From: a virus
IMG/VR virus record: IMGVR_UViG_3300048762_000330
Reading direction: 5' to 3' (one strand)
Length of the DNA stretch: 64,000 nt
Shown here: one piece after another, positions 1 to 64,000 of the stretch
Position numbering within the stretch: the stretch's first letter is position 1
Layout: every line of letters begins with the position of its first letter
Translations under genes and position numbers: made by a program
The notes under the pieces: generated by a model
Databases searched by the model: none
What the model saw: the letters and a program-made list of their open reading frames with translations, nothing else
Told to the model about the DNA's origin: nothing

Positions 1-71
1 ACATTTCATGTCACCTGGGATTCATATTCTCGGATCATTATTGAATTGAAACCCAAATCGGACTCAAACTA

Positions 72-581
72 ATGCGGTATCATGTCAATGTCATTGGGCG
101 CAAAGTCTTTGTCAATGGAGAAAAATGCGAACCTGTTAGTGAATACGAAGATAATCAGAGCGGCGGTTTTCGTTGGATAACCACAACTCCTGATGGAAAC
201 ATCATCAAACTAGATTTCACTCCAAGAAAATATCATTATGGTGACGATGATAATTACCTTTATCGTCAAACATGGGCCGAAATTCAATTGTGGAATATTC
301 TTGATAGTAAAGACAAGCGATATTTTCCAAAAATATTAGCTCACGGTATTCGTGGCCGCAATCTGTCTTGGCTAATTGAAGAAAATCTAAAGTTAGATCG
401 AAATTTCTATATGACCAAAGTCCAAACAAAAATCGTTCGGATGCTCATGAAAAAATATGGTATTTCCGACATCTGGCCATATGTCGGGAAAAAAAACGAC
501 AATTGGGGAGTGACAATTCGTGGTAGAGTAGTCATATTCGATTTTGGTTGCAACAAATTTAATGACTGTGCATATGACTGA
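72..581 (+). CDS. protein kinase-like fold protein
   Basis: C-terminal D-x-W...N-D-N-W-G...V-I-F-D-F-G resembles kinase catalytic and Mg-binding loops; 'EIQLW' and 'FPKIL' resemble the N-lobe. Confidence 0.45.
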   Translation: MRYHVNVIGRKVFVNGEKCEPVSEYEDNQSGGFRWITTTPDGNIIKLDFTPRKYHYGDDDNYLYRQTWAEIQLWNILDSKDKRYFPKILAHGIRGRNLSWLIEENLKLDRNFYMTKVQTKIVRMLMKKYGISDIWPYVGKKNDNWGVTIRGRVVIFDFGCNKFNDCAYD

Positions 582-789
582 AGGACAAACAATTCGATTT
601 CATGGTGGCTGGAACCACGAAGGTGTCCGTTGCGAAATTTGCAAATTTTCTTGCGTTGTAATTGAAAGGTATCAAATTTGGGATCAGGCGTCCCAAAGGT
701 TTGTCCTTCACTCCAATGATTTATGGGTTGCACGGCTTGAAACGGGCAGCTATGTAGTTGGGTATCCAGAACAGTTTGAAGCATCATGA
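574..789 (+). CDS. hypothetical protein
   Basis: ATG overlaps the upstream stop and its own stop overlaps the next ATG (coupled operon). Confidence 0.5.
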   Translation: MTEGQTIRFHGGWNHEGVRCEICKFSCVVIERYQIWDQASQRFVLHSNDLWVARLETGSYVVGYPEQFEAS

Positions 790-1151
790 TCGTAGCATTT
801 GATATCGGCGGTGTGCTTAGTCGCTACCCCGAAAAAATGAAAGCGTTAATGCACGCTCTCATGGCCGGTGGCGTTGATGTGCGGATTGTTACGGACATCA
901 ACCATTCAAAGGCAATTGAATTGCTGCATTTGAATGGATTTGGTTTTGTGCCAGACGAAAAGGTTCATTCTGGTGATTGGAGTGTCGATGGCGATCTGTG
1001 CAAAACAAATGTGTGTACTGAAATTGGGGTAGATTTTTTGATCGATGATCGGCCAGATTATTGTGCAGAAGGTGATTTTATTGGGATGGTTTTATCGCCT
1101 CGCCCACGGGTTTCATATTACGCAAAGACGTGGATGAATGGCCCGATTTGA
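786..1151 (+). CDS. HAD-superfamily hydrolase-like protein
   Basis: N-terminal AFDIGGVL (motif I-like) and FLIDDR (motif IV-like). Confidence 0.55.
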   Translation: MIVAFDIGGVLSRYPEKMKALMHALMAGGVDVRIVTDINHSKAIELLHLNGFGFVPDEKVHSGDWSVDGDLCKTNVCTEIGVDFLIDDRPDYCAEGDFIGMVLSPRPRVSYYAKTWMNGPI

Positions 1152-1183
1152 CACCACATCTTCGGTAGTGCTATACTTAGGGA

Positions 1184-1528
1184 ATGAGCAACACGAAGAA
1201 ATGTCTGTATGAAATTCTCGTTCCAACGATGCGGAACGACGGACGCCCCGTTCGCACTCGTTTTCATCGGGTTTGGGATGCGAAGGTGCGTGACATTTCA
1301 GGTGGTTTGACCGTCATGCCAGTTGCAAAAGGGCAATGGCTGTTTAAAGATAAACTGTTTCAAGAGCGCATGATACCTGTTCGGGTTATCGCTACGAGAT
1401 CCGAAATGGAAAAGATCATCGCCATGACGATGGAATATTACGAGCAATTAGCGGTTTTGGCATACAAAATTAGTGAAGAAGTCATTTTGCGTCATGCTGA
1501 TGGAAATTCAACTGAAGACATCGGCTAA
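1184..1528 (+). CDS. hypothetical phage protein
   Basis: clean ORF with AGGG-like RBS and upstream TTGACA...TATACT promoter. Confidence 0.6.
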   Translation: MSNTKKCLYEILVPTMRNDGRPVRTRFHRVWDAKVRDISGGLTVMPVAKGQWLFKDKLFQERMIPVRVIATRSEMEKIIAMTMEYYEQLAVLAYKISEEVILRHADGNSTEDIG

Positions 1529-1579
1529 AGCACATTTGATGGTATCCTGATAATTCAGGACAAAAAATAGGAGAACACC

Positions 1580-3331
1580 ATGGCAAAGTCAACCTATGCA
1601 ACTGCATTCGCAACCAAGAAAACTCCACAGACCCAAGCAATTCCGGGTCGTGAAGCGGAAATGAAACAGAATAACGCTGGTGGTGTAACATTCACCATCA
1701 CGCCGGTTCAGATGTTGGAACGTTTCCTGATCCTTGGCAGCAATGCGCCTACGTATTACTCGTCTGCACGCAAACTGACAACAGACAATGCTGACAACAT
1801 CCGTGCGTGTCTGAAGGCCGATGGAAAGCGAACGGTTGACAAAATCGTTGAAATCTCTGTAGCTGGCCGTGCGCCATCGAATGATCCTGCAATTTTCGCT
1901 CTTGCGGTAGCTTCAACACCCGAATTTGGATCTCAAGAAACCGCATTGTATGCTTTATCACAATTAACTAAAGTGTGTCGAATTGGTACCCATTTGTTTC
2001 ATTTTGCTGAATACTTAACCTCAATGAGAGGTTTTGGTCGTGCTGTAAAAAGAGAACTTGGTTTATGGTACACTGACAAGAACGAAGGTCAACTAGCATA
2101 TCAAATTCTTAAATATCAATCAAGAGATGGCTGGAGTCATAAAGATATTTTGTCATTGGCTCATGTAAAAACCTCTGATCCACTTAAATCAGCAGTTTTG
2201 GCTTGGAGTGCAATTGGTGGTCTAGATGCTTTGGCTGAAGCTGAAAAAAATTGGACCAGATCTACAAAAAAGTACAATCTTTCAGAACAAGAAATTAACC
2301 AACGTCGCCATCGTTATGGAAGTGCTTATTCTTTATTGAGTAGTGGTGTTGCGCCAAAGATTATTGTTGGGTACGAGGCAGCTAAAAAAGCAACAACTAC
2401 CAAAGAAATTGTAAAGATTATTCGGGACACTAAACTCAGTCATGAAATGATTCCTACTCAATTTAAAACAGAGCCAGAAGTGTGGATGGCATTGCTAGAA
2501 AATGGGATGCCACTTACCGCAATGGTTCGTAATTTAGGCCAGATGTCGAAAATCGGTCTTTTGAAACCGCTGTCAGATGCATCGAAGTTAGTTGTCTCTC
2601 GCTTGAGTGACCAGCAATTCATTCAGAAGAGCCGTCTACACCCGCTGGCAATCATGCTGGCACAGGGAACCTATCGTCAGGGTCATGGTATGCGTAGTGA
2701 TTCTACATGGGATGTGGTTCCGACTGTTGTTGACGCTTTGGAAGATGCGTTTTACTTGGCGTTCGCAAACGTGATTCCGACTGGCAAAAGTATCTTCATC
2801 GGTCTGGACATTTCAGGTTCGATGAGATGGTCTTACATTGGGGCAACCGGCATTTCAGCGGCGCAAGCCGGTGCTGCAATGGCTTTAGTTATCGCACGTA
2901 CTGAACCAAATTACGCTATCTACGGGTTCAGTACTTCGTTGATTGATTTGGGTATCACAAAGAAGGATACTCTTGAATCAGCAATGAAGAAGACTTCTGA
3001 TCGCAATTTTGGTGGCACCGATTGTGCTCAACCAATGGTCTACGCCGAAAAGAAGGGTTTGACAGTTGATTCTTTTGTTACAATTACAGATTCCGAGACA
3101 TGGGCGGGAAAAATACAGCCGATACAGGCTTTGCAGAGTTACCGCAAGGCACGTGGTAAGAATGATGTGTCTATGATAGTTGTCGGGATGACAAGCACTG
3201 GCTTTAGTATTGCGGACCCTCAAGACCCGTACAATTTGGATGTGGTTGGTTTTGATGCGGCGATACCGTCATTTATATCTGATTTTATTCGTGGCACCAA
3301 TACAGGAATTTCTGAAGATACCGAAGAATAA
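1580..3331 (+). CDS. rsr: Ro60/TROVE-domain RNA-binding protein
   Basis: N-terminal NNAGG-x-x-F, RFLILGS, HEAT-like TROVE region (KYQSRDGWSHKD), C-terminal vWA with MIDAS DISGSM, GGTDCAQPM, TDSETW, VVGFD; GGAG RBS. Confidence 0.95.
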   Translation: MAKSTYATAFATKKTPQTQAIPGREAEMKQNNAGGVTFTITPVQMLERFLILGSNAPTYYSSARKLTTDNADNIRACLKADGKRTVDKIVEISVAGRAPSNDPAIFALAVASTPEFGSQETALYALSQLTKVCRIGTHLFHFAEYLTSMRGFGRAVKRELGLWYTDKNEGQLAYQILKYQSRDGWSHKDILSLAHVKTSDPLKSAVLAWSAIGGLDALAEAEKNWTRSTKKYNLSEQEINQRRHRYGSAYSLLSSGVAPKIIVGYEAAKKATTTKEIVKIIRDTKLSHEMIPTQFKTEPEVWMALLENGMPLTAMVRNLGQMSKIGLLKPLSDASKLVVSRLSDQQFIQKSRLHPLAIMLAQGTYRQGHGMRSDSTWDVVPTVVDALEDAFYLAFANVIPTGKSIFIGLDISGSMRWSYIGATGISAAQAGAAMALVIARTEPNYAIYGFSTSLIDLGITKKDTLESAMKKTSDRNFGGTDCAQPMVYAEKKGLTVDSFVTITDSETWAGKIQPIQALQSYRKARGKNDVSMIVVGMTSTGFSIADPQDPYNLDVVGFDAAIPSFISDFIRGTNTGISEDTEE

Positions 3332-4077
3332 TTTTCTTCACGCCAATCATCAAGGAACTCACAAATATCCAACAATGCGAGTTCTTTGAAACATTCTGTT
3401 CTTCCTCCACTGATACAAGATGGAATGTAACGATAATGTGAAAATTTTTCTATAATATACTGTTCCAAATCGTACAGTTTGTTCAATGCACCATTTAATT
3501 GGAATAAACATGATATAGATAGTTTGTTGTGTCTCCATTTTATTGATCGTTTCGCTATTGATTCTTGTGTTATACCAATTTTAAAAAATGATTCAAAATT
3601 GGAACGAATTAAAATTAAATATAATATTGTGTTTTTATTTTCTCTTGTTTTTCTAACTTCAGGTTGAGAGTAATAACCTCGTGTAACACATTTTGGGCAT
3701 CCGTTTCCGTGCCAATGACCATCTGGTGTTTGTTTGAAGTCACCATGAATTGGACAAGTTATGATGACTTTTGTGGTGCATACAGTATATTTTGATTTGT
3801 CATAATTGTATTTGTTACCATGAATTAATCTACTACGCTGAATGAAAGAATCGGTATTTTTCTTTGTTGGGTGACATAATTTACAGCCCCGACCTCGAAG
3901 ATGTTCACCGGCAATCTGTTGAAAATTTCCATGAATTTTACATGTGATTATTATTGGTAATTTGGCTGTTATATAAAAACTCTTACTGTATTCATATTTG
4001 CTATTATGCACGCTGTTTGCTTTTATAATGAACTCTGTAGTAGTGCGTTTTTTATTTGAATAAATACTTTCAGACAT
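3220..4077 (-). CDS. putative homing endonuclease (repeated H..KY.Y / C..HG.F.Q / GC..C modules + GIY-YIG-like C-terminus)
   Basis: two DUF723-like repeats, then LYLI...FFKIGIT; starts at MSESIY behind a GGAGG RBS; overlaps the Ro60 3' end convergently. Confidence 0.7.
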   Translation of the reverse strand: MSESIYSNKKRTTTEFIIKANSVHNSKYEYSKSFYITAKLPIIITCKIHGNFQQIAGEHLRGRGCKLCHPTKKNTDSFIQRSRLIHGNKYNYDKSKYTVCTTKVIITCPIHGDFKQTPDGHWHGNGCPKCVTRGYYSQPEVRKTRENKNTILYLILIRSNFESFFKIGITQESIAKRSIKWRHNKLSISCLFQLNGALNKLYDLEQYIIEKFSHYRYIPSCISGGRTECFKELALLDICEFLDDWREENYSSVSSEIPVLVPRIKSDINDGIAASKPTTSKLYGS

Positions 4078-4155
4078 GATTTGCTTGCCCTCCAAGCGTT
4101 TGTGTTTAGAGTGAGCGGCGGGTACTGATTATACCTGCCACTCATTCGTATTTAT
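4078..4155 (-). promoter_or_regulatory. late promoter + 5' hairpin leader of the nuclease gene
   Basis: minus strand ATAAATA-N5-GAGTGGCAGGTA(loop)TACCCGCCGCTC-ACTC-TAAACACAA...GGAGG...ATG. Confidence 0.7.
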
Positions 4156-4196
4156 ACTTGACATTCGAAAATTTGATAGTATACTAAATAAAGTTT

Positions 4197-4385
4197 ATGA
4201 TCAAAGCAATTGTTAACGTACTGAAGTTCGATGGGACACTTGTTAGTCATAACGAGTTTGTAACTAATCAGGAAGCTGCTGACTTTATGGTTCCCTTTGT
4301 TATAGAGCATCGACAATTCGATATCAATTATCAGCCGATTGGGGCACTTGACAACCTTGATGAGTGTGCTATACTGAAAGAGTAA
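4197..4385 (+). CDS. hypothetical protein
   Basis: ORF just downstream of TTGACA/TATACT and CTAAATA. Confidence 0.5.
   Translation: MIKAIVNVLKFDGTLVSHNEFVTNQEAADFMVPFVIEHRQFDINYQPIGALDNLDECAILKE
4348..4375 (+). promoter_or_regulatory. sigma70-type promoter of the ncRNA operon
   Basis: TTGACA-16nt-TATACT with TG extended -10. Confidence 0.75.
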
Positions 4386-4438
4386 GAGTGAACGCCAAGC
4401 GATCCGCAAGGGACGTTAAACGACCCAAAGGAACGCAA

Positions 4439-4452
4439 GGATCTTTGACAAT
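4439..4452 (+). promoter_or_regulatory. boxA-like antitermination element
   Basis: GGATCTTTGACAAT resembles rrn-leader boxA and lies about 60 nt after the promoter and ahead of structured RNA. Confidence 0.5.
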
Positions 4453-4462
4453 AAAAATTTCA

Positions 4463-4658
4463 TGGTACGAGCCGCTGGCATTAAGGTTACCTACTTGATG
4501 AAGACCCGGTGAGAAGTTGAAACACCAAATCCGGGAATATTAGCAGTTAGTAACAAGTGCTCCGCAAGGAGTGTAGTAAACAATGCAATGCAAGGGAATG
4601 AAATGCCCAATTTGGAGGCAAGTAATTCCCGGCCTTGAGCTACAATTTGCTCGTACCA
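4463..4658 (+). ncRNA. Y RNA-like RNA 1 (long, with inserted multi-helix domain)
   Basis: 5' TGGTACGAGC pairs with 3' GCTCGTACCA; GAGC-C-G / TTTGCTC bulged helix; GGTTACCT motif; internal CCGGGAAT/ATTCCCGG helix and GCAA tetraloop hairpin. Confidence 0.7.
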
Positions 4659-4662
4659 AATA

Positions 4663-5050
4663 TTCATGTAGAGCTAAAGCTCCATGATCGAGTTCTTCTC
4701 GTCATTAAACCATGAGAAGACGTTCCTGAACTTAACGCATGAAGGAGGCTACTTTGATGCATAGTGGCAAGCGTGACTGTGAAGCAACCGCCGACGATGC
4801 AGAAGGCTATCGCTTCCAATACAGACCTTCTTGTCTACGATAAAGTTCAGCAGTAATTCGCCTGTAAAGCGGGGTCATTTGGTGATGGACGTTAACTAGC
4901 ACTGGTCATTATGGATTAAGACCTTAAATTAATCCTGGTCGCAAGGATCGACAGAAAAATATCCAGTCATTGCCGGTTGCGGCCTTAAATCGGATAGCCT
5001 TGGTGGTGGGCGATATCATCACCCGATTTTTGAATCTCCTTGCGGGAGTT
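4663..5050 (+). ncRNA. unassigned structured RNA domain A
   Basis: no credible ORF; stems TCATG/CATGA, CTTCTC/GAGAAG, CTGAACTT(4726)/AAGTTCAG(4843), GGATTAA/TTAATCC. Confidence 0.5.
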
Positions 5051-5057
5051 GTATTTG

Positions 5058-5119
5058 ACTGAGCCGAAAGTAAGGGTTACCTTCTCATAAAAAGTCTCCT
5101 TACAAAATATTTGCTCAGT
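5058..5119 (+). ncRNA. Y RNA-like RNA 2
   Basis: ACTGAGC/GCTCAGT terminal stem; GAGCCGAAAG...GGGTTACCT...AATATTTGCTC. Confidence 0.7.
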
Positions 5120-5126
5120 ATTTGAG

Positions 5127-5224
5127 TTTTGGATCGAGCCGAAAGGGTAGGGTTATCTCATACCATTTTAATTGAATGCCAGGAAACTGGCTAGCTCCTT
5201 CTCGAATATTTGCTCGTTCCAAAA
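5127..5224 (+). ncRNA. Y RNA-like RNA 3
   Basis: TTTTGGATCGAGC/GCTCGTTCCAAAA stem; GAGCCGAAAGGGTAGGGTTATCTCA; GCCAG-GAAA-CTGGC hairpin; pyrimidine tract; AATATTTGCTC. Confidence 0.75.
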
Positions 5225-5590
5225 ATTTCTGTATTGGCAGAAACGCAGTTTCGCTGTTGTGCGAAAAATAGAACAGCGTGGCGGTGGGTAGAACCGGATG
5301 GCACAATGTGCTCTAAGGCGACTCTCCTGTGACCAGTACACATAAAAGCTGGTGGGAGACCGGGTAGGATAGAACCTATCGGCCTTTTGGGAGAGAAATC
5401 TCCCTAAAGTTTAGTGGTACGTGGCAGCAGATTAATGGAATCGTTGGGATGACGCTGCTTGAGTCATATGTTGAGTAGTGATACTTCAGCATACTTTAGT
5501 GTTGTATATGACGGCGGTATGTAGTATGACATAGGATCTTGAAAATCCTGCTGACGATTCAACCACTTGAGTTTGCCGAAAGGCAAAAAT
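5225..5590 (+). ncRNA. unassigned structured RNA domain B
   Basis: GGGAGA-GAAA-TCTCCC, TTTGCC-GAAA-GGCAAA, GAATCGTT/GACGATTC long-range helix, AGGAT-CTTGAAA-ATCCT anticodon-arm-like hairpin. Confidence 0.5.
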
Positions 5591-5593
5591 GGA

Positions 5594-5775
5594 GCCGATC
5601 ACATTGAACGTCGGGTCTTGCCAGACTGTGATAAACAAGTCGGGGTTGCCGATCACCTAATCCGGGTCTTTCAGAGAGCTAGTGACAACAAGCCATCGGT
5701 TGCCGATCACCTTAATCCGGGTCTTACCAGACTGTGACGACAAGTCGGGGTAGCTGAATCACCTTAATCTCAGGG
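5594..5775 (+). repeat. tandem array of about 54-nt structured repeats (3 full + 1 partial)
   Basis: units start at 5594, 5648, 5702, 5753; shared GCCGATCAC...CGGGTCTT...GTGA..ACAAG...GGT. Confidence 0.85.
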
Positions 5776-5922
5776 AAGCTGAAGAACCTTACTCTTAGCG
5801 TTTTTTTAAGTGTGTACGTTAACATCATTTGAGGTTTATTTGGTCAATCCTTAAAGGCTGGACGTTTCCACTTCACGTCAGAAGTGGTAGGATTCTGTTG
5901 ACCAATAAACAGCAGAGGCTTC

Positions 5923-5957
5923 GGCGGCGGGTGCCAAAACAGCCGCCATTATTATTT
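5923..5957. terminator. hairpin terminator between the ncRNA operon and the convergent gene
   Basis: GGCGGC/GCCGCC stem followed by an AT-rich tract. Confidence 0.5.
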
Positions 5958-7595
5958 TGTGCAAACATTCCAAATCGGATTATAACAAAGATTGCTTGTT
6001 GATGGATCACACGCCGCCCAATCAACTTCTGAGTTAGTCCCATTACCATTCACACATCCACCGGTATAAGGGATAAATCCCGATCCTGTTACTCCCGAAT
6101 CAATTAAGATTCCCACTTGATTGTTGGTTACATTCATTACCCCGATTGCTATATTGGTTAGAGGATCTGGATTCTTTTGAATATGGATTCCGTAACTATT
6201 GCTACTGATGCTTCTAATCAAACCAGTGTTAGGGTCAAGCGCAGAAATATAACTCAAAATTCCCTGATGCATAATGATTCCGGTTCCGCCGCCTCCCGTC
6301 GAACTGGCTATGTGGTTTATAATTGAGTTCCCTTTCAATGCGGTTGAATGCCCATCTATCTCGATAGCATCCACTCCTAAGTCTGGTGTAACCGGGCAGG
6401 AATATCCTGACAGTTGTCCTGATACTCCATTGACGGTTTGAATAATTCCCGTTGCTGGAGTTATTTGTTTATATCCGTTAAGATAGTTACCGTCAATTTC
6501 TACTTTGGAAGCAGAATTCCAAACCGTTAGTTGTCCACCTGGAACTCCATCAGGCTGCTCGTATCGGTTTCCGAGAAATTGATTTCCTGTAATATCGCCC
6601 CATCCACTCATAGTAACACCAGCCGTCCCGTTAAAATTCAAATTACTATTTGCAACGACAACATACCCGTCATTTAAACTACCATTTAAAACCCCATTAG
6701 TTCCACCTTGTATGCCGGTTGTTCTTGCGCTAAACACAGTTGAATTAAGTACAGAGCCGGTGTAGATTCGAACCGCACTTCCGGGAGAATTAATCACTTC
6801 TACATTTTGTAAGAAGGCGTAACTCGCATTACCAAAATCAACATCCCAATTAGCGTAAGCATCGCCGTTGTTAAGAGCACAACCCCAATAAGTTGGTTGG
6901 TCGAAATGAAATGCAAACCTATTTCCATCTATTGTAAGATTTTGTATTCCAACATTTGTGACACCCGCACTGGCGTTCACTACATTGTTTATTTGCTCAT
7001 TGTGACGTTGAATTGTAGTTGCCCATGGAGAATTACTCGAACCTGTCAAAATATAATTTGACTTTGTGAATGTGAGAGGTACATCTGTTGGATATGGAAC
7101 TCCTTGTGCTAAGATGCAATATGTCATTCCATTTGATACATTACCAGGAAGAATTCCAGATAAACAATTTTGTATTGAATTCAAATCGGAATAAACTGTT
7201 CCATAAATTTTACATGCTGCTGGACTTTTCGCATCTGTCATATTGGCATAGTTAGTTACCGTTGTCAATATTTGTGGTCGAAGCGTAGCGAGAAATTGTT
7301 GTGCCACGGTGGTTGTAAGTGTCACACGTTGTGGAACGGTTGCTTTTCGTAGTTGTTGAACAGCAGCGTCTAATGCAGCAACTTCAGTTGAATTAAGTCC
7401 AAATTGCTTCGTATAGCCGTCTTCCATAATGGTGACGAGAGAAGGCACCCAATGTGGATTGGACAAATTTGTGAAAGTGGAATATAGGTAGCTGCATGGT
7501 AACGTATTAGATTGTATTGGTTGTGCCAGACGCTTTGGCGTTTTACCCGGCAGCAGAATCATGAAAATGGTCAGCAATAAAATAAGTTTTCGCAT
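5952..7595 (-). CDS. secreted right-handed beta-helix (pectin-lyase-like) repeat protein
   Basis: signal-peptide-like MRKLILLLTIFMILL; N/G/I-rich beta-helix repeats (IQNLTIDGN, ITGNQF, IDGNYL); start sits 5 nt after CTAAATA. Confidence 0.65.
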   Translation of the reverse strand: MRKLILLLTIFMILLPGKTPKRLAQPIQSNTLPCSYLYSTFTNLSNPHWVPSLVTIMEDGYTKQFGLNSTEVAALDAAVQQLRKATVPQRVTLTTTVAQQFLATLRPQILTTVTNYANMTDAKSPAACKIYGTVYSDLNSIQNCLSGILPGNVSNGMTYCILAQGVPYPTDVPLTFTKSNYILTGSSNSPWATTIQRHNEQINNVVNASAGVTNVGIQNLTIDGNRFAFHFDQPTYWGCALNNGDAYANWDVDFGNASYAFLQNVEVINSPGSAVRIYTGSVLNSTVFSARTTGIQGGTNGVLNGSLNDGYVVVANSNLNFNGTAGVTMSGWGDITGNQFLGNRYEQPDGVPGGQLTVWNSASKVEIDGNYLNGYKQITPATGIIQTVNGVSGQLSGYSCPVTPDLGVDAIEIDGHSTALKGNSIINHIASSTGGGGTGIIMHQGILSYISALDPNTGLIRSISSNSYGIHIQKNPDPLTNIAIGVMNVTNNQVGILIDSGVTGSGFIPYTGGCVNGNGTNSEVDWAACDPSTSNLCYNPIWNVCTK

Positions 7596-7658
7596 GACCA
7601 TATTTAGAAAGCCCTTGACGGCCATTAAAAAATGTGCTATAATAAAAATAGGAGCATT

Positions 7659-7892
7659 ATGACCGGAAAAGATTTGTGGACGATCTTCGATGAAGAGTGC
7701 CGAAAAGACGGTACGATAGCGCTGTTGTTCGGTGTGGAATTTTCCATTGCCAATGGCCGCAGCATCGAACGAAGCGGCCCGCCTGAAGATTTGACGCTGT
7801 GGAATACGATTGCTGCTCGGTTGGAGCGTGGTACAATTGATACCATTGTAGATGTGCTGAAGAAAAAACGAGAAGGATTGCGGCACGCTTGA
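7659..7892 (+). CDS. hypothetical protein
   Basis: GGAG RBS; TTGACG/TATAAT promoter upstream. Confidence 0.6.
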   Translation: MTGKDLWTIFDEECRKDGTIALLFGVEFSIANGRSIERSGPPEDLTLWNTIAARLERGTIDTIVDVLKKKREGLRHA

Positions 7893-7902
7893 AGTGTGCT
7901 TT

Positions 7903-9000
7903 ATGAAAACACTACTCTTCATATGGCTGGCACTGAGTGTACACGCACAGAGTACAACCGAAATTGTACGTCGTGTGAACAATTATTTCAGTATGGATTT
8001 TACGGTGGTAGCAATTCCCGACATCCAAAACCTCGCACAATATTATCCATCGACCTTGAACACGATGATGCAAGCCATCGTGAATAATTCCACAACATGC
8101 GCCGCACCATTCTGTCCTGCGAGCGGACAATGGAACATCGAAGCGGTTTTAGGCGAAGGAGATAATGTCAACGCTACAGATACGGCGCAAATGACTGTTT
8201 CACAGACCGCATGGAATTACATTGCGGCTTCGAATATTCCGTTTTTGATAGCAATCGGAAATCATGACTATGATAATATTTCGGAGCGTAACACAACCAC
8301 CTTTGACAAATTTTTTGGACCGTCATATTATGCTGCTCATTTTTGGTATGGCGGTGGATTCCCTGCCAATTCAAACGCAAATTCATATGCACTTGTCACT
8401 CTTGGCGGCTATCCTTTCGTCCTTCTCAGCATGGAGTTTTATCCACGTTGCACAGCGACGGGAATATTTGCAACTGTGTGCGCCGGATCGACAATAGCTG
8501 TTGACGCTGATGCTGCATCGTGGGCCGAAGGAGTTTTGACCGCAAATAGTGAGCGACAAGCCATTATTGTGACTCATGCATACTTGGATTCTTGGCCCGA
8601 CACCCACAGAATGGACGATTCCGATCCTACTGTCTTTGGGGTTGCTGGTCCCAATTGGCTTAACGGCGTAGAGATGAATAGCACGATTGTGCAGCATAGT
8701 AGTGTTGCGCTTGTAGTGAACGGACATTTTCCAAATGCTTCTTACAGCGCCCATATAGCTCCCCAAGAAACAAACTCGGTGGGAGCGCTGGTATCAGAAG
8801 TTTTCAGCAATTATCAAAATGACATGGCTAATAGTTGGATTGCGTTGTTCAAATTTCGCCCTTCATTGGGCCAAATCGAAGTCTACCATTACTCCGTAAG
8901 CCTTGCAGGATTCGATCCAAATTTTCCGATGTACACGTTGCAATGGAATCCGAAAAGAAACCGGATGGCGGTAGAGAGACCAAAAGACCGGATGAGATAA
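7903..9000 (+). CDS. secreted calcineurin-like metallophosphoesterase
   Basis: signal peptide; PDIQ, GD..N, IGNHDYD, THAYL and NGH motifs. Confidence 0.8.
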   Translation: MKTLLFIWLALSVHAQSTTEIVRRVNNYFSMDFTVVAIPDIQNLAQYYPSTLNTMMQAIVNNSTTCAAPFCPASGQWNIEAVLGEGDNVNATDTAQMTVSQTAWNYIAASNIPFLIAIGNHDYDNISERNTTTFDKFFGPSYYAAHFWYGGGFPANSNANSYALVTLGGYPFVLLSMEFYPRCTATGIFATVCAGSTIAVDADAASWAEGVLTANSERQAIIVTHAYLDSWPDTHRMDDSDPTVFGVAGPNWLNGVEMNSTIVQHSSVALVVNGHFPNASYSAHIAPQETNSVGALVSEVFSNYQNDMANSWIALFKFRPSLGQIEVYHYSVSLAGFDPNFPMYTLQWNPKRNRMAVERPKDRMR

Positions 9001-9007
9001 AAGGCCC

Positions 9008-9036
9008 TTGACAAGCGTTTAAAAGCGTGCTAAACT
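9008..9036 (+). promoter_or_regulatory. sigma70-type promoter of the Y RNA/tRNA cluster
   Basis: TTGACA-17nt-TAAACT. Confidence 0.75.
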
Positions 9037-9050
9037 GGGTTTTGAATGAT

Positions 9051-9115
9051 GATCGAGCCGGAAGATTTGGGTTATCTTATAAAAATCAAACCTATGTCAA
9101 ACAATTTGTTCGGTC
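9051..9115 (+). ncRNA. Y RNA-like RNA 4
   Basis: GATCGAGC/GTTCGGTC stem with G-U covariation; GAGCCGGAAG...GGGTTATCT...ACAATTTGTTC. Confidence 0.7.
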
Positions 9116-9128
9116 TAAATATAGAATT

Positions 9129-9204
9129 GGGCCTGTAGTTTATTACACGAAAACACGTCCCCTGCAAGGATGAGAGTCGGGAGGGAAGCCCGGTGGGTCC
9201 ACCA
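9129..9204 (+). tRNA. tRNA-Ala(UGC), non-canonical
   Basis: 76-nt cloverleaf ending ACCA; G3:U70 pair; loop CCTGCAA; T-loop AGGGAAG; D-loop lacks GG. Confidence 0.75.
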
Positions 9205-9474
9205 GTTTAGAAAGGGTCTTGAGCCAGCAAGCCTTTCCGAATAATCTGGCTATGCAAAGGGTCTGGCTAATTTACGCAGAATGCAAAACAGACCCAGGCT
9301 AAACGCCTTGTAGTACAACGGCGCATCGGTACATCCGGTGCGTCGTTGAAAAGAGTATGATTATGACCTACTTTACAATGATTATGACCTACTTTACATT
9401 GAATTGGCGATTTACCAACGGAACATAACCGCTGTTGATAACCAGCGAGTTGTGTTCTTCACATTGATACACAC

Positions 9475-9550
9475 GGCTGGTAAGCTAATCTAGTGAAAGT
9501 ATCGGTCTGAAAAACCGAGGAGTTGAGAGCGTAACTCAAACCAGCCACCA
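9475..9550 (+). tRNA. tRNA-Phe(GAA), non-canonical T-loop
   Basis: GGCTGGT/ACCAGCC + ACCA; TCGGT-CTGAAAA-ACCGA; T-arm TTGAG-AGCGTAA-CTCAA. Confidence 0.85.
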
Positions 9551-9553
9551 TAT

Positions 9554-9631
9554 AGGGGACGAGTGTTACATAGACAGCATTACAGCCTCCAAAGCTGATA
9601 GGTCGGGCCGCAAGAGTCCGGTCCCCTGCCA
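9554..9631 (+). tRNA. tRNA-Trp(CCA), non-canonical T-loop
   Basis: AGGGGAC/GTCCCCT + GCCA; CAGC-CTCCAAA-GCTG; T-arm CGGGC-CGCAAGA-GTCCG. Confidence 0.8.
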
Positions 9632-9654
9632 TTTTATTAAGTATAAATACTTGC

Positions 9655-10236
9655 ATGGAAAATGCAAATTTCATAATATCCACTCAATACGACGGAAAAC
9701 CTCGTAAACTTTACCGCCATCTGTGTTTGATATGTGATGTGGAATTTTGGGTTCCACGTCATAAAAAAAAGTTATGCTGCTCGCTTACCTGTCGTGGAAA
9801 AGCTAAAACAAAAAATCAAACTGTAATTCTTATTTGTACAAGATGCGGAATTGAATTTCACAAACGACAAAGCAGTTTAGTTAACAGCAAACATCAAAAA
9901 TTTTTTTGTTCAAGAAAATGTAAAGATTTAGCTCAAAGATTAGATGGTGATTGTCCAGAGATCAGACCTTCGCATTACGGAACCGGAACTGGGATTCATG
10001 GATATCGTTTAATAATGGCAAAAGAAATTAAAGATGGATGCATTGATTGTCATGAAACACAATCATATTTTTTGGAAGTTCATCATATAGATGGAAATCG
10101 AAACAATAACGCAAAATCTAATTTGGAGGTTGTTTGCGTGAAAGATCATCGTCGCCGTCATTTACAATTTATAAAGGACACATGGAATTTTAGTTCCCAT
10201 GTGTTAACACCCCGTGAAAATCTGGCTGAAGTTTGA
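9655..10236 (+). CDS. HNH endonuclease with N-terminal zinc-ribbon repeats
   Basis: CxxC...CSxxC repeats; C-terminal CIDC...LEVHHIDGNRNNN...NLEVVC..DH. Confidence 0.85.
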   Translation: MENANFIISTQYDGKPRKLYRHLCLICDVEFWVPRHKKKLCCSLTCRGKAKTKNQTVILICTRCGIEFHKRQSSLVNSKHQKFFCSRKCKDLAQRLDGDCPEIRPSHYGTGTGIHGYRLIMAKEIKDGCIDCHETQSYFLEVHHIDGNRNNNAKSNLEVVCVKDHRRRHLQFIKDTWNFSSHVLTPRENLAEV

Positions 10237-10268
10237 CATTTTCCGCTCCGTATGCTAAACTAAAAGGT

Positions 10269-10808
10269 ATGAAACTCAGAACTGGATTTGTAAGCAACTC
10301 TTCAAGCAGCAGCTTTATTGTCGCATTCTCCGTCCTTCCAAAGACGAAAGAAGAACTTCAAGCTATGCTTTTCGGAGACGAAAAAGTTTATCCTAATCCG
10401 TACATTTTTAATGCCAATGATACGTATGGCTGGACTGCCGAAGAAGTTACCGCAACTGTATGGGCCGATTTGTTTTCCTCAACCAATTCAAAAAGAACCG
10501 GCGTCATTTCCCGTGAAGAAGCCATTGAAGTGGGAATATCTGGTTACCTAGAAGGTGCAGAACGCCCGGAGATGCCGTCTTTCAATCGCAATCGCTCCGA
10601 TAAAGAACGGGCAAAAGATTGGGACGAATATCAAGAACAATGGAATCGTGCCAACGGGAAAGTCATGGAAGCTTTTCTCGCTAGAGTTCCAGAAGGACAC
10701 ATTCTGACTCATTTTGAGTACTGCGACAATGATGGTGATTACTTTCAAGCCTTGGAGCATGGTCCGTTGTTTCGAAATCTCCAAAGTCTTCGTGTCAGCC
10801 ACCACTAG
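10269..10808 (+). CDS. MKLRxGFVSNSSSSSF-motif protein (paralog 1)
   Basis: N-terminal motif shared with four genes at 59.2-61.6 kb. Confidence 0.75.
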   Translation: MKLRTGFVSNSSSSSFIVAFSVLPKTKEELQAMLFGDEKVYPNPYIFNANDTYGWTAEEVTATVWADLFSSTNSKRTGVISREEAIEVGISGYLEGAERPEMPSFNRNRSDKERAKDWDEYQEQWNRANGKVMEAFLARVPEGHILTHFEYCDNDGDYFQALEHGPLFRNLQSLRVSHH

Positions 10809-10827
10809 AAATGTGTTATACTTAGGT

Positions 10828-11079
10828 ATGAGCCATAGACTTGAAGTAACCTACAAAGGAAGTTTTGATACTGAAAAAGACGCCGCTATCGAAAAAGTCA
10901 TCGGCAAGCAATCCGGTGCCAGTGGTTATGGATTTGGTGAGCGGGATTTGGCCTTCTACTTCGACAAATCAAAAAAGGGAAAGACCACAAAGCAATGCGC
11001 CGATGAAGCTCTCGCCAAATTGAAGAGCGCTAAAATTCATGGTGTGAAAGGTGAAGTGGTCGAAGATAAAAAAGAATGA
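10828..11079 (+). CDS. hypothetical protein
   Basis: AGG RBS; coupled to the next gene. Confidence 0.55.
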   Translation: MSHRLEVTYKGSFDTEKDAAIEKVIGKQSGASGYGFGERDLAFYFDKSKKGKTTKQCADEALAKLKSAKIHGVKGEVVEDKKE

Positions 11080-11312
11080 CATTCAACCGAAATATGAAAT
11101 TCGTGACGACGATTTATAAGCAAGGCAGATGGAATTGGAAAAACTGCTGGCGTATCACTTTCATCCTCCTCTTGATAGGTGCGTTCTTTTCCTGTATGGA
11201 TTGGAAAATTGCTGCCAATGTCTTTGGTGGACTTGGTGGCGTAACCTTCATCCTAATGTTCGTCATTCGTTTTAAAGATGTAGGGAGGCTATTACGAGCA
11301 ATGAGCAGATGA
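11076..11312 (+). CDS. small membrane protein
   Basis: two hydrophobic segments. Confidence 0.55.
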   Translation: MTFNRNMKFVTTIYKQGRWNWKNCWRITFILLLIGAFFSCMDWKIAANVFGGLGGVTFILMFVIRFKDVGRLLRAMSR

Positions 11313-11464
11313 CGCTGATTAACTGTTGGCGTATCACTTTCGTATTATTCCTGCTAGGCGTGCTCTTTTCCTGGATGCAATGCAAAGCCATTGCCAACAT
11401 ATTCAGCGACATTGGTGGCATAGCTTTCATACTATATCATGGGTTGGTGGAGATGAATGCCTAA
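11309..11464 (+). CDS. small membrane protein, tandem paralog of the preceding gene
   Basis: [19 protein letters not shown] matches NCWRITFILLLIGAFFSCM; not in the ORF track (51 aa). Confidence 0.5.
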
Positions 11465-11672
11465 AGAAGACGCCATCGAAATGATCGGAATTGTAAAAGA
11501 GAAATTTCCCAGTGGAATGTTCTCCGTGGATTGCGCTGGTCGGATCATCCTCGCAACATTATCTGGTAAGCTTCGTATGAACCGAATACGAATATTGGTA
11601 GGAGATAAAGTGACAGTTGAGCTTTCGCCGTATGATTTAACAAAAGGTCGTATTTCGTTCAGACACAAATGA
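11457..11672 (+). CDS. infA: translation initiation factor IF-1
   Basis: KEDAIEM.G.V...P...F.V...[38 protein letters not shown]. Confidence 0.95.
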
Positions 11673-11794
11673 GAAAATATATGTCAGGCTTACTTTTATT
11701 CGTTGCTGCTCTCGTTGCTATCCCTGTTTCCGTAAGATTGGGAGTGTCTCTTTTAGATTGGTTGGATCGTCGTCGCAAAAATAGGAGATTGTAA

Positions 11795-12700
11795 ATGGGT
11801 CAACAAGAAATGTATTGGTCTCTTCTGGCATTATCAGTTGGTGATGCAAGCGGCGAAAATGAATTGAAGATCCTGCCGCAATCAGAGTACAAAGCTGGTA
11901 ATGTTGCGGCCACACGAGATGGGTCAATTCTTTGGCCCTGGACCGACGACACCGCAATGGCTATAGGAGTCTTCAGGACGCTTTCCCGCTACGGAACCAT
12001 CAATCAGGTCGAGCTTACCAAAGAATTCGCACGTAACGCCAAGCTAGACCCACAGCGTGGTTATGGCAAAGGCACCGCCCGGTTGCTTTTCAATTATCTC
12101 TACGATGCAGAGAATTGGAGAGAACTCAGCGAACATGCATGGGGTCTAACTCCAATGTCAGGTTCTAAAGGCAATGGCAGCGCAATGCGTGATGTCATCA
12201 TCGGGCCGTATTTTGATCGAGATTTTCACCGCATCGCAAATGAAGCACGTCGTTCTGCTGAAGTAACGCATTTCCATTTAGAGTCAATTCATGGTTCTAT
12301 CGCTGTGGCCGTCGCCGCCGCTGTTGCGACATTCGAAGCACATCCTGAAAAATGGTTCTGGTCAGAACTCAACATGCATGTACCGGATGGCGAAATAAAA
12401 ACTCGCATTCAAACCGTCGCTAAAATGGGAAATGAAACCAATTGGAAAGTGGTTGGTGCCGTAGGAAACGGAAGTTCGGTCCTGGCAGTCGATACCGTTC
12501 CATTTGCTTTATGGCTGTCTCATCAAGTACTGACAAAAGGGATGAACTTTGAACAAGCCATGAAGAGTATTATTGAAGTTGGCGGCGACACCGATACTGT
12601 AGCCGCAATGGTAGGCGGAATCATTGGCAACAAAGTTCATCCTACACAGGAAATGATTGACCGGACTGAACCACTTCCAGCAGACATTTGTAAGGAATAA
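11795..12700 (+). CDS. ADP-ribosylglycohydrolase family protein
   Basis: SVGDA, WTDDT, GNGSAMR and GGDTDT..AM.G motifs. Confidence 0.9.
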   Translation: MGQQEMYWSLLALSVGDASGENELKILPQSEYKAGNVAATRDGSILWPWTDDTAMAIGVFRTLSRYGTINQVELTKEFARNAKLDPQRGYGKGTARLLFNYLYDAENWRELSEHAWGLTPMSGSKGNGSAMRDVIIGPYFDRDFHRIANEARRSAEVTHFHLESIHGSIAVAVAAAVATFEAHPEKWFWSELNMHVPDGEIKTRIQTVAKMGNETNWKVVGAVGNGSSVLAVDTVPFALWLSHQVLTKGMNFEQAMKSIIEVGGDTDTVAAMVGGIIGNKVHPTQEMIDRTEPLPADICKE

Positions 12701-12701
12701 A

Positions 12702-12920
12702 ATGCCAAGATATTCAAAAGAAGCTAAAAAATCAATTCAAGATAAGTTGGCTTGTGGTAGAAACTGTGTTCATCCGCAGGATCAGCGCAAGGTTATTGGC
12801 TTTGGTATTTTTTGCATGAAGTGTCAATGTCGTATGGATTTAGTATCCAATAACCCTGGTTTTATTTCTGACGCTAACGCCGAAAAGAAAATTTTGAATG
12901 ATATCCAGAAGGAATTATGA
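12702..12920 (+). CDS. hypothetical protein
   Basis: AGGA RBS; Cys-containing. Confidence 0.5.
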   Translation: MPRYSKEAKKSIQDKLACGRNCVHPQDQRKVIGFGIFCMKCQCRMDLVSNNPGFISDANAEKKILNDIQKEL

Positions 12921-13318
12921 CAACCAAATATTACGCAAAATTTTTGTTCCCCGGACTATTATTTTCCGAATCGGAACGTGTAGAACTGAAAAACCACTCT
13001 TCGCAAGAAGCATTAAAAAAGATGCCAAAAAATGCATTTGCTTTTGAGTTATATGATGTAGAAACACGGAGTTATGTTCTGAGTGAGACAGAAACACATG
13101 ATAAACTAGGAGATGATGCCATTACAAAGGACAAAACTGTCAACCGATCCGGGGTATTCTATCCAGGTGGAGTTTTATTCACTTTAGAAGAAGTCAAATC
13201 TATGGGCAAGAAATATAGCATTCTTGCCAGCAATATGGAAGGGAATTGTTGGGACCCGGTAGTAAAGACTACTGCCGGAAATTTCCAACCATTTGAAAAA
13301 AATGATGTGATTCTTTAA
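12917..13318 (+). CDS. hypothetical protein
   Basis: coupled ORF, AAGGA RBS. Confidence 0.6.
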   Translation: MTTKYYAKFLFPGLLFSESERVELKNHSSQEALKKMPKNAFAFELYDVETRSYVLSETETHDKLGDDAITKDKTVNRSGVFYPGGVLFTLEEVKSMGKKYSILASNMEGNCWDPVVKTTAGNFQPFEKNDVIL

Positions 13319-13377
13319 TTTCTCACGGGTGAAGAACACATACAGCCCATGAGTTTTGAAGGGCACCGTGAAAATTT

Positions 13378-13548
13378 CTAATCTTCGTCGTCCATATAAT
13401 GTTCGCCCATACACAGCCATAGAAAGAAGTCTCGTACACCTACGGCAATCGTCAGAAGTGCCAGCTTTGTGCAAATGAGCGGATGATGCAACCATACCCG
13501 CCAAAACCCCAAATTCAGTTGTCTAATACCATCCAACCAATGAACCAT
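13378..13548 (-). CDS. small hydrophobic protein (56 aa)
   Basis: GGGAG RBS then MVHWLDG...LALLTIAVGVRDFFLWLCM...; not in the ORF track. Confidence 0.45.
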   Translation of the reverse strand: MVHWLDGIRQLNLGFWRVWLHHPLICTKLALLTIAVGVRDFFLWLCMGEHYMDDED

Positions 13549-13575
13549 TTTTGTTCTCCCACATATAGAATAACG

Positions 13576-14259
13576 CTACGGTGTTACAGAGAACGATAAT
13601 CGATAATTTTGGTTCCTTTGCCGCCCATTCCGTTGCAAGTGTGGCATATGATCGTATTCCATGACATAAAGTCGTCCTGTCTGTGGATTTATAGGAAATT
13701 CTGACTCATGCTTTTTGCAACAAAGACATTTGTTGCCATATTTTTCTTTTAAGTCAATTCGTTCTTGTGCTGTGTTGAACCCTTCAGCTTGCGCTCGGTG
13801 GGCACGAATTTTGATTTGCCCAGTTCGCCGGATCTCTCGCCACTTTTCTGGATTGGCTATTGCCCATTTTCGACTTTGATTACGTTTCTTTTCTGCATTG
13901 GCAAGATAATATTTTCGACTGTATTCAAGTTTCTTTTCTATATTGGCTTGATAATATTTTCGAGCATTTTCATAGTATTTTTCTGGATTGGCTTGCCGCC
14001 ACTTTCTAGTTTGTTCACAAACTTTTTCTGGATTTGCTTGATATCGGTTTCGTCCCTGTTCACAAACCCTTTCTCGATTCGCTTGATACCATTTTCGAAG
14101 ATACTCGCATTTCTTTTTGGAATTTTTTTGTGTCCATTTTTGATTTTGTTTGCGATCACAAGCAATACACTTTTTACTGCTTGTATACCTTTTTGGTGAC
14201 CCGCACTTCCGACATGGTTTTCCTTCAAAAAATTTTGGTGATAAATTGTCTTCAGACAT
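13576..14259 (-). pseudogene. repeat-HNH element copy 1, HNH core deleted and frameshifted
   Basis: Zn finger + 7 repeats; after EYDH the VVPLSKGGTNWISNIQPL segment seen in paralogs is missing, and GGKGTKIIDYR lies in another frame. Confidence 0.8.
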
Positions 14260-14330
14260 GACGGTACGCTCCGTTGTGTTTAGGCTGTATTGTGAAGCTC
14301 ATTACTTCACATACAGCCGTTTGTATTTAG
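14260..14330 (-). promoter_or_regulatory. HNH element leader (late promoter + hairpin + RBS hairpin)
   Basis: CTAAATA-CAAAC-GGCTGTATGTGAAG..CTTCACAATACAGCC-TAAACACAACGGAG..CCGTC-ATG. Confidence 0.85.
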
Positions 14331-14358
14331 CATCTATATAAAACCAGGAGTGTGTTAT

Positions 14359-14964
14359 ATGTCGAAATTTTCTGAAGCGATTCCATTCATTTTAAAACAT
14401 GAGGGTGGGTTAGCCGGGCCAACCCCGGCTGGTGAGTACGTGAACATGGGCATCAATACCGATACCCTAATTGCACTCGGTTATAAAGGTACAAAGGATG
14501 AACTGGAAGAAATTATAAAAAATCTCACAATAGAGCAGGCAGTAGATATTTACCAAAAATATTACTGGACTTTTAAAGCACCAAGTATTCCCAATGCTTT
14601 AGATTTGATCCAATCTCAACCTGTAGGCGGAAAGATCCTAGACATGACCGTTCTAAGCGGTCAGCGCACTGCTATAAAGTTGGTACAGCGTGCTGCTAAT
14701 CTCCCGGAGAACGGATACTTCGATCAGGGCACCTTGGATACAGTGAACGGGCTAGGAGACGGCTTTGTGCAGGCATTGATCGCCACCTGGACGGCTTCGC
14801 TGTCATCCATTGCAGATCAAAAAATTGCAGCAGCACAAGCACAGAAAGTTGCAGCCGAAGCCAATAATGACGAAGCTGCTGTAAAGGAAGCCACTACATT
14901 AATAGTCTATTGGACTCGTGTGAAATTGGGCTGGCTTAATCGGGCTGCTTGGACAGGAGTATAA
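14359..14964 (+). CDS. glycoside hydrolase family 108-like lysozyme (endolysin candidate)
   Basis: FSEAIPFILKHEGG...NMGI...LT.EQA..IY..YYW, then AIKLVQRA peptidoglycan-binding-like segment. Confidence 0.7.
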   Translation: MSKFSEAIPFILKHEGGLAGPTPAGEYVNMGINTDTLIALGYKGTKDELEEIIKNLTIEQAVDIYQKYYWTFKAPSIPNALDLIQSQPVGGKILDMTVLSGQRTAIKLVQRAANLPENGYFDQGTLDTVNGLGDGFVQALIATWTASLSSIADQKIAAAQAQKVAAEANNDEAAVKEATTLIVYWTRVKLGWLNRAAWTGV

Positions 14965-14971
14965 TTACATT

Positions 14972-15634
14972 TTAGGTTCTATAATCAATAATTTTAGTTC
15001 CTTTGCCGCCCATTCCATTGCAGATATGGCATAAAGGTTGAATATTTGAAATCCAATTAGTTCCAAGTTTTTGATTTGGACAACAGCAGACTTTATAATT
15101 TTTACTACACCACTGACAAACTGAAAGTGGAACTATGTGATCTCGTTCCATTACATAACATCGTCCTGTTATTGGATTTATAGGAAATTCTGATTCGTGT
15201 TTTTTACAACGAAGACAATGATGCCCATAACATTCGTTAAGATCAATCCATTGTTTTGTTGAGTGATATCCTTCGGCGTTTTTTCGTCTGGCACGATTTT
15301 TTATTCCTGATGTTCGTGTACTTTCACGATACTTCTTTGTATAAGATTGAATCATCTCAGAATTTGATTGTCGCCATTTTCGATGAATTTCATAACACTT
15401 TTCTGGATTTTCTTGTTGCCATTTTCGACTTTTTTCACAAACCTTTTTAAAATTTGATTGATACCATTTTTGACTACGTTCATGACACTTTTCTAGATTT
15501 TTTGTACTCCATTTTCGAATGCGCTCACGACTACAATTAACACATTTTTTGTTGTTAATATACCTCATCAATCCATTACACTTCTTGCATGGTTTTCCTT
15601 CAAAATATTTGGATGATAAATTATTGTTAGACAT
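14972..15634 (-). CDS. repeat-HNH element copy 2 (intact)
   Basis: EGKPCKKC...CVNC; 15-aa repeats; ERDHIVPLS...GTNWISNIQPLCHIC; ends IIDYRT. Confidence 0.85.
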   Translation of the reverse strand: MSNNNLSSKYFEGKPCKKCNGLMRYINNKKCVNCSRERIRKWSTKNLEKCHERSQKWYQSNFKKVCEKSRKWQQENPEKCYEIHRKWRQSNSEMIQSYTKKYRESTRTSGIKNRARRKNAEGYHSTKQWIDLNECYGHHCLRCKKHESEFPINPITGRCYVMERDHIVPLSVCQWCSKNYKVCCCPNQKLGTNWISNIQPLCHICNGMGGKGTKIIDYRT

Positions 15635-15706
15635 TGCGCTCCAAAGGCAGTGCTTTGTTTAGGCTGTATGCGAACTAGAACTTCACATGCAGCCGTTTCT
15701 ATTTAG
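15635..15706 (-). promoter_or_regulatory. HNH element leader
   Basis: CTAAATA-GAAAC-GGCTGCATGTGAAG..TTCGCATACAGCC-TAAACAAAG. Confidence 0.85.
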
Positions 15707-15731
15707 CATCTATATATGTTATAATCATATT

Positions 15732-16319
15732 ATGCAAGAAAATCTTTTTCAAGAAGCGCAAAGGCATTTCAATCAACCAATCCTAATCGGATTCGATTTG
15801 TGCCGGTGTATCGGTTACGGCGAAGACGATGAAGATTGCTACTTGATCGTGCGTGACCCGCATCAAGAAAAATTGAGATGGTGTACATTTGTCGGCGGAT
15901 ACACCTATTTGAATATTCTAAAAGGACAAGATCAGTGCAAATCATCTACTACCGGCGAAGAGTGGAATGATTATACTCGTCTGGATTCACTACTGGAATT
16001 GAATGGGGCACCAAAAGAGAAGGAATTTATTTGCAAAGTCGAAGAAAAGATCGCCTGGGAAATTGATGTTTCAAATGATATTCCGCCTCATGTCGTTGCG
16101 CCAATTAAACCATATGTTTGTAAAGTGATTGATTACGACTCAATAATGAAAAAGCATGGACTTGAAGACAAGATGGTGTTTCATGATGGCGATCTTGTTC
16201 TGATGCTAGGTGAGATTGAACATATGCCTGGACATGTTGTCGTAGTCACAAGAGACGGTATCGTGCGATGGGCCTACCATACAGAGAATTTTCAAAAACT
16301 TACCAAAGATGAAGTATGA
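15732..16319 (+). CDS. hypothetical protein
   Basis: start trimmed because the upstream part is antisense HNH leader. Confidence 0.55.
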   Translation: MQENLFQEAQRHFNQPILIGFDLCRCIGYGEDDEDCYLIVRDPHQEKLRWCTFVGGYTYLNILKGQDQCKSSTTGEEWNDYTRLDSLLELNGAPKEKEFICKVEEKIAWEIDVSNDIPPHVVAPIKPYVCKVIDYDSIMKKHGLEDKMVFHDGDLVLMLGEIEHMPGHVVVVTRDGIVRWAYHTENFQKLTKDEV

Positions 16320-16582
16320 TAGAACACCCAGAAATTCCGCAAGGTTATTACTGCTATCGGAGAGAAGGTCGCATCTCCATCGATCCAAATGAGAAGACCC
16401 ATGGCACATTTCAAGAAGTCAGAAATTTGTGTCCGCATTGGGGTTCTGATCCAACCCAAGATTTTCAAGAGAACGGTTATTGCCGATTGCTTAATCTCCG
16501 AGATTGGGAACACGACACATTGTTGTGGGATCAAGTGAAAGAGTGTAATTTCAACATTGAAGATGACGAAGATAATGTCTAA
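16316..16582 (+). CDS. Cys-rich hypothetical protein
   Basis: IPQGYYCY...CPHW...GYCRLL...LLWDQVKEC. Confidence 0.6.
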   Translation: MIEHPEIPQGYYCYRREGRISIDPNEKTHGTFQEVRNLCPHWGSDPTQDFQENGYCRLLNLRDWEHDTLLWDQVKECNFNIEDDEDNV

Positions 16583-16592
16583 ATTATTAGAC

Positions 16593-17108
16593 ATGAAGAA
16601 ACTCATTTTTATCTTGCTATTTATTTTCTGGGCTGCTTTCGCACAAAATCAAACTCCATCATATGACAAGTATAGCGTGGGCGTCAGCGTGGGATCTACA
16701 TTACTAAGAGAGCCGTTTTCTCCACGACTTTACACTAGTGCAACATTCGGCTACAAGTTCGCAGCAAATTACGATAAGTTTTTTGACAAGGCATACTTCA
16801 CATTCTCGCATTGTGGCGTTGATAAAGGTTCAACCGGCTATGTGATGGGATTGCAGCGCACAATGATAAATGAAAGAGACCGTATGGGACTCATTGGCGT
16901 TGTAGAAGCCGGTACGACTCGAAGCAGTGTGGGTGTATTTCGACCTGAGTTTGCTGTTGGTTTGGGTGTGGGATTCGATTTTAACGGAAACCCATATCCA
17001 AAATTTTTGAACAAGACTACGCTTTCTCTTGTGCCGAAACTCGTTGAAGTCCCTGGAAGACCGGTTTCATTCATACTTCCGATTGGCTTGACAAAGACGT
17101 TCAAGTAG
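16593..17108 (+). CDS. exported, beta-strand-rich protein
   Basis: signal peptide MKKLIFILLFIFWAAFA; alternating hydrophobic strands; terminal F. Confidence 0.5.
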   Translation: MKKLIFILLFIFWAAFAQNQTPSYDKYSVGVSVGSTLLREPFSPRLYTSATFGYKFAANYDKFFDKAYFTFSHCGVDKGSTGYVMGLQRTMINERDRMGLIGVVEAGTTRSSVGVFRPEFAVGLGVGFDFNGNPYPKFLNKTTLSLVPKLVEVPGRPVSFILPIGLTKTFK

Positions 17109-17116
17109 GGTATACT
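17088..17116 (+). promoter_or_regulatory. sigma70-type promoter of ncRNA cluster 2
   Basis: TTGACA-17nt-TATACT. Confidence 0.75.
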
Positions 17117-17128
17117 GAAATTTGTGGC

Positions 17129-17345
17129 GTGTGGCCGCAAGGCGAAGCCGGAATAAGCGCTGTTCGGGTGTGAAAGCATATATATTGGGGCGACAAAGGG
17201 CAGAATGGTTACCAAACGTCTGCTGCTGAACGAACGATGGTTCCAAGGGAGCCGGGAGAGAAGTCTCCAATCGTCATCGTTTACTAAGACAAATCGCCCA
17301 CCTTTGGTAGAGGGACCCGAATCCAATGAGGTTCGGCACTCACAC
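17129..17345 (+). ncRNA. structured RNA, 6S-like architecture (tentative)
   Basis: GTGTG/CACAC, GCCGGA/TTCGGC and TTCGGGT/ACCCGAA stems; AT-rich bubble; GGGCGA/TCGCCC stem; branched tip. Confidence 0.45.
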
Positions 17346-17350
17346 TTTTA

Positions 17351-17430
17351 AGGCTGGCGACGGACAGGCGGGTATTCGGTCGCTCCAGGTTCCAAGGATC
17401 GTAAACGGAGAAATCCGTTACGCCAGTCTT
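17351..17430 (+). ncRNA. unassigned small structured RNA
   Basis: AGGCTGGCG/CGCCAGTCT closing stem; AACGGA-GAAA-TCCGTT; GGTTCCAAGG shared with the preceding RNA. Confidence 0.45.
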
Positions 17431-17579
17431 ATTATTTTGACTTTTTGGTGTGGGAAGCGTGCAACAAATTGGTAGGAGTTGGGATTAAGTTCCCAACATA
17501 GCGTTCAGGGAAAGCGGGTAGTCGGATAGAGTGAACGTACTCCGACATTTTTAAGCTGTATAAATAGGAATTGGATTAT

Positions 17580-17686
17580 GTCTTTCAGCCTACATATGTA
17601 GCTCCGTCCTCTGACACCGGAAACGGGATGTCACGGTGACCACAAGTCGGACACTTCACATCGGGGTTCGATTCCCTGGAGAGCCA
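17580..17686 (+). ncRNA. tRNA-like RNA lacking a normal anticodon loop
   Basis: canonical T-arm CGGGG-TTCGATT-CCCTG; acceptor-like GTCTTTC/GAGAGCC with one mismatch; TGACA-CCG-GAAA-CGG-TGTCA in place of an anticodon; no CCA. Confidence 0.4.
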
Positions 17687-17696
17687 AAATTTTTGT

Positions 17697-17791
17697 TGGA
17701 CGGTCTTCTAATTTGGTAAGAAAACGCACTGTGGTCCGTAAGGACAAAATTAATGCGTAGAATTTGGGTCCGAATCCCAACTGTCCAGCCA
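17697..17791 (+). tRNA. tRNA-Asn(GUU) with an 18-nt insertion in the anticodon loop
   Basis: TGGACGG/CTGTCCA + GCCA (G73); D-arm TTCT/AGAA; ACGCA/TGCGT stem closes a 25-nt loop CTGT[GGTCCGTAAGGACAAAAT]TAA; T-arm TTGGG-TCCGAAT-CCCAA. Confidence 0.75.
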
Positions 17792-17890
17792 TTCTTTTAA
17801 ATTACCTTCTCGAAATCCAAAATTCAACAAAACCTCACCACAAAGTTGGATAAATTCTGGATGTGTGATATTGTGTAAGTAGGCGGAAAA

Positions 17891-18160
17891 ATGACTTGGC
17901 AGAATCAGATTTGGACGAATTACCCACATGCAGTGATTGATAATCTCACCAAAACCTTTGATCCGAATGAAAATGATGACTATTTCGAGCGTTTGGCATC
18001 AGCGGCGGAACTCGATGGTTCAATTCCGTTTTTTGATCATCATATACTAATGCAAATACCAGATCACATCAGAAGGCAAATCCAAATATGGTATGAGGTC
18101 CAACACGGATCTACTGCGATGATAGACGAGATCGTGCAGAGGCTACTCGACAATGACTAG
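17891..18160 (+). CDS. hypothetical protein
   Basis: AGGCGG RBS; coupled ORF. Confidence 0.5.
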   Translation: MTWQNQIWTNYPHAVIDNLTKTFDPNENDDYFERLASAAELDGSIPFFDHHILMQIPDHIRRQIQIWYEVQHGSTAMIDEIVQRLLDND

Positions 18161-18380
18161 AGAAGAATTTATAGAATTGCAGCAGAAGTATCACTCGACG
18201 GCAACTGCCCCGGATGGCTGCGCTGGAAGATATAGGATGAAAATGAGAAATAAATTGGAATTTGTGCTTCAAGAATTTGCAGAACAGAAGAAAAAACAAA
18301 TCAAGATTTCGGTGCCGGATGATATCACAAAGCAGATCACTAGACTCATCGAGCAGATCGAAATTGTCACTGAAGGATGA
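18153..18380 (+). CDS. hypothetical protein
   Basis: coupled ORF. Confidence 0.5.
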   Translation: MTREEFIELQQKYHSTATAPDGCAGRYRMKMRNKLEFVLQEFAEQKKKQIKISVPDDITKQITRLIEQIEIVTEG

Positions 18381-18386
18381 CCGCAA

Positions 18387-18833
18387 ATGAACCCTGCAAA
18401 ATACAACATCCGCCAGCGGTTCAATCATTTTAATAACATTCTCTTCGACGGCACACTCCCGTCTAATTTCAGAATGCAATGGGTTAGTAGAGACGACGCA
18501 TTAGGATATTTTCGGTACTATAATAATAAGCCGTATTCTTTGTGCTTGTCATCAACTCGTTTATCCAAATTACCACAACAAGATAGTGATTGCGTACTAG
18601 TTCATGAGATGACTCATTTGAAATTGTATGTGTTAAAATCTGAAGATAGCTTTCAGAGAGATGATGGATTCTGGATTCACGGCCCGAACTTTTGTGCGCT
18701 GAATGCTTCGTTTAGTAAATATGGCGTGTCGGATATGGACTATTCCAAAACATTTCAAAATCTTTGTTTTTCAAATGTTCCCAAAGCAAAAAGACGAATG
18801 GCACATGTTCGATGGCTACAGATAGGAAAATGA
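18387..18833 (+). CDS. SprT-like zinc metalloprotease domain protein
   Basis: FNHFNNILFDGTLP, LVHEMTH (HExxH), HGPNF. Confidence 0.75.
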   Translation: MNPAKYNIRQRFNHFNNILFDGTLPSNFRMQWVSRDDALGYFRYYNNKPYSLCLSSTRLSKLPQQDSDCVLVHEMTHLKLYVLKSEDSFQRDDGFWIHGPNFCALNASFSKYGVSDMDYSKTFQNLCFSNVPKAKRRMAHVRWLQIGK

Positions 18834-19022
18834 CCATCCACATTGAAATCGACATTGACGCCGAAAACAAAACCGTCAACGAAGTCTCCCAAATCATCAC
18901 CAAAGCTATGCATGTTCCCGGCGTCAATCGCTTTGCCATCTCCCACCGAACCAAAAATAAATTTAGATCTATTGACTTTTTAAGCTAAAATGCGGTAAAC
19001 TAACAATTGAGGACCAAACAAA

Positions 19023-19244
19023 ATGATTCGACAATTGTTAAAAGACTGGTTGAAAACTGTGAAGTGGGACCACACCGGAGCTTTCGGAATTACCATAGCT
19101 CTTACGTGCCCTTACTGCGACCAGCTATCCGAGAGGGTGGACAATTCACCGCATTCTCCACGTCCCGATATTGCCACGATTAAACATACCAACAAGTGCT
19201 TGGTATTCAGGACTATGAATGCTCTGAAGAAAGATTTGGTATGA
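19023..19244 (+). CDS. hypothetical protein
   Basis: GAGGA RBS; promoter TTGACT upstream. Confidence 0.5.
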   Translation: MIRQLLKDWLKTVKWDHTGAFGITIALTCPYCDQLSERVDNSPHSPRPDIATIKHTNKCLVFRTMNALKKDLV

Positions 19245-19855
19245 AGATCAATTGGCCGATGTTCCCCACCCAAATGCCAAGTTGTGCGTTGGAGAAGAGA
19301 AATCCCTGACGGTAGACGAAATCAAGGAAGCCAATGAAATTATAGGCCGCATGTTTACAGATCGAAACCGGCTTGGCCAGATTTTTCATACCGCTCGTAA
19401 ACGGGCACTTGTTTGCCGTCAGATTTTAGGATTTTGATGCAGCATCGTTTTTGCTATTGACACAGGACTTGGAAGTGTGCTATCCTGAAAGCATGATGAC
19501 GGTAGAGCAATTTCCGATGATCCTGGCCGATCCAAAAGCAGCCAGCCTGTTATCCAAAATTCTCGACGTGTTGAATCCTGCCATTGAAGCCGGGTCCATT
19601 CTTGGACCTTTCAATCTCAACAGTGAATACTGGAAGAGAATATGATACTCCTGAAATTCCTTTTATGGGCGGGCTTCTTTTTGGTGGCCTGTATGATAAC
19701 AGCGCCATTCACAAAGCGGGAAAGTAGCTTTCTATACTTTCCGGTGCTTGGTATTAACACAATCGCCTTCTTTGCGTTCCTGATTTGCCTTTGTGGATTC
19801 GCCTGGAATCTTGTCGTAGTATGCTGGCGCTTTATGATTTCGTAGAAAGTAACTC

Positions 19856-20080
19856 ATGCCACAACACATTTTCAAACATATCGACAGCGGCGATCATGTA
19901 TGCTCTATCTGTAAACAATCCGCTGAAGATTGCATTGACATAAAGAAGAACAGCTATACAGAATGCCTTGGTCGCAATGTAGCGCAAGGTGACGCTTTCG
20001 ACCGCACTCTTGATGAAATACTTATGCGTCAAGATATTCAAGAAATGCTTGAAGTAGATCGACTGGAATTTGAAGAATAA
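19856..20080 (+). CDS. hypothetical protein
   Basis: stop overlaps the integrase start. Confidence 0.5.
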   Translation: MPQHIFKHIDSGDHVCSICKQSAEDCIDIKKNSYTECLGRNVAQGDAFDRTLDEILMRQDIQEMLEVDRLEFEE

Positions 20081-21279
20081 TGGCACTCACCTTATACCGC
20101 CGCCATACGGCAAGTTGCATAAAGGGCTATCTACAGAATTTTCGGGTTCATTTTCCAACCACCAAACGAGAGCGTAATAAAGACTGTCAATGCCCGATTA
20201 ATTGCGAAGGCAAGCTCTCTAGCGAATTGCGGGTGTCAAACCGGTCCTTGCATACCTCCGACTGGCTTCAAGCCCAGGAAACGGCTCTAAAGTGGCAAGA
20301 ATGGCGTGCTGTGGCAGAACCGCTACCCAAAGATCCTACGGTTCAATATGCTGTAGATTCGTTTCTTACTTCGCAAGGTTCACAAGGCCGAAATGTGGAG
20401 AAAAACACCTTTCACGGTTTCGATGTTTTATTGCACCAACGGCTGCTTCCGTTTGCCAAGTCGTTTGCCAGCATTCGAGTATTTGATGATCTGGATGTAG
20501 TAAGCAAATTTGTGGAATCTTGGACGAATCTTCAAGCCGGGGGACCGCTGGCTGATTCAACAAAAAAAACGGAAATCGAGCGGCTTCGTTTCTTTTTCAA
20601 CTATTGCAAAGATCGTGAATGGCTGAAAAACAACTATGCCAAAAAAATCAAAATAAGTTTCACTACACAGAAGAAATTTGGGCTTTCACCAAAAGAAGAG
20701 CAGCGTTTGTTTGATGCCATCGACTCTGAAGAACTCAAAGTATTTTGCTTGGTAATGAGACACAGCGGTCTTCGCATTTCCGATGCAACAATGCTCAATG
20801 CATCACAGTTGGTTACTCGTGTTACCAACGGTGAAGGTTTCGCATTGAAGCTCTTCCAGAAAAAAACAAAGGAATTAGTTTATATCCCAATCCCGATGTT
20901 GCTTGCTGATGCGCTTCATGCGCTTCCATACAAAAGTGGTGAATATTGGTTCTGGACCGGTAAAGGAACTCCAGACACCGCCATTGATAATATGTACAAT
21001 CGTTTTAAGGTAGTTGTGAACAAATTGAAATTTGACCGCTCTGTAAGTCCTCACGTGTTAAGACATACATTCAGTATAAACCATTTAAACGCTGGAACGC
21101 CGGTGAAATTTGTTAGTAGATGGTTAGGTCATCACAGCACGACAATTACAGAAAAATCATATTCTCATGCTGTACAAGAAACTTTACTTGCATCAGATGA
21201 AGCATATGATAAATCTATGTTGCGGCAACAAGAGCAACAGTTGAAGTGGAGTCATGCTTCTGGAGCCGTTTCTATTTAG
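20080..21279 (+). CDS. tyrosine recombinase / integrase
   Basis: RHSGLRISDA (R), K, HVLRHTF (HxxR), LGH, Y; SAM-like core-binding domain. Confidence 0.9.
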   Translation: MALTLYRRHTASCIKGYLQNFRVHFPTTKRERNKDCQCPINCEGKLSSELRVSNRSLHTSDWLQAQETALKWQEWRAVAEPLPKDPTVQYAVDSFLTSQGSQGRNVEKNTFHGFDVLLHQRLLPFAKSFASIRVFDDLDVVSKFVESWTNLQAGGPLADSTKKTEIERLRFFFNYCKDREWLKNNYAKKIKISFTTQKKFGLSPKEEQRLFDAIDSEELKVFCLVMRHSGLRISDATMLNASQLVTRVTNGEGFALKLFQKKTKELVYIPIPMLLADALHALPYKSGEYWFWTGKGTPDTAIDNMYNRFKVVVNKLKFDRSVSPHVLRHTFSINHLNAGTPVKFVSRWLGHHSTTITEKSYSHAVQETLLASDEAYDKSMLRQQEQQLKWSHASGAVSI

Positions 21280-21310
21280 ACGTGGTATAATGGAATTTGG
21301 AGTGTAAACT

Positions 21311-21745
21311 ATGACTATTCTTCTTTCTGTTGCCGCAATCATTCTCGTTTTGACCATTGTGTGGTTAATTCGCCGTTCCAACCGGCAAATAACAGCGCTC
21401 CGACCAGCATCACAAGAACCATCTGTCGGTCCAGTTGTGAGTCATGTGAAATACGTCGATACCGATGAAGCCGTTACCGACATTACTGCTACCACCAATG
21501 TCATGATAGATGCTTTTTTGCAATTTGCTGATATATTGGCGCAGGGTCCGGTCAATGACCAGCCTGTTGACGATTCACCCATCTTTGTGCCGGGTGGAGG
21601 CGATTCCGGTGGCGCTGGCGCATCGGATTCGTGGGATCAGCCACAAGAATCTGTCTCAGAACCAGGGACCGATGTTACACTTGAATCGGAACCAGATAGT
21701 TCTGATTCTAGCTCCGATTCTGATAGCAGTTCCGACAACAGTTGA
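21311..21745 (+). CDS. membrane-anchored protein with acidic Ser/Asp-rich tail
   Basis: N-terminal TM helix; GGGDSGGAGAS and DSSDSSSDS low complexity. Confidence 0.65.
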   Translation: MTILLSVAAIILVLTIVWLIRRSNRQITALRPASQEPSVGPVVSHVKYVDTDEAVTDITATTNVMIDAFLQFADILAQGPVNDQPVDDSPIFVPGGGDSGGAGASDSWDQPQESVSEPGTDVTLESEPDSSDSSSDSDSSSDNS

Positions 21746-22128
21746 CAGGACTTTGTAGCCATGCTACACTAAAATTGTACTGGAAACTGAGGCGTCCGGT
21801 TGGGCAAACTGATCGGTTTATGAAAACGTCATGTCTGTATGGTAGGTTGATCCACAGTAGAATAACCCCGGCGATTCCTACCAATAAGCTGACGCAGGGC
21901 GGGTGGATGAACTGCGGTAAAGCAGATTCAGGTAAGTTTTCATACGAGGGTATTGGTTTTCTGGATTGATTAAAATGGGTAACAACGCTGCATTTACGAG
22001 TTTCGAAGCATCGGTAATTGCCGTCTACAATCACAGTCTGGATTATGATTTTGAGATGCGGCATTGGAGAACTTGAAAAAAGTGGGGTTGGGGTTGACAC
22101 CATTCGAAAACTGTGCTAGTATAGATAT

Positions 22129-22200
22129 TAGCAGAACAGATTGGAAAAATCGACAAGTGGTTAGGGCTGTTCGCAGCTTAATATCTGGTCTGTTCTGCTA
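22129..22200 (+). ncRNA. rod-shaped small RNA
   Basis: begins at the predicted +1 of TTGACA-17-TAGTAT; 12-bp TAGCAGAACAGA/TCTGTTCTGCTA stem; GCTG-TTCG-CAGC hairpin. Confidence 0.5.
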
Positions 22201-22236
22201 AAAGAGAACTTCAATGACACACTATTACTATATCGA

Positions 22237-22301
22237 GGGTATGAACGACGGCGCAGACGACTAGTCGCACCGTTAAGCCCTTGCTGTAGTTCGTTCATGC
22301 C
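22237..22301 (+). ncRNA. rod-shaped small RNA
   Basis: 12-bp GGGTATGAACGA/TCGTTCATGCCC stem with a G-U pair and internal hairpins. Confidence 0.45.
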
Positions 22302-22314
22302 CCACCTTAATCAT

Positions 22315-22404
22315 GGACGAATGGGTGAGTCTGGTTAAAACCAATTGCCTGTAAAGCAATCCTCCTTCGGGAGTACAAAGGTTCAAATCCTTTTTCGTCC
22401 ACCA
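22315..22404 (+). tRNA. tRNA-Tyr(GUA) 1
   Basis: GGACGAA/TTCGTCC + ACCA; ATTGC-CTGTAAA-GCAAT; long variable arm with TTCG loop; TTCAAAT. Confidence 0.95.
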
Positions 22405-22414
22405 TCTTTCTTTT

Positions 22415-22503
22415 GGCGCATTAGACCGCTAAGGAGACGGCACCCGCTGTAACCGGGTTGTCCTTTATGGACCCGAGAGGTTCGATACCTTTATGCGCCA
22501 CCA
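22415..22503 (+). tRNA. tRNA-Tyr(GUA) 2
   Basis: GGCGCAT/ATGCGCC + ACCA; ACCCG-CTGTAAC-CGGGT; long variable arm; TTCGATA. Confidence 0.92.
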
Positions 22504-22835
22504 AATTCTTTACCAAATATTGATTATATTTGGGGTACAAAGTAAGAGTGGAGTTATTTTTTGGTTTGGGTAATAAAAATATTTGTCCATTTCCACAAAT
22601 GACAAATAGAAAATCATATTTGAGATCCAACCCACCTTTATGCACAAAATTTTTCTTGCTATTTCCGCCTTTTATACTGAGACCAACTATATAAAATCCA
22701 CTTTTAGATATTTGCGTCGTAGTCTTCACCTGGACCTTTTTCAAGCCATCTTCAAACTCCGCAACGAGATCGTAGTCCTGGCTGTCGGTCAACGGAATGC
22801 ATACCGGCATTCCTTGCGAACAGAGATATTCACGG
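22421..22835 (-). pseudogene. PD-(D/E)XK (group I intron-type) endonuclease, 5'-truncated
   Basis: YLCSQG.PVCIPLTDSQDYDLVAE...VQVKT...YDFLFV; N-terminus replaced by antisense of another gene; reads into antisense tRNA-Tyr2. Confidence 0.65.
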
Positions 22836-23074
22836 AAAAGCCGAAAGTGATGATCGAGCGTGGCGAAATGGCATCCGTCGCAATCCATTTGGTCGGAACA
22901 AAAGGACAAGAGATTGAAGACAACGACTACGAATCGATGGCAAAGATGGTTATCGATGCATTCAAAAAGCATCGGGAAGTAATGAAGGAGCGCTCCTTCG
23001 CACCAGCCACTATCGGCCCAAAGAATGTTCCTGCTCTTCAAGACCTTCGGAAAGCACAAATTGATGGAATGTAA
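22835..23074 (+). pseudogene. 3' fragment of a hypothetical gene
   Basis: protein-like TEKPKVMIERGEMASVAIHL... has no own start; upstream is antisense endonuclease. Confidence 0.4.
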
Positions 23075-23116
23075 GAATAGGCACAAAGCTATTTAGTTTT
23101 TCGACTAAATACCATT

Positions 23117-23599
23117 GTGCTTTCATTTGGTCAATTTTTATCAGAAGCTCTAACTAAAAATCAACGACGCACTGGTTTTGGTGAACGTGGATATCGAGGA
23201 TTCGGTGGAAAGTATTATGCCGAATATGGCTTCATAGATTCTCAAAACGGAAAAGTAATCAAAGGTGCTGGTAACGGAGATCATGAGATGCTTGCAAGAA
23301 CGGCACTTCAAATTAAAGGTACCAAAAACCATCAAGATTCAAGTCAGATAGCCATTATGAATGGATTTATCCGATACATCATTTCTCCGCAGCATGAAGG
23401 TATTTTTCATTGTGTGAACCAATCCAGTTCTAGACACAAAATTGTTGACTTTATGCATAATCATCCAAATCTCACAACCTGTTTAATTACTTTTGAGAAA
23501 CCAAACAGCAATGGTGAATTTGAAAATATAAAGAAGTTAAATAGGGACGATTTGGATGATTTAATTTCTGGCGATTTGTCTAGATACAATTACTACTAA
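23117..23599 (+). CDS. late protein with capsid-targeting-like N-terminus
   Basis: CTAAATA-N5-GTG; MLSFGQFLSEA. Confidence 0.65.
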   Translation: MLSFGQFLSEALTKNQRRTGFGERGYRGFGGKYYAEYGFIDSQNGKVIKGAGNGDHEMLARTALQIKGTKNHQDSSQIAIMNGFIRYIISPQHEGIFHCVNQSSSRHKIVDFMHNHPNLTTCLITFEKPNSNGEFENIKKLNRDDLDDLISGDLSRYNYY

Positions 23600-23600
23600 T

Positions 23601-24347
23601 ATGTTAAGCTTTTCTCAATTTCTCATGCTTCAATCCAAATTCGCTGGTGGTCCATCTGGCGCACGCCCATTCGACAACATTCCAATGGGCGACCGGGGCG
23701 GCAATCCGCAGACGGTTTTTCAGAACGCCACGAAAGGACAATTCGGGAATCTAGAGCGAATGAAGTTTGCTTATGAAGACGTGAAAGAGTGGGATATGCA
23801 ATGGTGCTTCGCAGCGCCGTATAAACCATCGTTAGGTGAGTCTGAAAAAAAGAAAGATCAGTATGCTTACATCGATCATCCAGACAAAGGAATACTTTTG
23901 CGTAAGGTGGGAAGCAATCCAAATGAACACGCACATGAATTAATGACAAAGGAACATGGTTTAGATTGGACTAAAACCTATCCACATGGTCATATTTTCA
24001 TTAACCACACAAAGAAAAGAACATCCATGGTTCATTATCCATTAACGGGAAAACAACGAAGAGATTTACACTCTGATCTTCGTACCAAGTTACAAGTTCC
24101 AAAGTCTTATTTACAAGAGTCCGAAGAACCGCATTTGATTGGTAGGATTCAAGATCATCTGAAAGATCCTAACAATGCAATTGTTGTTCGAACAGCGACA
24201 AAAAATTTTGGACCATACAAAAGCAAACACGCCGGAATGTTTAGCAATCCAAGTCGTAAAGAACCAGGAGTATGGATTCAACACGGCAAGGGAAAAATGT
24301 ACGCTGACCCTTCTCAAGTTAAGTTTGGGCACTACAAGACTTCTTAG
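23601..24347 (+). CDS. late protein with capsid-targeting-like N-terminus
   Basis: MLSFSQFLMLQ; tandem with the previous gene. Confidence 0.6.
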   Translation: MLSFSQFLMLQSKFAGGPSGARPFDNIPMGDRGGNPQTVFQNATKGQFGNLERMKFAYEDVKEWDMQWCFAAPYKPSLGESEKKKDQYAYIDHPDKGILLRKVGSNPNEHAHELMTKEHGLDWTKTYPHGHIFINHTKKRTSMVHYPLTGKQRRDLHSDLRTKLQVPKSYLQESEEPHLIGRIQDHLKDPNNAIVVRTATKNFGPYKSKHAGMFSNPSRKEPGVWIQHGKGKMYADPSQVKFGHYKTS

Positions 24348-25141
24348 ATACAAAGCGGATGCGGGTTTTTACGAAAATCTTTTTGTGCTCCGGTTTTTTG
24401 ATAACGGTGCCAATTTTTTCGATTACATGAAAAACACAAAGGTTGAATGTTCCAAATCCAGTTAGTGCCGCCTTTTGAAAGCGGAATGATATGGTCTGGT
24501 GTCAAGTATCTTTCCGCTACCCGGCGATGAGATAATTCTGATTCATGAATACCGCAGTCAAGACAACGAATTTTATATTGCTCTTTTAAATCAATCCATG
24601 CTTGTGGCGGATATGAACCTTCGGCTCCTGCTCGTTTGGCATTAGATTTTCTGTGCGATGCTCGTTGACTTTCATAAAATTTTTCTGGATTTTCTTGACG
24701 CCATTTTCGGCATTGTTCCTGACACTTTTCTGGATTGGCTTGTGACCATTTTCGACTTGCTTCACGACGCTTTTCTGGATTTTCTTGCACCCATTTTTGT
24801 TTTATTTCATTGCTTCTTCCTGGATTTTCTTGTACCCATTTTTGATATCTCTCACGAACCTTTTCTGGATGAGTTTGTGCCCACATTCGTCTGCTTGCAT
24901 GTGCTTTCTCTAAATTTGCCCAATACCATTTTTGAGACTTCTCACAACACTTTTCAGAATTGTCTTGATACCATTCTTTTTTCTTCTTATGAACTTTTTC
25001 TAAATTTTCTTGTTGATATTTTCGATCTGATTTGTGTTTGCAATTAACACAAGCTTTGCTGCTAATAAGTCTTATCAGTGACCCACATGTTACGCACGGC
25101 TTTCCTTCAAAATATTTCGATGATAAATTCTCGGTAGACAT
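24344..25141 (-). CDS. repeat-HNH element copy 3 (intact, 8 repeats)
   Basis: MSTENLSSKYFEGKPC; TPDHIIPLSKGGTNWIWNIQPLCFSCN; ends QKDFR + borrowed tail. Confidence 0.85.
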   Translation of the reverse strand: MSTENLSSKYFEGKPCVTCGSLIRLISSKACVNCKHKSDRKYQQENLEKVHKKKKEWYQDNSEKCCEKSQKWYWANLEKAHASRRMWAQTHPEKVRERYQKWVQENPGRSNEIKQKWVQENPEKRREASRKWSQANPEKCQEQCRKWRQENPEKFYESQRASHRKSNAKRAGAEGSYPPQAWIDLKEQYKIRCLDCGIHESELSHRRVAERYLTPDHIIPLSKGGTNWIWNIQPLCFSCNRKNWHRYQKTGAQKDFRKNPHPLCI

Positions 25142-25213
25142 GATGGCTAACTCCATTGTGTTTAGGCTGCATTGCGAAGGTAAGAACTTCACATGCAGCC
25201 GTTTCTATTTATA
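25142..25213 (-). promoter_or_regulatory. HNH element leader
   Basis: TATAAATA-GAAAC-GGCTGCATGTGAAG..CTTCGCAATGCAGCC-TAAACACAATGGAG. Confidence 0.85.
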
Positions 25214-25216
25214 CTC

Positions 25217-26977
25217 TTACTTCAATCCGCCGATTTGAACCAAATTTGGTTTTGGTTTTGCATTCAAGTGAACAATCCCATTCTGATCCACGGTATTTGC
25301 AAAGTGGCCTGCTGTTTCGTTACCTATTCCTTTTAAAGCAAGTCCTGAAATTACACCTTGAGTTCTTGGCACACCAATCTGTTCATGTCTTTGAAAAATA
25401 TTATCGTCGGCATCGCCCGCAGCAACCGGGTACATTTTTCCGGTGGCATCATCTTGGTAAAATTTTGCTTGGGGTTCATGCTTGCCCCTGCGGTACACAG
25501 ATGCAACTACACCGCCATTCTCCAAGTGTTTGACAACTTCTTTATCATTACTTTCATCGTGACCCGAGCCGGTATGAGACAAAGCTAAATGGTAATTCTG
25601 AGGCTGATCTTTGTGGCCTAAGCGCCCGTGCATCTTTGTGTAGTCGTAAAAAGTTGTATTTGGATTCTCAGGATCATTTCCCAAATGCGAGTGAAAAAAT
25701 TCTTTCGGCATCAAATGTTCATACGGTAAGTCGGATGTAACATTCATACGAATACCAGATTTATAGTGAACAGGTTGGCCTGCTTTGTCAAAGACAGGTT
25801 CCGTTTTTGGAGCCATTATAGGTTTGCCAGACTTCCGATCAACTTTTCCGGTGGGTTGCATTGCTGGCTTGCCATCTGGACCCATCATCGGTCTTTGGAC
25901 TTGCGCTTCCGAAGCTCCCTTTTCATTGTCCAGAATTTCTTGATGCATAATTCGAGCAGCTTCTTCCGGGTGTTCGTGCATAAAGTGTGTACGCAGTAAT
26001 TTGGCTCTTGTTGTTGAAAATGGAAAATTGACATTGCCGCCAGCAGTGAGACCTAAACAACCTTTTCTGCATTCAGAAGAAGCATTTGGACACATGTCAT
26101 ATTCTTTTCCGGTTGTTGGGTGCTGATATCCAGAATGCAAACCAGGACTCAAAGAAAGACCAATAGTTTTGTAACCTACACCAGCACTTGAAAGTGTTTT
26201 GTGGTTTACACCAAACATATTAGATCCTTTGGCTGTAGCTGGACTCAACTTACCATGTTGCACAAGATGATTCACAAACATCTTTCTTGCATCTTGATAT
26301 TTCTTTTGCCGAGTAGGTTCATCTTCCTGTGCAACTTTTTGACCTGTTTTTGGATCAACACCAAATGCAGCATGGAAACCTCTTCGCATATACTCAAACG
26401 GGTTTGACATGGCTTGAGCTTCGTAATGCTTGCCTTGGGCATGTAGAATTCCTGCTTGTTGCCCTCTAGCATTCATTCTTGCTCTAGCTTCATTTTTTAT
26501 ACGTTCTATTTCTTGAACACCATGTTGTTTTTTTGGATCGACGGCTCCACTTTTCCGTTGTTGAAGCCATGCAGCCCGTCTTTCTTTGGCTCTGGCTGCG
26601 GGATCGGCTGATACAGGTTGTTTAAGTGCAACCTTTTTTGGCTTCATTGCCGGTTTTGCAACAGCAGCAGGTTCTTCAGTAAGATCAAAGAATCCTTTAT
26701 ATGGTTCTAGTTCTTCATTCACACTTGCTTCGCCATATATTTTATGGGATTGACCGGGCATGTAAGAAGGGTGAATCATCGGAGAAGAAAGATGGTGAAG
26801 GAACCGACCGACTGTGCTGTCCATCGGATCATCTTCTTCTGATTCTTCAGGCTCTTCCGGTTCTTCGTCTTTTTGAACTGGATTGACAGCTTCGATAAGC
26901 TCTGGTTCAAGTTCAAGAATAGCGTCTAGAAAAGTCGTGCCGAAGAATTTTTTATAATCTTCTGTTGTTAAAGCCAT
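25217..26977 (-). CDS. GP88-like protein with long acidic/basic N-terminal extension
   Basis: C-terminal LSLSPG..CPNAS..CRKGCL..AG..RAK...IRMNVTSD..FYDYTK..NYHL..S; ATAAATA-N5-ATG. Confidence 0.55.
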   Translation of the reverse strand: MALTTEDYKKFFGTTFLDAILELEPELIEAVNPVQKDEEPEEPEESEEDDPMDSTVGRFLHHLSSPMIHPSYMPGQSHKIYGEASVNEELEPYKGFFDLTEEPAAVAKPAMKPKKVALKQPVSADPAARAKERRAAWLQQRKSGAVDPKKQHGVQEIERIKNEARARMNARGQQAGILHAQGKHYEAQAMSNPFEYMRRGFHAAFGVDPKTGQKVAQEDEPTRQKKYQDARKMFVNHLVQHGKLSPATAKGSNMFGVNHKTLSSAGVGYKTIGLSLSPGLHSGYQHPTTGKEYDMCPNASSECRKGCLGLTAGGNVNFPFSTTRAKLLRTHFMHEHPEEAARIMHQEILDNEKGASEAQVQRPMMGPDGKPAMQPTGKVDRKSGKPIMAPKTEPVFDKAGQPVHYKSGIRMNVTSDLPYEHLMPKEFFHSHLGNDPENPNTTFYDYTKMHGRLGHKDQPQNYHLALSHTGSGHDESNDKEVVKHLENGGVVASVYRRGKHEPQAKFYQDDATGKMYPVAAGDADDNIFQRHEQIGVPRTQGVISGLALKGIGNETAGHFANTVDQNGIVHLNAKPKPNLVQIGGLK

Positions 26978-26995
26978 GATTGTATTTATGCAAAA

Positions 26996-27769
26996 TCAAT
27001 CCAATCCAAGTGCAGTTAAGTGTTTGCAAGCCTTACGTCTGCCATTTACAGGAGCATGTTTCGTCCAGCCAGGACATGAGCATCCATAAGTTCCATTTGA
27101 AGCATTTCGGGCCACAACATATTTTCTGCCGCTTGATCGAGATGTAACTTCGTGCCTATTTTCCCATTCTTTTGAAGGAGGAAGTTCTTTCAAACCTTTA
27201 AAAACCGCTAAAGCCGATCCTGCTTCAGCAACCATGGTTCGTAGTTCCGCCGCTTCTAGTTCTGCAATCTGTTCTTCTTCAGAGAGTTCTTCTTCTTTAA
27301 CTGTTCGATTTGACTTAACCCATTCGCCGCCGCAGCCTGAACATTTTTTTTCAATTGGCTTTGCTCCTGGTACATGAACAGTTAATTTGGCACTACACTT
27401 TGGGTTTGAACAATGATATTTCGTTGCTTCGTCAAGTTCAAATTCTTCGTTGACGGCAGCGACCGGCTTGCCCTGAAGCATAGCTTTCAATTCAAGTTTG
27501 ATGCGCTTGGCGGTCTCGCCTTTCCATTGGCTGGCATTGGAAAGAAAATAACTGACCACCGACTGAGCGCTATCTTGTCCGTAGTTGTCTTCCATCTTGT
27601 CCAAAGAGTGCATGGCAGTGAGGTAAGGTTTTGCAGCGTAATAAACGGAATGCCAATCCTTGGCAATTTCGCCTGCGATGTCGGAAATGCTTCTGTAGTT
27701 GTGATAATTTTCGTCCAACACACAGCAAATCGCTTCAAAAAGACCTTCATCAATATCGTTAATTTTCAT
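26996..27769 (-). CDS. acidic protein with C-terminal SWIM-type zinc finger
   Basis: YVVAR...GCSCPGW...CKHL; internal C-x4-C...CxxC. Confidence 0.55.
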   Translation of the reverse strand: MKINDIDEGLFEAICCVLDENYHNYRSISDIAGEIAKDWHSVYYAAKPYLTAMHSLDKMEDNYGQDSAQSVVSYFLSNASQWKGETAKRIKLELKAMLQGKPVAAVNEEFELDEATKYHCSNPKCSAKLTVHVPGAKPIEKKCSGCGGEWVKSNRTVKEEELSEEEQIAELEAAELRTMVAEAGSALAVFKGLKELPPSKEWENRHEVTSRSSGRKYVVARNASNGTYGCSCPGWTKHAPVNGRRKACKHLTALGLD

Positions 27770-27776
27770 AAAGTAC

Positions 27777-28571
27777 CTACCTTTGTTTATTTATGTCTCT
27801 TCGGTAATCAATAATTTTGGTTCCTTTGCCGCCCATTCCATTACAATCGTGGCAAAGCGGTTGGATGTTCGAAATCCAATTTGTTCCAAGTTTTTGATTT
27901 GGACAACGGCAGACTTTATAATTTTTACTACACCACTGACAAACTGAAAGTGGGATTATATGATCTTGTTCCATTGCATAAGGTCGCCCTGTCCTTGGAT
28001 TTATAGAAAATTCTGATTTGTGTTTTTTACAGCAAAGACAATGGTTGTCATATTGTTCTTTTAGATCAATCCAGTCTTGTGTGGTGTAATAACCTTCGGC
28101 TTGATTTCGTTTTGCACGAGATTTTTCCAATGCAACTCGGTGGATTTCACGATATCGTTCACAATTGTTTTCTCGCCGCTTTAGATCCCTTTTATGATTT
28201 TGCTCACGGACTTTTTCTGGATTCGCTTTCAGCCACTTTAGATGATTCTCACGATTCTTTTCTGGATTTGCTTGTTGCCATTTTCGAGATTGCTTATTAG
28301 CTTTTTCTGAATTTTGTTGATACCACCGTTGAACCTTCTCTGGATTTGCTTGTTGCCATTTTCGAACAATCTCACGAGCCTTTTCTAGATTAGCTCGACG
28401 CCATTTTCGATTTGCTTTAAGAACTTTTTCTGAATTTTCTTGTTGCCATTTTCGAGCCTGATTAAATGCACAATCAACACAGTGTTTATTGCTTGCATAC
28501 CTTTTCGTTGACCCACACTTCTTGCATGGTTTTCCTTCAAAATATTTGGGTGATAAATTATCTTCAGACAT
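27777..28571 (-). CDS. repeat-HNH element copy 4 (intact)
   Basis: MSEDNLSPKYFEGKPCKKC; EQDHIIPLS..GTNWISNIQPLCHDC; IIDYR + tail. Confidence 0.85.
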   Translation of the reverse strand: MSEDNLSPKYFEGKPCKKCGSTKRYASNKHCVDCAFNQARKWQQENSEKVLKANRKWRRANLEKAREIVRKWQQANPEKVQRWYQQNSEKANKQSRKWQQANPEKNRENHLKWLKANPEKVREQNHKRDLKRRENNCERYREIHRVALEKSRAKRNQAEGYYTTQDWIDLKEQYDNHCLCCKKHKSEFSINPRTGRPYAMEQDHIIPLSVCQWCSKNYKVCRCPNQKLGTNWISNIQPLCHDCNGMGGKGTKIIDYRRDINKQR

Positions 28572-28639
28572 GACGGGCACTCCGTTGTGTTTAGGCTGCT
28601 TGAGAAGGTCACACTTCCCATGCAGCCGTTACTATTTAG
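28572..28639 (-). promoter_or_regulatory. HNH element leader
   Basis: CTAAATA-GTAAC-GGCTGCATGGGAAG..CTTCTCAAGCAGCC-TAAACACAACGGAG. Confidence 0.85.
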
Positions 28640-28692
28640 CATTGCAAAAACTATTGACATCTTTCAGCGTTTGTGATATGCTGAAATCTGCT

Positions 28693-28782
28693 GGATTTAG
28701 CGTTGGTTGTGGTGTGCGAGGAAATCTCGCAACGGCGGTTCTCTAATCGTCTTTCCGCTCTTGAATCACCAGCGCTAAATCC
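28693..28782 (+). ncRNA. candidate small RNA (three-way junction)
   Basis: 15-bp GGATTTAGCGTTGGT/ACCAGCGCTAAATCC stem; GCGAG/CTCGC and GCGG/CCGC arms; TTGACA-17-TATGCT promoter just upstream. Confidence 0.5.
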
Positions 28783-28839
28783 TCTGCGGTATTTATCCTT
28801 CCCTCTCTCAACAAATTCCTATTTCTCTCTTGACAATTT

Positions 28840-28849
28840 AGATGCATCT
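28840..28849. promoter_or_regulatory. palindromic AGATGCATCT operator-like site in promoter spacer
   Basis: between TTGACA and TATCCT; recurs at 40370, 40677, 42663, 52070. Confidence 0.6.
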
Positions 28850-28868
28850 ATGGTATCCTAGAATTGTA

Positions 28869-29276
28869 ATGAAGATCAACGATGCAATGAAACTGCCGGA
28901 AGGCACCAACTATTACGAAGTCTCCGAAGAGGTCTGGTATCAAACCGGCCCGGATGACGCTGATCGAGATTTCGACAATTTTCAAACGTTCGACAATTTT
29001 GCGGAAGCCATCGCTGCCGTTTTGAAATCGAACACCCACAATCGCCTCTACATCGACTTGATGGTGCGTACCAACAAAGATGGTCGGTTTGGCGCATACG
29101 GATTGCCGGTGTGGTCTGGTAGCAGACTCATGATGCTCGATTGCAAGCCAACTGGCTGGCTAGTAAACATGCAGCCTGATTTACCCTCTGGACGCACGGA
29201 ATGTATTACAGAACTTGAAGCGTGTGCATCGGCTATCATTTGGAAGTGGTGGAATGCCAGGAAGCGTAATGGGTAA
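28869..29276 (+). CDS. hypothetical protein
   Basis: ATG just downstream of a sigma70 promoter. Confidence 0.55.
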   Translation: MKINDAMKLPEGTNYYEVSEEVWYQTGPDDADRDFDNFQTFDNFAEAIAAVLKSNTHNRLYIDLMVRTNKDGRFGAYGLPVWSGSRLMMLDCKPTGWLVNMQPDLPSGRTECITELEACASAIIWKWWNARKRNG

Positions 29277-29321
29277 ATATCAAGGGCTAAATATCTTGAT
29301 GAACCGGAAGTAAATGACAAT

Positions 29322-30563
29322 ATGCAGACCTTTACACAATTCATAGCGGAGGAAGGTCATGGATCGCATCAAGATGCGTTGCATATCATTCGTACTTTGA
29401 AGTCTCACGGATATGAGCATTCATACATTGCTGGTGGGGCTGTAAGAGATACGCTCCGTGGGCGGCAAGATCAAATCAAAGACTTTGATGTAGCCACCGA
29501 GTGTCCGATGGAAGTGACGCTCAAATTGTTTCCCGGTAGTCAAAAAGTTGGGGCTGCATTTGGTGTATGTCTGTATCGAGGCATTGAGATTGCTCAATTT
29601 CGTCAGGAACAAGGATCTGTCGATTCAAGACACCCTACAAATGTTACCTTTGTACGAGATCCAAAACAAGATCAACAACGGCGTGATTTCACAATCAATT
29701 CTGCCATGATGGATGACAATGGGAAAGTGTTGGATCACTTTGGAGCAAAGCGGGACATTGAAAAAAAGGTTATCAGATTTGTTGGTAATCCAGATGATCG
29801 TTTGTCCGACGATCTTTTGAGAGCATTAAGAGCTTGCCGTTTCGCCACAAAGCTTGGCTTCGAAATTGAACCCGAGAGTTTGGCCGCAATCAAAAAACAT
29901 GCTCCAAATATTCTTAAAATCTCTGCTGAACGTATTACACAAGAAATAACTAAAAGCTTGGAAGCGAATCCGGGTCGGACATTGGAGCTTTTGCAAGCTA
30001 CCAATTTGCTCAAATATATCCTACCCGAAGTGGACAATTTAAGTCCTAAACAGCACAGCACATTAATGAACATCCTAAACCAATCTCATTCCGAGAGCCA
30101 TATGTTCGCTCTGGCTGCTTTGTTCTCTGAACTGGACCAGAACACCGTCCAACGCATTCTGAAGCGCCAAAGGCTATCTAATGACGAACAAAGCCATATT
30201 CTCGCTGTATTGGGATTGCAGCAACGCATTTCCGCCGTCTCTGAACGCACCAGCATGGATGTAATGAAGCGCCTGATGCGGGAGCCGTTCTTTGCAGATG
30301 CCTTGAAATTGTATGGAATGCGAGTTCGAGCCGGTGACGGTGCTGTGAGCCGCCACCCATTCGATTTTTTGACGAAGCTTTTTGGTCGGATGCGGGCGGA
30401 CGATTTGCACCCCGAGAAATTGATATCGGGCGATGATCTCGTAAAACTTGGTATGAAGCCAGGAAAGCAATTCAAAGACATCTTGGATCGAATTGAAAAT
30501 GCCCAACTTCGTGGTGAAATACATTCCAAAGCACAAGCCTTGGCGATGGTTCATTCAATATGA
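29322..30563 (+). CDS. cca: CCA-adding tRNA nucleotidyltransferase / poly(A) polymerase family
   Basis: AGGAVRD..G...KDFDVAT, RRDFTINS, DD.LRALRA.RFA, ISAERI..E; N-terminus MQTFTQFIAEE. Confidence 0.9.
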   Translation: MQTFTQFIAEEGHGSHQDALHIIRTLKSHGYEHSYIAGGAVRDTLRGRQDQIKDFDVATECPMEVTLKLFPGSQKVGAAFGVCLYRGIEIAQFRQEQGSVDSRHPTNVTFVRDPKQDQQRRDFTINSAMMDDNGKVLDHFGAKRDIEKKVIRFVGNPDDRLSDDLLRALRACRFATKLGFEIEPESLAAIKKHAPNILKISAERITQEITKSLEANPGRTLELLQATNLLKYILPEVDNLSPKQHSTLMNILNQSHSESHMFALAALFSELDQNTVQRILKRQRLSNDEQSHILAVLGLQQRISAVSERTSMDVMKRLMREPFFADALKLYGMRVRAGDGAVSRHPFDFLTKLFGRMRADDLHPEKLISGDDLVKLGMKPGKQFKDILDRIENAQLRGEIHSKAQALAMVHSI

Positions 30564-30802
30564 ACCCGCCAAAAGATTACACCATTCAAGAATTAACTCA
30601 TGATGTTCGTGTTCTCATGGACTATCTTCACGAACGTGGAATTTTGAATCGGTTTTACCCAGGTGTTGATTTCAACGCTATGACAATTCTGACAAAAGAT
30701 GGTGAAATCGACGTAGATGTGTTTGATGGTGTGATCGAAATACCGCCAGAGATTGTCAACAAAATTCGTCGGTTTATTTCTTTGCAAGGGCCGACAAGTT
30801 GA
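30560..30802 (+). CDS. hypothetical protein
   Basis: coupled to cca. Confidence 0.5.
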   Translation: MNPPKDYTIQELTHDVRVLMDYLHERGILNRFYPGVDFNAMTILTKDGEIDVDVFDGVIEIPPEIVNKIRRFISLQGPTS

Positions 30803-31304
30803 CAGAAACACCAGCTTGAAGCACTGGGTTCCATCCAGCACTTGCGCCACCTACAAAAAGCATTCTTTCCGGCGCTACGAATGAGACAACCGGCGTAATT
30901 TGTACAACGGTAGTAAACACAAACGAAGACGAAAAATTAATGTTAGTGCCGCTTGGTTGGGCGGAACTAAAACTAGGTCCGATATCACCGCCAAGCAAAA
31001 ATGTAAAGCGACCTGTAGTCAACAAGCTCTTATGTAAACCTTGTCTAATTCCAGCGGATATTCCCCAAAATGCTTGACCTGTTGCCGTTGTCATTTTCTT
31101 TGTAAAAATATCGGCTGTGGTGGTCATATACACACCACTTTGCCCAACTATCGGATAAAGAGCAGTAAGACCTATAGTAAACTTTGGTGAGCCAAGTTGA
31201 TTATACGATTGTACAGCGGAAACAGATGCCGGAAGTGGAAATGTGGGGAAAGTCTGGCAGAACGCAACACTACAAAACGCAAGTAAAAGTAAAAGGTTTT
31301 TCAT
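30774..31304 (-). CDS. exported beta-rich protein
   Basis: signal/lipoprotein-like N-terminus MKNLLLLLAFCSVAFC. Confidence 0.5.
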   Translation of the reverse strand: MKNLLLLLAFCSVAFCQTFPTFPLPASVSAVQSYNQLGSPKFTIGLTALYPIVGQSGVYMTTTADIFTKKMTTATGQAFWGISAGIRQGLHKSLLTTGRFTFLLGGDIGPSFSSAQPSGTNINFSSSFVFTTVVQITPVVSFVAPERMLFVGGASAGWNPVLQAGVSVNLSALAKK

Positions 31305-31666
31305 ACAAATTATATAGGCATTTTATTGTAACTGCGTCGATCTTCACATGCCGATAAGAAGAGTGGCGTAAACACATGCTTGAATTGTGTTTGAAAACAT
31401 ACTTTCGACAAAACCTTTACAGTCACAATTAGGCATAGTACATCGGGATGGTAAGAATTGATCTTCCAATTTTCCACCATTGCCGGCAAAGGTAACATGC
31501 AAAATAGAATGATGACCACATTGACATTTCATAATGTAAAGGCGTACCCGGTTCAACGCCGGGTACGCCGCTGCATTTCCCGTGCAAAAGGAGAGAGACG
31601 GGAAGCTGATCCTATTAAACCACAATTTTAGATTTTGTCAAGCCTATATAAACGCAGGGATGATTT

Positions 31667-31960
31667 ATGGTGCAATTAACAGGAAAAAACTTTGACGCAG
31701 AAGTCTTGCAAAACCAACCATTGCCGGTTCTTTTACTTTGGGGTGCCTGGATGGATGTCAATACAACCAAAATTCGGTTACAAATGATGAAGCTAGATGA
31801 AACAAAAGTGAAATTAGCACAGGCTTATATTGATGATGTGCCGGATCTGGCGATGAAATTCAGTATTAGAAACTGTCCCTATGTTATTTTAATAGTCGAT
31901 GGTATGGTAGTGGCTGAAGGCACAAACCTGACATCCGAAATTCTTCAAAAAATTCAATAG
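31667..31960 (+). CDS. thioredoxin-fold protein lacking CxxC
   Basis: LTGKNFDAEVL...PVLLLWGAW...DDVPDLAMKFSIR.CP. Confidence 0.65.
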   Translation: MVQLTGKNFDAEVLQNQPLPVLLLWGAWMDVNTTKIRLQMMKLDETKVKLAQAYIDDVPDLAMKFSIRNCPYVILIVDGMVVAEGTNLTSEILQKIQ

Positions 31961-31967
31961 GTACATC

Positions 31968-32762
31968 ATGTTTGACAAAATCTATAAGTTTAGCAAATTA
32001 GCAGCAGTGCTTTGTGTGATTCCAATCACATTTTATCTTTGTGTTTTTCTCCATTCTCTGACTGCTACTACGAACCAACTTGCTATAACGGCAAAAGTAT
32101 TACCCACACAAGTAGATGGTCGTATCGGAAAATTGCAGAAAGATGTATTAGACAAAATCGACACTGTTCAAGGGAGCTTGAACACAGAGGTCAACACATT
32201 GGCGCATCTTATTGATACTCGAATGGACAAGTTCACAACGACAACTGATAACCGGCTTGGCGCACTCGAAACGGATACATTCAAAGCTGTTGGTGACATT
32301 CGAGAAACTGCCAATACACAGTTGACTACAGCGAACAATTCTGTAACCACATTGGTTACTGCTTATGCTGAAATTCCAAAGGTTGTTGGCGCAAGATATG
32401 AAAGAGATTTTAATTCATATTTTGATTGTAAAATCAATAAATTATGTTTAACAGGGCAGGCAAGTGATATGTTATTTGCAATGCGGCAAACAAGCCGACA
32501 AATTGAGAAAGCTTCAGATGACTTTGATGCCGCATTACCAATAATTTTAACCAATGTAAAATTAATTACAACTAAGTTTCAAGACACGGAAGATCAATCT
32601 CAATCACTCATGCGTGAAAGTGCCGGGATGATGGCTAATATGCGGAAGGCCACAACGCCGCTTCCAACTTGGTTAAGAATTGTACTTGGTGTAGGACCGC
32701 CAGTTGCTCAAGGCGGTGCAGCAGTGGTAGCTGCCGGGTCGGTGTTAGGATGGTTTAAGTGA
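31968..32762 (+). CDS. membrane-anchored coiled-coil protein
   Basis: N- and C-terminal hydrophobic segments flanking long heptad helices. Confidence 0.55.
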   Translation: MFDKIYKFSKLAAVLCVIPITFYLCVFLHSLTATTNQLAITAKVLPTQVDGRIGKLQKDVLDKIDTVQGSLNTEVNTLAHLIDTRMDKFTTTTDNRLGALETDTFKAVGDIRETANTQLTTANNSVTTLVTAYAEIPKVVGARYERDFNSYFDCKINKLCLTGQASDMLFAMRQTSRQIEKASDDFDAALPIILTNVKLITTKFQDTEDQSQSLMRESAGMMANMRKATTPLPTWLRIVLGVGPPVAQGGAAVVAAGSVLGWFK

Positions 32763-33721
32763 TTTGTTATTTCCTGGCAAATTTGAATGAAATAATTTTG
32801 CGAATAATTATATTTCATAAGTTGAATATCTTTATGCACCCATTGAATATTTCCAGGTATGTAGCCCTTTGTTGAGTCAATACGGTCTAATGACGCCGTT
32901 CCCCAAGATCTACCTCCATGTGTTGATTGTCTTTGCTGTATAGAAAGTCCAGTTAAAGCGCAACATTCATTTTGTTTTTCAAATAATTCCCACCCTTCTT
33001 TGATAGTTACTTCAAATTTCAATTCTCGTTTTTTTGCACCATTTTTTAAACTACTCCAGTAGCGTCTGCTTAAATTTTTATAACCACGCCAAGAATGAGA
33101 TCGATTCTTAAAAGTAGTGGTTTCAACATTTTGATGTATCAATGCTTTATATGATGAAACTTTTTCGCATAACGCAAAAAACTTTTCTTCTGATAACGCC
33201 CATTTCATTCTTTGAATATCTTTATGTATCCATTGAATATTTCCTTTTGTATACCCTTGTGAAGAATCTATCCGATCAAGAGAAGCATTTCCACATCTTT
33301 TTTTATGTATTGTAAAAGGAAGTGTTAATTCTCTTCCAGTCAATGCACATTGTTTATTTTGTTGGGTAAAAATATTCCAGGCATCTTGAATCGTAATTAA
33401 AAATGAAAATTTTCGAAGTTGTGCTTTGCGTCGAACCCCATACCAATATGCTCCTGATAAATCCATATATCCTTTCCACCCATTATTATTTTTCCCGCAA
33501 ACGCTGTGGCGATAACACTGCGGACATCCAGATTTCAATCTGCTATAAATTTTAGCTTTCCATTCGTGTTTACAAATTGAACAAGACCACCAAACAATTT
33601 TATTACTTTGTGTTGTGAATTGATTTGGTGTGTTTGGTGTATTTCGTGAAGGATGCCATTCTTCTGCAATTTTTGGAAAGGCAATATTTAAAAATTGGTG
33701 TTTGTAAATAGAAACAGACAT
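32708..33721 (-). CDS. putative homing endonuclease (zinc ribbon + two tandem His-Me-like domains)
   Basis: EEWHPSRN...VWWSCSICKHEW...CPQC, then 2x CALTG...ASLDRIDS..GY..GNIQW.HKD. Confidence 0.7.
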   Translation of the reverse strand: MSVSIYKHQFLNIAFPKIAEEWHPSRNTPNTPNQFTTQSNKIVWWSCSICKHEWKAKIYSRLKSGCPQCYRHSVCGKNNNGWKGYMDLSGAYWYGVRRKAQLRKFSFLITIQDAWNIFTQQNKQCALTGRELTLPFTIHKKRCGNASLDRIDSSQGYTKGNIQWIHKDIQRMKWALSEEKFFALCEKVSSYKALIHQNVETTTFKNRSHSWRGYKNLSRRYWSSLKNGAKKRELKFEVTIKEGWELFEKQNECCALTGLSIQQRQSTHGGRSWGTASLDRIDSTKGYIPGNIQWVHKDIQLMKYNYSQNYFIQICQEITNHLNHPNTDPAATTAAPP

Positions 33722-33799
33722 TGGGCGCTACCTCCTAAGTAGCGACATGTTCAGGGCAGATGTGATGCTAAAACATTACTTCTGCCCGATTCTATTTAT
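33722..33799 (-). promoter_or_regulatory. late promoter + 5' hairpin + RBS-sequestering hairpin
   Basis: ATAAATA-GAATC-GGGCAGA...TCTGCCC-TGAACAT-GTCGCTAC TTAGGAG GTAGCG..ATG. Confidence 0.7.
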
Positions 33800-33827
33800 A
33801 CTTGACAAATGTAATTTATATGCTCTA

Positions 33828-34402
33828 ATGAATAGTATGCAATTTATTGACGAACATAAAAATCACCCTCCATTACAATTTTATAAAATTATACCAGAAG
33901 CCTTTGCTCCCGTATGGGCTACTAAACATGCTGGATGTTTTGACATCAAAGCATGTCTCATACCAGGACAAAAGATTAAAGGCTATACAGAATTTAACGA
34001 CAAAATTGAGTTAACCGTTAAACTCGGCTCTGATATGATTAATACATCAATTGAGGAAGCAAATTATTATGGAATCATGATTACACCAAATGAAAGAATT
34101 TTAGTACCTACTGGATTAATTTTGGACATTCCGGTGGGGTATAAAGTCAATCTATTTGCTCGTTCCGGTATTTCTCTCAAACAGGGACTTTCGTTAGCAA
34201 ATGGTGTCGGAAAAATTGATTCTGATTATATAGATCCAACTTTTATTTTAATTGTTAACAATAGCAAAAACATTCAAACTATTTTTCATGGTCAAAGAAT
34301 TGCACAATGTCAGACATTTCATACGAAGTGTTAGAGACACCAGATCGACCGCAACAAAAGACTGACCGAATTGGAGGTTTTGGGTCAACTGATAAAAAAT
34401 GA
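33828..34402 (+). pseudogene. dut: dUTPase, frameshifted near 34313
   Basis: AGCFDIKA, ILVPTG, ARSG, GVGKIDSDY, RIAQ; motif V (DRIGGFGST) lies in another frame ending at TGA 34402. Confidence 0.8.
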
Positions 34403-34481
34403 TTTATAAATAAAATTGGAAGCGCTCAACAATGAGGTTTCCGAAAAGCAATTTCTTGCTTTACATTAAAGGAGAAACTAT

Positions 34482-34928
34482 ATGGATTACAACAAAGCAG
34501 TAACAGATATGTTCAAACGAGGGGAAGAAGTTATCGACAACTTCTGGAACGTACTCGAACACAACGAGTTCCCGTTTTTAACTCTTACATCAACAACCAA
34601 CGGATTTCGAAATTTTCCAGTTTACAACATCATTGAAGATAAAGATGGAAATGTGCGATTGGAAATGGCTATCGCCGGATATGCCAAAGATCAGGTCAAA
34701 GTTGAAAAAGAAGGTAACACTCTTATCATTCAAGGTAATAAATGTGTTGCCACTGAAAATGAAGTATATCGGCACAAAGGAATTTCGAGTGCTGCTTTTC
34801 TTCGTACCTTTGATTTAAAAGTGGGTGTTGAAATTGGAGATGTCCAATTGAAAGATGGTATTCTGACAGTTGGGGTGATTTCATCAAAACCAGTTCAACC
34901 GCCTCGTACAACATTTGAAATTAAATAG
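34482..34928 (+). CDS. small heat shock protein (Hsp20)
   Basis: FPVYNII...LEMAIAGY.K....HKGIS..AF.RTF.L....LKDGIL.V. Confidence 0.9.
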   Translation: MDYNKAVTDMFKRGEEVIDNFWNVLEHNEFPFLTLTSTTNGFRNFPVYNIIEDKDGNVRLEMAIAGYAKDQVKVEKEGNTLIIQGNKCVATENEVYRHKGISSAAFLRTFDLKVGVEIGDVQLKDGILTVGVISSKPVQPPRTTFEIK

Positions 34929-34937
34929 TCTGTAAGT

Positions 34938-34974
34938 AAAAAGCCGGAAGTGAAGGTGTGCTTCCGGCTTTTTT
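34938..34974 (+). terminator. intrinsic terminator
   Basis: AAGCCGGAAG/CTTCCGGCTT stem + T-run. Confidence 0.8.
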
Positions 34975-34986
34975 CTAAATATACGT

Positions 34987-35250
34987 ATGGAACTTGAACC
35001 GCTTGAACCTCAATATTTTGATTGTGCTTGTTATTCTTCCGAACACACATTAAAGTTCACTTGGGATGATGAAGACAATGAGATTTATACTGAGGTCTTT
35101 CTGCGTCAGTACCGTAACTTCTTTAAGCGAATCTGGATTGCGATAAAATACATATTTGGTTACAAGTGTCGATACGGGCATTGGGATTGCTTTGTGCTAC
35201 AAAATAAAGATGCTCAACGATTGAAGTGCCTGTTGGACAAATTAAAATGA
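34987..35250 (+). CDS. hypothetical protein
   Basis: CTAAATA-N5-ATG. Confidence 0.6.
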   Translation: MELEPLEPQYFDCACYSSEHTLKFTWDDEDNEIYTEVFLRQYRNFFKRIWIAIKYIFGYKCRYGHWDCFVLQNKDAQRLKCLLDKLK

Positions 35251-36332
35251 ACATCAGTCAGCTTTCTCAGATATGGAAGACATTATTAATCGGTCAAGAT
35301 CAAGCAATCGATAAAATCACACCATACCTCGTCCGGGCACAAGCAAATCTAAATGCACCAGGAAAACCAATTGGCGTATTTTTCCTGATGGGTCCAACAG
35401 GCTGCGGGAAAACAAAAAGCGCTGAGACACTAGCCGAACTACTTCATGGCAACGAAAAAAATATTCTTCGTGTTGATTGCGGCGAATTTCAGATGGAGCA
35501 TGAAGTAGCAAAAATAATTGGTGCGCCTCCTGGATATTTGGGTCATAGAGAAACACAGCCAGTTTTTACACAGCAGAAGCTCAACGCTATTGCATCGGAT
35601 AAAAGTCCGTTCAGTATTATTTTGTTTGATGAAATTGAAAAAGCACATCCTGGTGTCTGGCGTGCTATTCTTGGTATCTTAGATAAAGCCGTCCTGCGCC
35701 TTGGAGACAATTCTCAAACTAATTTTGAGAAGTGTATTATTTTTCTTAGTTCCAATGTGGGAACTAAAGAGATCAGCAATCTTTTATCACCAGGATTCGG
35801 CTTTATGGAAGCACGTCTAGTCAACAAAGTCACTGATACACAGCAAAAGACAATTGAAAAGATTGGACTTGGTGCGATGGCAAAAAAGTTTCCACCTGAA
35901 TTTCAAAATCGTGTAGATGAGATCATTACATACCGCAGTTTGGATAAAAATGCGCTTTCATTAATTACCGAAATTGAACTGACCAAGATACGTAGACATA
36001 TTCAAGAACGTCTTGGAAGTATGTCATTTACTTTCATTTACGAAAAAGACACAATAGATTTCATTACGAATATTGGAACTAGTATAAAATTCGGAGCGAG
36101 AGAACTTAAGCGTACTTTAGGTCGTTATATTTTGAATCCTCTTGCCGATAACTTTGTAGATGGTAAAATTTCACAAGGTAGTTTGGTTAAATGCAAAGTA
36201 GTGAATAACCAAATCGAATGGATTATAGAAGCACCAGCCGCTAAATCAGATGAAGAAGAGTTTGTTTTTTCTACCGCTGCTGCGGAAAGCACGACGGTTA
36301 AAAAGACTCGCCGAGCCAAGATTTCTAATTAA
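35247..36332 (+). CDS. ClpA/ClpB-type AAA+ ATPase (single D2 module)
   Basis: IGQDQAI, GPTGCGKT, GAPPGYLGH, ILFDEIEKAH, PEFQNR.D, GARELKR. Confidence 0.9.
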   Translation: MNISQLSQIWKTLLIGQDQAIDKITPYLVRAQANLNAPGKPIGVFFLMGPTGCGKTKSAETLAELLHGNEKNILRVDCGEFQMEHEVAKIIGAPPGYLGHRETQPVFTQQKLNAIASDKSPFSIILFDEIEKAHPGVWRAILGILDKAVLRLGDNSQTNFEKCIIFLSSNVGTKEISNLLSPGFGFMEARLVNKVTDTQQKTIEKIGLGAMAKKFPPEFQNRVDEIITYRSLDKNALSLITEIELTKIRRHIQERLGSMSFTFIYEKDTIDFITNIGTSIKFGARELKRTLGRYILNPLADNFVDGKISQGSLVKCKVVNNQIEWIIEAPAAKSDEEEFVFSTAAAESTTVKKTRRAKISN

Positions 36333-37465
36333 CAAATCTGTGTGCGTTTTTGTCTTTGCTTTGTAAGTGATATTTTCAGTTTGCTTTCTTCTGAATGATA
36401 ATGCCCTTTGTGAGAATTGCTCATTTTCTGTTTGGTTTCTTCTGAAGGATAACGCCCTTTATGAGATTTACTTATTTTCTTTTTATGTTCATCACTTAGA
36501 AGTTTTCCTGTGTTCCACGGAGTTTGCCCTAAATGTGATTCCCGAAGTTTTACTATCGTCTCGGGTGCGGCTTTTCTTCCCCAATAATTTGGATAATTTG
36601 AAGATGGCTTTCTAACATACACTTTAACAGGACTTATTTTTTCGCACTTATACCCTTTACAAGTTCGATTAACTTGTTGTGAAGTTGAATGAAGATCTCC
36701 TTGATTCATATTATTGTTTCGACACCATTGCGAAAGATTTGTGATCTCAAAAGGATCTCCGGTAGGAGGAATAATACGCCACCGGGTTGAGTGTTTTTCA
36801 ACAAATGATATTGGCATTGACTTTCCTATTTTGGCTTCCGATATTATTTGTTTTGTTTTTTCTGAATGATGTCGTTCTTTAAATGGCGCATTGTAAAAAT
36901 ATCTACCATTTTGGCGTCTGGTTTGTACTCCTCTAATAACAGAGTCTAAGGATTTTTTCTTATGCGGCGGCGCAATTGTTTTCAATTCTTCTAGGCGCTT
37001 GGCGCAACGATAACCTTTATGCGAACGTCCGGTTCCAGCGATCCGAGACATAACAACCATATTAAGAATATGTTCTCGGCAAAATTGACTGAGATTAAAA
37101 ATTCTTTCTTGATGCCCGTCTGGAAATAAAATAATCCAATATTGAGCATTTTGTGGATTTTTAAAAGGAACAAATCCACCACCTTTTCGTGCATTATATC
37201 CGCTTGGAAATAAACTGTTGTACTTGTGTATGAAGTGTGGCTCCATTTCTTGTAAGGTGTGATCTTTATCGAGCGAACAATAAATCACTTCCCACGCAAA
37301 ATCTTCCCATCCATATTGGCGTATCGCTTGATAAAATGGAGTGGTTTTGTTTTTGACTAGCGCCGCATATTTGTGCGTTCTTCGTCTATGATTAAGATCC
37401 GTACAGAAGCCAATGTAATTTTTCTTTGTAGTAATGCTTGTTGCTTTATAAATCGAATAAATCAT
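36329..37465 (-). CDS. GIY-YIG homing endonuclease with NUMOD3-like repeats
   Basis: IYKAT...YIG...R...H; H.EETK.KIS repeats; ATCATACAT/ATGTATGAT hairpin covers the start codon. Confidence 0.85.
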   Translation of the reverse strand: MIYSIYKATSITTKKNYIGFCTDLNHRRRTHKYAALVKNKTTPFYQAIRQYGWEDFAWEVIYCSLDKDHTLQEMEPHFIHKYNSLFPSGYNARKGGGFVPFKNPQNAQYWIILFPDGHQERIFNLSQFCREHILNMVVMSRIAGTGRSHKGYRCAKRLEELKTIAPPHKKKSLDSVIRGVQTRRQNGRYFYNAPFKERHHSEKTKQIISEAKIGKSMPISFVEKHSTRWRIIPPTGDPFEITNLSQWCRNNNMNQGDLHSTSQQVNRTCKGYKCEKISPVKVYVRKPSSNYPNYWGRKAAPETIVKLRESHLGQTPWNTGKLLSDEHKKKISKSHKGRYPSEETKQKMSNSHKGHYHSEESKLKISLTKQRQKRTQIC

Positions 37466-37517
37466 ACATTCATATATAGCGTCCTTTTGCGTATGTATGA
37501 TAAACCGTTTACATTCA

Positions 37518-38765
37518 TTACTTTGGAAACGGTACGAGTGAACTGTCCTTTATCAAAAGTAAATGCGTCAAAAATTTGTCTCTGTTGATTGTGTGCCGAA
37601 CGCTCTGAACCAAAAATCTTCCATTGTAATACTTGTCATCAATTTGTTGATCTTGAATGGTAGGCTCTGGCGACGGGAGTCTCAATTCGATAACTTCTCC
37701 TATGGTGCGGTCGGAATCGCCAGGAATGGTAAGTGAAATTTTAACATTCTGCAATTGCTGAAGTTGTGAAATTCTGCATGGTATCCATTTTTCAGGCATT
37801 GTTGGATACCCATCTTGATCATGCCCGGTTGAATGAAATTTCAATCTACTGTCTGGTTTATCGTCATTAAATTTTGCATTGAAAAGATAGTTACCCGGAT
37901 AAAGATGTTTGTATTTGTCAAATGATTGAGGGTAATCGAATGTGTAATCCTTCCAAAGTTTTCTTGTTTGGCTGTATGTGATTAGCTCGTTCCCATACAT
38001 TCCGCTTTGTAGGTTCTCTAAAATGTTGCTGGAGTTTTCGAAAGTATAAGTTTGCATCGCAATGACATCTGCTGGAAGATCTGGAGCGTGGTGAGTTAAT
38101 CCGTCTTTACGAATATTAGCAGGCTGAAAAGTATAGTGCTGTGCGACTGGTTGCGCTAATCTCGATTCCATTGACACAAATTGAAATTGATCTTTGTCTT
38201 CGTAGTAAAGGTAATTTGCACCTTCATACATTGCGGAATTGGCTCTCATGGCAAGCCAGTTAATTGCATGGCAAGGATTCAGCTTGGGAATGATAATGTG
38301 TTGTTGAAACTTAGTTGGCTCGATAATAATTGAACCACCTTTGAGCCAATTTTTGTGCAAGTCATATACAATATCACTCACCAGCGCTCCTTTATACGAC
38401 TTGCTTACCCGCACTTTCAAATTGTTGATGGCTTCCACGCTGACGAAATGAAGAATGTATGCAGCACACCGTTCTTTGAGTAATGTCCGATTGGAAATGT
38501 TGAACAAACGGAAAGTTTTTTTGAAAGTGGTGTTTTTGTGTGGGGTTTTAAATTCGAGCAGCAACGTCTCGAATCCAAAAAGCGGAAGATTTTGAATCAT
38601 GTTCGTGGTGTCGGTCACGAGTATGTCAGCGGTTGTTTGGTTGTTGAATAAATCTTGATAAACGTTGCATTCACTTTGTACAAAACGAATATTATGTTTT
38701 ACTTCATCCACGGTTGTTAAAACCATTTGGATAATTTCGTAAGCCCCAACATAATTATTGGCCAT
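37518..38765 (-). CDS. baseplate hub / tail-associated protein (T4-like)
   Basis: D..NMIQNLPL.G.E.L...F.TP; IPGDS...IGEVI; YYNGRFLV..VRH. Confidence 0.6.
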   Translation of the reverse strand: MANNYVGAYEIIQMVLTTVDEVKHNIRFVQSECNVYQDLFNNQTTADILVTDTTNMIQNLPLFGFETLLLEFKTPHKNTTFKKTFRLFNISNRTLLKERCAAYILHFVSVEAINNLKVRVSKSYKGALVSDIVYDLHKNWLKGGSIIIEPTKFQQHIIIPKLNPCHAINWLAMRANSAMYEGANYLYYEDKDQFQFVSMESRLAQPVAQHYTFQPANIRKDGLTHHAPDLPADVIAMQTYTFENSSNILENLQSGMYGNELITYSQTRKLWKDYTFDYPQSFDKYKHLYPGNYLFNAKFNDDKPDSRLKFHSTGHDQDGYPTMPEKWIPCRISQLQQLQNVKISLTIPGDSDRTIGEVIELRLPSPEPTIQDQQIDDKYYNGRFLVQSVRHTINRDKFLTHLLLIKDSSLVPFPK

Positions 38766-38962
38766 TTACACAACCCTCAAATTACGATAGGTTTGTCCGA
38801 CATAGCCGTTTCCGGTGATTCGATTTCGCAGCAAATATATCATTCCGACCATATTTATTATGTAGACTGCCGTCCAGAGCAAATTTCCTGAACAGTTTTA
38901 AAATCGCTATTGACAAAAAGGAATCCAATCTGTTATTCTGAAATTGAAAGGAAATAAATTTC

Positions 38963-39721
38963 ATGGCAACTGCAACAGCAACCCTAGTGGCCCATAGCGG
39001 GGCCGTCAAAGTGCAGCGTGAAGATTTGATGTCCATCTACACGCCGCCAAGTACCAGATCTTTCATGCCGGTTCCCCACAGCAGGCTCGTAGAACTCGTG
39101 GAAAACAATCTGACATCGAATGGCTACGGCATCTCCAAATCGGAATTCGCCGTACAGGACGGCAAGCTGGACGGCCAGATGCTTTCTGGTGCGAAGCTTT
39201 TCGCCACCTTCATTCTGAAACACACCTGTGAAGATTTCGCTTTTGCTCTCGGCCTTCGTGCGGCCAATGACAAGAGCATGGCAATCGAATTGGTCGCCGG
39301 GGCCAGCGTTTTCGTGTGCGACAATCTCGCACTCTGCGGAGATGCCGATCTTTTGTGGCGCAAGCACACTTCTGGTTTGAGTCAGGATTCGCTTCAGGAA
39401 TCCGTCACTGTCGGCATTGCCAAGGTCATCGCTCGCTTCAGCGGTTTTGAAGTAGGCGTCAATCGGCTGAAGGCAACCTTCATCAGCGACAACGAAGCGA
39501 AGGCCAACATTTACGACGCCGTTGTTAAGGGCGTCATTCCGCAGCACTTCCTTCCGAAAGTCGGAGCCGCTTATTTCGAGCCGCTGCACCCGGAGTTTGA
39601 GCCACGCAATTCGTGGAGTCTTCAGAACGCCTACACTGAGGTCATTCGTACCGAGTATGACACAAAGCCGCATCTGGCGTTGGAATGTTCACAATCAGTT
39701 GGTGCCTTGTTTGGTCTATAA
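38963..39721 (+). CDS. DUF932-like protein
   Basis: T.SFMPVPH..LV; LGLRAANDKS.....AG.SVFVCDNL; WSL.NA.TE. Confidence 0.65.
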   Translation: MATATATLVAHSGAVKVQREDLMSIYTPPSTRSFMPVPHSRLVELVENNLTSNGYGISKSEFAVQDGKLDGQMLSGAKLFATFILKHTCEDFAFALGLRAANDKSMAIELVAGASVFVCDNLALCGDADLLWRKHTSGLSQDSLQESVTVGIAKVIARFSGFEVGVNRLKATFISDNEAKANIYDAVVKGVIPQHFLPKVGAAYFEPLHPEFEPRNSWSLQNAYTEVIRTEYDTKPHLALECSQSVGALFGL

Positions 39722-39724
39722 CAC

Positions 39725-39753
39725 AAAGGGCCGGGACTACAAACCGGCCCTTT
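39725..39753. terminator. hairpin terminator
   Basis: AAAGGGCCGG/CCGGCCCTTT. Confidence 0.65.
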
Positions 39754-39769
39754 CGAATCGAAAAATATT

Positions 39770-40069
39770 ATGAACCTGAACGATAGATACAACGCTATTT
39801 GGGAAGCAAATCCAGTGCTCATTTATCACTTCGATGAAGCACCGATATGTTTGAAGGATCTGGCAGTGACGTTTAAGGAACACAAATACATCATTCTAAT
39901 TCCGACTGGAATTTACGCCAATGCTGAATCGTTCGAGCGCCGCCTTAACATCGTTCGAGCCGAAGATATTCTCAAAAGATTTGGTGTAGAGGACAAATGT
40001 TATGCCGGTACAGTAAATCTCCAAATCACTCCGGTCAAAAATATCAGTTGCCGGGTCTTCATCGTTTGA
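39770..40069 (+). CDS. hypothetical protein
   Basis: clean ORF after the hairpin. Confidence 0.45.
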   Translation: MNLNDRYNAIWEANPVLIYHFDEAPICLKDLAVTFKEHKYIILIPTGIYANAESFERRLNIVRAEDILKRFGVEDKCYAGTVNLQITPVKNISCRVFIV

Positions 40070-40080
40070 AAGGAAAATTT

Positions 40081-40368
40081 ATGAAAGCTGAAGTTCACAT
40101 TCGCAGCCAGCACGCCAAAAAAGGACGCTCTGGATTTTCGGGGCCGGATGCTTACATAGCGGTCACCATTGCGCCGGAAGGTGTGGAAGTTCCATACCCT
40201 CTCAATCAAACTGTTCTCGCCAAACGGGGTATCGAAATTCATTATTTTGGCGAAGGCTACAGAGAACATCAAGGGCCGAAATCTTCATTGGGTCGTGCAA
40301 TTGCCGCTGCCCAAAATTTTGCGAACGAAAAAAACGACATCCAGAAAAATCTTTTCGCTACCGCTTGA
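40081..40368 (+). CDS. hypothetical protein
   Basis: AAGGA RBS. Confidence 0.55.
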   Translation: MKAEVHIRSQHAKKGRSGFSGPDAYIAVTIAPEGVEVPYPLNQTVLAKRGIEIHYFGEGYREHQGPKSSLGRAIAAAQNFANEKNDIQKNLFATA

Positions 40369-40727
40369 CAGATGTATCTATTTTGTGGTATAGTAAAAGA
40401 GTAATGAAAAACTCTACTGCGGATTACGTTGATCTTCCGTTTCCGGCGAAGATGGAAATCGTCGGTATACCTTCAACTCCGTTTGATTGGTGGTTTGGTC
40501 ATCTCGGCGAAACTATTGTTGTGGTTTCATACCGGGAAAATTGGGATGATTTTATTTTAGACAACGGAGATGCCATTGATCGGAATCAAGTAAAGGTGTT
40601 GACAAAGTAGATGGTGAAAATTAAAAGTTTCGTCGCCAGGGATACCAAAAAAATTTGGTGTCCCTCTTGACAAAGTAGATGCATCTGTTGTATAGTAAAA
40701 GAGTAAACAATTTTCGAGGAGCAAATC

Positions 40728-41645
40728 GTGATTAAACTCGCAGTTCAGACTTACGGCAAGAAAGACAACATCGGGTTTTTGCCCGCTGACCTTCTCGCCA
40801 ACCTACCCGCCTTCACCGGACGCAAAAAGCGCACCCCGCAGCAGATTCAGAAAATGGTCGATTCGCTTTTGAAGGAAGGCCAGATTCAGGATGTGGTCTA
40901 CCGCATCAGCTTTGACCGCAAGCCTGTCCTTGTCGCTGGTGTGACTCGTGCGATGGCTGGTGACCGTATCAACAAAGAAGGTCTTACTGACGCCAAGGGC
41001 AACACCTACACCGAAGCAAATCCCTTCATTCTGACCGGGCGCTGCAAATCTTTCAAGCAGGATCGTTCCGGCGAACTGGATGCCCTTTGCATGACATGGT
41101 TCGAGAACGCCGAAGATACCCGCACACCGCTGAACGACGTGGATGTTTCCGCATTCATCGAAGTTCTGAGCGAAAACTACGGTCTCACGGATGCCCAAAT
41201 CGCAGAACGTCTGCGTCAGGAAGTTTCTTGGGTGATCTCTCGCAAGCGGGTCGCCACACTGGATACCGCCACGCAGACCGCTCTGGCTGCTGGCTCCATC
41301 AGTTTCGATGCCGCAATGGTTGCGGGTGAAATTGATCCCGCTGTTCGTTCCGCTGCTTTTGCCAAGGCTGCTGCCGCTGTTGGTGACGGTAAGAAGGTCA
41401 CCGCTTCCGCTCTAGCCGAAGCTGCCCGTGATCTCGGCGCTGCTACCGGCAAACCTTTGAGGCGCACCGAAAAGCAGGTCAAGGATTGGATGAAGGCGAA
41501 GGCCAAGGAAGCACCCGAAAGCTGCGCTACGGACTTCCTGTTGGCTCTGTTCGACTACCGCCAGGGCACCAATACCACCGAAGACCTGGACGCCGCATTT
41601 GCTGCGCTCCTGCCCAGTAACGGCCCCAATCTCTGCCGCTGCTAA
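40728..41645 (+). CDS. ParB-like protein (ParB N-terminal + HTH)
   Basis: SLLKEGQIQ.V...LVAG..R..A; R..L...D; GLTDAQIAERL. Confidence 0.7.
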   Translation: MIKLAVQTYGKKDNIGFLPADLLANLPAFTGRKKRTPQQIQKMVDSLLKEGQIQDVVYRISFDRKPVLVAGVTRAMAGDRINKEGLTDAKGNTYTEANPFILTGRCKSFKQDRSGELDALCMTWFENAEDTRTPLNDVDVSAFIEVLSENYGLTDAQIAERLRQEVSWVISRKRVATLDTATQTALAAGSISFDAAMVAGEIDPAVRSAAFAKAAAAVGDGKKVTASALAEAARDLGAATGKPLRRTEKQVKDWMKAKAKEAPESCATDFLLALFDYRQGTNTTEDLDAAFAALLPSNGPNLCRC

Positions 41646-41695
41646 CTACAACATCGAATTTGGGCCGGTGAAATTCCGGCCCAAAGGATAATTGC

Positions 41696-41902
41696 ATGAT
41701 TCCCGAACAAATCGCCGAACAACTCAAAGCCAGAAATGACAAGATCGAATACCGTGTGTTCATGACGATCAACATCATCATTCTGTTGGCAATACTTGCT
41801 CTTGCCGTCGCCTTCATCGTGCATGTGTTCAAAGCGCAATGGGGCATGGCCGCTGGTTTCGGTATCATCACCTACATTATATGGCGGTCATGGAGAAGTT
41901 GA
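41696..41902 (+). CDS. small membrane protein
   Basis: two TM segments; AAGGA RBS. Confidence 0.55.
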   Translation: MIPEQIAEQLKARNDKIEYRVFMTINIIILLAILALAVAFIVHVFKAQWGMAAGFGIITYIIWRSWRS

Positions 41903-42082
41903 CGGTGAGCGTGGGTATTCCGCCGTGTGCCGTGGCCGAAAACTGCCGCTGAAAAGAAAGCCGCCGAAAGAAGCCTTGAACTGGCGGCAATCATGGAACG
42001 ATTCCGCCAGTACCTACCGCCAGAGTAGATTTACCAATGTGTATATACCTTTGGAGTGCGAAAGCACAAAAGGTAAAATACA

Positions 42083-42304
42083 ATGGTAAGATCAGTCAAA
42101 TTTGAAAATTACGAAGAAGAAAAAGCCAAGAAAGTATTTCAATTCATGGCAGTTACATACGGCAAGACGGTACTTGACACACTTCAGGAAATGCAAGTAT
42201 CGTTCAAAAATAGTCCTGGCATGACATTTGTTTTCGTAGGTTCGATTCAGGAAATGCTGAGTCAAGCTACGGCGGTTCAACGGGATTTGGCAAATTTGAA
42301 ATAG
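42083..42304 (+). CDS. hypothetical protein
   Basis: AAGGT RBS. Confidence 0.5.
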   Translation: MVRSVKFENYEEEKAKKVFQFMAVTYGKTVLDTLQEMQVSFKNSPGMTFVFVGSIQEMLSQATAVQRDLANLK

Positions 42305-42317
42305 AAAGCAGCAACGA

Positions 42318-42548
42318 ATGACAAGAGCGGACAAACCGACCACTCGACTTACATACAGCACATACCGAGGCCGGGAAATAGCTGTCACTATTCACTCCAC
42401 GTGGTTGGGATTGCGATTGAAGGGCACAAGAAAGGTGCATCAGATGAACGTGCTTGCCGCTTTTCAACGTGCTTGCATGGATGAAGCGAATAAACTTCGA
42501 GCCGAGCGCATCGCAGTCAAACAAAACCGTCGCAGAAAGAAGCTCTAA
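42318..42548 (+). CDS. hypothetical basic protein
   Basis: clean ORF. Confidence 0.5.
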   Translation: MTRADKPTTRLTYSTYRGREIAVTIHSTWLGLRLKGTRKVHQMNVLAAFQRACMDEANKLRAERIAVKQNRRRKKL

Positions 42549-43153
42549 ATGTTTGCCGCAATCAAAGTTATCTTCAAACTTCTGATGGTGATTTTGTTTT
42601 TGTGGCTGCTGGTGAATGGTCTCTATCTCTGTATGCTGCACTTCACGCCCATGAAACTTTTTTGATGCATCTATTGACATTCGAGTTCTGTTGTGGTATC
42701 CTTAAATCATGACTGGAATGACATTAAAACAGTTTGCAGCCGTTCAATTCTACGCCGCTTTGGACAACTACCGTTTACGGCTTGACAAAAACAACGATTG
42801 GAGGGAGAATAGCAAATGGACAGAGGGCCGCTAGCTTTAGGCCAACAGCCCTCCGCATGGCACTACCATCGCAAGCTGGTGGTGCTGGTGACTCTACTGC
42901 GTCCACCATGGGCCACAGCGACCGGTCGCTCAAAGTCAGCGCTGTGGTCCTTCCGGTTTCGGCCTCAACCGTCGGTGAACTTGAACGGTAGAGGCTATTA
43001 CTCTCGGTGGGTTTGCGACGACTGCAAATCAGCCAGCGAAAATCTGGTAGACTTCAAGCATGAGCCGGGATGTAAACACGCATGATAATCATAGGAAACA
43101 TTCTCAGTGTTGTTTTCCTTGCGGTAGCCGGTTATTGGTAGGAATCGCCGGGG

Positions 43154-44041
43154 TTATACCATTGCTTGTTTCTCATTCTCATATCGTTCGTTCGAGAGCT
43201 TGATGTATTCCGGTTTCAATTCAATTCCTACATATTTTCGTCCATGTTGGATTGCTACAATTCCAGTCGTAGCTGCACCTGAGAATGGATCAAGTACAAC
43301 GCCACCTTCAGGACATCCGGCCAACAAGCATGTTCTAGGCAGTTCTGGCGTAAACACGGCGAAATGAGCACCCTTATAGGAAGATGTGTTCATTGTCCAG
43401 ACAGATCTTTTATTCCTACCTAAAGGGTTTCCTGGCATCACACCATCGTAGCGATAACTCATTGACGGCTTGCGATCACTACGAGTCGTCCCTTGATCGC
43501 TAAACGCTGTCTTGGTAAATCGACGCTGTGGTTTTGTCGTCATTGGCTCTCTGATAGAGTCCTGATTATAGAAATACTTTTCAGACTTGCTCAAGAGGAA
43601 GATCTGTTCATGCGCCCTCGTAGGCCGATCTTTTACGCTTTCCGGCATTGGGTTAGGTTTGTGCCAGATGATTTCACTTCGCAAATACCAACCGTCTTTC
43701 CGCAAAGCAAACGCCAACATCCACGGAATGCCGATCAGGTCTTTCGGTTTACATCCTTCCGGCACTTGATACGTCCGGTTCGCTGCGTAACTGTCACCAA
43801 TGTTGACCCACAAAGTTCCATCGTCCCGAAGCACTCGACGGACTTCACGAAAAACGCAGACAAGGTTATCGACATACTGTTCCGGTGTCTCTTCAAGGCC
43901 GATTTGTCCCTCTACGCCATAATCTCTCAAACCGTAGTATGGCGGGGATGTAATGCAACAATGAATCGACTCTGACGGTAACGTTTTCAATACTTCCAAG
44001 GCATCACCACAATGAATGACAAAAGCGTTCTGTTCCTGCAA
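43154..44041 (-). CDS. beta-class DNA methyltransferase (N4-C/N6-A)
   Basis: ITSPPYY; HFAVF; VLDPFSGAATT; GIEL. Confidence 0.92.
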   Translation of the reverse strand: MQEQNAFVIHCGDALEVLKTLPSESIHCCITSPPYYGLRDYGVEGQIGLEETPEQYVDNLVCVFREVRRVLRDDGTLWVNIGDSYAANRTYQVPEGCKPKDLIGIPWMLAFALRKDGWYLRSEIIWHKPNPMPESVKDRPTRAHEQIFLLSKSEKYFYNQDSIREPMTTKPQRRFTKTAFSDQGTTRSDRKPSMSYRYDGVMPGNPLGRNKRSVWTMNTSSYKGAHFAVFTPELPRTCLLAGCPEGGVVLDPFSGAATTGIVAIQHGRKYVGIELKPEYIKLSNERYENEKQAMV

Positions 44042-44232
44042 CTCCTTCTCCCGGCGTTATTGCTACGCCGAAGATATGTAGTCCTACTGGATCAGGATGC
44101 TTTCTCGGTTCTTTCTTGTCATCATTGTAGCCGGACATGACGGGTCATCTACTGCAAAGGCAGAGCCGATCAACAAGACCATTGCGTTCAGTGTCATGTA
44201 TCCGCCCGCCCATTCTCGAAAAGTTTGAACAA

Positions 44233-44784
44233 TCATACAATGGCTTGTTTCATGATCTGATCGGCTTCGTTGTCCACTTGACTCACAAATTTTTTATCTA
44301 GCAGCCGAATGGTGCGTTTCGCTTCATTGGCAGCAACTTCTGCATCATAGATCATAACCACGCTACGCTCAGATGCGGGTAGATGTAAGTAGGTGGTTTC
44401 GTCAATCGGATTGCCCCACTTATCTTCATAATGGTCAACGGTTTGATAAGCGTATACAAGTCCATCTCGAATAGATGTACTATATTTTTTCTGAATTGTG
44501 GCGATGAGATCGTCTTGATTCATCGGCCAATCATACACCGGATCAACGATGTTGTTTGCAAGAAGTACCAACCAATGATATTGGCTTGAGCCATACAGCT
44601 TGTCAGCAATGATTTCCGGCGTGTCGTTTTCTTTTATTTGATATGTGTAAAACACAAGATAATCGTTGATTAAAATGTCCCGCATTTTAATTCGTTGGAG
44701 AATGTTAACAGCAATGGTCTTCTGTCCATCACCATTGATATCGTATCCCAAAAGTTGAAATTTGCTAAAGAAAGGATTAGGCAC
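44233..44784 (-). CDS. baseplate wedge protein (T4 gp53-like, LysM-like)
   Basis: FFSKF....Y; YQIKENDTPEIIADKLYGS..YHWLVLLANNIVDP.YDWP; CTAAATA-N5-GTG. Confidence 0.8.
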   Translation of the reverse strand: MPNPFFSKFQLLGYDINGDGQKTIAVNILQRIKMRDILINDYLVFYTYQIKENDTPEIIADKLYGSSQYHWLVLLANNIVDPVYDWPMNQDDLIATIQKKYSTSIRDGLVYAYQTVDHYEDKWGNPIDETTYLHLPASERSVVMIYDAEVAANEAKRTIRLLDKKFVSQVDNEADQIMKQAIV

Positions 44785-45325
44785 AAAACTATTTAGAACC
44801 AAAAGATACATCTGTCGAAGCAACTTGACAGTTTTCGGAATGCGTGCGATGATAGAAAGTATGTTGGACAAATATCGTGAGGTTGAAGACCATTTTGAAT
44901 GTGTGAAATGTGGAGCCATCATTCTCGCAGCTACGGTTGCCCATCCAATATGGGACGGACCATTTCCTTGTTCTGGTAGCGGCCAGTGTCAATACGAAGA
45001 TGTCCATATTGTCCCACATGCGAGAAAGTGCCTTCTTACAACGGGCGTCCCATTACAATTCCATTCACTTTAACACACATGATGAAGACGGAGCCAAAAC
45101 TCTGTCGCCGGAAGACGAAGCAATCTGGAACTCTCAATTACACGCTGGTGGATTTGTCGCTCATCAACTTGATTCTAAACACGGAAAGGGGTTTTATAAA
45201 TTGATGGATGCTATTTTGTCGTATGAAGATACCTTTCGAGACGGAAAATATCACTCCACGGATGAAGTGCTTGCCGCATTGTTGGAATTGATTCGTGTTG
45301 GTTTGGTGCGCTACGAGGTTGTGCC

Positions 45326-45673
45326 ATGAGTGAACCAAGACAGTACACGGAAGACGAAGTACGAAAAATCTTCATCCAACAAATTTGGGCAGAGCTTAAT
45401 TGGTGGGAAAAGGAAAGTCGTGCAGTTACTATTCATGAGAAACTAAGAGGACTTGCATTTTCCATATTGGTCACTCTTGATGGTGCATCAGCGATACCCG
45501 GTTTCCATGTGGTTCCCTGTGTAGCACCAGAAGACAAAGCCTACTACATAGAAAATGGAGAAAACTGGTATCCTGAACTTTCCAAAGAACAAGCCAAAAA
45601 AATGTGCGACATCGGCGGGGATCTCCATGAAGTTTTTCATGAACTCGATCCCGCTGCAACGAAATGGATTTAG
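45326..45673 (+). CDS. hypothetical protein
   Basis: coupled ORF. Confidence 0.55.
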   Translation: MSEPRQYTEDEVRKIFIQQIWAELNWWEKESRAVTIHEKLRGLAFSILVTLDGASAIPGFHVVPCVAPEDKAYYIENGENWYPELSKEQAKKMCDIGGDLHEVFHELDPAATKWI

Positions 45674-45785
45674 AAAATGGACGAAGAGATCTGTCCGCTA
45701 TGTAGATCTTGCCGTTCCAGCCAAAAAGAGTTTTTTGTAAGAAATGCAATCCGAACTACTAGATATATTCTGGATAAGTACATTT

Positions 45786-46211
45786 ATGGAAGAAGAAAAA
45801 AAACCTACCCTTGAAAATCCTTTCGGCCCCCGGAAATTCACACCGCCGCCAATAGTCAAACCAGAACCGAAACCGTCGTACAAGCCGCCGTATTATGTGT
45901 CGCAAGCTACGCTCAATTTTCTAGCAAAGCAGATTGAAACCGGCGCATTAACTGTAGACGAATTACCGATTGTGTATAAACTTTCATTGGGCATTGGCAA
46001 AGCTATGAACCGTGCTACTCCCACGGTTTCTGATGTAGAGATTGCCGTTATGTTTCGCAACTTGGAGCACACCCAAAAAATTGCTGCTGGTGAAGAAACG
46101 GTAGAAAAATTACGGCATACTTCGCAACAGGAAGTCATGCCCCGCAAAGAACGTATCGAATTTTGGAAACTGTTGGCGCAACGAGTTGTTGAAAATTACG
46201 AAACGCTTTAA
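45786..46211 (+). CDS. hypothetical protein
   Basis: MEEEKKP start within the predicted ORF. Confidence 0.5.
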   Translation: MEEEKKPTLENPFGPRKFTPPPIVKPEPKPSYKPPYYVSQATLNFLAKQIETGALTVDELPIVYKLSLGIGKAMNRATPTVSDVEIAVMFRNLEHTQKIAAGEETVEKLRHTSQQEVMPRKERIEFWKLLAQRVVENYETL

Positions 46212-46285
46212 ATACAGAGAGGTTGACATATTTAAAAAGTGCGGTATTCTAGTAATGGTCATTGTATCAAAGGTCAATAACATTC

Positions 46286-47254
46286 ATGCGAGACAATTAT
46301 TTTAACGGACCAGAAGATGACGGAGATGGAGATGAATCCCCAGTGCCAAATACCAAGATAAGTTCCAAGACCGAAACAGACATGGATTATAGTCAATGGC
46401 AAGTAGGTCCAAATGGAAAATATCGTGCAGCCGCCAGGACCGTTGTTAATTTACCATCTGGCGTTTACAAAATTGAACAAGACGATGCTGGTTTATATCT
46501 TCAACTTCAAAACGTCATCAGCGATAATATCGTTGAGTTGCCGGAAACTGCTAACACAACTGTTCTAAGTGGAATGAAAATTTTTTGGACACGTAAGGAC
46601 CGTTATGAGAAATACGGCTTTGTGTACAAGCGTGGCGTGCTGCTTTGGGGTCCAGCCGGGAGCGGGAAGACAGTAACTTTGAATCTGTTGATGAAAGAAC
46701 TTATCAATCTCAATGGAATTGTATTGCTTTGTGGGCATCCCGAATTTCTGTCTCATATGCTCCAACGCATTCGGCAAATGGAACCAGATCGGCCCATCAT
46801 TGTGGTCATGGAAGATATTGATGAGATCATTGAGAAGCATGGTGAGCATTCAATTCTTTCGATGCTTGACGGCGAAAATTCTATTGCCAATGTCGTATAT
46901 CTCGCCACGACTAACTTTCCAGAACGTTTAGGCGCACGTATTGTAAATCGCCCATCTCGTTTTGATGAAAGAATTTTTGTCGGTATGCCTTCTGAAGCTG
47001 CACGCAGAACATATTTGAAATTTGCAGCACCGGATTTGACCGAAGAAGAATTGGACAAGTGGGTGAAAGATACAGAGAATTTCAGTATCGCCCATTTGCG
47101 TGAATTAGTTGCAGCTTGTTATTGTTTGGATCAAGAGTATAAGGTTACTCTAAAACGTCTGCGTAGCATGACTGAGAAACCACGTGGCGGCGGTGATGGA
47201 TTCCGTAAGGGCAATGTGGGCTTCAATGAAGACGAAAAGGAAACAACAATATGA
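46286..47254 (+). CDS. AAA+ ATPase
   Basis: RGVLLWGPAGSGKT; VVMEDID; ATTN.PERL...NRPSRFD. Confidence 0.9.
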   Translation: MRDNYFNGPEDDGDGDESPVPNTKISSKTETDMDYSQWQVGPNGKYRAAARTVVNLPSGVYKIEQDDAGLYLQLQNVISDNIVELPETANTTVLSGMKIFWTRKDRYEKYGFVYKRGVLLWGPAGSGKTVTLNLLMKELINLNGIVLLCGHPEFLSHMLQRIRQMEPDRPIIVVMEDIDEIIEKHGEHSILSMLDGENSIANVVYLATTNFPERLGARIVNRPSRFDERIFVGMPSEAARRTYLKFAAPDLTEEELDKWVKDTENFSIAHLRELVAACYCLDQEYKVTLKRLRSMTEKPRGGGDGFRKGNVGFNEDEKETTI

Positions 47255-47535
47255 GCTTGCGAACATTTTTTGAACCTTTATACCGAGATTGTCCCAGTAA
47301 AAGAATGCAATCCGAAATCGAAGGAGAGTTACCCTTGACAAACGAATCAGATTCCCAATCACCACATACCCACGAATGGGGTTTGTGGGAAATTGTAAAA
47401 GAAGATGCACTCATTCGTTACAATTCCGAAACTTGGACGGACGATGAAATTGGTTCTTATCTTGACCAACGACGGCGCTGTGCAACATGTGGTAAATATG
47501 AACTTGATACACAAGTGACATACATAAATGACTAA
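47251..47535 (+). CDS. hypothetical protein
   Basis: coupled ORF. Confidence 0.45.
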   Translation: MSLRTFFEPLYRDCPSKRMQSEIEGELPLTNESDSQSPHTHEWGLWEIVKEDALIRYNSETWTDDEIGSYLDQRRRCATCGKYELDTQVTYIND

Positions 47536-47860
47536 TATGTTCGATCAAAACGAACCCGATATTTTTGGAGATGCGGAACGGCTTCATGAAAGTGAACCCT
47601 TTCAAGAAGTACAAAACGATTTTTCTAAAATTTCGGAAGAAGAATTTTTATATCGCTACAAAGCTACTAAGTTGCAATACCAAATTATCTTCACTGCTAT
47701 CCAAGAACTTCATAAAGTTAATGAAGTTCTCTCTGAAATGGGAGCACTCTCCATTGATCCTGAAATCGTAGAAAACACAACTTTACTAATTGAAGATTAT
47801 GCTCAGTTACTTGAACAAATGAATTCATCAAACTACTGGTATAATGAAGAAAATCGATAA
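47528..47860 (+). CDS. hypothetical acidic protein
   Basis: its stop lies inside the end of the convergent HNH element. Confidence 0.55.
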   Translation: MTNMFDQNEPDIFGDAERLHESEPFQEVQNDFSKISEEEFLYRYKATKLQYQIIFTAIQELHKVNEVLSEMGALSIDPEIVENTTLLIEDYAQLLEQMNSSNYWYNEENR

Positions 47861-48525
47861 TCTATCTGCGATCCGGTTTTTAAATAATGATGCCAATTTT
47901 TTCTGTTGCATGGAAAACACAAAGGTTGAATATTAGTAATGTAATCTGTGCCGCCTCTTGAAAGTGGAATGATATGATCTGGTGTTAAATGTCTTTCCGC
48001 TATATTAAGACGAGTTGCTAATTCTGATTCATGGACACCGCAATCCAAACATCGATTGTTATACTGTTCTTTTAGGTCGATCCAAGCTTGTGAAAGATAT
48101 GAACCTTCGGCTCCTGCTCGTTTGACCCGTTGACGATGCCCATATTCAAGACATTTTCCTGGATTATTTCGTTTCCACTTTCGGTGATTTTCAATATTCT
48201 TTTTTGAATTTATCTGTTGCCATAAAAGAGTCTGCTCGCATTTTTTTCTAGAATTTTTCTGATACCAGTTTTGATTTATGTTGCGTCTCTTTTCAGAGTT
48301 TTCTTTTGCCCATTTTTGTTTTTGTTTACTATGTTTTTCTTGATTAACTTTTGCCCACTTTCGTTTTGCTCCACAACTCTTTTCTGGATTATCTCGTGCC
48401 CATTCTTGACTCTGTTTGCGTGTGCAATTAACGCAATTTTTGCCGTTGACATATCTTTCTATTGATCCACACTTTACACAAGGTTTTCCTTCGTAATATT
48501 TTGGTGATAAATTATTTTCAGACAT
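47833..48525 (-). CDS. repeat-HNH element copy 5 (intact)
   Basis: MSENNLSPKYYEGKPC; TPDHIIPLSRGGTDYITNIQPLCFPCN; QIDYR + tail. Confidence 0.85.
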   Translation of the reverse strand: MSENNLSPKYYEGKPCVKCGSIERYVNGKNCVNCTRKQSQEWARDNPEKSCGAKRKWAKVNQEKHSKQKQKWAKENSEKRRNINQNWYQKNSRKKCEQTLLWQQINSKKNIENHRKWKRNNPGKCLEYGHRQRVKRAGAEGSYLSQAWIDLKEQYNNRCLDCGVHESELATRLNIAERHLTPDHIIPLSRGGTDYITNIQPLCFPCNRKNWHHYLKTGSQIDYRFSSLYQ

Positions 48526-48595
48526 GACGGGTCACTCCGTTGTGTTTAGGCTGCTTGCGAAGGTCAATACTTCACATGCAGCCGTTTGTATTTAG
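48526..48595 (-). promoter_or_regulatory. HNH element leader
   Basis: CTAAATA-CAAAC-GGCTGCATGTGAAG..CTTCGCAAGCAGCC-TAAACACAACGGAG. Confidence 0.85.
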
Positions 48596-48632
48596 CGCTT
48601 GACAAATCTTAATTCTATGGTTTAATAAAATT

Positions 48633-48944
48633 ATGACAAACACAAAACGACATCAATCAGAACTTGATAGAGTACAAACAAAGTACCACGAAGAAGATAG
48701 AGACCCTTGCACCACGGAAAAGGCAGAAGAAACCATAAGCATGACTCTAGATCGACTATTGGGAGAGTTAAGTGCCACTGCTCTTATGGTAGACGATCTT
48801 CGTGGCAAATCTTTTTCTGAAGGCGAAGCTAAAGCGGAAGCAAAGGATATTGAAAGCAACTGTCTTCAATCCCAGGCATGTCGTGCGGCAGCTAAAGCTA
48901 CAGAGATCAATCGCAGATTAAAATCAATTTTAGCTCGTCTGTAA
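48633..48944 (+). CDS. hypothetical coiled-coil protein
   Basis: sigma70 promoter TTGACA upstream; sits between two HNH elements. Confidence 0.55.
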   Translation: MTNTKRHQSELDRVQTKYHEEDRDPCTTEKAEETISMTLDRLLGELSATALMVDDLRGKSFSEGEAKAEAKDIESNCLQSQACRAAAKATEINRRLKSILARL

Positions 48945-49535
48945 ATGGTTACGAAAATTTATCTGTGCTCCAGTTTTCAAGTAGTGGTGCCAATTTTTTC
49001 TATTACAATCATGACATAACGGCTGTATGTTCCAAATCCAATTTGTACCTCCTCTTGAAAGCGGAACGATGTGATCTGGTTCCACTGGGCGCTGTCGTCC
49101 TGTTCTTGGATTTATAGGAAATTCTGATTTGTGTTTTTTGCAGTCAAGACAATGGTGCCCATATTGTTCGTTTAGGTCAACCCATTGCTTTGTGGAGTGA
49201 AAGCCTTCGGCTTGACGACGATTTGCTCGCTGTTTTGTTCTGGATATTCGCATACTTTCTCGATATTTTTCTGGATTGTTTTGTCTCCATTTTCTACTAC
49301 TTTCTTGATCTTTTTCTGAATTTTCTTGTTGCCAACTTTTAACTTTTTCTGGATTTTCTTTACGCCATTCATGAACTCTTTTACGAACTCTTTCTGGATT
49401 CACTTGATATGCTTGGTTAACATATTTGTGGGCACAATCAACACAACATTTACTTTTAACATACCTTTTTGTTGATCCACACTTCCGGCAAGGCTTCCCT
49501 TCATAAAATTTCGATGCTAAATTATCGTCAGACAT
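48930..49535 (-). CDS. repeat-HNH element copy 6 (intact, 4 repeats)
   Basis: MSDDNLASKFYEGKPC; EPDHIVPLSRGGTNWIWNIQPLCHDCN; QINFR + tail. Confidence 0.85.
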   Translation of the reverse strand: MSDDNLASKFYEGKPCRKCGSTKRYVKSKCCVDCAHKYVNQAYQVNPERVRKRVHEWRKENPEKVKSWQQENSEKDQESSRKWRQNNPEKYRESMRISRTKQRANRRQAEGFHSTKQWVDLNEQYGHHCLDCKKHKSEFPINPRTGRQRPVEPDHIVPLSRGGTNWIWNIQPLCHDCNRKNWHHYLKTGAQINFRNHLQTS

Positions 49536-49607
49536 TGCGCTCTCCAAAGTGCTTTGTTCAGGCTGTGTGCGAAGGTCAATACTTCACTCACAGCCGTCTC
49601 TATTTAG
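49536..49607 (-). promoter_or_regulatory. HNH element leader
   Basis: CTAAATA-GAGAC-GGCTGTGAGTGAAG..CTTCGCACACAGCC-TGAACAAAG. Confidence 0.85.
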
Positions 49608-49651
49608 CACTAACCAAACACTCAAACAAACGACCTTGAAGATATAAATAA

Positions 49652-50119
49652 ATGCAGGAAGATAAACTTATGTTGTCAAATTCGTATTACGCCAAATTTT
49701 TTGGGGATGCCCTTTTGAAAGAAATATTTCATCTAGACGAAGAGCTAACACAGGCAATTGCCACCAAACAAGACCCGGTAGTTGAAGATGAATTAGAACA
49801 CTCTTTGGATGTTGCTTTATCCGAAGCTGATGTTGAAGGCACTAAACTTTTGAGCGAAGCCAAGAAGCCTAAATACCACGTCTATTCGGCATATGGTGGA
49901 ACTCGGTTATCCTCACATCACTCTTTAGCAGCCGCCCACAAAGCTGCCGTTAAGCACAGCGATAAACAGCCAGTACATGTTTGGACCGCAACAGGCGGTG
50001 AATTAGGGATGGGTAAGCCGGTGGCTCATTATAGTAATGGGAAGAAAACTGTCTTTGAAGATGTGAAGTTTGAAAAAGATCTTGATTCTATGATGAAATT
50101 GATAATCGGTAATCAATAA
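49652..50119 (+). CDS. late acidic protein, possibly virion-internal
   Basis: TATAAATA upstream; LSEA motifs; last codons (IGNQ*) derive from the antisense HNH end. Confidence 0.55.
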   Translation: MQEDKLMLSNSYYAKFFGDALLKEIFHLDEELTQAIATKQDPVVEDELEHSLDVALSEADVEGTKLLSEAKKPKYHVYSAYGGTRLSSHHSLAAAHKAAVKHSDKQPVHVWTATGGELGMGKPVAHYSNGKKTVFEDVKFEKDLDSMMKLIIGNQ

Positions 50120-50670
50120 TTTTTGTTCCTTTATGTGCCATATCATTGCAAGTGTGGCACAACGGTTGTATGTTTGAAATCCAATTTGTTCCACCTTTTG
50201 AAAGTGGAACAACATGATCGTATTCCATTGAATGCGGTCGTCCTGTTCTTGGGTTTACGGGAAATTCTGACTCATGAATTTTACAACAAAGACATTTATT
50301 GCCGTACTTTTCTTTTAGGTCAATTCGTTCCTGTGCCGTGTTAAATCCTTCTGCTCCTGCTCGTCTTGCACGAGCTTTTATATTCCCATTTCGATGTAGT
50401 TCTCGATAGCGTTCAGGATTATTTTTCTTCCACTTTTGTTGTTTCTCAAATACTTTGTCCGGGTTGGCTTGATCCCACTTCCGATTATTCTTACGAACCT
50501 TTTCTGGATTTTCTTGTTGCCATTTTTTAACACTCTTATAATGTTTTTCTAAATTTGCTTGGACCCATTTTCGCTTCTGTTCACGATTCTTTTCTGGATT
50601 TGCTTGCACCCATTTCTGTTGTGATTCATGTTTCTTTTCTGGATTTTCTTGCGCCCATTTTTGAGCATTT
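50088..50670 (-). pseudogene. repeat-HNH element copy 7, 5'-truncated
   Basis: repeats + EYDHVVPLSKGGTNWISNIQPLCHTC + KGTKIIDYR; no Zn finger or leader. Confidence 0.75.
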
Positions 50671-51223
50671 CTATCATGGCTTAGAGCACATCAAAGAGTG
50701 CTTTGCCGAATTATACAAACTCATCGATGCTGGTCTAATTGAAAACGAAGAAAGTATGCGAATCGCTTTGTGGTACCATGATTACTTTCAAAACCACACA
50801 GCCGACGATGAAGAACGGTCTGCTTTAAAAGCCTACGATGCTGCCATTTCGTTGGGCTACGATGAAGCATTTGCAAAAATCGTGCGGCGGCTAGTCCTGG
50901 TGACGAAGCATGGTATGTATTTTCCAGAAACGAATGATGAACAATTTATGTGCGACATTGATCTGACCGGGTTCGCCGCCGAAGATTTCCAAGCCCGAAC
51001 TGATCGAGTCCGCATGGAGTACCCAGATGTGCCATTAGAAGCCTTCATAGTGGCACGCAGAGGCATTCTGAGAGGCTTTATGGACCGTCCGCATATCTAC
51101 TACACCCCTTACTATCAAAAGCGCTGTGAGGCTAAAGCACGCCAAAACTTGAATGATGCAATTGATGGCTGTAGGCACGGTGTTTCTTACGAGCATCGTT
51201 GCTTTGAATGCAAAGTAGAATAA
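50665..51223 (+). pseudogene. HD-domain phosphohydrolase, N-terminus lost
   Basis: YHGLEHI...ALWYHD...EERSA...TKH...DIDL; upstream in-frame sequence is antisense HNH repeats. Confidence 0.7.
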
Positions 51224-51271
51224 CTTCATACATCTATTGACTTTTGAACTTAGATTTGGTACACTTGAGAC

Positions 51272-51586
51272 ATGGAAATACCTAATCTTTGTGATCGCAT
51301 CCTTTACGACGGTCATACTTACAGGGTCAATGGTTATCTCAAAACCGTTACCTTTGCTATTGCCCCTTTCGCAATAAACGGTGTCAATATCGTTGATGCA
51401 ACGACGGTTACCCGGCAAGTCTTTTGCAGCCGGGAAGAAGCCGAACTCGTTACCGCTGTTGGCGTTTGTGGCGTGCAAATACCTGTAAACGAAGCAGTTG
51501 TGGTTGGTCGAGTCGAATGGACCGATGCACAAATTGCTTGTGAAAAAGCGGACTATGCCCTGTTTATGGGACTCTTCGTTTTTTAA
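51272..51586 (+). CDS. hypothetical protein
   Basis: downstream of a TTGACT promoter. Confidence 0.5.
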   Translation: MEIPNLCDRILYDGHTYRVNGYLKTVTFAIAPFAINGVNIVDATTVTRQVFCSREEAELVTAVGVCGVQIPVNEAVVVGRVEWTDAQIACEKADYALFMGLFVF

Positions 51587-52266
51587 GGTACATCTATTGA
51601 CTTTTTGGTCGAAATCTGCTATTATGAAGCTGAAGGTATGAAAACCATGAAAACCAAGATTTGCGAAGTTTGCGAAAAAAGAAAACCGATCAACCAACTC
51701 AAATCGGGCCGCTATTGCGCTATGTTGGTCTGCGATACCTGCCGTGAAACCGCTGAACCCAATGAAGAATGGCCGGAAGAGTGGTCGGACGCCGAATAAA
51801 GTAGGTCATGAAAACCATTTTCAACAACGGCATTTTCTGGCGCTATCGTCCTGGTATCGTCTACACAGCGATGTATTACGGATGGAATATCAACATCCGT
51901 TTCATTCCTGCCCGCCACCCGGTAACTAAAAAAGCCGGATGCTGGCGGCTATTTGTGAGCAAGGGAATCGGCGGCGGGATCGGTCTTTCGTTTTCTCATC
52001 AATTTCACGAAACCATTGAAGCTGCACGCAAATATGGTAAAAAGCTAGTAGACGAAGCCAAATAAGATTTGATGCATCTATTGACTTCCGTTGCCGAAAT
52101 CTGGTAAGATAAAATTATGAAACTGACAAAAGACCAACGTGAGGATCTTCAAAGGACCCTCCAAGAAGACGAAGATCGGTTCTGCGACGAAGACGTAATG
52201 CGTGATCTTTGCCCAGAGCCGGATTTCGATGAAGATTACACCGAATTGGACAGGTGGTAACAACCC

Positions 52267-52458
52267 ATGACAAAGAAACCGAAGGTGAAGCTCATAGGTC
52301 GTGACGGAAACGCTTTCAGCATCCTGGGGTTCTGTCACCAAGCCGCAAAAAAGGCTAACTGGACAGACGAACAATGGAAGCTCGTTCAGACTGAAATGAT
52401 GAGCGGAGATTACGATAATCTTCTCCGAACGGCCACAGAGCATTTCAAGGTGTCCTAA
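52267..52458 (+). CDS. small conserved hypothetical protein
   Basis: VKLIGRDGNAFSILG...SGDYDNLL. Confidence 0.65.
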   Translation: MTKKPKVKLIGRDGNAFSILGFCHQAAKKANWTDEQWKLVQTEMMSGDYDNLLRTATEHFKVS

Positions 52459-52805
52459 TGAAACTGATGACGAAAGAAGTCGCCGCCCGAATTCCTACTC
52501 TCTATTCCCAAGAGCACAATTCCAATCCGACCGTCCAGGCAAAGTTTTTCACGCCATGGACGAATTGGACATGGTATGTAATCGAAGGCGAAAAGACTTC
52601 CGAGTGGGTGGAAGGCAAGCAGCAAAAAGTCGCCGACTGGCTATTTTTCGGCTATGTGGTTGGGCACGAATGCGAGCTTGGCTACTTCACGCTGAATGAG
52701 CTTGCCAGTGTTCGTGGACCGGCTGGCCTGAAAATCGAGCGGGACATGTATTTTAAACCCACTCCGTTGTCCGACATCAAAGCGAAGCATCTCGATGAAA
52801 AATAA
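52458..52805 (+). CDS. DUF2958-like protein
   Basis: P.LYSQE...V..KFFTPW.NWTWY..E...FGYV.G.E.ELGYF.L.EL. Confidence 0.7.
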   Translation: MKLMTKEVAARIPTLYSQEHNSNPTVQAKFFTPWTNWTWYVIEGEKTSEWVEGKQQKVADWLFFGYVVGHECELGYFTLNELASVRGPAGLKIERDMYFKPTPLSDIKAKHLDEK

Positions 52806-53706
52806 ACCCACCTGCGAAGACATGCTCACCGCCGCCGAATGGCTGGATGTCAATGGCAGTCAAGCCAAAGACGGCGATAATGAAGATGAAATGGCATCTT
52901 GCACCAAGGTCGCTGAATGGCTTCGTGCCAAGGTTGAAAAGGCTGACAAAAAACGGCTCGAAGAAACTGCCGTTGAAGAGATTTTATTGCGGCTTGAAGG
53001 TACGGGCACAACCAAGCAGGAAGCAAGAGCTAAAAAATTCCTTTCTGTGTGCGAACAAGAACAGGTTCGAAAACTCTTTCTTACCGGGCAGACCGCCGAT
53101 GGCCTTCAATACAAATTTCTCGATGAACTCATAGATGCTTTGCAGAGCAGAGGATTTGAAGTTGGCGTGAGAACCAACGGGTATCTTGCAAAAAAGAAAC
53201 TCACCGCCATTCAAAAAATGCAGGGCGAAATCGGCTATTCAATCCATACGATTCGGCCAGAAACTAACAAGCTAATCATGGGCCGAAGAGATCTGCCGGA
53301 TTGGGAAACAATCATTCCAGCCAGCGGCTCGAATGTGCGGGTCGCCATCGTGCTCAACCGCTACAATGTTACGGAATTTGACGAGATTGTCAAGTACATT
53401 GCAAAATTCCCGAATGTGCGCTACATTCAAGTAAGACGAATTTCAACGGATACTCGTCTTGCTTTGTTGCAAGAAGACATAGCGCTTTTTGAAAAATTCT
53501 ACACACAGTTTTCGGCCACGCATGAACAAACCGGAAGGTATTACAAAGCTCAACAATTTGAAGTGGAAGGAAAAGAAGTAGTCTTCTGGCGAACGATTGA
53601 GACATCAGTCAACAGCCTCAACTATTTTACTGACGGTACGGTCAGTGATGAATACTTTATTATTGAAGGGTACTTGAAGAACTTGGAGAGACCAAAATGC
53701 CAGTGA
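52795..53706 (+). pseudogene. chimera of a hypothetical N-terminus and a radical-SAM-like C-terminus lacking CxxxCxxC
   Basis: after about 53030: LFLTGQTAD, VRTNGY, IGYSIH, VRYIQVRRISTD; no Fe-S motif. Confidence 0.5.
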
Positions 53707-53911
53707 ACTGGAGAAAACTAAAACATCTCATGAGTCGTCGTGAGATCAAATACATGGAGCGGTTTGAACGCTTGGCTCTCGCAGTTTCCGTTACTCAAAA
53801 GGCAGCAGATAAAGCTTGGTCCAAGTACAAGGTCATGACCACCAAAGACGGCTTTCCAAAGTGTTTACAAGACGAATATGATCGTCTCAGAAAAGAAAGG
53901 GTAACAACAAA

Positions 53912-54211
53912 ATGAGAACGAGAACGGTTAAATTATCAGAAATCGCTGCATCGCCGGAATTACGATTCGACGCTGAGTATTGGTTAGCACATAAGACGCC
54001 GGAACAACCGAAACAAGAACAGACGCCGGATGAAGCGATTGATTTGCTCCGCTCACTGGTATTCGAGTATGAGCGCAAATTAACCGAACAGGTGAGCCAA
54101 GATACCGCTGAAAATATCACCGAAGACTACCACGCTGCTTTGGTTATGCTTCAGCGCTTTGTGGATGACCAAATACTCGAAGGCGGCAGCGACGAAGAAA
54201 CATTACCGTAA
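53912..54211 (+). CDS. hypothetical protein
   Basis: RFDAEYW motif; clean ORF. Confidence 0.5.
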   Translation: MRTRTVKLSEIAASPELRFDAEYWLAHKTPEQPKQEQTPDEAIDLLRSLVFEYERKLTEQVSQDTAENITEDYHAALVMLQRFVDDQILEGGSDEETLP

Positions 54212-54212
54212 A

Positions 54213-54233
54213 TGCAGCCGTTTCTATATTTAG
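54213..54233 (-). mobile_element. scar of the HNH element 5' end
   Basis: minus strand CTAAATA-TAGAAAC-GGCTGCA, then homology stops. Confidence 0.55.
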
Positions 54234-54473
54234 AACCGTTTTAATTTGATATACTTAAATCTAGGACAATAATGACACACAAAAAGTTAAACGAAATTCA
54301 TCAAGCTCTAGACTTATAGCTACCAACTGTCAGAAACACATTAGCGCCGGTCACAATGACGATCAACTGGATGTTGACGTGTGGTTGCGCCGTGGCATTG
54401 CTGACCTGGACTTTGATCCCGTTTATTTTTTGGCGTCAGGTAAGACATCGCCGGAAGGATGGGCAGTAAATAA

Positions 54474-54875
54474 ATGATTTACATCGACAGAATTTCCAAA
54501 GACAAGTTGTCCAAGGTTCGTTTTGGATTCGATCTTAATGGCAATACTTTACAATACGTAGAGCATTACACATTCAACCGAGACACGGTGAAAGAGCCGT
54601 GGGGAGATCGCTGGCCGAAGGCACTCTCATACGATGCTTGGTGCAAATCGCATGATCTGGAGCCTTCCTATTGCGAATGCGACCATAATGGTTTGCAAGA
54701 TCAATATCATGAATACCAGGAGAAAATGAATCCTGTGTGCCATCGCACAAAAAACGGCAAATCCAAGATGTCTGGTGTGTGGTGCATGGATACAAAAGTG
54801 CTGCCACCGTGCCCCGACGTGAGCAAAGAAGCATTGGTAAAGTACACCACGTCTCTTAGGGTGAAATGCAAGTAA
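54474..54875 (+). CDS. hypothetical protein
   Basis: clean ORF. Confidence 0.5.
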   Translation: MIYIDRISKDKLSKVRFGFDLNGNTLQYVEHYTFNRDTVKEPWGDRWPKALSYDAWCKSHDLEPSYCECDHNGLQDQYHEYQEKMNPVCHRTKNGKSKMSGVWCMDTKVLPPCPDVSKEALVKYTTSLRVKCK

Positions 54876-54882
54876 AGGATTT

Positions 54883-55107
54883 ATGACCGACAAAACGATA
54901 CAAAGAAAACTGAACCAACTCCGCAAGATTGCAAATGAATTGAATGAAGAAGCTATACTTCGGTTCGAACATGGCTCATTATTTTACGAGTCTGGAGGAA
55001 CTTTTTACATGATGGATGGAGATTCCGATAGTGGAACAGCAGAACGTCAAGCACACATTCAATTCAATTCTGACGGATATTGTCACATGGGTTGTGGATC
55101 TTGGTAA
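54883..55107 (+). CDS. hypothetical protein
   Basis: AAGGA RBS. Confidence 0.55.
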   Translation: MTDKTIQRKLNQLRKIANELNEEAILRFEHGSLFYESGGTFYMMDGDSDSGTAERQAHIQFNSDGYCHMGCGSW

Positions 55108-55262
55108 CACCTAAATACTCTTAATGCACACACATGAATTATTTTTGGAATTGGAGTGACCAGACTTCCTTTCCGTTGATGGTGTAATTGCAGAGTTTCA
55201 TTCTGTTTGCAACGAAAACGTGATAAAATAGAAAGGTATTTGAGACAAAAAGGGAGGATTTT

Positions 55263-55859
55263 ATGAAGTTTTCACTCTGGATCGATTCGGACGGAGTTTT
55301 GGCCTCATATGAAGAGATGTACAAAAAGCTTGGTGGTGATTTATTAGAAAAAGGCAAAGTGAAGGCGATGCGGTTTAAATCAATGCCACATTTTTTTGCA
55401 ACGCTCCCATTATGCCCGGACGCCAGAAAATTGTGGAATTTTTGTAAATCGCTTGATCCAGATTTTTATGTATTAACCGCTGCTTCTAATTATTCGCCTA
55501 CTAGTCGTGAAGATAAAGAACATTGGTATCGTAAAAATTTCAATTTCGGCGGATCTCATTTGGTTATAACTGCCTATCCCACAGACAAGCAAAAATACGC
55601 AGGTCCAAACAAAATTCTTGTCGATGACAACCCTAAAAATTGTTCTGAATGGGAGCGTGCTGGTGGCATTGCCATCGAACATAAAACGGTAGATAACACA
55701 ATTAACCAATTAAAGGCGCTGTATGGGCACGGAGAAGCCTTCCACGCCGTCGAAGCGGTTCAGCCTACCTACGAGACTCCAAATCTCATTGAAGCCTTCC
55801 AGCGCCTTCCTACATCCAATGTGGTGGAAACGATCAACAACATCAACGACTTGGATTAG
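55263..55859 (+). CDS. HAD-family 5'(3')-deoxyribonucleotidase-like protein
   Basis: WIDSDGVLA; VLTA; K..W; ILVDDNPKN..EW...GG.AI. Confidence 0.8.
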   Translation: MKFSLWIDSDGVLASYEEMYKKLGGDLLEKGKVKAMRFKSMPHFFATLPLCPDARKLWNFCKSLDPDFYVLTAASNYSPTSREDKEHWYRKNFNFGGSHLVITAYPTDKQKYAGPNKILVDDNPKNCSEWERAGGIAIEHKTVDNTINQLKALYGHGEAFHAVEAVQPTYETPNLIEAFQRLPTSNVVETINNINDLD

Positions 55860-55913
55860 TGATCTCCATAAATAGTATGGATGCTTTCTTTTTAGGGATC
55901 ACTCGCTCCATAT

Positions 55914-56288
55914 TTGGACGATGGATTAAACGTCATGGCCGATGCTCACGACTTCCTACTCGATTCGGTTTTCTGTGAGTATGCCTACATCGTCAATTTG
56001 GACGATATGACGCTCGAATTCTATGGTGGATTCAACGATAAAAAATTTCCTGCCGGTGTTGGTGGTCGTTATGCCGCAATGCAACAACCGCCAATAAAAC
56101 GGGCAGATGGCACTATACACCAATCTGAATATTATGGTGTTGTTCTAATGGACGCTATTCTACTAGCCGACCTTCCGAAGACGAAACGTTGCAAGATGTT
56201 CGTCAACAAAACCATTGGTCGGTGGAGTAAACTCTGTCATGAAGCCGCTAGGAGTGAAAGTGAAAACTTTATATTTGAGACACTATGA
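55914..56288 (+). pseudogene. C-terminal part of a hypothetical protein
   Basis: DSVFCEYAYIVNLD...LEFY.G; no credible start. Confidence 0.4.
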
Positions 56289-56694
56289 ATTATTCGGTTG
56301 GTGGTTAATGGAGTCAGATCAGATAGGACTGAATTGTACAGACCCCGGATATTTCAGAAACGGGGAAACAGACACATTCCCAGTTTGTCCTACTTGGTTT
56401 AACACCAACAAAGAGGCTAAAGAAGCAGCACAAACGATGGGATTTGATGTGGTTGAAAGGTTATGTGATACACGGAGGCAGAAGGCAACGATGATCAATT
56501 CAGAAACGATACTTGGAAATTTTGATGGGCATCATGGAGCAACCATCAAAGACCACATAAAGTGGTTAGAATCTGAACTAACTCCTCCTTATGCAGAGGT
56601 CTGCAATAGTGAAGAAGGCAGGTATGTCGTGTCTTGCTACCTACAACTATGTAAGCTTGTTGTATCGCAGCAGGACTAAATACAAATATAAAGC

Positions 56695-57225
56695 ATGTCT
56701 TTCAAAAAACCGTATCAAAAACAGCAATTCAACCCCAACCTAAACACCGGCATTCGTGCAAGAGAATTACGAGTAATTTTCCCGGATGACACTCATCAAA
56801 CACTACCAATCTCAACCGCTCTCCAATCAGCGAAGAACATCGGATTAGATCTTGTTTTAATAGCTCCCAATTCCGTCCCACCAGTGGCTCGCATAATTGA
56901 CTACAACAAGTATTTGTATCAACAAAAAAAGCAGAAACAGCAGGCAAAAGCAAACCAACATGTCACGAAAGTAAAGGAGCTTAAGTTTTCTCCTAACACT
57001 GATGAACACGATTACAATTTCAAAAAAGCCCACGCAATTGAATTTCTCAAAGACAAAAACAAATGCAAGGTTGTCGTTCAATTCCGAGGTAGAGAAGTAG
57101 TTCACGCTAATCTCGGTATCGCATTACTCAACCGGCTGCTGGCTGATCTCGATGCGGTTGGTAAAGCAGAGTTCCCGCCAAGACAAGAAGGCAAATCAGC
57201 ATTTGTCTTGGTAGCGCCAAAATGA
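56695..57225 (+). CDS. infC: translation initiation factor IF-3
   Basis: N..IRARELRVI; A...GLDLVLIAPNSVPPVARIIDY.KY.Y; KELKFSP.TDEHDY.FK...A..FL; FRGRE. Confidence 0.95.
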   Translation: MSFKKPYQKQQFNPNLNTGIRARELRVIFPDDTHQTLPISTALQSAKNIGLDLVLIAPNSVPPVARIIDYNKYLYQQKKQKQQAKANQHVTKVKELKFSPNTDEHDYNFKKAHAIEFLKDKNKCKVVVQFRGREVVHANLGIALLNRLLADLDAVGKAEFPPRQEGKSAFVLVAPK

Positions 57226-57443
57226 AGTATCTGACCGATGACGCACGACATTTGATTTGCTTGCCGTATTCAAAAGAAAACTTACACATTATGGCCGAAG
57301 CACTCGGAATTAAGCGCTGTTGGTACCACGGCGGAAAATTCCCGCATTTTGACATCCCAAAGCGCCGGGTCAAAGAAATTGAAGCAAAGTGTGGAAGAGT
57401 CTCAGCAAGAGACATTGTATCAATCACTCGTGGGATTCACTAA
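57222..57443 (+). CDS. DUF4031-like protein
   Basis: LH.MA..LGIKR.WY.....PHFDI. Confidence 0.7.
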   Translation: MKYLTDDARHLICLPYSKENLHIMAEALGIKRCWYHGGKFPHFDIPKRRVKEIEAKCGRVSARDIVSITRGIH

Positions 57444-57975
57444 ATAAGGATGGAAATTTGAAACTACACTTTGATTCGTGGCGCACCTTCTAAACTCTCA
57501 CCACACTCCGGGCAAATTAGCGTATCTGACGTGACCGGAGGTAATAAGCACATCATACAATGTGGTTTCTCAGAGCCACACTTACAAAGCACAAAGCGCT
57601 TACAATCTGATTGTAGCGTGCAGTAACCGTGAGAAATGCATTCATTCATACATTACCTCCAAGATGTTCAAAAGTGAGCAGGAAGCACGTGCCTTTGCCA
57701 CATGTTGGGCATGTCCATTCTTGGTCTTTGATGAGCTTTGGTGGAACTATGATATCAAGTTCAATCAAGCATAACGCCATCATCCGCTCTCTAAAATCAT
57801 CGTCCATATGTCTTCAATTTATTTACAATGTGTGTTGGCACTGTCACTGTTATTGGAGAACCGATTACAATTCCATTCTTTACATAAATTGTTCCGCTTA
57901 CAATTTGAGATGCTTGAATTGATTGAAAAAATTGGTTTATCCGCTTTATTTTTCCTACATAAGTCAAATTAGACA

Positions 57976-58260
57976 TTAAAATCCCAACCAACTATTGATC
58001 TCAGTTTCAGCCTGAAGCGCATTAACAAACAAAATTCCGATACCACCGTTTTTTATCCAATTGGCGATATTTCGATCCATGTCATCAACCAGCATGTTGC
58101 CTGCCGCATGAAGCACTTTATCACGTTTGCGTAAGACGATCAGACGATTCTCTTTCGCAATCCAAGGTGTCTCACGTTCAAGCCATTCGAGCTTTTGTTC
58201 TTTATGATGTACTTTGTCGAATTTTCCATGAAAAAGCTTCATGGTAAAATCGCCGTGCTT
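57976..58260 (-). pseudogene. C-terminal half of a second HAD nucleotidase-like gene
   Basis: QKLEWL...K...A...MLVDD..RNI.NW...GG.GI; N-terminal DxD motif absent. Confidence 0.55.
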
Positions 58261-58444
58261 CCCGGAGATTTTGACATCGAAATAGCACCGTCTAACAAAG
58301 CGCATTCCAAGGAGCAGTAGATGTATGGAGGATCAATATACTGTGTTCCACGTTCTGTGTACGGGTCCTCAAAATGCCGCCTTCTTTTACCACAGTCAGC
58401 GTATTTACAAGGTCTTTTTTCTTCCTTCTTTTCTGCCATATCTT

Positions 58445-58993
58445 TTATTTTACCACAGTTAGCCGGTCAAGTAGATTTTCAAAATCCTGTTGCAAGTCTG
58501 GCTGCTTGAATTTTCCATCACCCATCACGAAAGCAAACGAAATTGCGAATAGCTCATCATATTGATATTGAAAACCCGAATGTGAGAATGAATACTTCCA
58601 CTCACCAAGTTCAATCCAAAGATAGCGAGTACCGGTCTGTTGCTTCAACCATTCATGAGATGGACGACATGCAACTTTGATCCGATCTAGCAACGGTTTG
58701 ATAGTACTTTCAATAAAGTCTTTGTCAGTGTGGGTCAAAATTTCGTGTCCCAATTCATGAAAAAAGTTCTCGATACTATCACCGGGCCGCATCGCAATAA
58801 TTCCATCGGGAGAATTGGTTTCAATTTCGTAGGAATGTTTGAATTGTTTGCTATTAAGTTGCACCCATTTGATATGACTCCATAATCCAAATCGTGCCGC
58901 CGCCGCTTCCACTGTTTTAGGTGGTCTGACATCCGGTAACCCGGCGTAATATTCCAGCGGGTACTCGATAATAAACTGAGCGAATGTAATCAC
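58445..58993 (-). CDS. late protein with HExxH motif and capsid-targeting-like N-terminus
   Basis: CTAAATA-N5-GTG; MITFAQFIIE; FFHELGHE; ELFA.SF. Confidence 0.65.
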   Translation of the reverse strand: MITFAQFIIEYPLEYYAGLPDVRPPKTVEAAAARFGLWSHIKWVQLNSKQFKHSYEIETNSPDGIIAMRPGDSIENFFHELGHEILTHTDKDFIESTIKPLLDRIKVACRPSHEWLKQQTGTRYLWIELGEWKYSFSHSGFQYQYDELFAISFAFVMGDGKFKQPDLQQDFENLLDRLTVVK

Positions 58994-59008
58994 AGGTATA
59001 TTTAGAGT

Positions 59009-59110
59009 CTAAATACTAACGGCTGCGTGTGAAGTTCTTACCTTCGCAAGCAGCCTAAACACAACGGAGTGCCCGTCATGTCTGAAGACAATTCAATCCA
59101 CATGTCATGA
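59009..59110 (+). mobile_element. solo HNH element leader + first codons only
   Basis: CTAAATA-CTAAC-GGCTGCGTGTGAAG..CTTCGCAAGCAGCC-TAAACACAACGGAG..ATGTCTGAAGACAAT, then unrelated sequence with a stop after 10 codons. Confidence 0.8.
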
Positions 59111-59216
59111 CCACAAGAACATGTGGTGTTGAAGCCACTGTCTTACCAATGACATTATTTCAGGTTCGAGAGTAGAATACCAATCACTCATTTTTTGTGA
59201 ATCAGTTTAATGTTGA

Positions 59217-59507
59217 TTATCGATAACCGCCATTACTGTGCCACCAATCACCAATAACAGAATCGTTGACGCCAATTTTTTCAAGGAACTCTATCATATC
59301 GAAATTATCCATTTCAGTGGAGAAACGAACATTTTCTGAATCTACTTCGATGTTCCAATAATCCGAATCTGCGTAATCAATGCCTAGTTGTGCGCCTATG
59401 GTAGCGTGATTCACGATCTTCTCAAGCTGTTCAGCCGTGATGTCCTTCAATTGGATTACAAAGCTGCTGCTACTTGAATTTGAAACGAAACCGCATCTTA
59501 TCTTCAT
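59217..59507 (-). CDS. FVSNSSSSSF-motif protein (paralog 2)
   Basis: MKIRCGFVSNSSSSSFVI; GAGGA RBS. Confidence 0.75.
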   Translation of the reverse strand: MKIRCGFVSNSSSSSFVIQLKDITAEQLEKIVNHATIGAQLGIDYADSDYWNIEVDSENVRFSTEMDNFDMIEFLEKIGVNDSVIGDWWHSNGGYR

Positions 59508-59742
59508 ATTTCCTCATGCAATATTCAAACCGTTGGCAAAAAATACATTTCTATTATACCAGCGGTTTTAGCTTTGTCAAGTATTTAGGTATACCAACTG
59601 TAAACCTCTTTCAATTCCACCACCGAATACGTTGGCACTTGGCGCAATAACTAGTCGGTCGCAATGGCCACCGACTAGTTGGTTCGTGCGACCAAAAACA
59701 ACACCACGCCTGCCATACTTGCAAAATCCAATTCATTATTAC

Positions 59743-60090
59743 TTAAGTATACCAACTGTCAATACAAGTATTGCATTCCACTTCTTTGCCAAGTGCTTTG
59801 GCAACTTTAGTCGTGGCGTCTGCTTTAAATTGAGCACCGGTTTCGGCATCGCCCAATGTGTTGTAGCTGCGCCCGACTGCAACATTGCATTCCTCGTCAA
59901 TGTAATATTCCAACTTTGTTCCTTCAGTAATCTTGGACAAAGCTTCATAGATACATTCCGGGTCGTCATCATTGATTTCAATATTTTGGGCCTTCATTAA
60001 ACTCTCAAATTCGGTGTAGTCCAGAATTGCGCCAAAGATTGCGAAACTGGAACTTGAGCTATTTGAAACAAATCCATTACGGAACTTCAT
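59743..60090 (-). CDS. FVSNSSSSSF-motif protein (paralog 3)
   Basis: MKFRNGFVSNSSSSSFAI. Confidence 0.75.
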   Translation of the reverse strand: MKFRNGFVSNSSSSSFAIFGAILDYTEFESLMKAQNIEINDDDPECIYEALSKITEGTKLEYYIDEECNVAVGRSYNTLGDAETGAQFKADATTKVAKALGKEVECNTCIDSWYT

Positions 60091-60124
60091 GCTGTTTCTC
60101 CTACACTAACCAGTATATCACATG

Positions 60125-60193
60125 CTAAATAGAAACGGCAGCACGTGAAGTTCTTGGCTTCGCAAGCTGCCTAAACACAACGGAGTGACCGTC
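60125..60193 (+). promoter_or_regulatory. HNH element leader with compensatory stem change
   Basis: CTAAATA-GAAAC-GGCAGC...GCTGCC (versus GGCTGC...GCAGCC). Confidence 0.85.
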
Positions 60194-60952
60194 ATGTCTG
60201 AAGACAATTTAGCATCGAAATTTTACGAAGGAAAGCCGTGCCGAAAATGCGGGTCTACGAGACGATATGTTCGTAAAAAAGCTTGTGTTAATTGCCACCA
60301 CGATCAAGGACGAAAATGGCAACAAGCAAATCCAGAAAAGGTTCGTAAGCAAACTCAAAAGTGGAAACAAACTAATCCAGAAAAATATCGTGAATCAAAA
60401 CAAAAGTGGGAACAAACAAATCGACAAAAATGCCGTGATAAACTTCAAAGATGGCGGAAAGCGAATCTAGAAAAATGTCGTAATTATGATAGGAAACGGT
60501 ATCAAGCTAATCCAGAAAAGTACCGTGAATATGGTTTAAGGTGGAAGAAAAATAATCCAGAGGCATACAGGCAATCAAGTTTAAATGGAAGTATAAAAAA
60601 CCGTGCCAGACGAATGCAAGCTGAAGGTTCAAACACAGCACAAGAACGGATTGATTTAAACGAAGAGTACGGGCATCATTGTCTTCGTTGCAAAAAGCAC
60701 GAGTCAGAATTTCCTATACATCCACGAACAGGACGACCATATTCAATGGAATACGATCATGTCATTCCACTTTCAGTCTGCCAGTGATGTAGCAAAAATT
60801 ATAAAGTATGCCGTTGCCCGAATCAAAAACTTGGAACGAATTGGATTAGCAACATTCAGCCGTTATGTCATGATTGCAATGGAATGGGCGGCAAAGGAAC
60901 CAAAATTATTGACTACAGAATAGATTACTTCACCGCCCACGCACTCAACTAG
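60194..60952 (+). pseudogene. repeat-HNH element copy 8 with a nonsense mutation (TGG>TGA at 60785-60787)
   Basis: paralogs read VCQWCSKNYK; the frame continues in phase to GTNWISNIQPLCHDC...KIIDYR. Confidence 0.8.
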
Positions 60953-61284
60953 CAAGGATACTCACCGCTCATCATTTCAAGGTCTTTGTCTTTTATCTGA
61001 GTGCCGAAAACACTTTCAATTTGTGTCTTAACCCGAGCTTTGAAAGCCCGCAATGTTTCATCCTCACCGATGGTTATGAGACTAACACCGACTATATCGT
61101 TCCATTCCGTCTCGGCAAAGTACTCAAGTCCCGATTCTTCAAGAGCTTCATAAAGATCAAAGTCTTCTTTGTCGCCTTCTTGTTTTGCTTCCAATAGCTT
61201 GCTGAACTTTGGGGTCATCTCCATTCCATAAATCAAAAAACTGGATGTGCTTGAATTGCTAACAAAGCCGCTTCGTAGTTTCAT
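60949..61284 (-). CDS. FVSNSS-motif protein (paralog 4)
   Basis: MKLRSGFVSNSSTSSFLI. Confidence 0.75.
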   Translation of the reverse strand: MKLRSGFVSNSSTSSFLIYGMEMTPKFSKLLEAKQEGDKEDFDLYEALEESGLEYFAETEWNDIVGVSLITIGEDETLRAFKARVKTQIESVFGTQIKDKDLEMMSGEYPC

Positions 61285-61312
61285 TTGTTACCTCAATTAT
61301 AAATTATACCAC

Positions 61313-61639
61313 TTAACAAAGTCTCGTTCCAGTGAACACGCCTCGTTCGCCAGTCAATCCCGTTTTTGTTTCTACATCAGCAATCAGTTGTACAATCTGA
61401 TCCAATGAGAATGCTCCATAATCCAAGTAGCTCTCATCGCTGTGTACATCGGCCAGGGCTTTACCAATTACTGTGAAGCCCTTTGGAACGCCGTCTTCTG
61501 ACCCCGTAATAATCAGATTACCGTCATCATACAACTCGTCCAATTTCTCATGAGACAAAGCTGTATTTGGAATCTTTATTCCAGCAATGACAAAGCTGCT
61601 GCTGCTTGAATTACTTACGAACCCACTCCGAAATTTCAT
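61313..61639 (-). CDS. FVSNSSSSSF-motif protein (paralog 5)
   Basis: MKFRSGFVSNSSSSSFVI. Confidence 0.75.
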   Translation of the reverse strand: MKFRSGFVSNSSSSSFVIAGIKIPNTALSHEKLDELYDDGNLIITGSEDGVPKGFTVIGKALADVHSDESYLDYGAFSLDQIVQLIADVETKTGLTGERGVFTGTRLC

Positions 61640-61925
61640 GTTGTTATTACCTTCCTAATTACAAAAGACCACACCAATCATAACATTCTTTGTCGGAAAG
61701 ATAGATGTGTCGCTTCGATACAGACTTTGGTTTCCTTCCGTATACCCGCTCTCGATAGCTTTTATTTTGTCCACAGACCGGGCAATTTCCCCAGTAAAAA
61801 CGAATCCAATAACGCTTCTTCATAATTTCATTATAACACAACTAAAAACAGAACGCTAAATACAATTCCTCATGTGTAAACCGTCCATATGTGGGTCAGT
61901 TCGAGGACGGAAAAGGAGAAAATTT

Positions 61926-62102
61926 ATGTCATTTGTTGCTGTTTTGTGTTTATTGCTGCTCTTCATTGCGGCGCTTGGTCAATCATGGTGGTGGAGAAGT
62001 GCTCAAGGCCCATGGTATGGAAATGCTGCGTTCTGTTGGGGCGTGTTTCTTTTGGCTCTCTACATAGTGTGGCCCATAATTAAACCTTTGCTAGAGAGAT
62101 AA
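61926..62102 (+). CDS. small membrane protein
   Basis: AAGGAG RBS; two TM segments. Confidence 0.55.
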   Translation: MSFVAVLCLLLLFIAALGQSWWWRSAQGPWYGNAAFCWGVFLLALYIVWPIIKPLLER

Positions 62103-62104
62103 AC

Positions 62105-62251
62105 ATGCTCTTACTTCTAATTGTATTACTATTGTTATTCGGAGGTTTCGGCGGTGGATACTATGGATATCATTCATACGGACTACCGGGCGGCGTTGGA
62201 GTAATCCTATTTGTAATCCTTATAGTTTGGCTGCTAAGTCGTTATCGTTGA
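62105..62251 (+). CDS. DUF3309-like small membrane protein (48 aa)
   Basis: MLLLLIVLLLLFGGFGGGYYGY..YG..GG.G.IL.VILIVWLL; not in the ORF track. Confidence 0.6.
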   Translation: MLLLLIVLLLLFGGFGGGYYGYHSYGLPGGVGVILFVILIVWLLSRYR

Positions 62252-62494
62252 AACCTGCCCGAGACCTCGATCCGGTCTCTTACATTTTTCGGCACATGAA
62301 CTATAATTTTTTATTATAAACTTCATCATAATTTGGTAATTCCACCTAATTCCACCCAATAGAAGTATGATGTTATTATCGGAACATTGCCCCAATACAT
62401 CAAAAATCTTCCTTACTGGAAATGCGTATAATTGTGCCGACGCCGAAGCTTTCAGTTCCAATTGACTGTGGACTGGAGAAACCAACCACTTCTG

Positions 62495-62836
62495 TCATAA
62501 CTCTGTCCTGCAAAACTCAAGCAGTTTCTCTCGCACAATCTCATTTTTGCGCCGATCCATTTCTTCACAATACGCCATATGCCGTTCTCGTATTTCTTCA
62601 AAATCTGTTGATGTAATCAGCATCCTGCAATCGCATTGCACTACTTCTGTTGTGTAAGTCGCAAGAATTGGTGTATCTATGTCTAACGAACCAAATACCG
62701 GCATCTCGTTCATCTTAGGTAAGCAAATATAATTCTGGTGCGAACAAATCAATTGTCCAGCCATTTGCCCTAATACATGCTGTATTGTTGGATGCTTACA
62801 CAAAGGACAAACAAAATTGTAGCAACTATCCATCAA
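62495..62836 (-). CDS. hypothetical protein
   Basis: part of a coupled minus-strand run. Confidence 0.45.
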   Translation of the reverse strand: MMDSCYNFVCPLCKHPTIQHVLGQMAGQLICSHQNYICLPKMNEMPVFGSLDIDTPILATYTTEVVQCDCRMLITSTDFEEIRERHMAYCEEMDRRKNEIVREKLLEFCRTEL

Positions 62837-63071
62837 TTTATTGTTTCAGCAACAAACAAGTCGTAAGGCAAAAATGCCATCTCTTTTTTATTCGTCTGCG
62901 ATGCGTCAATAAGCATGACAGCCTGCCATGTATTGCAACCCCCGCAATAATAATCACCAGGACCAATCGATTCCAAATCGATTGTATATTCGTGTCCAAG
63001 CTTAATCGATTCTTTCAACACTGTGTGCCCACACGGGCAAATCGATAATTGAAGGATAGGCTTAACGACTT

Positions 63072-63401
63072 TCATAATTCTCCCGTTTCTACTGGCGTAT
63101 TGTCCTTGTAGACCAAATACGGCTTTGTGTTTACCTCATATGAGGTAATATGATTTCGATTGTAGTAAGTGTTATTGTCAGCATGTACCCACCTACAAGC
63201 CATCGCTTGACTCAACTCGAAGGTTGACTCACAATAATTATCACTTGCTTCAAAGACTCTGCCTTTACATGTAATCGTAATGAGCGTACCATCGAGTAAT
63301 ATCGCTTCCGCTACGCTAATGCCTACAGGGAATTTTTTGGGCGGGCCTGACTTGAACCAAGGCCAACAAAGCCACCATTTCATTGAGTCTAGTAGCGTCA
63401 T
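63072..63401 (-). CDS. hypothetical protein
   Basis: MTLLDSMKWW start behind a GAGGA RBS. Confidence 0.45.
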   Translation of the reverse strand: MTLLDSMKWWLCWPWFKSGPPKKFPVGISVAEAILLDGTLITITCKGRVFEASDNYCESTFELSQAMACRWVHADNNTYYNRNHITSYEVNTKPYLVYKDNTPVETGEL

Positions 63402-63596
63402 GTTATTCCTCTTCGCAATCCTGCCCGTTCTCACCAAAAAATTCTTGAAGGATTTTGAGAACTGTATCCGACTTTACATGATTACCAAGCAACACTTCAG
63501 CCAAATTATTAGCACGACCATATTCATGGTGCTCGTTTTCTGACTCGCAATACATATCGTAATTATTGATAAATTGCTCTATCTTTTTATTCATCT

Positions 63597-63986
63597 TCAT
63601 CGCAGCACCCGTTCTAACAGCTTTGCTTGTACAGCCGCTAACCGGTTCGACTCTTTCAATTCATCAGTTACCGATTTCAATGCTTCTACAATGGCTTGGC
63701 TTTGTGCGCCTGTCTCTGGTTGAATGACCGTTACCGGATCGCTCCCTACACCTTTGATAATTATGTAAGATAGGTTTGTTTTATTATCTTTGACAACAAT
63801 AAAATCCACAAGATCTCTGGATTCAGAAGAAACCGTTGTTGCATTGGTCGTTTGAAATCGTGCTGGTGGCTTTGGTGACGACGTGGCCGAAGAAACGTGG
63901 CAACCTATTGTGAATAATATTGCACATAGAACCACACAAAAAATGATCGCTACTTCCAATTCTCGATTACGCCCAACAACTCTCAT
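63597..63986 (-). CDS. putative lipoprotein / membrane protein
   Basis: hydrophobic N-terminus with TIGC; AAGGA RBS. Confidence 0.5.
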   Translation of the reverse strand: MRVVGRNRELEVAIIFCVVLCAILFTIGCHVSSATSSPKPPARFQTTNATTVSSESRDLVDFIVVKDNKTNLSYIIIKGVGSDPVTVIQPETGAQSQAIVEALKSVTDELKESNRLAAVQAKLLERVLR

Positions 63987-64000
63987 TCAGCATATTCCTT

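What the first reader, a model, noticed from the sequence alone, without database searches (positions are those of the whole stretch)
1580..9115. Phage Ro60 with four Y-RNA-like genes of different sizes
Seen: a full Ro60/TROVE gene, and four elements nearby (4463-4658, 5058-5119, 5127-5224, 9051-9115). In each, the 5' and 3' ends pair with covarying terminal stems. All share GAGCCG...GGTTA(C/T)CT at the 5' side and A(C/T)A(A)TTTG(C/T)TC at the 3' side, giving a C-G pair, a bulged C and a G-U pair. Known: Ro60 binds a bulged helix of this geometry (GUC-C-GA / UUGAC in Y RNAs). From memory, vertebrate Y1/Y4 begin GGUCCGA-x-GGUAGUG(A/G)GUUAUC, close to copy 3. Inference: one phage Ro60 swaps between 62-196-nt Y RNAs to form different RNPs for RNA repair, decay or counter-defence, alongside its tRNAs and CCA enzyme.
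Basis: partly seen in the sequence, partly recalled or inferred. Interest (0 to 1): 0.9.

Follow-up and report, generated by a model that had tools for sequence, protein, structure and literature searches.

The report
Phage Ro60 with four Y RNAs
A large phage encodes the ring-shaped RNA-binding protein Ro60 and, downstream on the same strand, four small structured RNAs with the docking stem typical of Ro60's partner "Y RNAs"; this pairing is already known from bacteria and other phages, so these are new, unannotated members of a known system.

Summary
Window 1580-3331 encodes a complete Ro60 (TROVE + Ro60-vWA). Four same-strand elements (4463-4658, 5058-5119, 5127-5224, 9051-9115) share GAGC-C-G...GGUUAYCU...UUUG(C/U)UC. 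The pattern is found 4 times against 0 expected.

They are real structured RNAs tied to Ro60. A covariance model built only from other phages' sequences finds all four. The family gives 156 hits near Ro60 genes in 80 other phage contigs, every one on the Ro60 strand. The inner stem and bulged C are invariant and the outer stem covaries (90-96% paired against 33-49% in slid controls). The same docking module closes YrlA-type Y RNAs in a distant phage, and the short forms weakly match Rfam's nematode Y-RNA-homologue model.

Phage Ro60 with several Y RNAs is published (Chen 2014; Thermus phage phiLo 2025). This scan has also reported phage Ro60-like genes with partner RNAs on other DNA. I therefore call these new members of a known kind.

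Modest new points:
- This phage clade has no tRNA-like Y RNA.
- It has a conserved ~200-nt Y RNA with a different internal module.
- Unannotated Y-RNA arrays, up to 11 per locus, are common in Ro60 phages.

Binding, expression and function are untested.

The parts
1580..3331 (+). Ro60 / Rsr-type RNA-binding protein gene (583 aa; TROVE ring plus Ro60 vWA domain)
   Evidence: Pfam PF05731 and PF25045. PDB matches to Rsr, human Ro60 and Xenopus Ro60 at E 1e-92 to 1e-108. 67-76% identical orthologues lie in related giant-phage contigs.
4348..4375 (+). Sigma-70-type promoter (TTGACA-16-TATACT with TG) at the head of the non-coding stretch that holds elements 1-3
   Evidence: 11 of 12 consensus matches. 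The promoter and the following GAAAGAG are conserved in L001 and L106. Function is inferred.
4463..4658 (+). Element 1: long Y-like RNA (196 nt). 10-bp lower stem, bulged C, long upper stem, UUACCU, then a ~140-nt multi-helix insert that is not tRNA-like
   Evidence: Fold z = -3.6. Hit by R2, a model built only from other phages (29.5 bits, E 1.7e-4). Orthologues in 6 related phages with covarying stems. No YrlA or tRNA match.
5058..5119 (+). Element 2: minimal Y-like RNA (62 nt) with an exact GCCGAAAG motif. A window-specific tandem duplicate of element 3 with an internal deletion
   Evidence: Its flanks repeat those of element 3 (families D4 and D5). It is absent at the syntenic place in L106 and L107.
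5127..5224 (+). Element 3: Y-like RNA (98 nt). 13-position lower stem with one U.U, GCCGAAAG, GGGUUAUCUC, and a loop with a GCCAG-GAAA-CUGGC hairpin
   Evidence: Not in the training set of R1 yet found at E 2e-8. R2 scores it 44.6 bits. Fold z = -3.1. Orthologues in L106, L107 and L001.
9008..9036 (+). Sigma-70-type promoter (TTGACA-17-TAAACT) 15 nt upstream of element 4
   Evidence: 10 of 12 matches. The region is conserved with L106. Function is inferred.
9051..9115 (+). Element 4: minimal Y-like RNA (65 nt) with GCCGGAAG and GGGUUAUCUU, followed by tRNA-like genes
   Evidence: R2 scores it 52.3 bits. Full-length alignment to Rfam RF01656 (nematode sbRNA) at 22.1 bits. Orthologue in L106 at 13035-13111.

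Best explanation
The four elements are phage-encoded Y RNAs, the non-coding partners of the phage's own Ro60.

Each folds so that its 5' and 3' ends form a lower stem. The four innermost pairs (GAGC / G[C/U]UC), the unpaired C, the following G.U and the A-rich 5' strand (CGAA-like) make the Ro60 docking site. An upper stem ends in GGG, and an invariant UUAYC opens the apical loop. The part beyond that varies: almost nothing in elements 2 and 4, one hairpin in element 3, and a ~140-nt multi-helix module in element 1.

Elements 1-3 are probably cut out of one long non-coding transcript that starts at the promoter at 4348-4375. Element 4 is probably made from its own promoter together with the tRNA-like genes that follow it.

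By analogy with characterised Ro60 RNPs, the RNAs would sit on the outer face of the Ro60 ring, control access to its cavity and stabilise the protein. Through their variable modules they would tether Ro60 to other factors, such as a host exoribonuclease, during infection.

What is shown: the RNAs are real, conserved and structured, and they co-occur with Ro60 genes. What is inferred: binding, processing and the downstream role.
For: 1. The motif is non-random: 4 matches against 0 expected.
2. Independent model: R2 was built only from 64 sequences of other phages. It finds all four elements, and nothing else in the window reaches E 0.1. R1 run without filters finds no extra copy.
3. Link to Ro60: R1 gives 64 of 64 hits, and R2 156 of 156 hits, on the Ro60 strand in 80 IMG/VR Ro60 loci, mostly within 2 kb of the gene. 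In a complete 405-kb relative, 3 of 4 hits lie within 3 kb of Ro60. A strict pattern scan of IMG/VR returned four stretches. Three lie next to a Ro60 gene, one of them in L001's own contig, so two are new contigs. All 13 hits in bacterial genomes lacked Ro60 and a closing stem, about the chance number by my rough estimate.
4. Structure: 90.1% of cells pair against 33-47% when the partner is slid, and all 13 pairs show double changes in 60 distinct sequences. Within the clade, 96.1% pair against 40-49%. There the core pairs never vary or change on one side only, and the five outer pairs covary, as expected for a protein-recognition core.
5. The bulged C, the next G and UUA are invariant in 60 of 60 independent sequences.
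6. The same module closes two RNAs in L005 that Rfam scores as YrlA (E 2.5e-6 and 5.7e-6, full-length model). Cultured mycobacteriophage and Streptomyces-phage loci have R2 hits that overlap their YrlA matches.
7. Literature:
- GNCGAAN0-1G is the proposed Rsr-binding motif, and Y RNAs lie within 4 kb of Ro60 on the same strand (PMC4201824).
- Mutating the CGAA motif raises Kd 3-4-fold for a phage Ro60 (PMC12135203).
- A UUAUC loop motif is shared by sbRNAs and vertebrate Y RNAs (PMC4726728).
Against: - There is no expression or binding evidence.
- No element reaches any Rfam threshold. There was no hit at all to Y_RNA RF00019 or YrlA RF02553, even at E <= 10.
- Elements 1 and 4 depart from the published GNCGAAN0-1G motif (GCCGCUGG and GCCGGAAG).
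- Element 4 lies 5.7 kb from Ro60, beyond the 4-kb rule of Chen et al., with genes on both strands in between.
- Elements 1-3 sit inside a longer conserved non-coding stretch, so they could be domains or processing signals of a larger RNA.
- The CM-derived alignments are fitted to the model's structure, which inflates pairing counts somewhat.
Confidence: 0.8

Rival explanations
1. The elements are processing or termination hairpins ('punctuation') of the phage's non-coding RNA and tRNA operons. Host RNases or RNA polymerase would recognise them, with no Ro60 binding.
For: In relatives they are interleaved with tRNA genes in one gene-free stretch. Elements 1-3 lie inside a ~1.6-kb non-coding stretch behind one promoter. 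In L003 several copies are followed by U-runs.
Against: Phage tRNA clusters in general are not reported to carry such hairpins, and every hit here lies on the Ro60 strand near a Ro60 gene. The invariant CG and UUAYC positions, set beside a freely covarying outer stem, point to sequence-specific protein recognition. The motif matches the published Ro60 and Rsr contact sequence.
Confidence: 0.08
2. They are small RNAs that work independently of Ro60, for example as decoys or sponges for a host nuclease or a defence sensor. On this view they sit next to the Ro60 gene only because both belong to the same RNA-metabolism module.
For: Function is untested. The loops are diverse. Two jumbo rhizobiophages with Ro60 showed no such RNA within 5 kb, so the linkage is not absolute. 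One hit in G003 lies about 39 kb from the Ro60-adjacent hits in that record.
Against: This needs a second explanation for why the conserved part equals the known Ro60 docking site, and why YrlA-type RNAs share it.
Confidence: 0.07
3. They are DNA-level repeats, such as protein-binding sites, recombination sites or homing-endonuclease targets, rather than RNAs.
For: Homing endonuclease genes lie nearby at 3220-4095 (-) and 9655-10236 (+). Element 2 arose by local duplication.
Against: Compensatory changes keep the pairing while the sequence changes, and G.U pairs are allowed on one strand only. The strand bias of 156 out of 156 also fits a transcribed RNA and not a DNA site.
Confidence: 0.02

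Closest known systems
Short bacterial and phage Y RNAs without a tRNA-like domain: S. Typhimurium YrlB, and Thermus phage phiLo Yrl1 and Yrl2 (PMC4201824; PMC12135203)
   Same: They are encoded next to Ro60/Rsr. They have a closing 5'/3' stem and a CGAA-type motif on the 5' strand. There are several per genome. phiLo Yrl2 is a ~60-nt hairpin that phage Ro60 binds with nM affinity, and the binding depends on CGAA.
   Different: No sequence comparison with YrlB or phiLo Yrl was possible here. phiLo Ro60 is too divergent to appear in my searches. In this window the RNAs lie downstream of Ro60, not upstream, and there are four of them.
YrlA (Rfam RF02553), the tRNA-mimicking Y RNA of bacteria and mycobacteriophages
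   Same: The terminal module is the same, GAGCCG(G/A)A...(G/A)UUAUCUC...AUUUG(C/U)UCG, as seen in L005's two YrlA-type RNAs. Genomic position and strand relative to Ro60 are also the same.
   Different: None of the four elements has T- or D-arm-like hairpins, and none gives a YrlA or tRNA match. Element 1 carries a different ~140-nt module. The whole clade (window, L001, L106, L107, L109, L111) lacks a YrlA match. Five other phage arrays each contain at least one.
Eukaryotic Y RNAs and nematode stem-bulge RNAs (Rfam RF00019, RF01656)
   Same: The architecture is the same: a lower stem with a single bulged C followed by G, an upper stem, and UUAUC opening the loop. The RF01656 consensus UCGGUCCGGAG...UGGGUUAUC...CUUGACCG aligns end to end with element 4. 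The family consensus from 60 other phage sequences is G(G/A)GC-C-Gaa...GGGUUAUC...aYUUG(U/C)(C/U)C.
   Different: Scores stay below the gathering threshold (22-35 bits against 38), and Y_RNA RF00019 gives no hit. The third stem pair is G-C here and U-A in animals. These are bacterial-type promoters, not Pol III genes. Whether this is homology or convergence on the same Ro60 surface is not resolved.
D. radiodurans Yrn1 in the Rsr-Y RNA-PNPase (RYPER) complex
   Same: This is the working model for function. The Y RNA stem docks on Ro60 and the distal module tethers an exoribonuclease and gates the ring.
   Different: There is no evidence here for PNPase or any other effector. The distal modules are unrelated.

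Membership tests
Y RNA (functional class: Ro60/Rsr-bound ncRNA) | Encoded close to the Ro60 gene on the same strand (Chen 2014: within 4 kb) | tested here: met
   All four are on the + strand. Elements 1-3 start 1.1-1.8 kb after the Ro60 stop codon and element 4 starts 5.7 kb after it. Family-wide, 156 of 156 hits are on the Ro60 strand.
Y RNA (functional class: Ro60/Rsr-bound ncRNA) | The 5' and 3' ends pair into a long stem that is supported by covariation | tested here: met
   90-96% of cells pair against 33-49% in slid controls, and the outer pairs show many double changes.
Y RNA (functional class: Ro60/Rsr-bound ncRNA) | Conserved Ro60-contact motif on the 5' strand (animals GGUCCGA with a bulged C; bacteria GNCGAAN0-1G) | tested here: inconclusive
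   Elements 2 and 3 match GNCGAAN0-1G exactly (GCCGAAAG). Element 4 has one mismatch (GCCGGAAG) and element 1 has more (GCCGCUGG). The bulged C and following G are invariant in all copies and in 60 of 60 relatives.
Y RNA (functional class: Ro60/Rsr-bound ncRNA) | Physically bound by Ro60, with RNA stability depending on Ro60 | not testable with these tools
   No protein-RNA prediction tool was available and no experimental data exist.
Y RNA (functional class: Ro60/Rsr-bound ncRNA) | Accumulates as a discrete small transcript | not testable with these tools
Only promoter-like sites were found.
YrlA (Rfam RF02553) | Internal tRNA-like domain (T-arm, D-arm, acceptor-like stem) and a model score | tested here: not met
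   There was no hit at E <= 10 in 3300-10000, 4440-5240 or 9030-9135. Positive controls scored 28-46 bits: L005, L104, L105, L045 and others.
Nematode sbRNA (Rfam RF01656 ceN72-3_ceN74-2) | Covariance-model score at or above the gathering score (38 bits) | tested here: not met
   Element 4 scores 22.1 bits (E 0.0085 in a 106-nt search). Elements 1-3 give no hit. Relatives score 34.6 and 30.4 bits. The resemblance is real but membership is not shown.
Vertebrate Y RNA (Rfam RF00019) | Covariance-model match | tested here: not met
   There was no hit at E <= 10.
Ro60 / Rsr protein | TROVE HEAT-repeat ring plus C-terminal vWA domain, full length | tested here: met

The most novel reading that the evidence does not exclude
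Ro60-encoding phages as a group carry unannotated arrays of modular Y RNAs: one invariant Ro60 handle joined to interchangeable distal modules, up to 11 per locus. In this giant-phage clade the usual tRNA-mimic module is replaced by a different, conserved ~140-nt module (element 1). That module would tether Ro60 to a so far unknown partner, perhaps for counter-defence or for control of host RNA decay. In addition, the short forms could be true homologues of animal Y and sbRNAs, sharing the lower stem, bulged C, upper stem and UUAUC. That would make UUAUC an ancient Ro60-linked motif rather than a eukaryote-specific replication motif.
Probability: 0.25. Interest if true: 0.6.

Novelty: new member of a known kind. 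Interest (0 to 1): 0.4.

Why it matters
Ro60-Y RNA particles are studied as RNA quality-control machines and as lupus and Sjogren autoantigens. What they do in phages is only starting to be explored: phiLo Ro60 engages host PNPase, and a Ro60-like protein of phage Bas63 counters the ppl defence.

This locus adds a clean natural series on one shared docking stem, from two minimal hairpins to a 196-nt RNA with a novel module. That is convenient material for asking what the variable part of a Y RNA recruits.

The family model made here also shows that most Ro60 phages carry several such RNAs that neither Rfam nor the deposited annotations record. In cultured actinophages these RNAs can be tested directly.

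Nothing here changes the known concept.

Tried and rejected
- Rfam at gathering and at E <= 10 thresholds gave no Y_RNA or YrlA hit for the window's elements.
- Megablast of 20 kb against cultured phages found nothing.
- A strict DNA pattern scan of 185,579 bacterial and archaeal genomes gave 13 hits. None had a Ro60 gene or a closing stem, so I treated them as chance. L004 from IMG/VR was likewise chance.
- The metagenome scan with the Ro60 alignment returned only the same phage as L001 plus a 2-kb fragment.
- blastn of element 1's insert and of the neighbouring non-coding blocks against the first ~100 loci found no match for the insert. The blocks matched only L001.
- RNAalifold on seven element-1 orthologues gave an unstable picture of the internal module. 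MAFFT mis-registers the covarying hairpin, so I do not propose a full structure for it.
- The jumbo rhizobiophages Phosso and Atu_ph07 have Ro60 but no detectable Y-like RNA within 5 kb.
- The review PMC10870794 is not held.
It has no Ro-type handle, so I dropped it.
- Complex prediction was not used because it does not take RNA.

Full report
**What is in the sequence**

Window 1580-3331 (+) encodes a 583-aa protein with a TROVE domain and a Ro60-type vWA domain. It matches the solved structures of D. radiodurans Rsr (E 1.7e-108), human Ro60 and Xenopus Ro60.

The window is phage DNA. It holds a tail protein, several homing endonucleases, an integrase, an ADP-ribosylglycohydrolase and a tRNA nucleotidyltransferase at 29322-30563. 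It also holds tRNA genes. The nearest relatives are 320-405-kb viral contigs. No cultured phage matches at the DNA level.

**The four elements**

The motif GAGCCG-N(5-30)-GGTTAYCT occurs four times, all on the Ro60 strand, against none in 100 shuffles. Together with the 3' motif UUUG(C/U)UC, each copy closes into a lower stem. The four innermost pairs are conserved (GAGC / G[C/U]UC). The flanking pairs differ from copy to copy but stay complementary. A single unpaired C and a G.U pair follow. An upper stem ends in GG(G), and UUAYCU opens the loop.

| Element | Coordinates | Size |
|---|---|---|
| 1 | 4463-4658 | 196 nt |
| 2 | 5058-5119 | 62 nt |
| 3 | 5127-5224 | 98 nt |
| 4 | 9051-9115 | 65 nt |

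A covariance search without filters finds no further copy in the 64 kb.

**Are they real RNAs linked to Ro60?**

- *Nearest relative.* The closest IMG/VR relative, L001, has a Ro60 that is 67% identical and comes from a genome rated complete. It carries four such elements in the gene-free stretch downstream of Ro60, interleaved with tRNA genes. Their outer stems have changed on both sides.
- *Distant phages.* A strict pattern scan of IMG/VR returned two further contigs in which the motif lies next to Ro60 genes that are only ~40% identical. L003 has seven tandem copies directly upstream of Ro60. L005 has three.
- *First model.* R1, built from eight short copies, recovered copies it was not trained on. 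It then gave 64 hits in 80 further phage Ro60 loci, all on the Ro60 strand. On those 60 distinct sequences, 90.1% of stem cells pair against 33-47% when the partner is slid, and all 13 pairs show double compensatory changes.
- *Second model.* R2, built only from those foreign hits, finds all four window elements, including the long element 1. It gives 156 hits at E <= 1e-3 in the 80 loci, again all on the Ro60 strand. Among the best 150 hits, 54 loci have at least one, 38 have at least two, and the maximum is 11.
- *Whole genome.* In the complete 405-kb genome, three of four hits lie within 3 kb of Ro60.
- *Own clade.* In 32 elements from nine phages, 96.1% of cells pair against 40-49% in controls. 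The core pairs are invariant and the five outer pairs covary. That is the signature of a sequence-specific protein site set in a structural stem.

**What they are**

In L005 the same terminal module closes two RNAs that Rfam aligns full-length to YrlA, the tRNA-mimicking bacterial Y RNA (E 2.5e-6 and 5.7e-6, below the gathering score). In cultured Mycobacterium phage Dandelion and Streptomyces phage Comrade, R2 hits overlap or flank YrlA matches upstream of Ro60. None of these is annotated in the deposited records.

The 5' strand of elements 2 and 3 (GCCGAAAG) fits the motif GNCGAAN0-1G exactly. Chen et al. proposed that motif as the Rsr contact and compared it with GGUCCGA of animal Y RNAs. 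Each base of CGAA contributes to binding by a phage Ro60.

The consensus of 60 independent phage sequences is G(G/A)GC-C-G-a-a...GGGUUAUC...a-Y-UUG(U/C)(C/U)C. The bulged C, the next G and UUA are invariant.

This is also the layout of animal Y RNAs and nematode sbRNAs, whose loop begins with a conserved UUAUC. Rfam's sbRNA model RF01656 aligns end to end with element 4 (22.1 bits) and with relatives' copies (34.6 and 30.4 bits; gathering score 38). The vertebrate Y_RNA model and the YrlA model do not hit the window's elements.

I therefore file the elements as Y RNAs in the functional sense. They are not members of any existing Rfam family.

**Anatomy and history of the locus**

A homing-endonuclease gene on the opposite strand (3220-4095) and a small ORF separate Ro60 from a strong promoter-like site at 4348-4375. 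That site is conserved in L001 and L106. Then comes a stretch with no long or recognisable ORF, running to about 5950. It holds element 1, a 350-nt block that is 79% identical to L106, elements 2 and 3, and further conserved blocks.

Elements 1, 3 and 4 have positional orthologues in L106 and L107. Element 2 does not. Its flanks repeat those of element 3 at about 80% identity. Element 2 is therefore a recent tandem duplicate of element 3 that lost the internal hairpin.

Element 4 has its own promoter-like site at 9008-9036 and is followed by unusual tRNA-like genes.

The element-1 type, about 200 nt, is conserved in seven phages of the clade. One internal hairpin covaries (CCCGG:CCGGG, GCCUG:CAGGC, UCCAC:GUGGA, CACC:GGUG by eye). 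I could not settle the whole fold.

Neither the window nor five clade relatives contain a YrlA-type, tRNA-like Y RNA. All five other large arrays I tested contain at least one. [quoted passage not shown]

**How it most likely works**

Shown: these are conserved structured RNAs with an invariant core, and they occur next to Ro60 genes on the same strand.

Inferred from characterised systems:
- The stem docks on the outer surface of the Ro60 ring.
- The RNA gates the ring and stabilises the protein.
- The variable module recruits other factors, as Yrn1 recruits PNPase and as phiLo Yrl RNAs form ternary complexes with host PNPase.

A counter-defence role is conceivable, since a Ro60-like protein of phage Bas63 counters the ppl system. 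Nothing here tests it.

**Novelty and verdict**

Phage Ro60 genes are common, with 358 cultured phage records. Phage Y RNAs have been published since 2014, and two have been characterised biochemically in phiLo. Earlier reports of this scan describe phage Ro60-like genes with sets of partner RNAs on other DNA.

The finding is real and well supported, but it is a new member of a known kind. The modestly new points are:
- the size and spread of the unannotated short Y-RNA family in phages;
- the clade-specific long RNA with a module that is not tRNA-like;
- the closeness of the short forms to the animal and nematode consensus.

Interest is 0.4.

Noticed in passing
window 9475-9547; L001 14700-14772: A tRNA-Phe(GAA)-like gene with an odd T-loop (AGCGUAA instead of UUCRANY). 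Rfam tRNA scores it 42.8 bits and ARAGORN misses it. It is conserved in L001 (39.7 bits), with anticodon and T stems changed on both sides by eye.
   Followed up: partly
window 4677-5025 and 5407-5692; L106 11128-11505 and 12031-12326: Non-coding blocks between and after the Y-like RNAs are 76-79% identical to a relative whose Ro60 is 76% identical. No Rfam match at E <= 10. They are probably further unknown structured RNAs of the same operon.
   Followed up: partly
window 5594-5775; L001 13970-14050: Tandem ~54-nt units (GGTTGCCGATCACCT..., CGGGTCTTGCCAGACTGTGA) at the end of the non-coding stretch, partly conserved in L001 and L106.
   Followed up: no
L003 7920-8690 (- strand): Seven tandem Y-like RNAs directly upstream of a Ro60 gene. 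One carries T-arm-like and D-arm-like hairpins, and several are followed by U-runs.
   Followed up: partly
L045 2670-4980; L054 1200-4930: The largest arrays seen: 11 and 10 model hits next to one Ro60 gene. They mix short forms with YrlA-type forms and true tRNAs.
   Followed up: partly
L111 10727-10904: A Y-type handle appears to enclose a full tRNA-model match (10804-10875, 38.7 bits), so a tRNA may sit in normal topology inside a Y stem. It could also be two neighbouring elements merged by the model.
   Followed up: no
L109 14773-14814: An abiF RNA (Rfam RF03085, 45.2 bits against a gathering score of 37) lies in a related giant-phage contig, next to its tRNA cluster.
   Followed up: no
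L104 3580-3933; L103 3734-3959; L105 2034-3284: Cultured phages Dandelion, BearBQ and Comrade have 2-3 unannotated Y-like RNAs upstream of their 'Ro-like RNA binding protein' genes. These offer ready experimental systems.
   Followed up: partly
window 22315-22503: Two adjacent tRNA-Tyr(GTA) genes with long variable arms.
   Followed up: no
clade loci L106-L112 and window 11795-12700: Conserved synteny around Ro60: Macro-domain protein, ClpP-like protease, Ro60, the ncRNA/tRNA stretch, an eIF-1A-like small protein, then ADP-ribosylglycohydrolase. This suggests one RNA and ADP-ribose metabolism or counter-defence island.
   Followed up: no

Follow-up and report, generated by a model that had tools for sequence, protein, structure and literature searches.

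A two-hairpin leader shared by unrelated nuclease genes of a virus and its fold on the antisense strand

The nuclease genes and their leader

The window analyzed here is the whole 64,000-nucleotide stretch of the IMG/VR virus record IMGVR_UViG_3300048762_000330. Ten sites of this T4-like phage have one layout, made up of (C/A)TAAATA, 5 nt, a G-started hairpin of 31–36 nt (hairpin 1), T(A/G)AACA, a short second hairpin whose loop contains the ribosome site (hairpin 2) and ATGTCT. The leader as a unit is called the head below. It precedes seven repeat-HNH genes, an HNH remnant and one gene each of the T5orf172 and DUF4379/His-Me types (Table 1); the last of these matches the endonuclease, HNH and EndoVII families of PHROGs in two stretches each. 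A divergent TTGACA promoter on the + strand has a -35 element that overlaps the sense box of the T5orf172 leader. Heads are also seen to outlast the decay of their ORF.

Table 1. Positions of the nuclease genes, their leaders and the predicted antisense features in the window
Feature	Position	Strand	Remarks
T5orf172 (GIY-YIG-like) nuclease gene	3220..4077	-	Pfam PF10544 E 2.6e-4; PHROG 681 'endonuclease' E 2.5e-43
T5orf172 leader, promoter box to ATGTCT	4072-4156	-	
T5orf172 sense late-promoter box TATAAATA	4149..4156	-	
T5orf172 hairpin 1 (31 nt)	4113..4143	-	begins 6 nt past TAAATA; dG -19.3 sense, -16.0 antisense
T5orf172 TAAACA	4103..4108	-	3' arm (as UGUUUA) of the 5'-terminal helix of the predicted antisense RNA
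T5orf172 hairpin 2 region	4078..4102	-	GGAGGG in loop of GCTTG/CAAGC
Predicted T5orf172 antisense RNA, 85 nt	4072..4156	+	AGACAU to U-rich tail; fold -34.6 kcal/mol, z -5.7
T5orf172 inverted late-promoter box AATAAATA, codons 4-6	4059..4066	+	5 nt upstream of AGACAT
DUF4379/double His-Me (endonuclease VII-like) nuclease gene	32708..33721	-	Pfam PF14311 E 1.3e-17
DUF4379 leader	33716..33800	-	covariance match 40.5 bits
DUF4379 sense box TATAAATA	33793-33800	-	
DUF4379 hairpin 1	33754-33787	-	
DUF4379 TGAACA	33748-33753	-	
DUF4379 SD hairpin	33722-33747	-	
DUF4379 ATGTCT	33716-33721	-	
DUF4379 inverted box TGTAAATA, codons 4-6	33703..33710	+	G preceding TAAATA is off consensus
Predicted DUF4379 antisense RNA	33716..33800	+	-31.1 kcal/mol, z -4.6
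HNH-type head, gene 13576-14259	14254..14331	-	
HNH-type head, gene 14972-15634	15629..15707	-	type-b hairpin 2
HNH-type head, gene 24344-25141	25136..25213	-	TATAAATA box; gene has Pfam HNH
HNH-type head, gene 27777-28571	28566..28640	-	
HNH-type head, gene 47833-48525	48520..48596	-	
Predicted 77-nt antisense RNA of head 48520..48596		+	-32.2 kcal/mol, z -4.9, 12-bp 5' helix
HNH-type inverted box TGATAAATT	48505..48513	+	reverse complement of codons 5-7 AAT TTA TCA; 6 nt from AGACAT
HNH-type head, gene 48930-49535	49530..49608	-	type b
HNH-type head, gene 60194-60787	60124..60199	+	
Remnant: complete head, then only 10 codons	59008..59083	+	inverted box mutated to AATTCA
Solo head fragment TCTAAATAgaaacGGCT	21264..21280	-	covariance model 16 bits
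Solo head fragment TCTAAATAtagaaacGGCTGCA	54213..54234	-	

Hairpin 1 begins at the 6th nt past TAAATA in 10/10 leaders and has a dG of -15 to -21 kcal/mol over its 31–36 nt, while the z of the whole leader lies between -2.1 and -6.5. The pattern TAAATA-N30-60-TRAACA was matched 11 times in the window against 1.4 expected, and 0/100 shuffles reached 11; ten of these matches are the leaders and one (56677) is a chance match. Among the 55 TAAATA sites of the window, a strong hairpin stands at the leader offset only at the ten leaders and at 34922, where it is a coincidental terminator. The layout was absent from all other genes of the window, including the true GIY-YIG/NUMOD3 gene 36329-37465(-). 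An earlier note on this DNA had described the layout as common to several nuclease families, with hairpin sequences that differ between them, and both points are confirmed: the length and position of the hairpin are constant while its sequence is completely diverged, and within the window the element is specific to nucleases (T5orf172, DUF4379 and HNH). Its statement that all repeat-HNH genes carry the leader is true of the seven genes and the remnant, but not of the 5'-truncated paralog 50088-50609(-), which has none.

The covariance-model search which that note had proposed was done with a model trained on HNH-type leaders only, from which the T5orf172 and DUF4379 leaders were left out. Over the 64 kb searched, these two were the sole additional full-length matches with E < 0.01 (T5orf172 25.1 bits, E about 9e-4; DUF4379 40.5 bits, E about 2e-7). 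As the HNH copies are paralogs, the window provides three independent instances of the leader and not ten.

A late-promoter role of TAAATA in the window is supported by its spacing, because the TAAATA-to-ATG distance of long ORFs has a sharp peak at 5-6 nt, with 4 cases in the window and 19 in a related contig, the large terminase being among the latter. By this peak the predicted start of the nuclease mRNA is the first G of hairpin 1.

Relatives beyond the window

The same head was found in more than 50 distinct copies on uncultured phage contigs, where it precedes GIY-YIG, HNH, NUMOD3, endonuclease VII and DUF4379 genes. A 25-base pattern which includes an inverted TAAATA exactly 5 nt from ATGYCT occurs in 47 IMG/VR stretches, against about 0.06 by chance on our own estimate. 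The T5orf172 and DUF4379 homologues of the related contig have no leader, and several homing endonuclease genes there have a leaderless late start instead.

The inverted box of the HNH type reads AATTTA(T/G)CA; T5orf172, DUF4379 and most relatives have TATTTAY. In the latter its distance of 5 nt from ATGYCT matches the 5-6 nt spacing of leaderless late genes, and there is weak covariation between the nucleotides that flank one TAAATA box and those that flank the other (p about 0.008), which is not predicted if the boxes are promoters only. In GIY-YIG relatives the conservation of TATTTAY may be partly at the protein level, since the same codons encode the catalytic 'IY' motif. In the HNH type the synonymous sites of codons 5-7 are invariant in 14/14 heads while nearby codons vary, and these codons give TG(A/C)TAAATT, which matches the sense box TGCTAAATA at 8/9 positions. 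However, this box ends in T (TAAATT) and stands 6 nt, not 5, from AGACAT, which counts against an antisense promoter, and with leaderless-gene spacing as the proxy for promoter function no leaderless-gene peak was seen for TAAATT.

Strand comparison of the fold

The two strands were compared in 57 distinct leaders over the domain from RAACA to ATGNCT. The antisense domain folds better by more than 1 kcal/mol in 54/57 leaders, with a mean of -10.2 against -4.7 kcal/mol for the sense strand, and its continuous outer helix has 7.1 bp against 1.0 bp. Across the outer eight helix positions of these leaders there are 127 cells which are A-C on the sense strand and so G-U on the antisense strand, and only 10 sense G-U cells. 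Measured against its own dinucleotide shuffles, the antisense domain has a mean z of -3.4 and lies below -2 in 50/57 leaders, while the sense domain TRAACA-ATGTCT has a mean z of -0.8, which is not significant, and lies below -2 in 3/57; as each leader is its own reference, the strand difference is not an effect of base composition. The DUF4379 leader is an exception to this preference, its 5' domain being equally stable on both strands.

Within the inner helix, cognate arms form 3.35 pairs and permuted arms 1.13, with 0/5000 permutations reaching the cognate value. In 20 leaders, those of the window and their nearest relatives, the antisense outer helix is 86% paired and G2-U36 is found in 20/20, while three positions of the same columns are paired in 0-1/20 on the sense strand. 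Hairpin 1 of 32 diverse relatives is likewise more stable as antisense (-17.3 vs -13.9 kcal/mol; 50 vs 9 G-U pairs), and the 10 nt past antisense hairpin 1 hold 4-8 U, 6.4 on average. The HNH-type copies of the window show no strand preference in hairpin 1, with 14 sense G-U vs 13 A-C cells and mean energies of -18.1 vs -18.2. The conserved structure of the leader belongs mainly to the antisense strand and not to the mRNA.

A proposed antisense RNA

With the conserved fold lying opposite the gene, a small antisense RNA is a more likely reading than a switch in the first part of the nuclease mRNA. On these sequence comparisons we lean, at slightly better than even chances, towards a head that produces a late cis-antisense RNA of roughly 80 nt, of the IS10 RNA-OUT type over the ribosome site and start codon, by which the nuclease would be restrained. 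The head would be a portable unit of ~95 bp within a free-standing homing-endonuclease-type cassette, in which two face-to-face T4-type late promoters flank the two-hairpin segment. Transcription of the nuclease gene from the sense promoter (C/A)TAAATA would begin with the G that opens hairpin 1, and the inverted box in codons 4-6 would give rise to an antisense RNA of about 75-90 nt which starts with AGACAU opposite AUGUCU. The 5'-terminal hairpin of this RNA would be formed by AGACAU... with ...GUGUUU (complement of TAAACA), carrying the anti-Shine-Dalgarno sequence in or beside its loop, and its intrinsic terminator would be the complement of hairpin 1 with a U-rich tail, the tail being the complement of the A-rich 5-nt spacer and TAAATA. 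The predicted T5orf172 antisense RNA folds in this order, a 5'-terminal hairpin and then a terminator hairpin, and hairpin 1 of that leader read on the + strand is the predicted terminator. Such an RNA, whose complementarity runs through the entire 5' UTR with its ribosome site and takes in the start codon, would hold down translation of the nuclease, and the convergent promoters may also interfere mutually. We infer in this way both transcription starts, a discrete antisense molecule and the repression.

Alternative explanations

The leader could instead act on the sense strand only, with hairpin 1 as the 5' terminus of the late mRNA, shielding it from 5'-end-dependent decay, and hairpin 2 displaying the ribosome site, while in read-through RNA the promoter image UAUAAAUA... 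would pair with codons 4-6 (UAUUUAY) and close a three-way junction at the start region, a lock which the late transcript escapes by the classical T4 logic. Hairpin 1 does begin at the predicted +1, the loop of hairpin 2 leaves the SD mostly free of pairing (55/59 leaders), and in many relatives, as in the T5orf172 and DUF4379 leaders, a helix of 8-10 bp is possible between the promoter and codons 4-6; this helix is in the MFE of about 12/30 read-through RNAs, it makes opening costlier by 1.8 kcal/mol on average, and cognate flanks out-pair permuted flanks (p 0.008; right flank p 0.002). We nevertheless consider it unlikely, as the strand asymmetry has the wrong direction for a sense-only element and the sense strand has no significant structure in the domain around the ribosome site. 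In most HNH-type heads, moreover, the helix has only 5-6 A-U pairs, with no cognate effect (p 0.57), and its core complementarity is the automatic outcome of two inverted copies of one promoter motif. The interpretation given in the earlier note, a common protein-binding site or switch of hairpin 1 and UAAACA on the late mRNA which licenses toxic nucleases, is partly supported. The predicted start does make hairpin 1 the first structure of the late mRNA, yet the conserved fold is mainly antisense; a common restraint on the nucleases is reasonable, yet the homologues of the related contig do without the leader. CT(A/G)AACA and the length and position of the hairpin stay constant through wholly diverged sequence, in an element confined to nuclease genes, which speaks for such a site, but the constancy of TAAACA and ATGTCT is explained by pairing on the opposite strand, where these supposed mRNA features are helix arms with G-U pairs in place of sense A-C mismatches. 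Nothing points to a bound protein, no candidate was found, many nucleases of the same families lack the element, and such a site or switch is therefore very improbable.

It is also conceivable, though with a rather low probability, that there is no dedicated antisense RNA and that the antisense hairpins and U-rich tails are terminators or insulators against transcription entering from the 3' side of the cassette; in the window this would be early + strand transcription, which crosses the nuclease genes in the antisense direction and would be stopped short of the adjacent gene or promoter. The nuclease genes of the window are oriented opposite to their neighbours, the T5orf172, DUF4379 and two HNH heads directly precede + strand TTGACA promoters in a terminator-then-promoter order, a U-rich tail follows antisense hairpin 1, and the complement of hairpin 2 is flagged as terminator-like at 4082-4098 and 15636-15653. 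But insulation does not account for the constant 5-nt distance between the inverted TAAATA and AGACAT, for the exact start point of the upstream helix or for the anti-SD loop, and in relatives the cassette is also found co-directional with its neighbours. Least probable of all, with hardly any weight in our judgement, is an element of the DNA itself, in which inverted repeats and hairpin form a recombination or mobility junction or the similarity is inherited paralogy. The repeat unit begins exactly at the promoter box, solo fragments and truncated copies are present, and the window and the related contig have almost only nuclease cassettes in common; against this, compensatory changes and strand-specific G-U pairs indicate selection at the RNA level, and the same head precedes unrelated ORFs with wholly different hairpin sequences.

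Comparison with known systems

In the ompA 5' UTR and the T4 gene 32 leader, a 5'-terminal stabiliser stem-loop is separated by single-stranded RNA from another hairpin close to the ribosome site. The head has the same order of parts from its predicted mRNA 5' end, but selection there is on the mRNA strand, whereas the strand signal of the head points the opposite way. Cis-antisense control is known from IS10/Tn10 RNA-OUT/RNA-IN and from P22 sar. There the product of the target gene cuts or rearranges DNA, and a promoter inside the 5' part of this gene, directed against the promoter of the gene itself, gives a short (about 70-80 nt), stably folded antisense RNA that covers ribosome site and start codon. 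The head resembles these in its facing promoters and in the short folded antisense RNA predicted here over the nuclease start, and its near-identical copies could act mutually in trans, as in IS10 multicopy inhibition. Unlike them, both of its promoters are T4-type late boxes, its predicted antisense terminator tail is the complement of the sense promoter, and at least six nuclease families of lytic T4-like phages have it.

A late promoter with RNA structure at the ribosome site has been described for I-TevI, I-TevII, I-TevIII, segB and Aeh1 mobE, and in seg43(25) of Aeromonas phage 25 a stable hairpin stands immediately 5' of a ribosome site that is not sequestered (Edgell, Gibb and Belfort 2010, PMC2988022). 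These leaders have their late promoter directly 5' of a free-standing or intron-borne nuclease gene and serve to restrict its expression (PMC2988022); the head likewise has a predicted late promoter directly 5' of a nuclease gene and would restrict its expression. In the T4 leaders late transcription starts within the hairpin that sequesters the ribosome site, and the late RNA thereby escapes (PMC2988022), whereas in the head the predicted start precedes both hairpins, a loop holds the ribosome site and it is the opposite strand on which the fold is conserved.

In the 'fractured genes' of marine metagenomes, TATAAATA and hairpins were reported in the 5' UTRs of GIY-YIG and Vsr-like endonucleases, with hairpins in 15/16 of the 5' UTRs, 10 of them also having the late-promoter motif, and at one locus the hairpin was still present although the endonuclease had been lost (Dassa et al. 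2009, PMC2677866). By description these are similar cases, with hairpin 5' UTRs in two unrelated free-standing endonuclease families of uncultured phage-like DNA; those hairpins were read as sense-strand translational elements of the mobE type, and an antisense promoter, a strand test and the two-hairpin layout were not described (PMC2677866). An antisense RNA opposite a homing endonuclease gene of a T4-like phage, as predicted here, has been detected experimentally in cyanophage S-PM2, namely CfrI (Millard et al. 2010, cited in PMC2984593). As it is presented in that citing source, CfrI is about 225 nt long, also overlaps psbA and belongs to a single locus, while the head is a two-hairpin unit repeated across the 5' UTRs of its nuclease genes.

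Distribution of the leader in the window

The nuclease leader, or head, is a cassette of about 95 bp which, on the strand of the nuclease gene, reads (C/A)TAAATA, 5 nt, a G-started hairpin of 31-36 nt (hairpin 1), T(A/G)AACA, a short hairpin carrying GGAG/GAGG (hairpin 2) and then ATGTCT. The pattern TAAATA-N30-60-TRAACA was matched 11 times in the window against 1.4 expected; 10 of the matches are leaders, and the genes behind them are seven repeat-HNH paralogs, one HNH remnant of 10 codons, one T5orf172 gene and one DUF4379 gene. Among the 55 TAAATA sites of the window, a strong hairpin at the leader offset was found for the 10 leaders and for one coincidental terminator. A covariance-model search, which had been asked for in an earlier note, was done on the 64-kb window with a model trained on HNH-type leaders only; it recovered the leaders of the DUF4379 gene (40.5 bits) and of the T5orf172 gene (25.1 bits), and no other full-length match at E below 0.01. 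Since pattern counts, hairpin offset and covariance-model matches agree, the layout that this note claimed to be common to the GIY-like, double His-Me and repeat-HNH genes is confirmed, and the head is a real feature, specific to nuclease genes. Its extension to all repeat-HNH genes holds for the seven paralogs and the remnant and fails for the 5′-truncated copy.

The number of 15-residue repeats varies among the HNH paralog copies. The solo head fragments listed in the table are probably deletion scars. Against Rfam families at gathering score the head was unmatched, and the whole window gave only two tRNA matches. Most early promoters of the window have an extended -10 (TGnTAnaCT).

Features of the window and of the related contig G001
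Feature	Position	Strand	Remarks
T5orf172 (GIY-YIG-like) gene	3220-4077	-	with leader
DUF4379 gene, two His-Me/endonuclease VII-like stretches	32708-33721	-	with leader
5′-truncated HNH paralog	50088-50609	-	intact HNH motif (Pfam E 1.9e-9); without N-terminal zinc finger; without head
True GIY-YIG/NUMOD3 homing-endonuclease gene	36329-37465	-	without head; 52 nt behind preceding same-strand gene
T5orf172 inverted box AATAAATA	4059-4066	+	matches consensus
DUF4379 inverted box TGTAAATA	33703-33710	+	near-consensus (GTAAATA)
HNH paralogs	14972-15634, 27777-28571, 13576-14259, 60194-60787	-, -, -, +	two with 17-residue Cys-rich insertion inside HNH motif, two others truncated therein
Solo head fragments	21264-21280, 54213-54234	-, -	promoter box, spacer and first hairpin 1 bases; both directly 3′ of + strand gene ends
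Long ORFs 5-6 nt after TAAATA, window	9655, 34987, 26977, 7595	+, +, -, -	
Long ORFs 5-6 nt after TAAATA, G001 (stretches L009-L017)	19 sites		
Ro60/TROVE + vWA protein gene	1580-3331	+	3′ end overlaps 3′ end of convergent T5orf172 ORF by 112 nt
CCA-adding enzyme gene	29322-30563	+	
Two adjacent tRNA-Tyr genes	22315-22503	+	
Rfam tRNA	9475-9547	+	uncalled by ARAGORN
Early sigma-70-type promoters	42674, 51237, 51597, 52081	+	each after repeated motif (a/g)(t)gcatctaTTGAC

Late promoter and predicted mRNA start

The box (C/A)TAAATA lies 69-79 nt 5′ of all ten ATGs, so that a late promoter of the TATAAATA type stands directly before the nuclease ORF, as in T4. In G001, a related 166.6-kb IMG/VR contig, the same box is present upstream of gp23 and directly before the large terminase gene. 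Where the ATG of a long ORF follows TAAATA, the spacing has a sharp peak at 5-6 nt, with 4 cases in the window and 19 in G001, the large terminase being one of them; control hexamers gave no such peak, and TAAATA therefore behaves as a late promoter. Many late genes look leaderless by this spacing, and transcripts of the heads should start 6-7 nt past the box, at the first G of hairpin 1. That the late mRNA begins with the hairpin, as the earlier note had it, is thus supported by inference from the leaderless genes. Both hairpins lie wholly downstream of the predicted start, and an optional helix between promoter and codons would fit the escape rule of T4.

Strand of the conserved fold

In 20 leaders both hairpins covary, with 90.6% of cells paired versus 25-39% with slid partners and with changes on both sides at 11 pairs. 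TAAACA and ATGTCT are facing arms across hairpin 2; on the sense strand their pairs would be A-U, A-C, A-U, C-G, A-U and C-A, and three helix positions are paired in only 0-1 of the 20 sequences, whereas on the antisense strand AGACAU pairs with GUGUUU throughout by means of G-U (G2-U36 in 20/20) and the outer helix is 86% paired. A closure of ACA with UGU on the sense strand was considered and given up in favour of the antisense helix, as its pairs are invariant and ATGCCT copies lose the A-U pair with no compensating change.

The domain from TRAACA to ATGTCT folds better as antisense RNA in 54 of 57 distinct leaders (mean -10.2 versus -4.7 kcal/mol), which together hold 127 sense A-C cells against 10 sense G-U cells and have a continuous outer helix of 7.1 bp antisense versus 1.0 bp sense. 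The preference is not an effect of composition, because the mean z against own shuffles was -3.4 for the antisense and -0.8 for the sense domain, and because pairing of the inner helix is specific to the cognate arms (0 of 5000 permutations reached the observed value). Hairpin 1, whose inferred position at the mRNA 5′ end would fit a stabiliser of the ompA type, favours neither strand in the HNH copies of the window (-18.1 versus -18.2) and favours the antisense strand in 32 diverse relatives (-17.3 versus -13.9 kcal/mol; 50 G-U pairs versus 9); the strand is resolved by these relatives and by the TRAACA-to-ATGTCT domain, the hairpin 1 energy of the window copies being uninformative. The conserved stable fold is specific to the antisense strand, as is expected of a control of the RNA-OUT type.

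Inverted box and predicted antisense RNA

The sequence nnT ATT TAY occupies codons 4-6 of the T5orf172 and DUF4379 heads, as it does in most relatives, and places an inverted TAAATA exactly 5 nt from AGACAT, the same spacing as that of the leaderless late genes. In the HNH type the synonymous sites of codons 5-7 (AAT TTA T/GCA) are invariant in 14/14 heads while adjoining codons vary; the inverted box TG(A/C)TAAATT equals the sense box at 8/9 positions, and it ends in T, 6 nt from AGACAT, a TAAATT form unsupported by the leaderless-gene proxy. On the 3′ side of antisense hairpin 1 there are 4-8 U per 10 nt in 59/59 leaders, this U-rich tail being the complement of the A-rich spacer and the sense TAAATA. 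The predicted antisense RNA is 75-91 nt long and consists of a 5′-terminal hairpin with anti-SD and anti-AUG followed by a terminator hairpin; it would thus span the ribosome site and start codon and carry its own terminator. Its fold energies in the three families of the window are -34.6, -31.1 and -32.2 kcal/mol (z -5.7, -4.6 and -4.9).

Relatives and spread

No close relative of the window was found among sequenced phages (6 kb searched by megablast in 50,697 phage records, without a match); the window encodes a gp53-like baseplate protein. The same leaders are present in G001, which also has a gene for the gp23 capsid protein (E 2.9e-141); this protein is about 60% identical to those of T4-like viruses of the pelagiphage, methylophage and cyanophage kinds. 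The nuclease cassettes are almost the sole nucleotide and protein similarity between window and G001, which fits horizontal exchange of nuclease genes between otherwise diverged genomes, and in G001 the HNH-type hairpin 1 stands nearly unchanged before a canonical GIY-YIG/NUMOD3 gene.

An exact-pattern scan gave 7 further distinct leaders in metagenome contigs and 21 IMG/VR stretches with a leader, and a stricter 25-base pattern gave 47 IMG/VR stretches with 34 distinct leaders (chance about 0.06 by our own estimate). Related heads lie on metagenome contigs with names of the form Ga01815xx. The layout is kept across copies despite completely different hairpin sequences, and the genes behind these leaders encode GIY-YIG, HNH, NUMOD3, endonuclease VII, DUF4379 and two zinc-finger proteins of unknown family, with decayed ORFs behind many heads. 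The jumbo-phage contig IMGVR_UViG_3300032007_000006 (352 kb; stretches L056 and L066) has two heads with a TTAAATA box, in which ACT TAT (TAAGTA inverted) replaces ATT TAT and which precede zinc-finger proteins of 407 and 446 residues (PHROG 23051).

The head is not obligatory for nuclease genes: the T5orf172 and DUF4379 genes of the window have homologues in G001 that are without it, and several homing endonuclease genes of G001 (GIY-YIG, LAGLIDADG, NUMOD3) use a leaderless late start instead. No leader stands before distant HNH homologues from 14 other viral contigs either, and hence the leader belongs to a phage lineage and not to the protein family. The cultured relatives S-SKS1, Mosig, Melnitz-3 and DLP_6 (capsid about 60% identical) gave no covariance-model match in any of the four.

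Proposed mechanism and alternative explanations

The head may be read as two face-to-face late promoters about 85 bp apart. The antisense promoter would yield a stable small RNA that can pair with the nuclease mRNA over its entire 5′ UTR and start codon; this pairing, which may begin by contact of the SD loop with the anti-SD loop, would block translation, and convergent transcription would add interference. The fold and its strand are what the data show, and both starts, the antisense RNA itself and its repressive effect are proposed. As paralogous heads are nearly identical, the antisense RNAs would act in trans, and if so they may cause a copy-number-dependent damping of all copies, as in the multicopy inhibition of IS10, which would let a phage tolerate eight or more nuclease genes. 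The earlier interpretation, a shared translational switch or protein-binding site in the late mRNA that licenses toxic nucleases, is partly right, in that the nucleases would share a restraint, and probably has the wrong molecule and the wrong strand.

A sense-only leader, in which hairpin 1 is a 5′ stabiliser and the RNA image of the promoter forms a lock with codons 4-6, has some support from promoter-to-codon helices of 8-10 bp, a mean rise in opening energy of 1.8 kcal/mol and covariation of the flanks (p about 0.008), but the strand asymmetry contradicts it; such a leader and an antisense RNA may exist side by side. If the antisense hairpins were a terminator or insulator and nothing else, the orientation of genes in the window and the TTGACA promoters behind four heads on the + strand would agree with it, yet the inverted box and the start of the helix at AGACAU would be left unexplained. 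For a protein operator on the leader, which was the other proposal of the earlier note, no evidence was found. CsrA-type GGA loops (GGA is absent from some loops), RegB GGAG sites, MazF ACA sites and RNase III processing were dropped as they showed no supporting pattern, and early promoter cassettes of the PeSL type were ruled out because the head promoter is of the late type.

With antisense control as the preferred reading, we put forward a wider proposal, tentatively and at somewhat below even chances: in T4-like phages, homing-endonuclease cassettes from many families unrelated to each other would carry a toxin-antitoxin-like safety catch, namely a late antisense RNA (about 80 nt) with a terminator that mirrors the nuclease promoter. 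This RNA would damp all copies in trans, and the head and first six codons would be exchanged between families as one unit.

Significance of the data

Among the selfish elements of large lytic phages, homing endonucleases are the main ones, and the tolerance of phages to many of them is only partly understood, mainly from T4. If the proposal is true, tolerance would be explained in general by one portable control head shared by the HNH, GIY-YIG, T5orf172, DUF4379, endonuclease VII and NUMOD3 genes of dozens of uncultured phages, and a widespread family would be added to the phage antisense RNAs, very few of which are known to us in T4-like phages. The head can be used as an annotation marker of nuclease cassettes and their decayed remnants, and inverted late boxes may account for the recurrent MSxxIY N-termini.

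Comparison with known systems

In T4 homing-endonuclease leaders the late RNA starts inside a hairpin that sequesters the RBS (PMC2988022). The present head differs in this feature: the SD is mostly unpaired, in the loop of hairpin 2 (55/59 leaders), and only a weak outer helix of the promoter region with codons 4-6 could lock the start region. For GIY-YIG and Vsr-like endonuclease genes of marine metagenomes, Dassa et al. 2009 described 5′ UTR hairpins, often with TATAAATA, and interpreted them as sense-strand regulators (PMC2677866); the shared leader therefore has a published precedent. Full-text literature searches gave no description of an antisense reading for this kind of leader. In one T4-like phage, S-PM2, an antisense RNA that runs opposite to such a homing endonuclease gene, CfrI, has been detected. 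We class the head as a putative cis-antisense control of nucleases. Its proposed mechanism would work like those of IS10 RNA-OUT and P22 sar, which are cis-antisense controls.

What the first reader, a model, noticed from the sequence alone, without database searches (positions are those of the whole stretch)
4348..5957. 1.56-kb non-coding operon with an rrn-like boxA and large unassigned RNA domains
Seen: a sigma70 promoter, then GGATCTTTGACAAT, then about 1.5 kb with no credible ORF in an otherwise gene-dense genome, ending in a hairpin terminator. Between the Y RNAs lie two roughly 380-nt folded domains with GNRA tetraloops and long-range helices. They include an isolated anticodon-arm mimic (AGGAT-CTTGAAA-ATCCT) and a 77-nt rod (5834-5910). 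Known: boxA recruits NusB/NusE for long structured transcripts, and phages encode large RNAs such as GOLLD and ROOL near tRNAs. Inference: a large ncRNA, or several processed ones, co-transcribed with Ro ligands.
Basis: partly seen in the sequence, partly recalled or inferred. Interest (0 to 1): 0.75.

Follow-up and report, generated by a model that had tools for sequence, protein, structure and literature searches.

The report
Jumbo-phage mosaic noncoding RNA operon
A 1.6-kb gene-free stretch beside a giant phage's Ro60 gene is one promoter-to-terminator operon of three Y RNAs and at least five other conserved RNA modules, including a folded RNA of about 375 bases that matches no known family.

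Summary
The observation largely holds. Window 4348-5959 has a strong, conserved sigma70-type promoter. A leader motif follows that matches the Bacillus-type rrn boxA consensus. Then comes the largest ORF-free gap in the window, closed by a hairpin plus U-tract terminator. It lies 1 kb downstream of a Ro60 (TROVE) gene of an uncultured jumbo phage of about 400 kb.

It is not one big RNA. Comparison with ten related metagenomic loci shows a mosaic of separable modules:
- Y1, Y2 and Y3, confirmed by a covariance model
- D1 (4659-5035)
- M2a
- M2b
- a 54-nt repeat array
- a tail module

Relatives shuffle, lose or invert these modules. They also insert tRNA-Ala genes, a Y RNA carrying an embedded tRNA, an extra module of about 390 nt, or a small ORF between them.

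D1 is the real novelty:
- It is more conserved than the Ro60 coding DNA.
- It is non-coding.
- 22 of its 79 predicted pairs show compensatory changes, against 2-5 in controls.
- Rfam gives no match to it.

The "77-nt rod" and the "anticodon-arm mimic" are not conserved as such.

The scan found phage Ro60/Y-RNA clusters before on other DNA, but nothing resembling this sequence.

The parts
1580..3331 (+). Ro60/TROVE-vWA gene (583 aa), the presumed protein partner of the Y RNAs
   Evidence: Pfam TROVE 1.5e-36 and vWA_Ro60 9.2e-56. About 30 homologues at 54-76% identity exist, many on contigs of 100-405 kb.
3220..4095 (-). Homing-endonuclease-like gene between Ro60 and the RNA operon
   Evidence: Pfam T5orf172 and PHROG 681 endonuclease at 1.9e-43. 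No endonuclease-type gene is called at this position in the fetched relatives, which carry short genes there, some ferredoxin-like.
4197..4385 (+). Small conserved ORF (62 aa) with its own promoter at 4158-4185. Its 3' end contains the RNA-operon promoter.
   Evidence: Homologues at 73-84% identity. The same position is occupied in L007 and L140.
4348..4375 (+). Sigma70-type promoter with extended -10
   Evidence: Conserved in relatives.
4382..4462 (+). Leader with a GCAA-capped hairpin and the boxA-like motif at 4439-4452
   Evidence: Consensus taken from PMC13753749.
4463..4658 (+). Y1: long Y RNA with an internal domain of about 150 nt
   Evidence: Covariance model R1, 24.6 bits, E 5e-4. 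Closing stem TGGTAC/GTACCA with GAGCCG...TTTGCTC. Orthologues in L007, L008, L137 and L140.
4659..5035 (+). D1: structured RNA of about 375 nt and unknown class, with 15 predicted helices. These include the invariant long-range pair ACGTTCC (4721-4727) with GGATCG (4946-4951), and a terminal hairpin at 5002-5023.
   Evidence: Present in L007, L008 and L140, in part in L123, and distantly in L012. 22 of 79 pairs change on both sides, against 2-5 in slid controls. Non-coding by indel lengths and substitution pattern. No Rfam match.
5036..5048 (+). Small hairpin CTCC-TTGCG-GGAG followed by a T-rich run, seen only in the window
   Evidence: Absent from L007 and L008 in the alignment.
5055..5120 (+). 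Y2: minimal Y RNA
   Evidence: R1 46.2 bits, E 4e-10. Fold z -2.4.
5130..5221 (+). Y3: Y RNA with a GAAA-capped side hairpin
   Evidence: R1 63.4 bits, E 6e-15. Fold z -3.4. Orthologues in L007, L008 and L123.
5226..5405 (+). M2a: composite of hairpin sub-units. One is a hairpin at 5252-5278 followed by a G-rich tail. Another is a hairpin with the conserved loop GTGACCAGTACAC...AAAGCTGGTGGG. A third is a GAAA-capped hairpin.
   Evidence: Sub-units recur in L123, L001, L007 and L009. In the first hairpin, 6 of 10 pairs show compensatory changes. Fold z -2.3 and -3.0.
5406..5589 (+). M2b: module with a highly conserved 5' part (GGTACGTGGCAGC...TTGGGATGACGCTGC), the hairpin at 5533-5549, and a closing GAAA hairpin at 5572-5587
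   Evidence: Found in L007, L008, L123 and L010 (nhmmer 1e-25 to 1e-54). Only fragments in L140. Alignment and fold.
5590..5775 (+). REP: three and a half tandem units of about 54 nt (GCCGATCAC...AATCCGGGTCTT...ACAAGTCGGGG)
   Evidence: Unit number varies among L007, L008, L140, L001, L012 and L123. Individual units have no significant fold, z about 0.
5776..5922 (+).
   Evidence: Same orientation in L140 and inverted in L007.
5923..5959 (+). Intrinsic terminator: GC stem followed by a U-rich tract
   Evidence: Overlaps the stop codon of the convergent gene 7982-5952.
9049..9117 (+). Y4: fourth Y RNA, heading the next RNA cluster. It lies outside the finding but belongs to the same family.
   Evidence: R1 57.7 bits. 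Its counterpart in L007 at 15037-15109 directly follows the island.

Best explanation
This is the stable-RNA operon of an uncultured jumbo phage of about 400 kb, physically linked to the phage's Ro60 gene.

Transcription. A strong sigma70-type promoter at 4348-4375 starts an untranslated transcript of about 1.57 kb. Its leader carries a Bacillus-type rrn boxA. I infer that this motif recruits host NusB/NusE, so that RNA polymerase resists Rho and the internal hairpin-plus-U sites until the terminator at 5923-5959.

Content. The transcript is a mosaic of independent modules. I infer that host RNases cut it into separate RNAs:
- three Y RNAs (Y1, Y2, Y3), which presumably load onto the phage Ro60 ring
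- a folded RNA of about 375 nt and no known family (D1)
- two smaller structured modules (M2a, M2b)
- an array of 54-nt repeat units
- a tail module

Sister phages carry the same island with tRNA-Ala genes, a Y RNA with an embedded tRNA, and other modules interleaved. The window therefore holds a reduced version that lacks tRNA.

Status of each step.
- Shown: promoter, boxA-like motif, absence of ORFs, terminator, membership of the clade's Y family, conservation and covariation of D1, and modular shuffling.
- Inferred: antitermination, processing, Ro60 binding, and any role for D1, M2a, M2b and REP. My guess is that they are further RNP components or decoys of the Ro60 and RNA-decay system.
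For: - Promoter and terminator.
- boxA-like motif: GGAUCUUUGACAA against the B. subtilis rrn consensus AUGAUCUUUGAAA. Kept in 8 of 9 leaders while the surrounding sequence varies.
- No ORF. No conserved reading frame in D1, with indels of 4, 1, 2, 27 and 1 nt and substitutions by codon position of 24/31/20.
- Y family: 35 covariance-model hits in 11 loci plus 4 in L140, all on the + strand, with exactly four in the window. The closing stem shows up to five pair types per position.
- Ro60 gene upstream.
- D1: 78-79% DNA identity to L007 and L140, against 64-72% for Ro60 coding DNA. 22 of 79 pairs are compensatory, against 2-5 in slid controls. Many G-U pairs fit only the + strand.
- Modularity: L008 and L140 lack M2a. 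L123 has M2a before Y3. L007 has a 63-aa ORF between M2a and M2b and an inverted tail. L007, L008 and L140 have a second Y, tRNA-Ala and an extra stretch of 340-390 nt (alignable only between L007 and L008) between Y1 and D1.
- Precedent: D. radiodurans Yrn2, tRNA-Asp and Yrn1 are made as one polycistronic precursor (PMC4201824).
Against: - No expression data could be obtained.
- Processing sites, NusB/E binding and Ro60 binding are untested.
- The window Y RNAs do not reach any Rfam Y-family model. Only a sister copy came close, to the nematode sbRNA model (34.6 bits against a threshold of 38).
- D1's minimum free energy in the window is not unusual (z -0.79).
- The D1 structure rests on four full sequences and was predicted from the same alignment on which pairs were counted.
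- The terminator-like hairpin ending D1 (5002-5023 plus a T run) could split the region into two transcripts.
Confidence: 0.6

Rival explanations
1. The whole 1.5-kb transcript works as one large scaffold RNA, a GOLLD-, ROOL- or rRNA-like particle with several Ro60 docking stems, and is not cut into pieces.
For: - Single promoter and single strong terminator.
- An rrn-type boxA typical of long structured transcripts.
- D1 itself has long-range helices.
Against: - Modules are lost, reordered, inverted or separated by tRNA genes and an ORF in sister phages.
- No duplex between modules is better than shuffled controls, with all z above -1.1.
- No Rfam match to any large-RNA family.
Confidence: 0.12
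2. The segments between the Y RNAs are decaying remnants of tRNA and Y genes: junk spacers left after the window's lineage lost tRNA-Ala and other modules.
For: - The window lacks the tRNA-Ala, the second Y and the extra module that sister loci carry.
- D1's first hairpin is shared with a tRNA-like element of L001.
- REP units have no significant fold.
- The rod is not conserved.
Against: - D1 is more conserved than the adjacent Ro60 coding DNA.
- D1 shows compensatory changes in 22 pairs.
- M2b has a core kept in five loci.
- The Y model finds nothing inside these segments.
Confidence: 0.12
3. Part of the region, the 54-nt REP array, acts at the DNA level as iterons or a recombination site rather than as RNA.
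For: - Tandem direct repeats with conserved blocks.
- No significant RNA fold per unit.
- In L007 the segment after the array is inverted, and its far end carries REP-like sequence in the opposite orientation.
Against: - The array lies inside the promoter-terminator unit, on the same strand as all other modules.
- It always follows the same GNRA hairpin in all loci.
- No replication or recombinase gene is adjacent.
Confidence: 0.08
4. The region hides small protein-coding genes.
For: - ORFs of 30-63 aa exist.
- A sister phage has a genuine-looking 63-aa zinc-ribbon ORF inserted in the island.
Against: - The longest ORF is below random expectation.
- The D1 ORF at 4739-4843 loses its start codon and its frame in L007.
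- Indels are not multiples of three.
Confidence: 0.03

Closest known systems
Bacterial and phage Ro60 (Rsr) loci with Y RNAs: Salmonella rsr-yrlBA-rtcBA, the D. radiodurans Yrn2-tRNAAsp-Yrn1 precursor, mycobacteriophage YrlA, and Thermus phage phiLo Yrl1/Yrl2 (PMC4201824, PMC12135203)
   Same: - A Ro60 gene with several small RNAs next to it.
- The 5' and 3' ends of these RNAs form a stem with a conserved bulged helix and a CCGA/CGAA motif.
- Co-transcription of Y RNAs with tRNAs is documented in Deinococcus.
- Sister phages here have a Y RNA with an embedded tRNA, as in YrlA.
   Different: - Up to six Y copies of three size classes in an island of 1.6-3 kb.
- A boxA leader.
- None of the window's Y RNAs is tRNA-like, and none reaches the Rfam models.
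- The island also carries several non-Y structured modules, including D1 of about 375 nt.
rrn operon leader boxA and Nus-factor antitermination (E. coli UGCUCUUUAACA; B. subtilis AUGAUCUUUGAAA, PMC13753749)
   Same: - The motif sits in the leader of a long, untranslated, highly structured transcript.
- It lies downstream of a small hairpin.
- The core GAUCUUUGA is identical to the Bacillus consensus.
   Different: - It is phage-encoded and precedes Y RNAs rather than rRNA.
- The host and any Nus binding are unknown.
- No second boxA lies inside the operon.
Large phage-borne structured RNAs found near tRNA genes: GOLLD and ROOL (own knowledge; Rfam families)
   Same: A large, ornate non-coding fold encoded by a phage inside a tRNA and stable-RNA island, with unknown function.
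   Different: - No covariance-model match at E up to 10 in the window or in two sister loci.
- D1 is smaller, about 375 nt.
- D1 is known only from one jumbo-phage sub-lineage.
Phage T4 tRNA operon with its two stable RNAs of unknown function, species 1 and 2 / rnaC and rnaD (own knowledge)
   Same: A phage polycistronic stable-RNA transcript in which tRNAs are interleaved with other small structured RNAs that are processed out.
   Different: - T4 has no Ro60 or Y RNAs.
- The window's copy has no tRNA at all.
- No sequence relation was tested.

Membership tests
Y RNA (Ro60 ligand) | The 5' and 3' ends pair into a closing stem that covaries | tested here: met
   30 copies found by regular expression and 39 by covariance model. 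Stem positions show 2-5 pair types.
Y RNA (Ro60 ligand) | Conserved Ro-binding helix with a bulged C and a CCGA/CGAA-type motif next to the closing stem | tested here: met
   GAGCCG is invariant in 18 of 18 aligned short copies, opposite a near-invariant TTTGYTC (one copy reads TTAGTTC). This leaves one C unpaired. Y2 and Y3 read GAGCCGAAAG. The CGAA criterion is from PMC12135203.
Y RNA (Ro60 ligand) | Encoded next to a Ro60/TROVE gene | tested here: met
   Ro60 at 1580-3331. The same linkage holds in all loci long enough to show it.
Y RNA (Ro60 ligand) | Match to the curated models (Rfam Y_RNA, YrlA, sbRNA) | tested here: not met
   No match in window 4100-6100 at E up to 10. The best result is L001 Y2 against RF01656, 34.6 bits against a threshold of 38.
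Y RNA (Ro60 ligand) | Binds Ro60 and depends on it for stability | not testable with these tools
   Needs EMSA or immunoprecipitation.
rrn-type boxA antitermination signal | Sequence fits the boxA consensus | tested here: met
   GAUCUUUGA equals the core of the B. subtilis consensus AUGAUCUUUGAAA. It matches 9 of 12 positions of E. coli UGCUCUUUAACA.
rrn-type boxA antitermination signal | Located in the leader of a long untranslated transcript and conserved among relatives | tested here: met
   It lies 57 nt after the predicted start and 11 nt before Y1. It is kept in 8 of 9 leaders. The motif is not over-represented in the window as a whole, with 12 hits against 11.4 expected.
rrn-type boxA antitermination signal | Bound by NusB/NusE, and read-through depends on it | not testable with these tools
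   The host is unknown, and this needs biochemistry or reporter assays.
GOLLD / ROOL / OLE / HEARO / raiA and other large ncRNA families | Covariance-model match | tested here: not met
   Rfam 15 searched at E up to 10 on the window, at E up to 5 on L007 and at E up to 10 on L140. No hit in D1, M2a, M2b, REP or the tail.
tRNA, tmRNA, RNase P RNA, group I/II intron | ARAGORN or Rfam match | tested here: not met
   No tRNA or tmRNA in 4386-5957. Relatives have tRNA-Ala between the modules.
CRISPR array or repeat mimic (for REP) | Constant repeats separated by unique spacers | tested here: not met
   The variable parts of units 1 and 3 are 95% identical, at 20 and about 25 nt. No cas gene was seen among the neighbours examined.
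Intrinsic terminator | GC-rich hairpin followed by a U tract, at the end of the unit | tested here: met
   Stem 5923-5928 / 5942-5947 at -14.5 kcal/mol, then ATTATTATTTTG. Conserved in L140 with a longer T run.

The most novel reading that the evidence does not exclude
D1 (4659-5035) may be the founding member of a new class of large structured phage RNA that works with the Ro60/Y-RNA system. In L007 and L008 it is preceded by a further conserved module of about 390 nt, and L140 carries an unaligned stretch of similar size there. It could serve as a scaffold or decoy that directs Ro60 and host exonucleases, or it could be a ribozyme that processes the island. It would then be neither a passive spacer nor a tRNA remnant.
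Probability: 0.3. Interest if true: 0.75.

Novelty: new variant of a known kind. Interest (0 to 1): 0.58.

Why it matters
The role of Ro60 and Y RNAs in bacteria and phages is still largely open. This jumbo-phage lineage offers an unusually rich natural system for studying it:
- one Ro60 gene
- up to six Y RNAs of three architectures
- tRNAs
- several unclassified structured RNAs

All of these are driven by one promoter with what looks like a borrowed rrn antitermination signal. If the boxA reading holds, it would show that a phage uses the host's rRNA-type elongation complex to make its own stable RNAs.

D1 adds a well-conserved fold of about 375 nt to the short list of large phage RNAs with no known function. 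It comes with a clear candidate protein partner to test.

Tried and rejected
- Rfam: searched at gathering and permissive thresholds on the window, L001, L007 and L140. Nothing was found in the unassigned modules.
- DNA similarity: no match to cultured phages, plasmids or E. coli genomes, including rRNA operons. The best cultured-phage Ro60 is only about 40% identical.
- Pattern scans of IMG/VR with M2a, D1 and M2b motifs gave only chance coding matches, apart from the contig already known.
- The genome-collection scan gave one chance coding match.
- D1 is absent from the complete 405-kb genome behind L001.
- 'The spacers are diverged Y RNAs': rejected by the covariance model.
- 'D1 is a tRNA split by a group I intron': no intron model match, and no acceptor or T-arm pairing at its ends.
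- 'A leader-tail processing stem as in rrn operons': no duplex better than shuffles.
- Three contig look-ups returned no DNA.
- No structure prediction or complex prediction was run, because the question concerns RNA.
Full report
**Observation.** The stretch is as described in outline.
- A promoter TTGACA-16-(TG)TATACT lies at 4348-4375.
- The motif GGATCTTTGACAAT lies at 4439-4452.
- No ORF in 4386-5952 exceeds 63 aa, below the 87 +/- 25 aa of shuffled sequence. With the upstream 62-aa ORF, this is the largest gap without an ORF of 100 aa or more in a window that is 76% covered by such ORFs.
- The unit ends in a GC hairpin (5923-5928 / 5942-5947) followed by ATTATTATTTTG.
- Rfam and ARAGORN find nothing between 4100 and 6100, even at E up to 10.

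**Context.**
- A Ro60/TROVE-vWA gene lies at 1580-3331.
- A homing-endonuclease-like gene on the other strand separates it from the RNA unit. It is seen only in the window.
- No genome is held for the window.
- Ro60 has about 30 relatives at 54-76% identity, several on contigs of 370-405 kb. One of these is an IMG/VR virus record rated complete. The source is therefore an uncultured jumbo phage.
- The nearest cultured phage Ro60 is about 40% identical.

**Relatives.** I fetched ten related loci: L001, L007-L013, L137 and L140. A 1.5-kb contig, L123, came from a DNA pattern scan. All loci long enough to show it have an ORF-poor island of 1.4-4 kb after Ro60, with the same promoter and leader.

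**Y RNAs.**
- A motif search and then a covariance model built from 18 short copies find 39 Y-type RNAs in these loci, all on the + strand.
- Exactly four lie in the window: 4463-4658, 5055-5120, 5130-5221 and 9049-9117.
- They share an invariant GAGCCG, a near-invariant GGGTTAYC (one copy reads GGATATC), and a near-invariant TTTGYTC (one copy reads TTAGTTC).
- Their closing stem covaries freely.
- This geometry leaves one C bulged, as in the Ro-binding helix of known Y RNAs.
- One sister copy nearly reaches the Rfam model of nematode sbRNAs, which are Y homologues.
- The model finds nothing inside the segments between the Y RNAs, so those segments are not diverged Y copies.

**The leader motif.**
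- GATCTTTGA is kept in 8 of 9 leaders, 15-25 nt (longer in two loci) before Y1, while the surrounding sequence varies.
- A 2026 paper gives the B. subtilis rrn boxA-like consensus as AUGAUCUUUGAAA and the E. coli one as UGCUCUUUAACA (PMC13753749).
- The phage motif shares the Bacillus core exactly, and two sister loci read UGAUCUUUGAA.
- An untranslated 1.6-kb transcript with internal hairpin-plus-U sites (5002-5023 and 5036-5048) is the kind of RNA that needs such protection from Rho. That reasoning is inference.

**D1 (4659-5035).**
- It is present in L007, L008 and L140, in part in L123, and distantly in L012.
- Its DNA identity to L007 and L140 is 78-79%, against 64-72% for Ro60 coding DNA.
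- It does not code. Indels are 4, 1, 2, 27 and 1 nt, substitutions show no codon periodicity, and the only ATG-started ORF loses its start and frame in L007.
- On a four-sequence alignment, the consensus fold has 79 pairs in 15 helices.
- 95% of cells are paired, against 31-46% when partners are slid. 22 pairs change on both sides, against 2-5.
- An earlier three-sequence alignment, and a four-sequence one of the 5' part that includes L012, gave similar results.
- Supported helices include a nine-pair helix about 90 nt apart (GCATGAAGG with CCTTCTTGT), several hairpins, a hairpin CCGGTT-loop-AATCGG that becomes CAAATT/AATTTG in L140, and the terminal hairpin.
- The helix that closes the core (ACGTTCC with GGATCG) is invariant and therefore untested.
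- Caveats: there are only four full sequences, the structure was predicted from the same alignment, and the window's own folding energy is not unusual (z -0.79).

**The second 'domain' is two modules.**
- M2a (5226-5405) is absent from L008 and L140, sits before Y3 in L123, and shares only sub-units with L001, L007 and L009.
- M2b (5406-5589) has a strongly conserved 5' core in L007, L008, L123 and L010.
- L007 has a 63-aa CxC..CxxC ORF between the two.
- The hairpin read as an anticodon-arm mimic keeps its loop in L007 and L008. The loop differs in L123, and the hairpin is missing in L010 and L140.

**REP and tail.**
- The 54-nt units vary in number between loci and have no significant fold of their own.
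- The tail and terminator are in the same orientation in L140. They are inverted in L007, and REP-like sequence in the opposite orientation lies at the far end of the inverted segment.
- The 77-nt rod folds in the window, but only its inner hairpin is kept by compensatory changes.

**Modularity.**
- Between Y1 and D1, sister phages carry a second Y RNA, a tRNA-Ala(UGC), and a further stretch of 340-390 nt. That stretch aligns only between L007 and L008.
- In L140, both ARAGORN and Rfam call the inside of that second Y RNA a full tRNA (50.6 bits).
- The window lacks all three elements.
- No pairing between modules beats shuffled controls.

Together this points to a polycistronic array of separate RNAs. 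Deinococcus provides a precedent, where Yrn2, tRNA-Asp and Yrn1 come from one precursor (PMC4201824).

**Verdict.** This is a real, conserved, non-coding operon linked to a phage Ro60 gene.
- The Y RNAs are new members of a known kind.
- The boxA leader and the mosaic content make it a new variant.
- D1 is a good candidate for a new structured-RNA family.
- Its function, the processing of the transcript and the antitermination step remain inferred.

The scan has reported phage Ro60/Y-RNA clusters in other genomes. It has found no look-alike of this sequence.

Noticed in passing
L140:4344-4482 (also L007:12479-12630, L008:3674-3816): A second Y RNA in sister phages encloses a complete tRNA-like domain. 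In L140, ARAGORN calls it tRNA-Cys(GCA) and Rfam tRNA scores it at 50.6 bits. This is a YrlA-like architecture, and the window has lost it.
   Followed up: partly
L007:14345-14723: The tail module and terminator are inverted relative to the window and L140. REP-like sequence in the opposite orientation lies at the far end of the inverted segment, and a 61-aa gene with a signal-peptide look lies inside the segment. This suggests recombination between REP copies.
   Followed up: partly
L007:13836-14027: A 63-aa ORF with CxCxxC...CxxC (zinc-ribbon-like) and a GAAAGGA ribosome-binding site is inserted between modules M2a and M2b. The source's gene caller did not call it.
   Followed up: partly
L001:11862-11937 and L010:12112-12187; tRNA-Ala in all sister islands: tRNA-Ile(GAU) sits right after Ro60 and tRNA-Ala(UGC) sits inside the island. 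This is the tRNA pair of bacterial 16S-23S spacers, found here beside an rrn-type boxA. It may hint that the island was seeded from an rrn operon.
   Followed up: no
window 5648-5665, 5702-5720, 5757-5770: The REP conserved block contains GATCACCT, the same 8-mer as the 3' end of 16S rRNA just before the anti-Shine-Dalgarno core (from memory). This may be chance.
   Followed up: no
L001:13160-13235: A tRNA-like element with a canonical T-arm (CCGGG-TTCGAGT-CCCGG) and a terminal CCA that neither ARAGORN nor Rfam calls. Its first hairpin is the same as the first hairpin of D1.
   Followed up: no
L001:12630-12690: The leader of the sister phage carries a run of short tandem repeats (CTGTTTCGTT-like) between boxA and Y1.
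   Followed up: no
L010:16773-16814: A match above threshold to the Rfam abiF RNA motif (45.2 bits against 37) lies inside a jumbo-phage tRNA region.
   Followed up: no
window 11795-12700 and neighbours in all loci: The Ro60/RNA island travels with genes for a Macro domain, NADAR (in L010), ADP-ribosylglycohydrolase, ClpP and an IF1/eIF-1A-like fold. This looks like a neighbourhood for reversing ADP-ribosylation.
   Followed up: no
L123:1291-1370 (minus strand): The terminal hairpin of D1, with its conserved loop GGCGATAT, is duplicated in tandem in this contig.
   Followed up: no

Follow-up and report, generated by a model that had tools for sequence, protein, structure and literature searches.

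What kind of RNA lies beside the Ro60 gene of this phage, and what might its large body do? Y RNAs are thought to give Ro60 specificity by way of a second module. To our knowledge, descriptions from bacteria and phages have so far been limited to tRNA-like modules (YrlA) and small loops. A sequence-only reading of the 64,000-nt stretch of viral DNA analyzed here (the window) had described an RNA that joins the Ro-type stem of shorter neighboring copies to a multi-helix loop domain without tRNA-like features. We favor the view, with a probability of roughly 60%, that this RNA is a partner of the phage Ro60, with a handle held by the protein and a non-tRNA body that acts as an effector module. 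Table 1 lists the relevant features.

Locus and handle of the RNA

With ~42% G+C and with genes for tRNAs, homing endonucleases, a CCA-adding enzyme, and a ClpX-like ATPase, the window looks like a piece of a large (jumbo) phage genome. A blastn comparison of the non-coding stretch with a phage genome collection gave no match. The product of the presumed partner gene aligns over nearly its full length with Deinococcus radiodurans Rsr (PDB 2nvo, 1.7e-108) and Xenopus Ro60 (1yvp, 6e-92), and its sequence identifies it as a genuine full-length Ro60. The long RNA unit lies 1.1 kb downstream of this gene on the same strand, an arrangement that is repeated in nine relatives. There is no credible open frame between ~4386 and 5950, and a coding reading of the long unit was ruled out because no open frame in it is conserved. 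The predicted promoter, a strong one, is 88 nt upstream of the long unit, and a TTGACA...TAGACT sequence occupies the equivalent position ahead of the array in two relatives (L001 and L083).

Three further elements of this region may be noted. A leader sequence at 4442-4455, GGATCTTTGACAAT, resembles the rrn boxA antitermination element, and a similar sequence, CGATCTTTGAC, is found in the L001 leader. A terminator-like hairpin with a T run (5002-5033) separates the long-unit part of the array from the short units, and the 1.5-kb stretch may therefore comprise more than one transcription unit. Between the Ro60 gene and the RNA array there is a T5orf172/endonuclease-type gene on the minus strand (3220-4095); since relatives have small plus-strand genes there, it looks like a homing-endonuclease insertion.

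Table 1. Positions of the Ro60 gene, the promoter, and the predicted elements of the long RNA in the window.
Feature	Position	Strand	Evidence
Ro60 gene (TROVE + vWA), presumed protein partner	1580..3331	+	Pfam TROVE 1.5e-36, vWA_Ro60 9.2e-56
Predicted sigma-70-type promoter, TTGACA-16-TATACT with TG extension	4348..4375	+	11/12 consensus matches
Whole long Y-type RNA, 196 nt	4463..4658	+	terminal repeat, handle motifs; covariance model R1, 173.8 bits
P1, 5' strand of terminal stem (pairs with 4649-4658)	4463..4472	+	10/10 pairs
Bulged C then G (GAGC-C-G), presumed Ro60 contact	4473..4474	+	both invariant in 37/37 units
P2, 5' strand UGGC (pairs with 4639-4642)	4476..4479	+	centroid fold
P2b, 5' strand UAAGGUU (pairs with 4631-4637), closes body	4482..4488	+	7/7 canonical in nine long units
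J1 joiner ACCUACUUGAUGAAGA	4489..4504	+	motif UUAYCU...AAUUGRUGAA, common to ~90-nt Y units
P3 hairpin, CCCGG, 21-nt loop, CCGGG	4505..4535	+	hairpin at matching place in nine long units
GCAGUUA, first GYAGU(A/U) copy	4543..4549	+	
P4 hairpin, GUGCUCC-GCAA-GGAGUGU	4557..4574	+	present in every fold prediction
GUAGUAA, second GYAGU(A/U) copy	4573..4579	+	
P5 two-tier hairpin, GGGAAU/AUUCCC outer, UGCC/GGCA inner, GAAA/AGUA internal loop	4594..4630	+	
P2b, 3' strand GGCCUUG	4631..4637	+	7/7 canonical in nine long units
P2, 3' strand GCUA	4639..4642	+	centroid fold
AUUU then P1 3' strand GCUCGUACCA	4645..4658	+	AUUU ahead of stem in 36/37 units

The ends of the long unit form an exact 10-bp inverted repeat (4463-4472/4649-4658), in agreement with the Ro-type stem of the sequence-only reading. 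A single repeat of this length is not rare by itself, as ~0.5 are expected by chance in 1.6 kb by our estimate. Its significance comes from the motifs that it has in common with short units, from the existence of nine homologous long units, and from compensatory changes in the stem, such as U-A to C-G exchanges at pair 4. Three shorter Y-type units in the window (5058-5119, 5130-5221, and 9049-9117, with approximate ends) have the same 5' GAGCCG...RGGTTAYC and 3' ATTTGYTCG motifs. Related loci were gathered through the Ro60 protein and pattern scans, and a script then picked 37 non-redundant handle units from the window and about 11-12 related contigs. Across these units, the outer pairs 3-6 of P1 take two to five pair types and pairs 7-10 are nearly invariant; four of nine pairs change on both sides in the covariance-model alignment.

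The published Ro60-binding motif is GNCGAA(N)G in bacteria and GGUCCGA with a bulged C in animals (PMC4201824). The GAGC-C-G strand of the handle resembles both. The short units carry GCCGAAAG, which fits the published motif, whereas the long unit has GCCGCUGG, in which the AA is missing. Because GCCGCU thus stands in place of GNCGAA, Ro60 binding by the long unit is not assured, and this is the main reason for doubt. On its 3' side the handle has an AUUUG-GYUC core, and the AUUU that precedes the stem almost universally was no part of the search rule that defined the 37 units. We assign the RNA to the plus strand because stem position 9 is G.U in 26 of 37 units, which read from the opposite strand would give C.A, and because the promoter and the Ro60 gene have plus-strand orientation too; folding energy is no better for this strand (z = -3.0) than for the opposite one (z = -3.4). 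On these sequence features, the RNA is a Y-type RNA with the handle of the short units.

Among the loci examined, the handle core is found only beside Ro60 genes. A scan of viral contigs with the 5' pattern returned no phage beyond the one already included, and the metagenome pattern scan gave three true loci among nine. With the 3' pattern, all 74 matches in reference genomes are due to chance, none having a 5' handle, and viral contigs yielded no matches. One related locus (L060:5349-6511) has six handle units in a row that range from 69 to 209 nt and carry a GGGCCG handle variant.

Structure and conservation of the body

Several sequence searches show no tRNA mimicry in the ~140-nt body within this stem. 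It contains no TTCRA T-loop and no GG D-loop, as had been noted at the outset, and ARAGORN finds no tRNA in the long unit. The Rfam models for tRNA, YrlA (RF02553), and Y_RNA (RF00019) give no match to it at E <= 10 in 3.5-kb and 241-nt searches, and neither does Y_RNA in a 1.6-kb search; nothing relevant to the long unit passes the Rfam gathering threshold. The same approach does detect sister units in relatives. A 136-nt unit (L084:12334-12469) matches YrlA from end to end (12341-12466, 22.7 bits), and a unit in L098 (10729-10902) encloses a tRNA-like domain (10804-10875, Rfam tRNA 38.7 bits). The covariance search, which according to the sequence-only reading could have refuted its proposal, thus does not assign the long unit to YrlA. 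The YrlA domain order of T-arm, stem-loop, and D-arm (PMC4201824) also recurs in more distant Ro60 phages, and the YrlA-like or tRNA-enclosing units of these phages and the relatives further include L025:6791-6924, L042:5452-5590, L064:6844-6973, L081:9198-9330, and L060:5349-6511. The three shorter units in the window are not tRNA-like either, so no YrlA-type unit is seen in the 64-kb window, though relatives have one.

The fold that we propose for the body differs in part from the one first drawn. A folded multi-helix domain appears real, and its GTGCTCC-GCAA-GGAGTGT (4557-4574) and TGCC/GGCA (4604-4607/4617-4620) hairpin elements are present as described, but the long-range helix between CCGGGAAT and ATTCCCGG (4531-4538/4625-4632) is not conserved. 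These segments are complementary at eight of eight positions in the window and at only five to six of eight in relatives. The helix competes with three conserved helices, and its arms belong in relatives to P3 and to P5 with the closing helix. A compensatory change in L085 and L089 keeps P3 while breaking the long-range pairing, and in relatives with GGGA-type P5 strands (L096, L082, and L097) the best partner of the ATTCCCGG arm is a strand that contains GGGA.

The 7-bp helix P2b closes the body. Its outer pair is U.G, A-U, or G-C across relatives, and its other changes are one-sided. One-sided changes also preserve pairing in P2, as judged by reading the sequences. The P2 register is ambiguous, and RNAalifold prefers to pair GGC with GCC at 4632-4634. 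This automatic-consensus helix competes with P2b. We prefer the latter, on a script count of its pairs, as these are canonical throughout the nine long units, the divergent group included. A second automatic-consensus element, an AGGU/ACUU hairpin, was rejected with only 73% of its positions paired.

The P3 hairpin has eight different stem sequences in the nine long units. Both sides change at four of its five pairs, and 81.5% of cells are paired. Shuffle tests on single sequences are weak (p = 0.007 to 0.24), with no P3 hairpin significant on its own, and combining six lineages by Fisher's method gives p ~ 0.003. P4 recurs unchanged in L096; L082, L085, and L089 have unrelated hairpins in its place, and it is missing from L097. 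In L096 the outer tier of P5 has C-G in place of U-A, and each relative has its own, different helix as the inner tier. The GGGA/UCCC core of P5 never varies and is therefore uninformative, lending no covariation support. The GAAA/AGUA internal loop of P5 also occurs in L082 and is not found in L096 or L097. This pair of strands is typical of loop E or sarcin-ricin (S-turn) motifs.

A covariance model (R1) was built from six long units. Standard pairs fill 90.3% of the cells in its alignment, a value attained by none of 500 shuffles, in which the share is 78.4%; with slid partners it is 34-44%. These figures lean towards the structure, since the model also guided the alignment. When the P3 and P5 pieces were aligned by sequence only with MAFFT, the 3' strands were misplaced and RNAalifold predicted no pairs; the anchored comparison and the covariance-model alignment were used instead.

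The body also contains GYAGU(A/U) repeats. Across the nine bodies, GCAGT occurs 20 times in eight (1.2 expected) and AGTAA 17 times (2.0 expected), counts that are inflated by the relatedness of the units. The 7-mer GYAGTWR, present twice in the 196-nt unit, has a frequency of about one per 2,300 nt of each strand in the window as a whole. Units that carry the GYAGU motif have from two copies (the window) to six (L097), and the L084 long unit has none. The varying number and position of the repeats argue for selection on the motif. Base-pair probabilities give no support to the idea that the repeats are specifically single-stranded, with a predicted unpaired probability of 0.48 for GYAGU versus 0.45 for the rest of the body.

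Nine non-redundant long units are known to us, in the window, L096, L082, L097, L085, L089, L098, L001, and L084; L090 is a near copy of L089 and is not counted separately. All nine come first in their arrays, behind the promoter and leader. They score 30-181 bits against R1 compared to 10-27 bits for other handle units, and R1 searches found no second long copy in the window and no further one over 21 loci. Sequence identity of the body to that of the window is 0.74 in L096, 0.69 in L097, and 0.63 in L082, all above every shuffle; it is marginal in L085 and L089 (0.59) and at shuffle level in L098, L001, and L084 (three of eight). These last three share P3, two of them have the repeats, and their 3' halves are different. 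The arrays of L083 and L101 have no long unit, and the long unit of L100 has a different body. Conservation of the body, which the sequence-only reading had made a test of its proposal, thus holds for the architecture within a small clade, with covariation in P3 and the closing helix, but the sequence is not kept far. It is recognizable only in the closest three to five relatives, and three related contigs are without this type. The 92-nt unit of the window (5130-5221) has J1 and one GAAA-capped hairpin, and it looks as if the long unit arose by expansion from such ~90-nt non-tRNA units.

Possible roles of the RNA

Under the favored reading, the RNA would be transcribed from the predicted promoter as the first gene of a non-coding RNA array and then excised. 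Its 5' and 3' ends would pair into a long stalk composed of P1, the bulged C, P2, and P2b. Ro60 is expected to hold the GAGC-C-G/AUUUG-GYUC handle on this stalk, which would present the body with J1, P3, P4, P5, and the GYAGU(A/U) repeats. Other Y RNAs suggest, by analogy, that the body is an effector module. Its most likely task would be to bring a host or phage protein that binds single-stranded RNA to Ro60, and the KH/S1 domains of PNPase or another exoribonuclease are one example of what it could engage. The body might also gate access to the Ro60 ring.

The precedent for tethering comes from other systems. Y RNAs are modular, with a second module that binds effectors, and D. radiodurans Yrn1 contacts the KH/S1 domains of PNPase (10.1101/312249). 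The Ro60 and Yrl RNAs of phage phiLo form a ternary complex with host PNPase (PMC12135203). It is by analogy with these RNAs that Ro60 may be tethered to a partner here (10.1101/312249; PMC12135203). A more far-reaching version, which we offer only tentatively, holds that jumbo-phage Ro60 is a universal holder of interchangeable RNA bodies, and that the long body that comes first in the array is a new effector module, with iterated GYAGU(A/U) sites and GAAA/AGUA-type loops serving to trap one particular host enzyme of RNA processing. If so, then this enzyme, perhaps an exoribonuclease or a defence endoribonuclease, might be redirected or neutralized during infection.

An unlikely but serious alternative is that Ro60 binds the RNA and the body recruits nothing. 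The body could then be a gate or stabilizer, a gating role for Y RNAs having been discussed (10.1101/312249), or the whole could be a Ro60-protected decoy sponge in which GYAGU titrates a host RNA-binding protein or endoribonuclease. A motif that is kept while its copies vary from two to six between relatives is what titration predicts, yet the L084 long unit lacks it entirely and a simple sponge leaves the conserved P3 and P5 hairpins unexplained. Moreover, we know of no protein that reads GYAGU. The neighbors of the locus (tRNAs, a CCA-adding enzyme, and an ADP-ribosylglycohydrolase, with Macro and PTH2 genes in relatives) place it among tRNA-rescue and anti-defence-type genes, a setting that would suit a sponge or a gate.

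It is quite improbable that the RNA is not a Ro60 ligand and that its stem is a processing stalk, as in rRNA operons, from which the body is released as a separate structured RNA. The position of the unit at the head of a polycistronic array that follows a promoter and a boxA-like leader would be compatible with such a stalk, as would the departure of the long-unit handle from GNCGAA, but the invariant GAGC-C-G and AUUUG-GYUC core is also present in short units that have almost no body to release, and it occurs only beside Ro60 genes in the examined loci. That the body is a YrlA whose tRNA-like module has drifted past recognition is hardly credible, even with YrlA-like and tRNA-enclosing sister units in L084 and L098 and a T-arm-like hairpin followed by ACUCCA in the distant L100 long unit, because it has no T-loop or D-loop, matches neither the YrlA nor the tRNA model at E <= 10 in the 241-nt search, and has J1 and one hairpin in common with the ~90-nt non-tRNA units, an indication that the long body arose as that class expanded.

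Relation to known Y RNAs and to other RNAs nearby

Y RNAs that are not tRNA-like are already known, and they include YrlB, Yrn2, and animal Y RNAs (PMC4201824). The Ro60 partner proposed here is similar to YrlB of Salmonella Typhimurium and Mycobacterium smegmatis and to Yrn2 of D. radiodurans in that it is located beside Ro60 on the same strand and has ends that pair into a stem carrying what looks like a GNCG-type motif (Chen et al. 2014, PMC4201824). Like them, it has no tRNA-like domain and coexists with other Y RNAs in one locus (PMC4201824), but it differs in its ~140-nt multi-helix body, its GYAGU repeats, and its jumbo-phage origin. With YrlA (RF02553) and Yrn1 it has in common a modular organization, here of a presumed Ro60-binding stem and a putative effector module. 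Phage-encoded examples of YrlA are known, and YrlA-like sister units occur in the arrays of relatives, but the long unit is without the defining T-arm, D-arm, and covariance-model match.

The closest parallel in arrangement is Thermus phage phiLo, in which Yrl1 and Yrl2 are phage-encoded Y-like RNAs that adjoin a phage Ro60 gene (PMC12135203). The phiLo Yrl RNAs bridge to host PNPase in vitro and are the model for the mechanism proposed here (PMC12135203). Compared by arrangement and description, the two phiLo RNAs are small, have a stem-bulge-stem form, and lie upstream of the gene, whereas the window has an array of at least four units downstream of it, one of which has a large body.

In animal Y RNAs (RF00019) the terminal stem likewise has a bulged C and a 5' strand of G-C-C-G type, but the body of the long unit is much larger, and the unit has no match to the Rfam Y_RNA model at E <= 10. 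Loop-proximal GGGUUAUCUUUCAAUUGGUGAA sequences in units such as L084:12558-12654, L101:3792-3882, and L098:11557-11643 presumably resemble GAGUUAUCUCAAUUGAUUG and GGGUUAUC of human Y1, Y4, and Y5. Loop-proximal GGGUUAUC and AAUUGRUGA-like motifs would also be similar to these human RNAs, a likeness that we take to be only a lead. A deep relation between phage and animal Y RNAs that extends beyond the Ro60 site is possible; the Rfam Y_RNA model detects no such relation.

A large multi-helix body with iterated GYAGU on a Y handle appears to match no Rfam family and no Y RNA described in the literature cited here. With a conserved 140-nt non-tRNA body beside shorter units that carry other bodies on one handle, the locus provides a natural comparison set for the tethering model, and a comparison of these bodies could reveal the purpose that Ro60 serves in phages. 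Its value is limited by the narrow distribution, the uncultured source, and a function that is inferred by analogy only.

Other RNAs are present in this region and in the relatives. A block of conserved non-coding sequence within the array (~5240-5400) reads GTGGCGGT.GGT ... CTGTGA.CAGTACACA.TAAAAGCTGGTGGG; it matches no Rfam family and recurs in L001 (~9480-9660) and L083 (~10990-11060). A tRNA-shaped RNA at 9475-9547 scores 42.8 bits against the Rfam tRNA model and is not detected by ARAGORN; its T-loop, GAGCGTAAC, is unusual. The RNA is kept in L001 (10700-10772) and L083 (~11362-11435), and its acceptor, anticodon, and T stems show compensatory changes. The tRNA region of one relative (L084:14773-14814) contains a match to the Rfam abiF RNA that is above threshold (45.2 bits).
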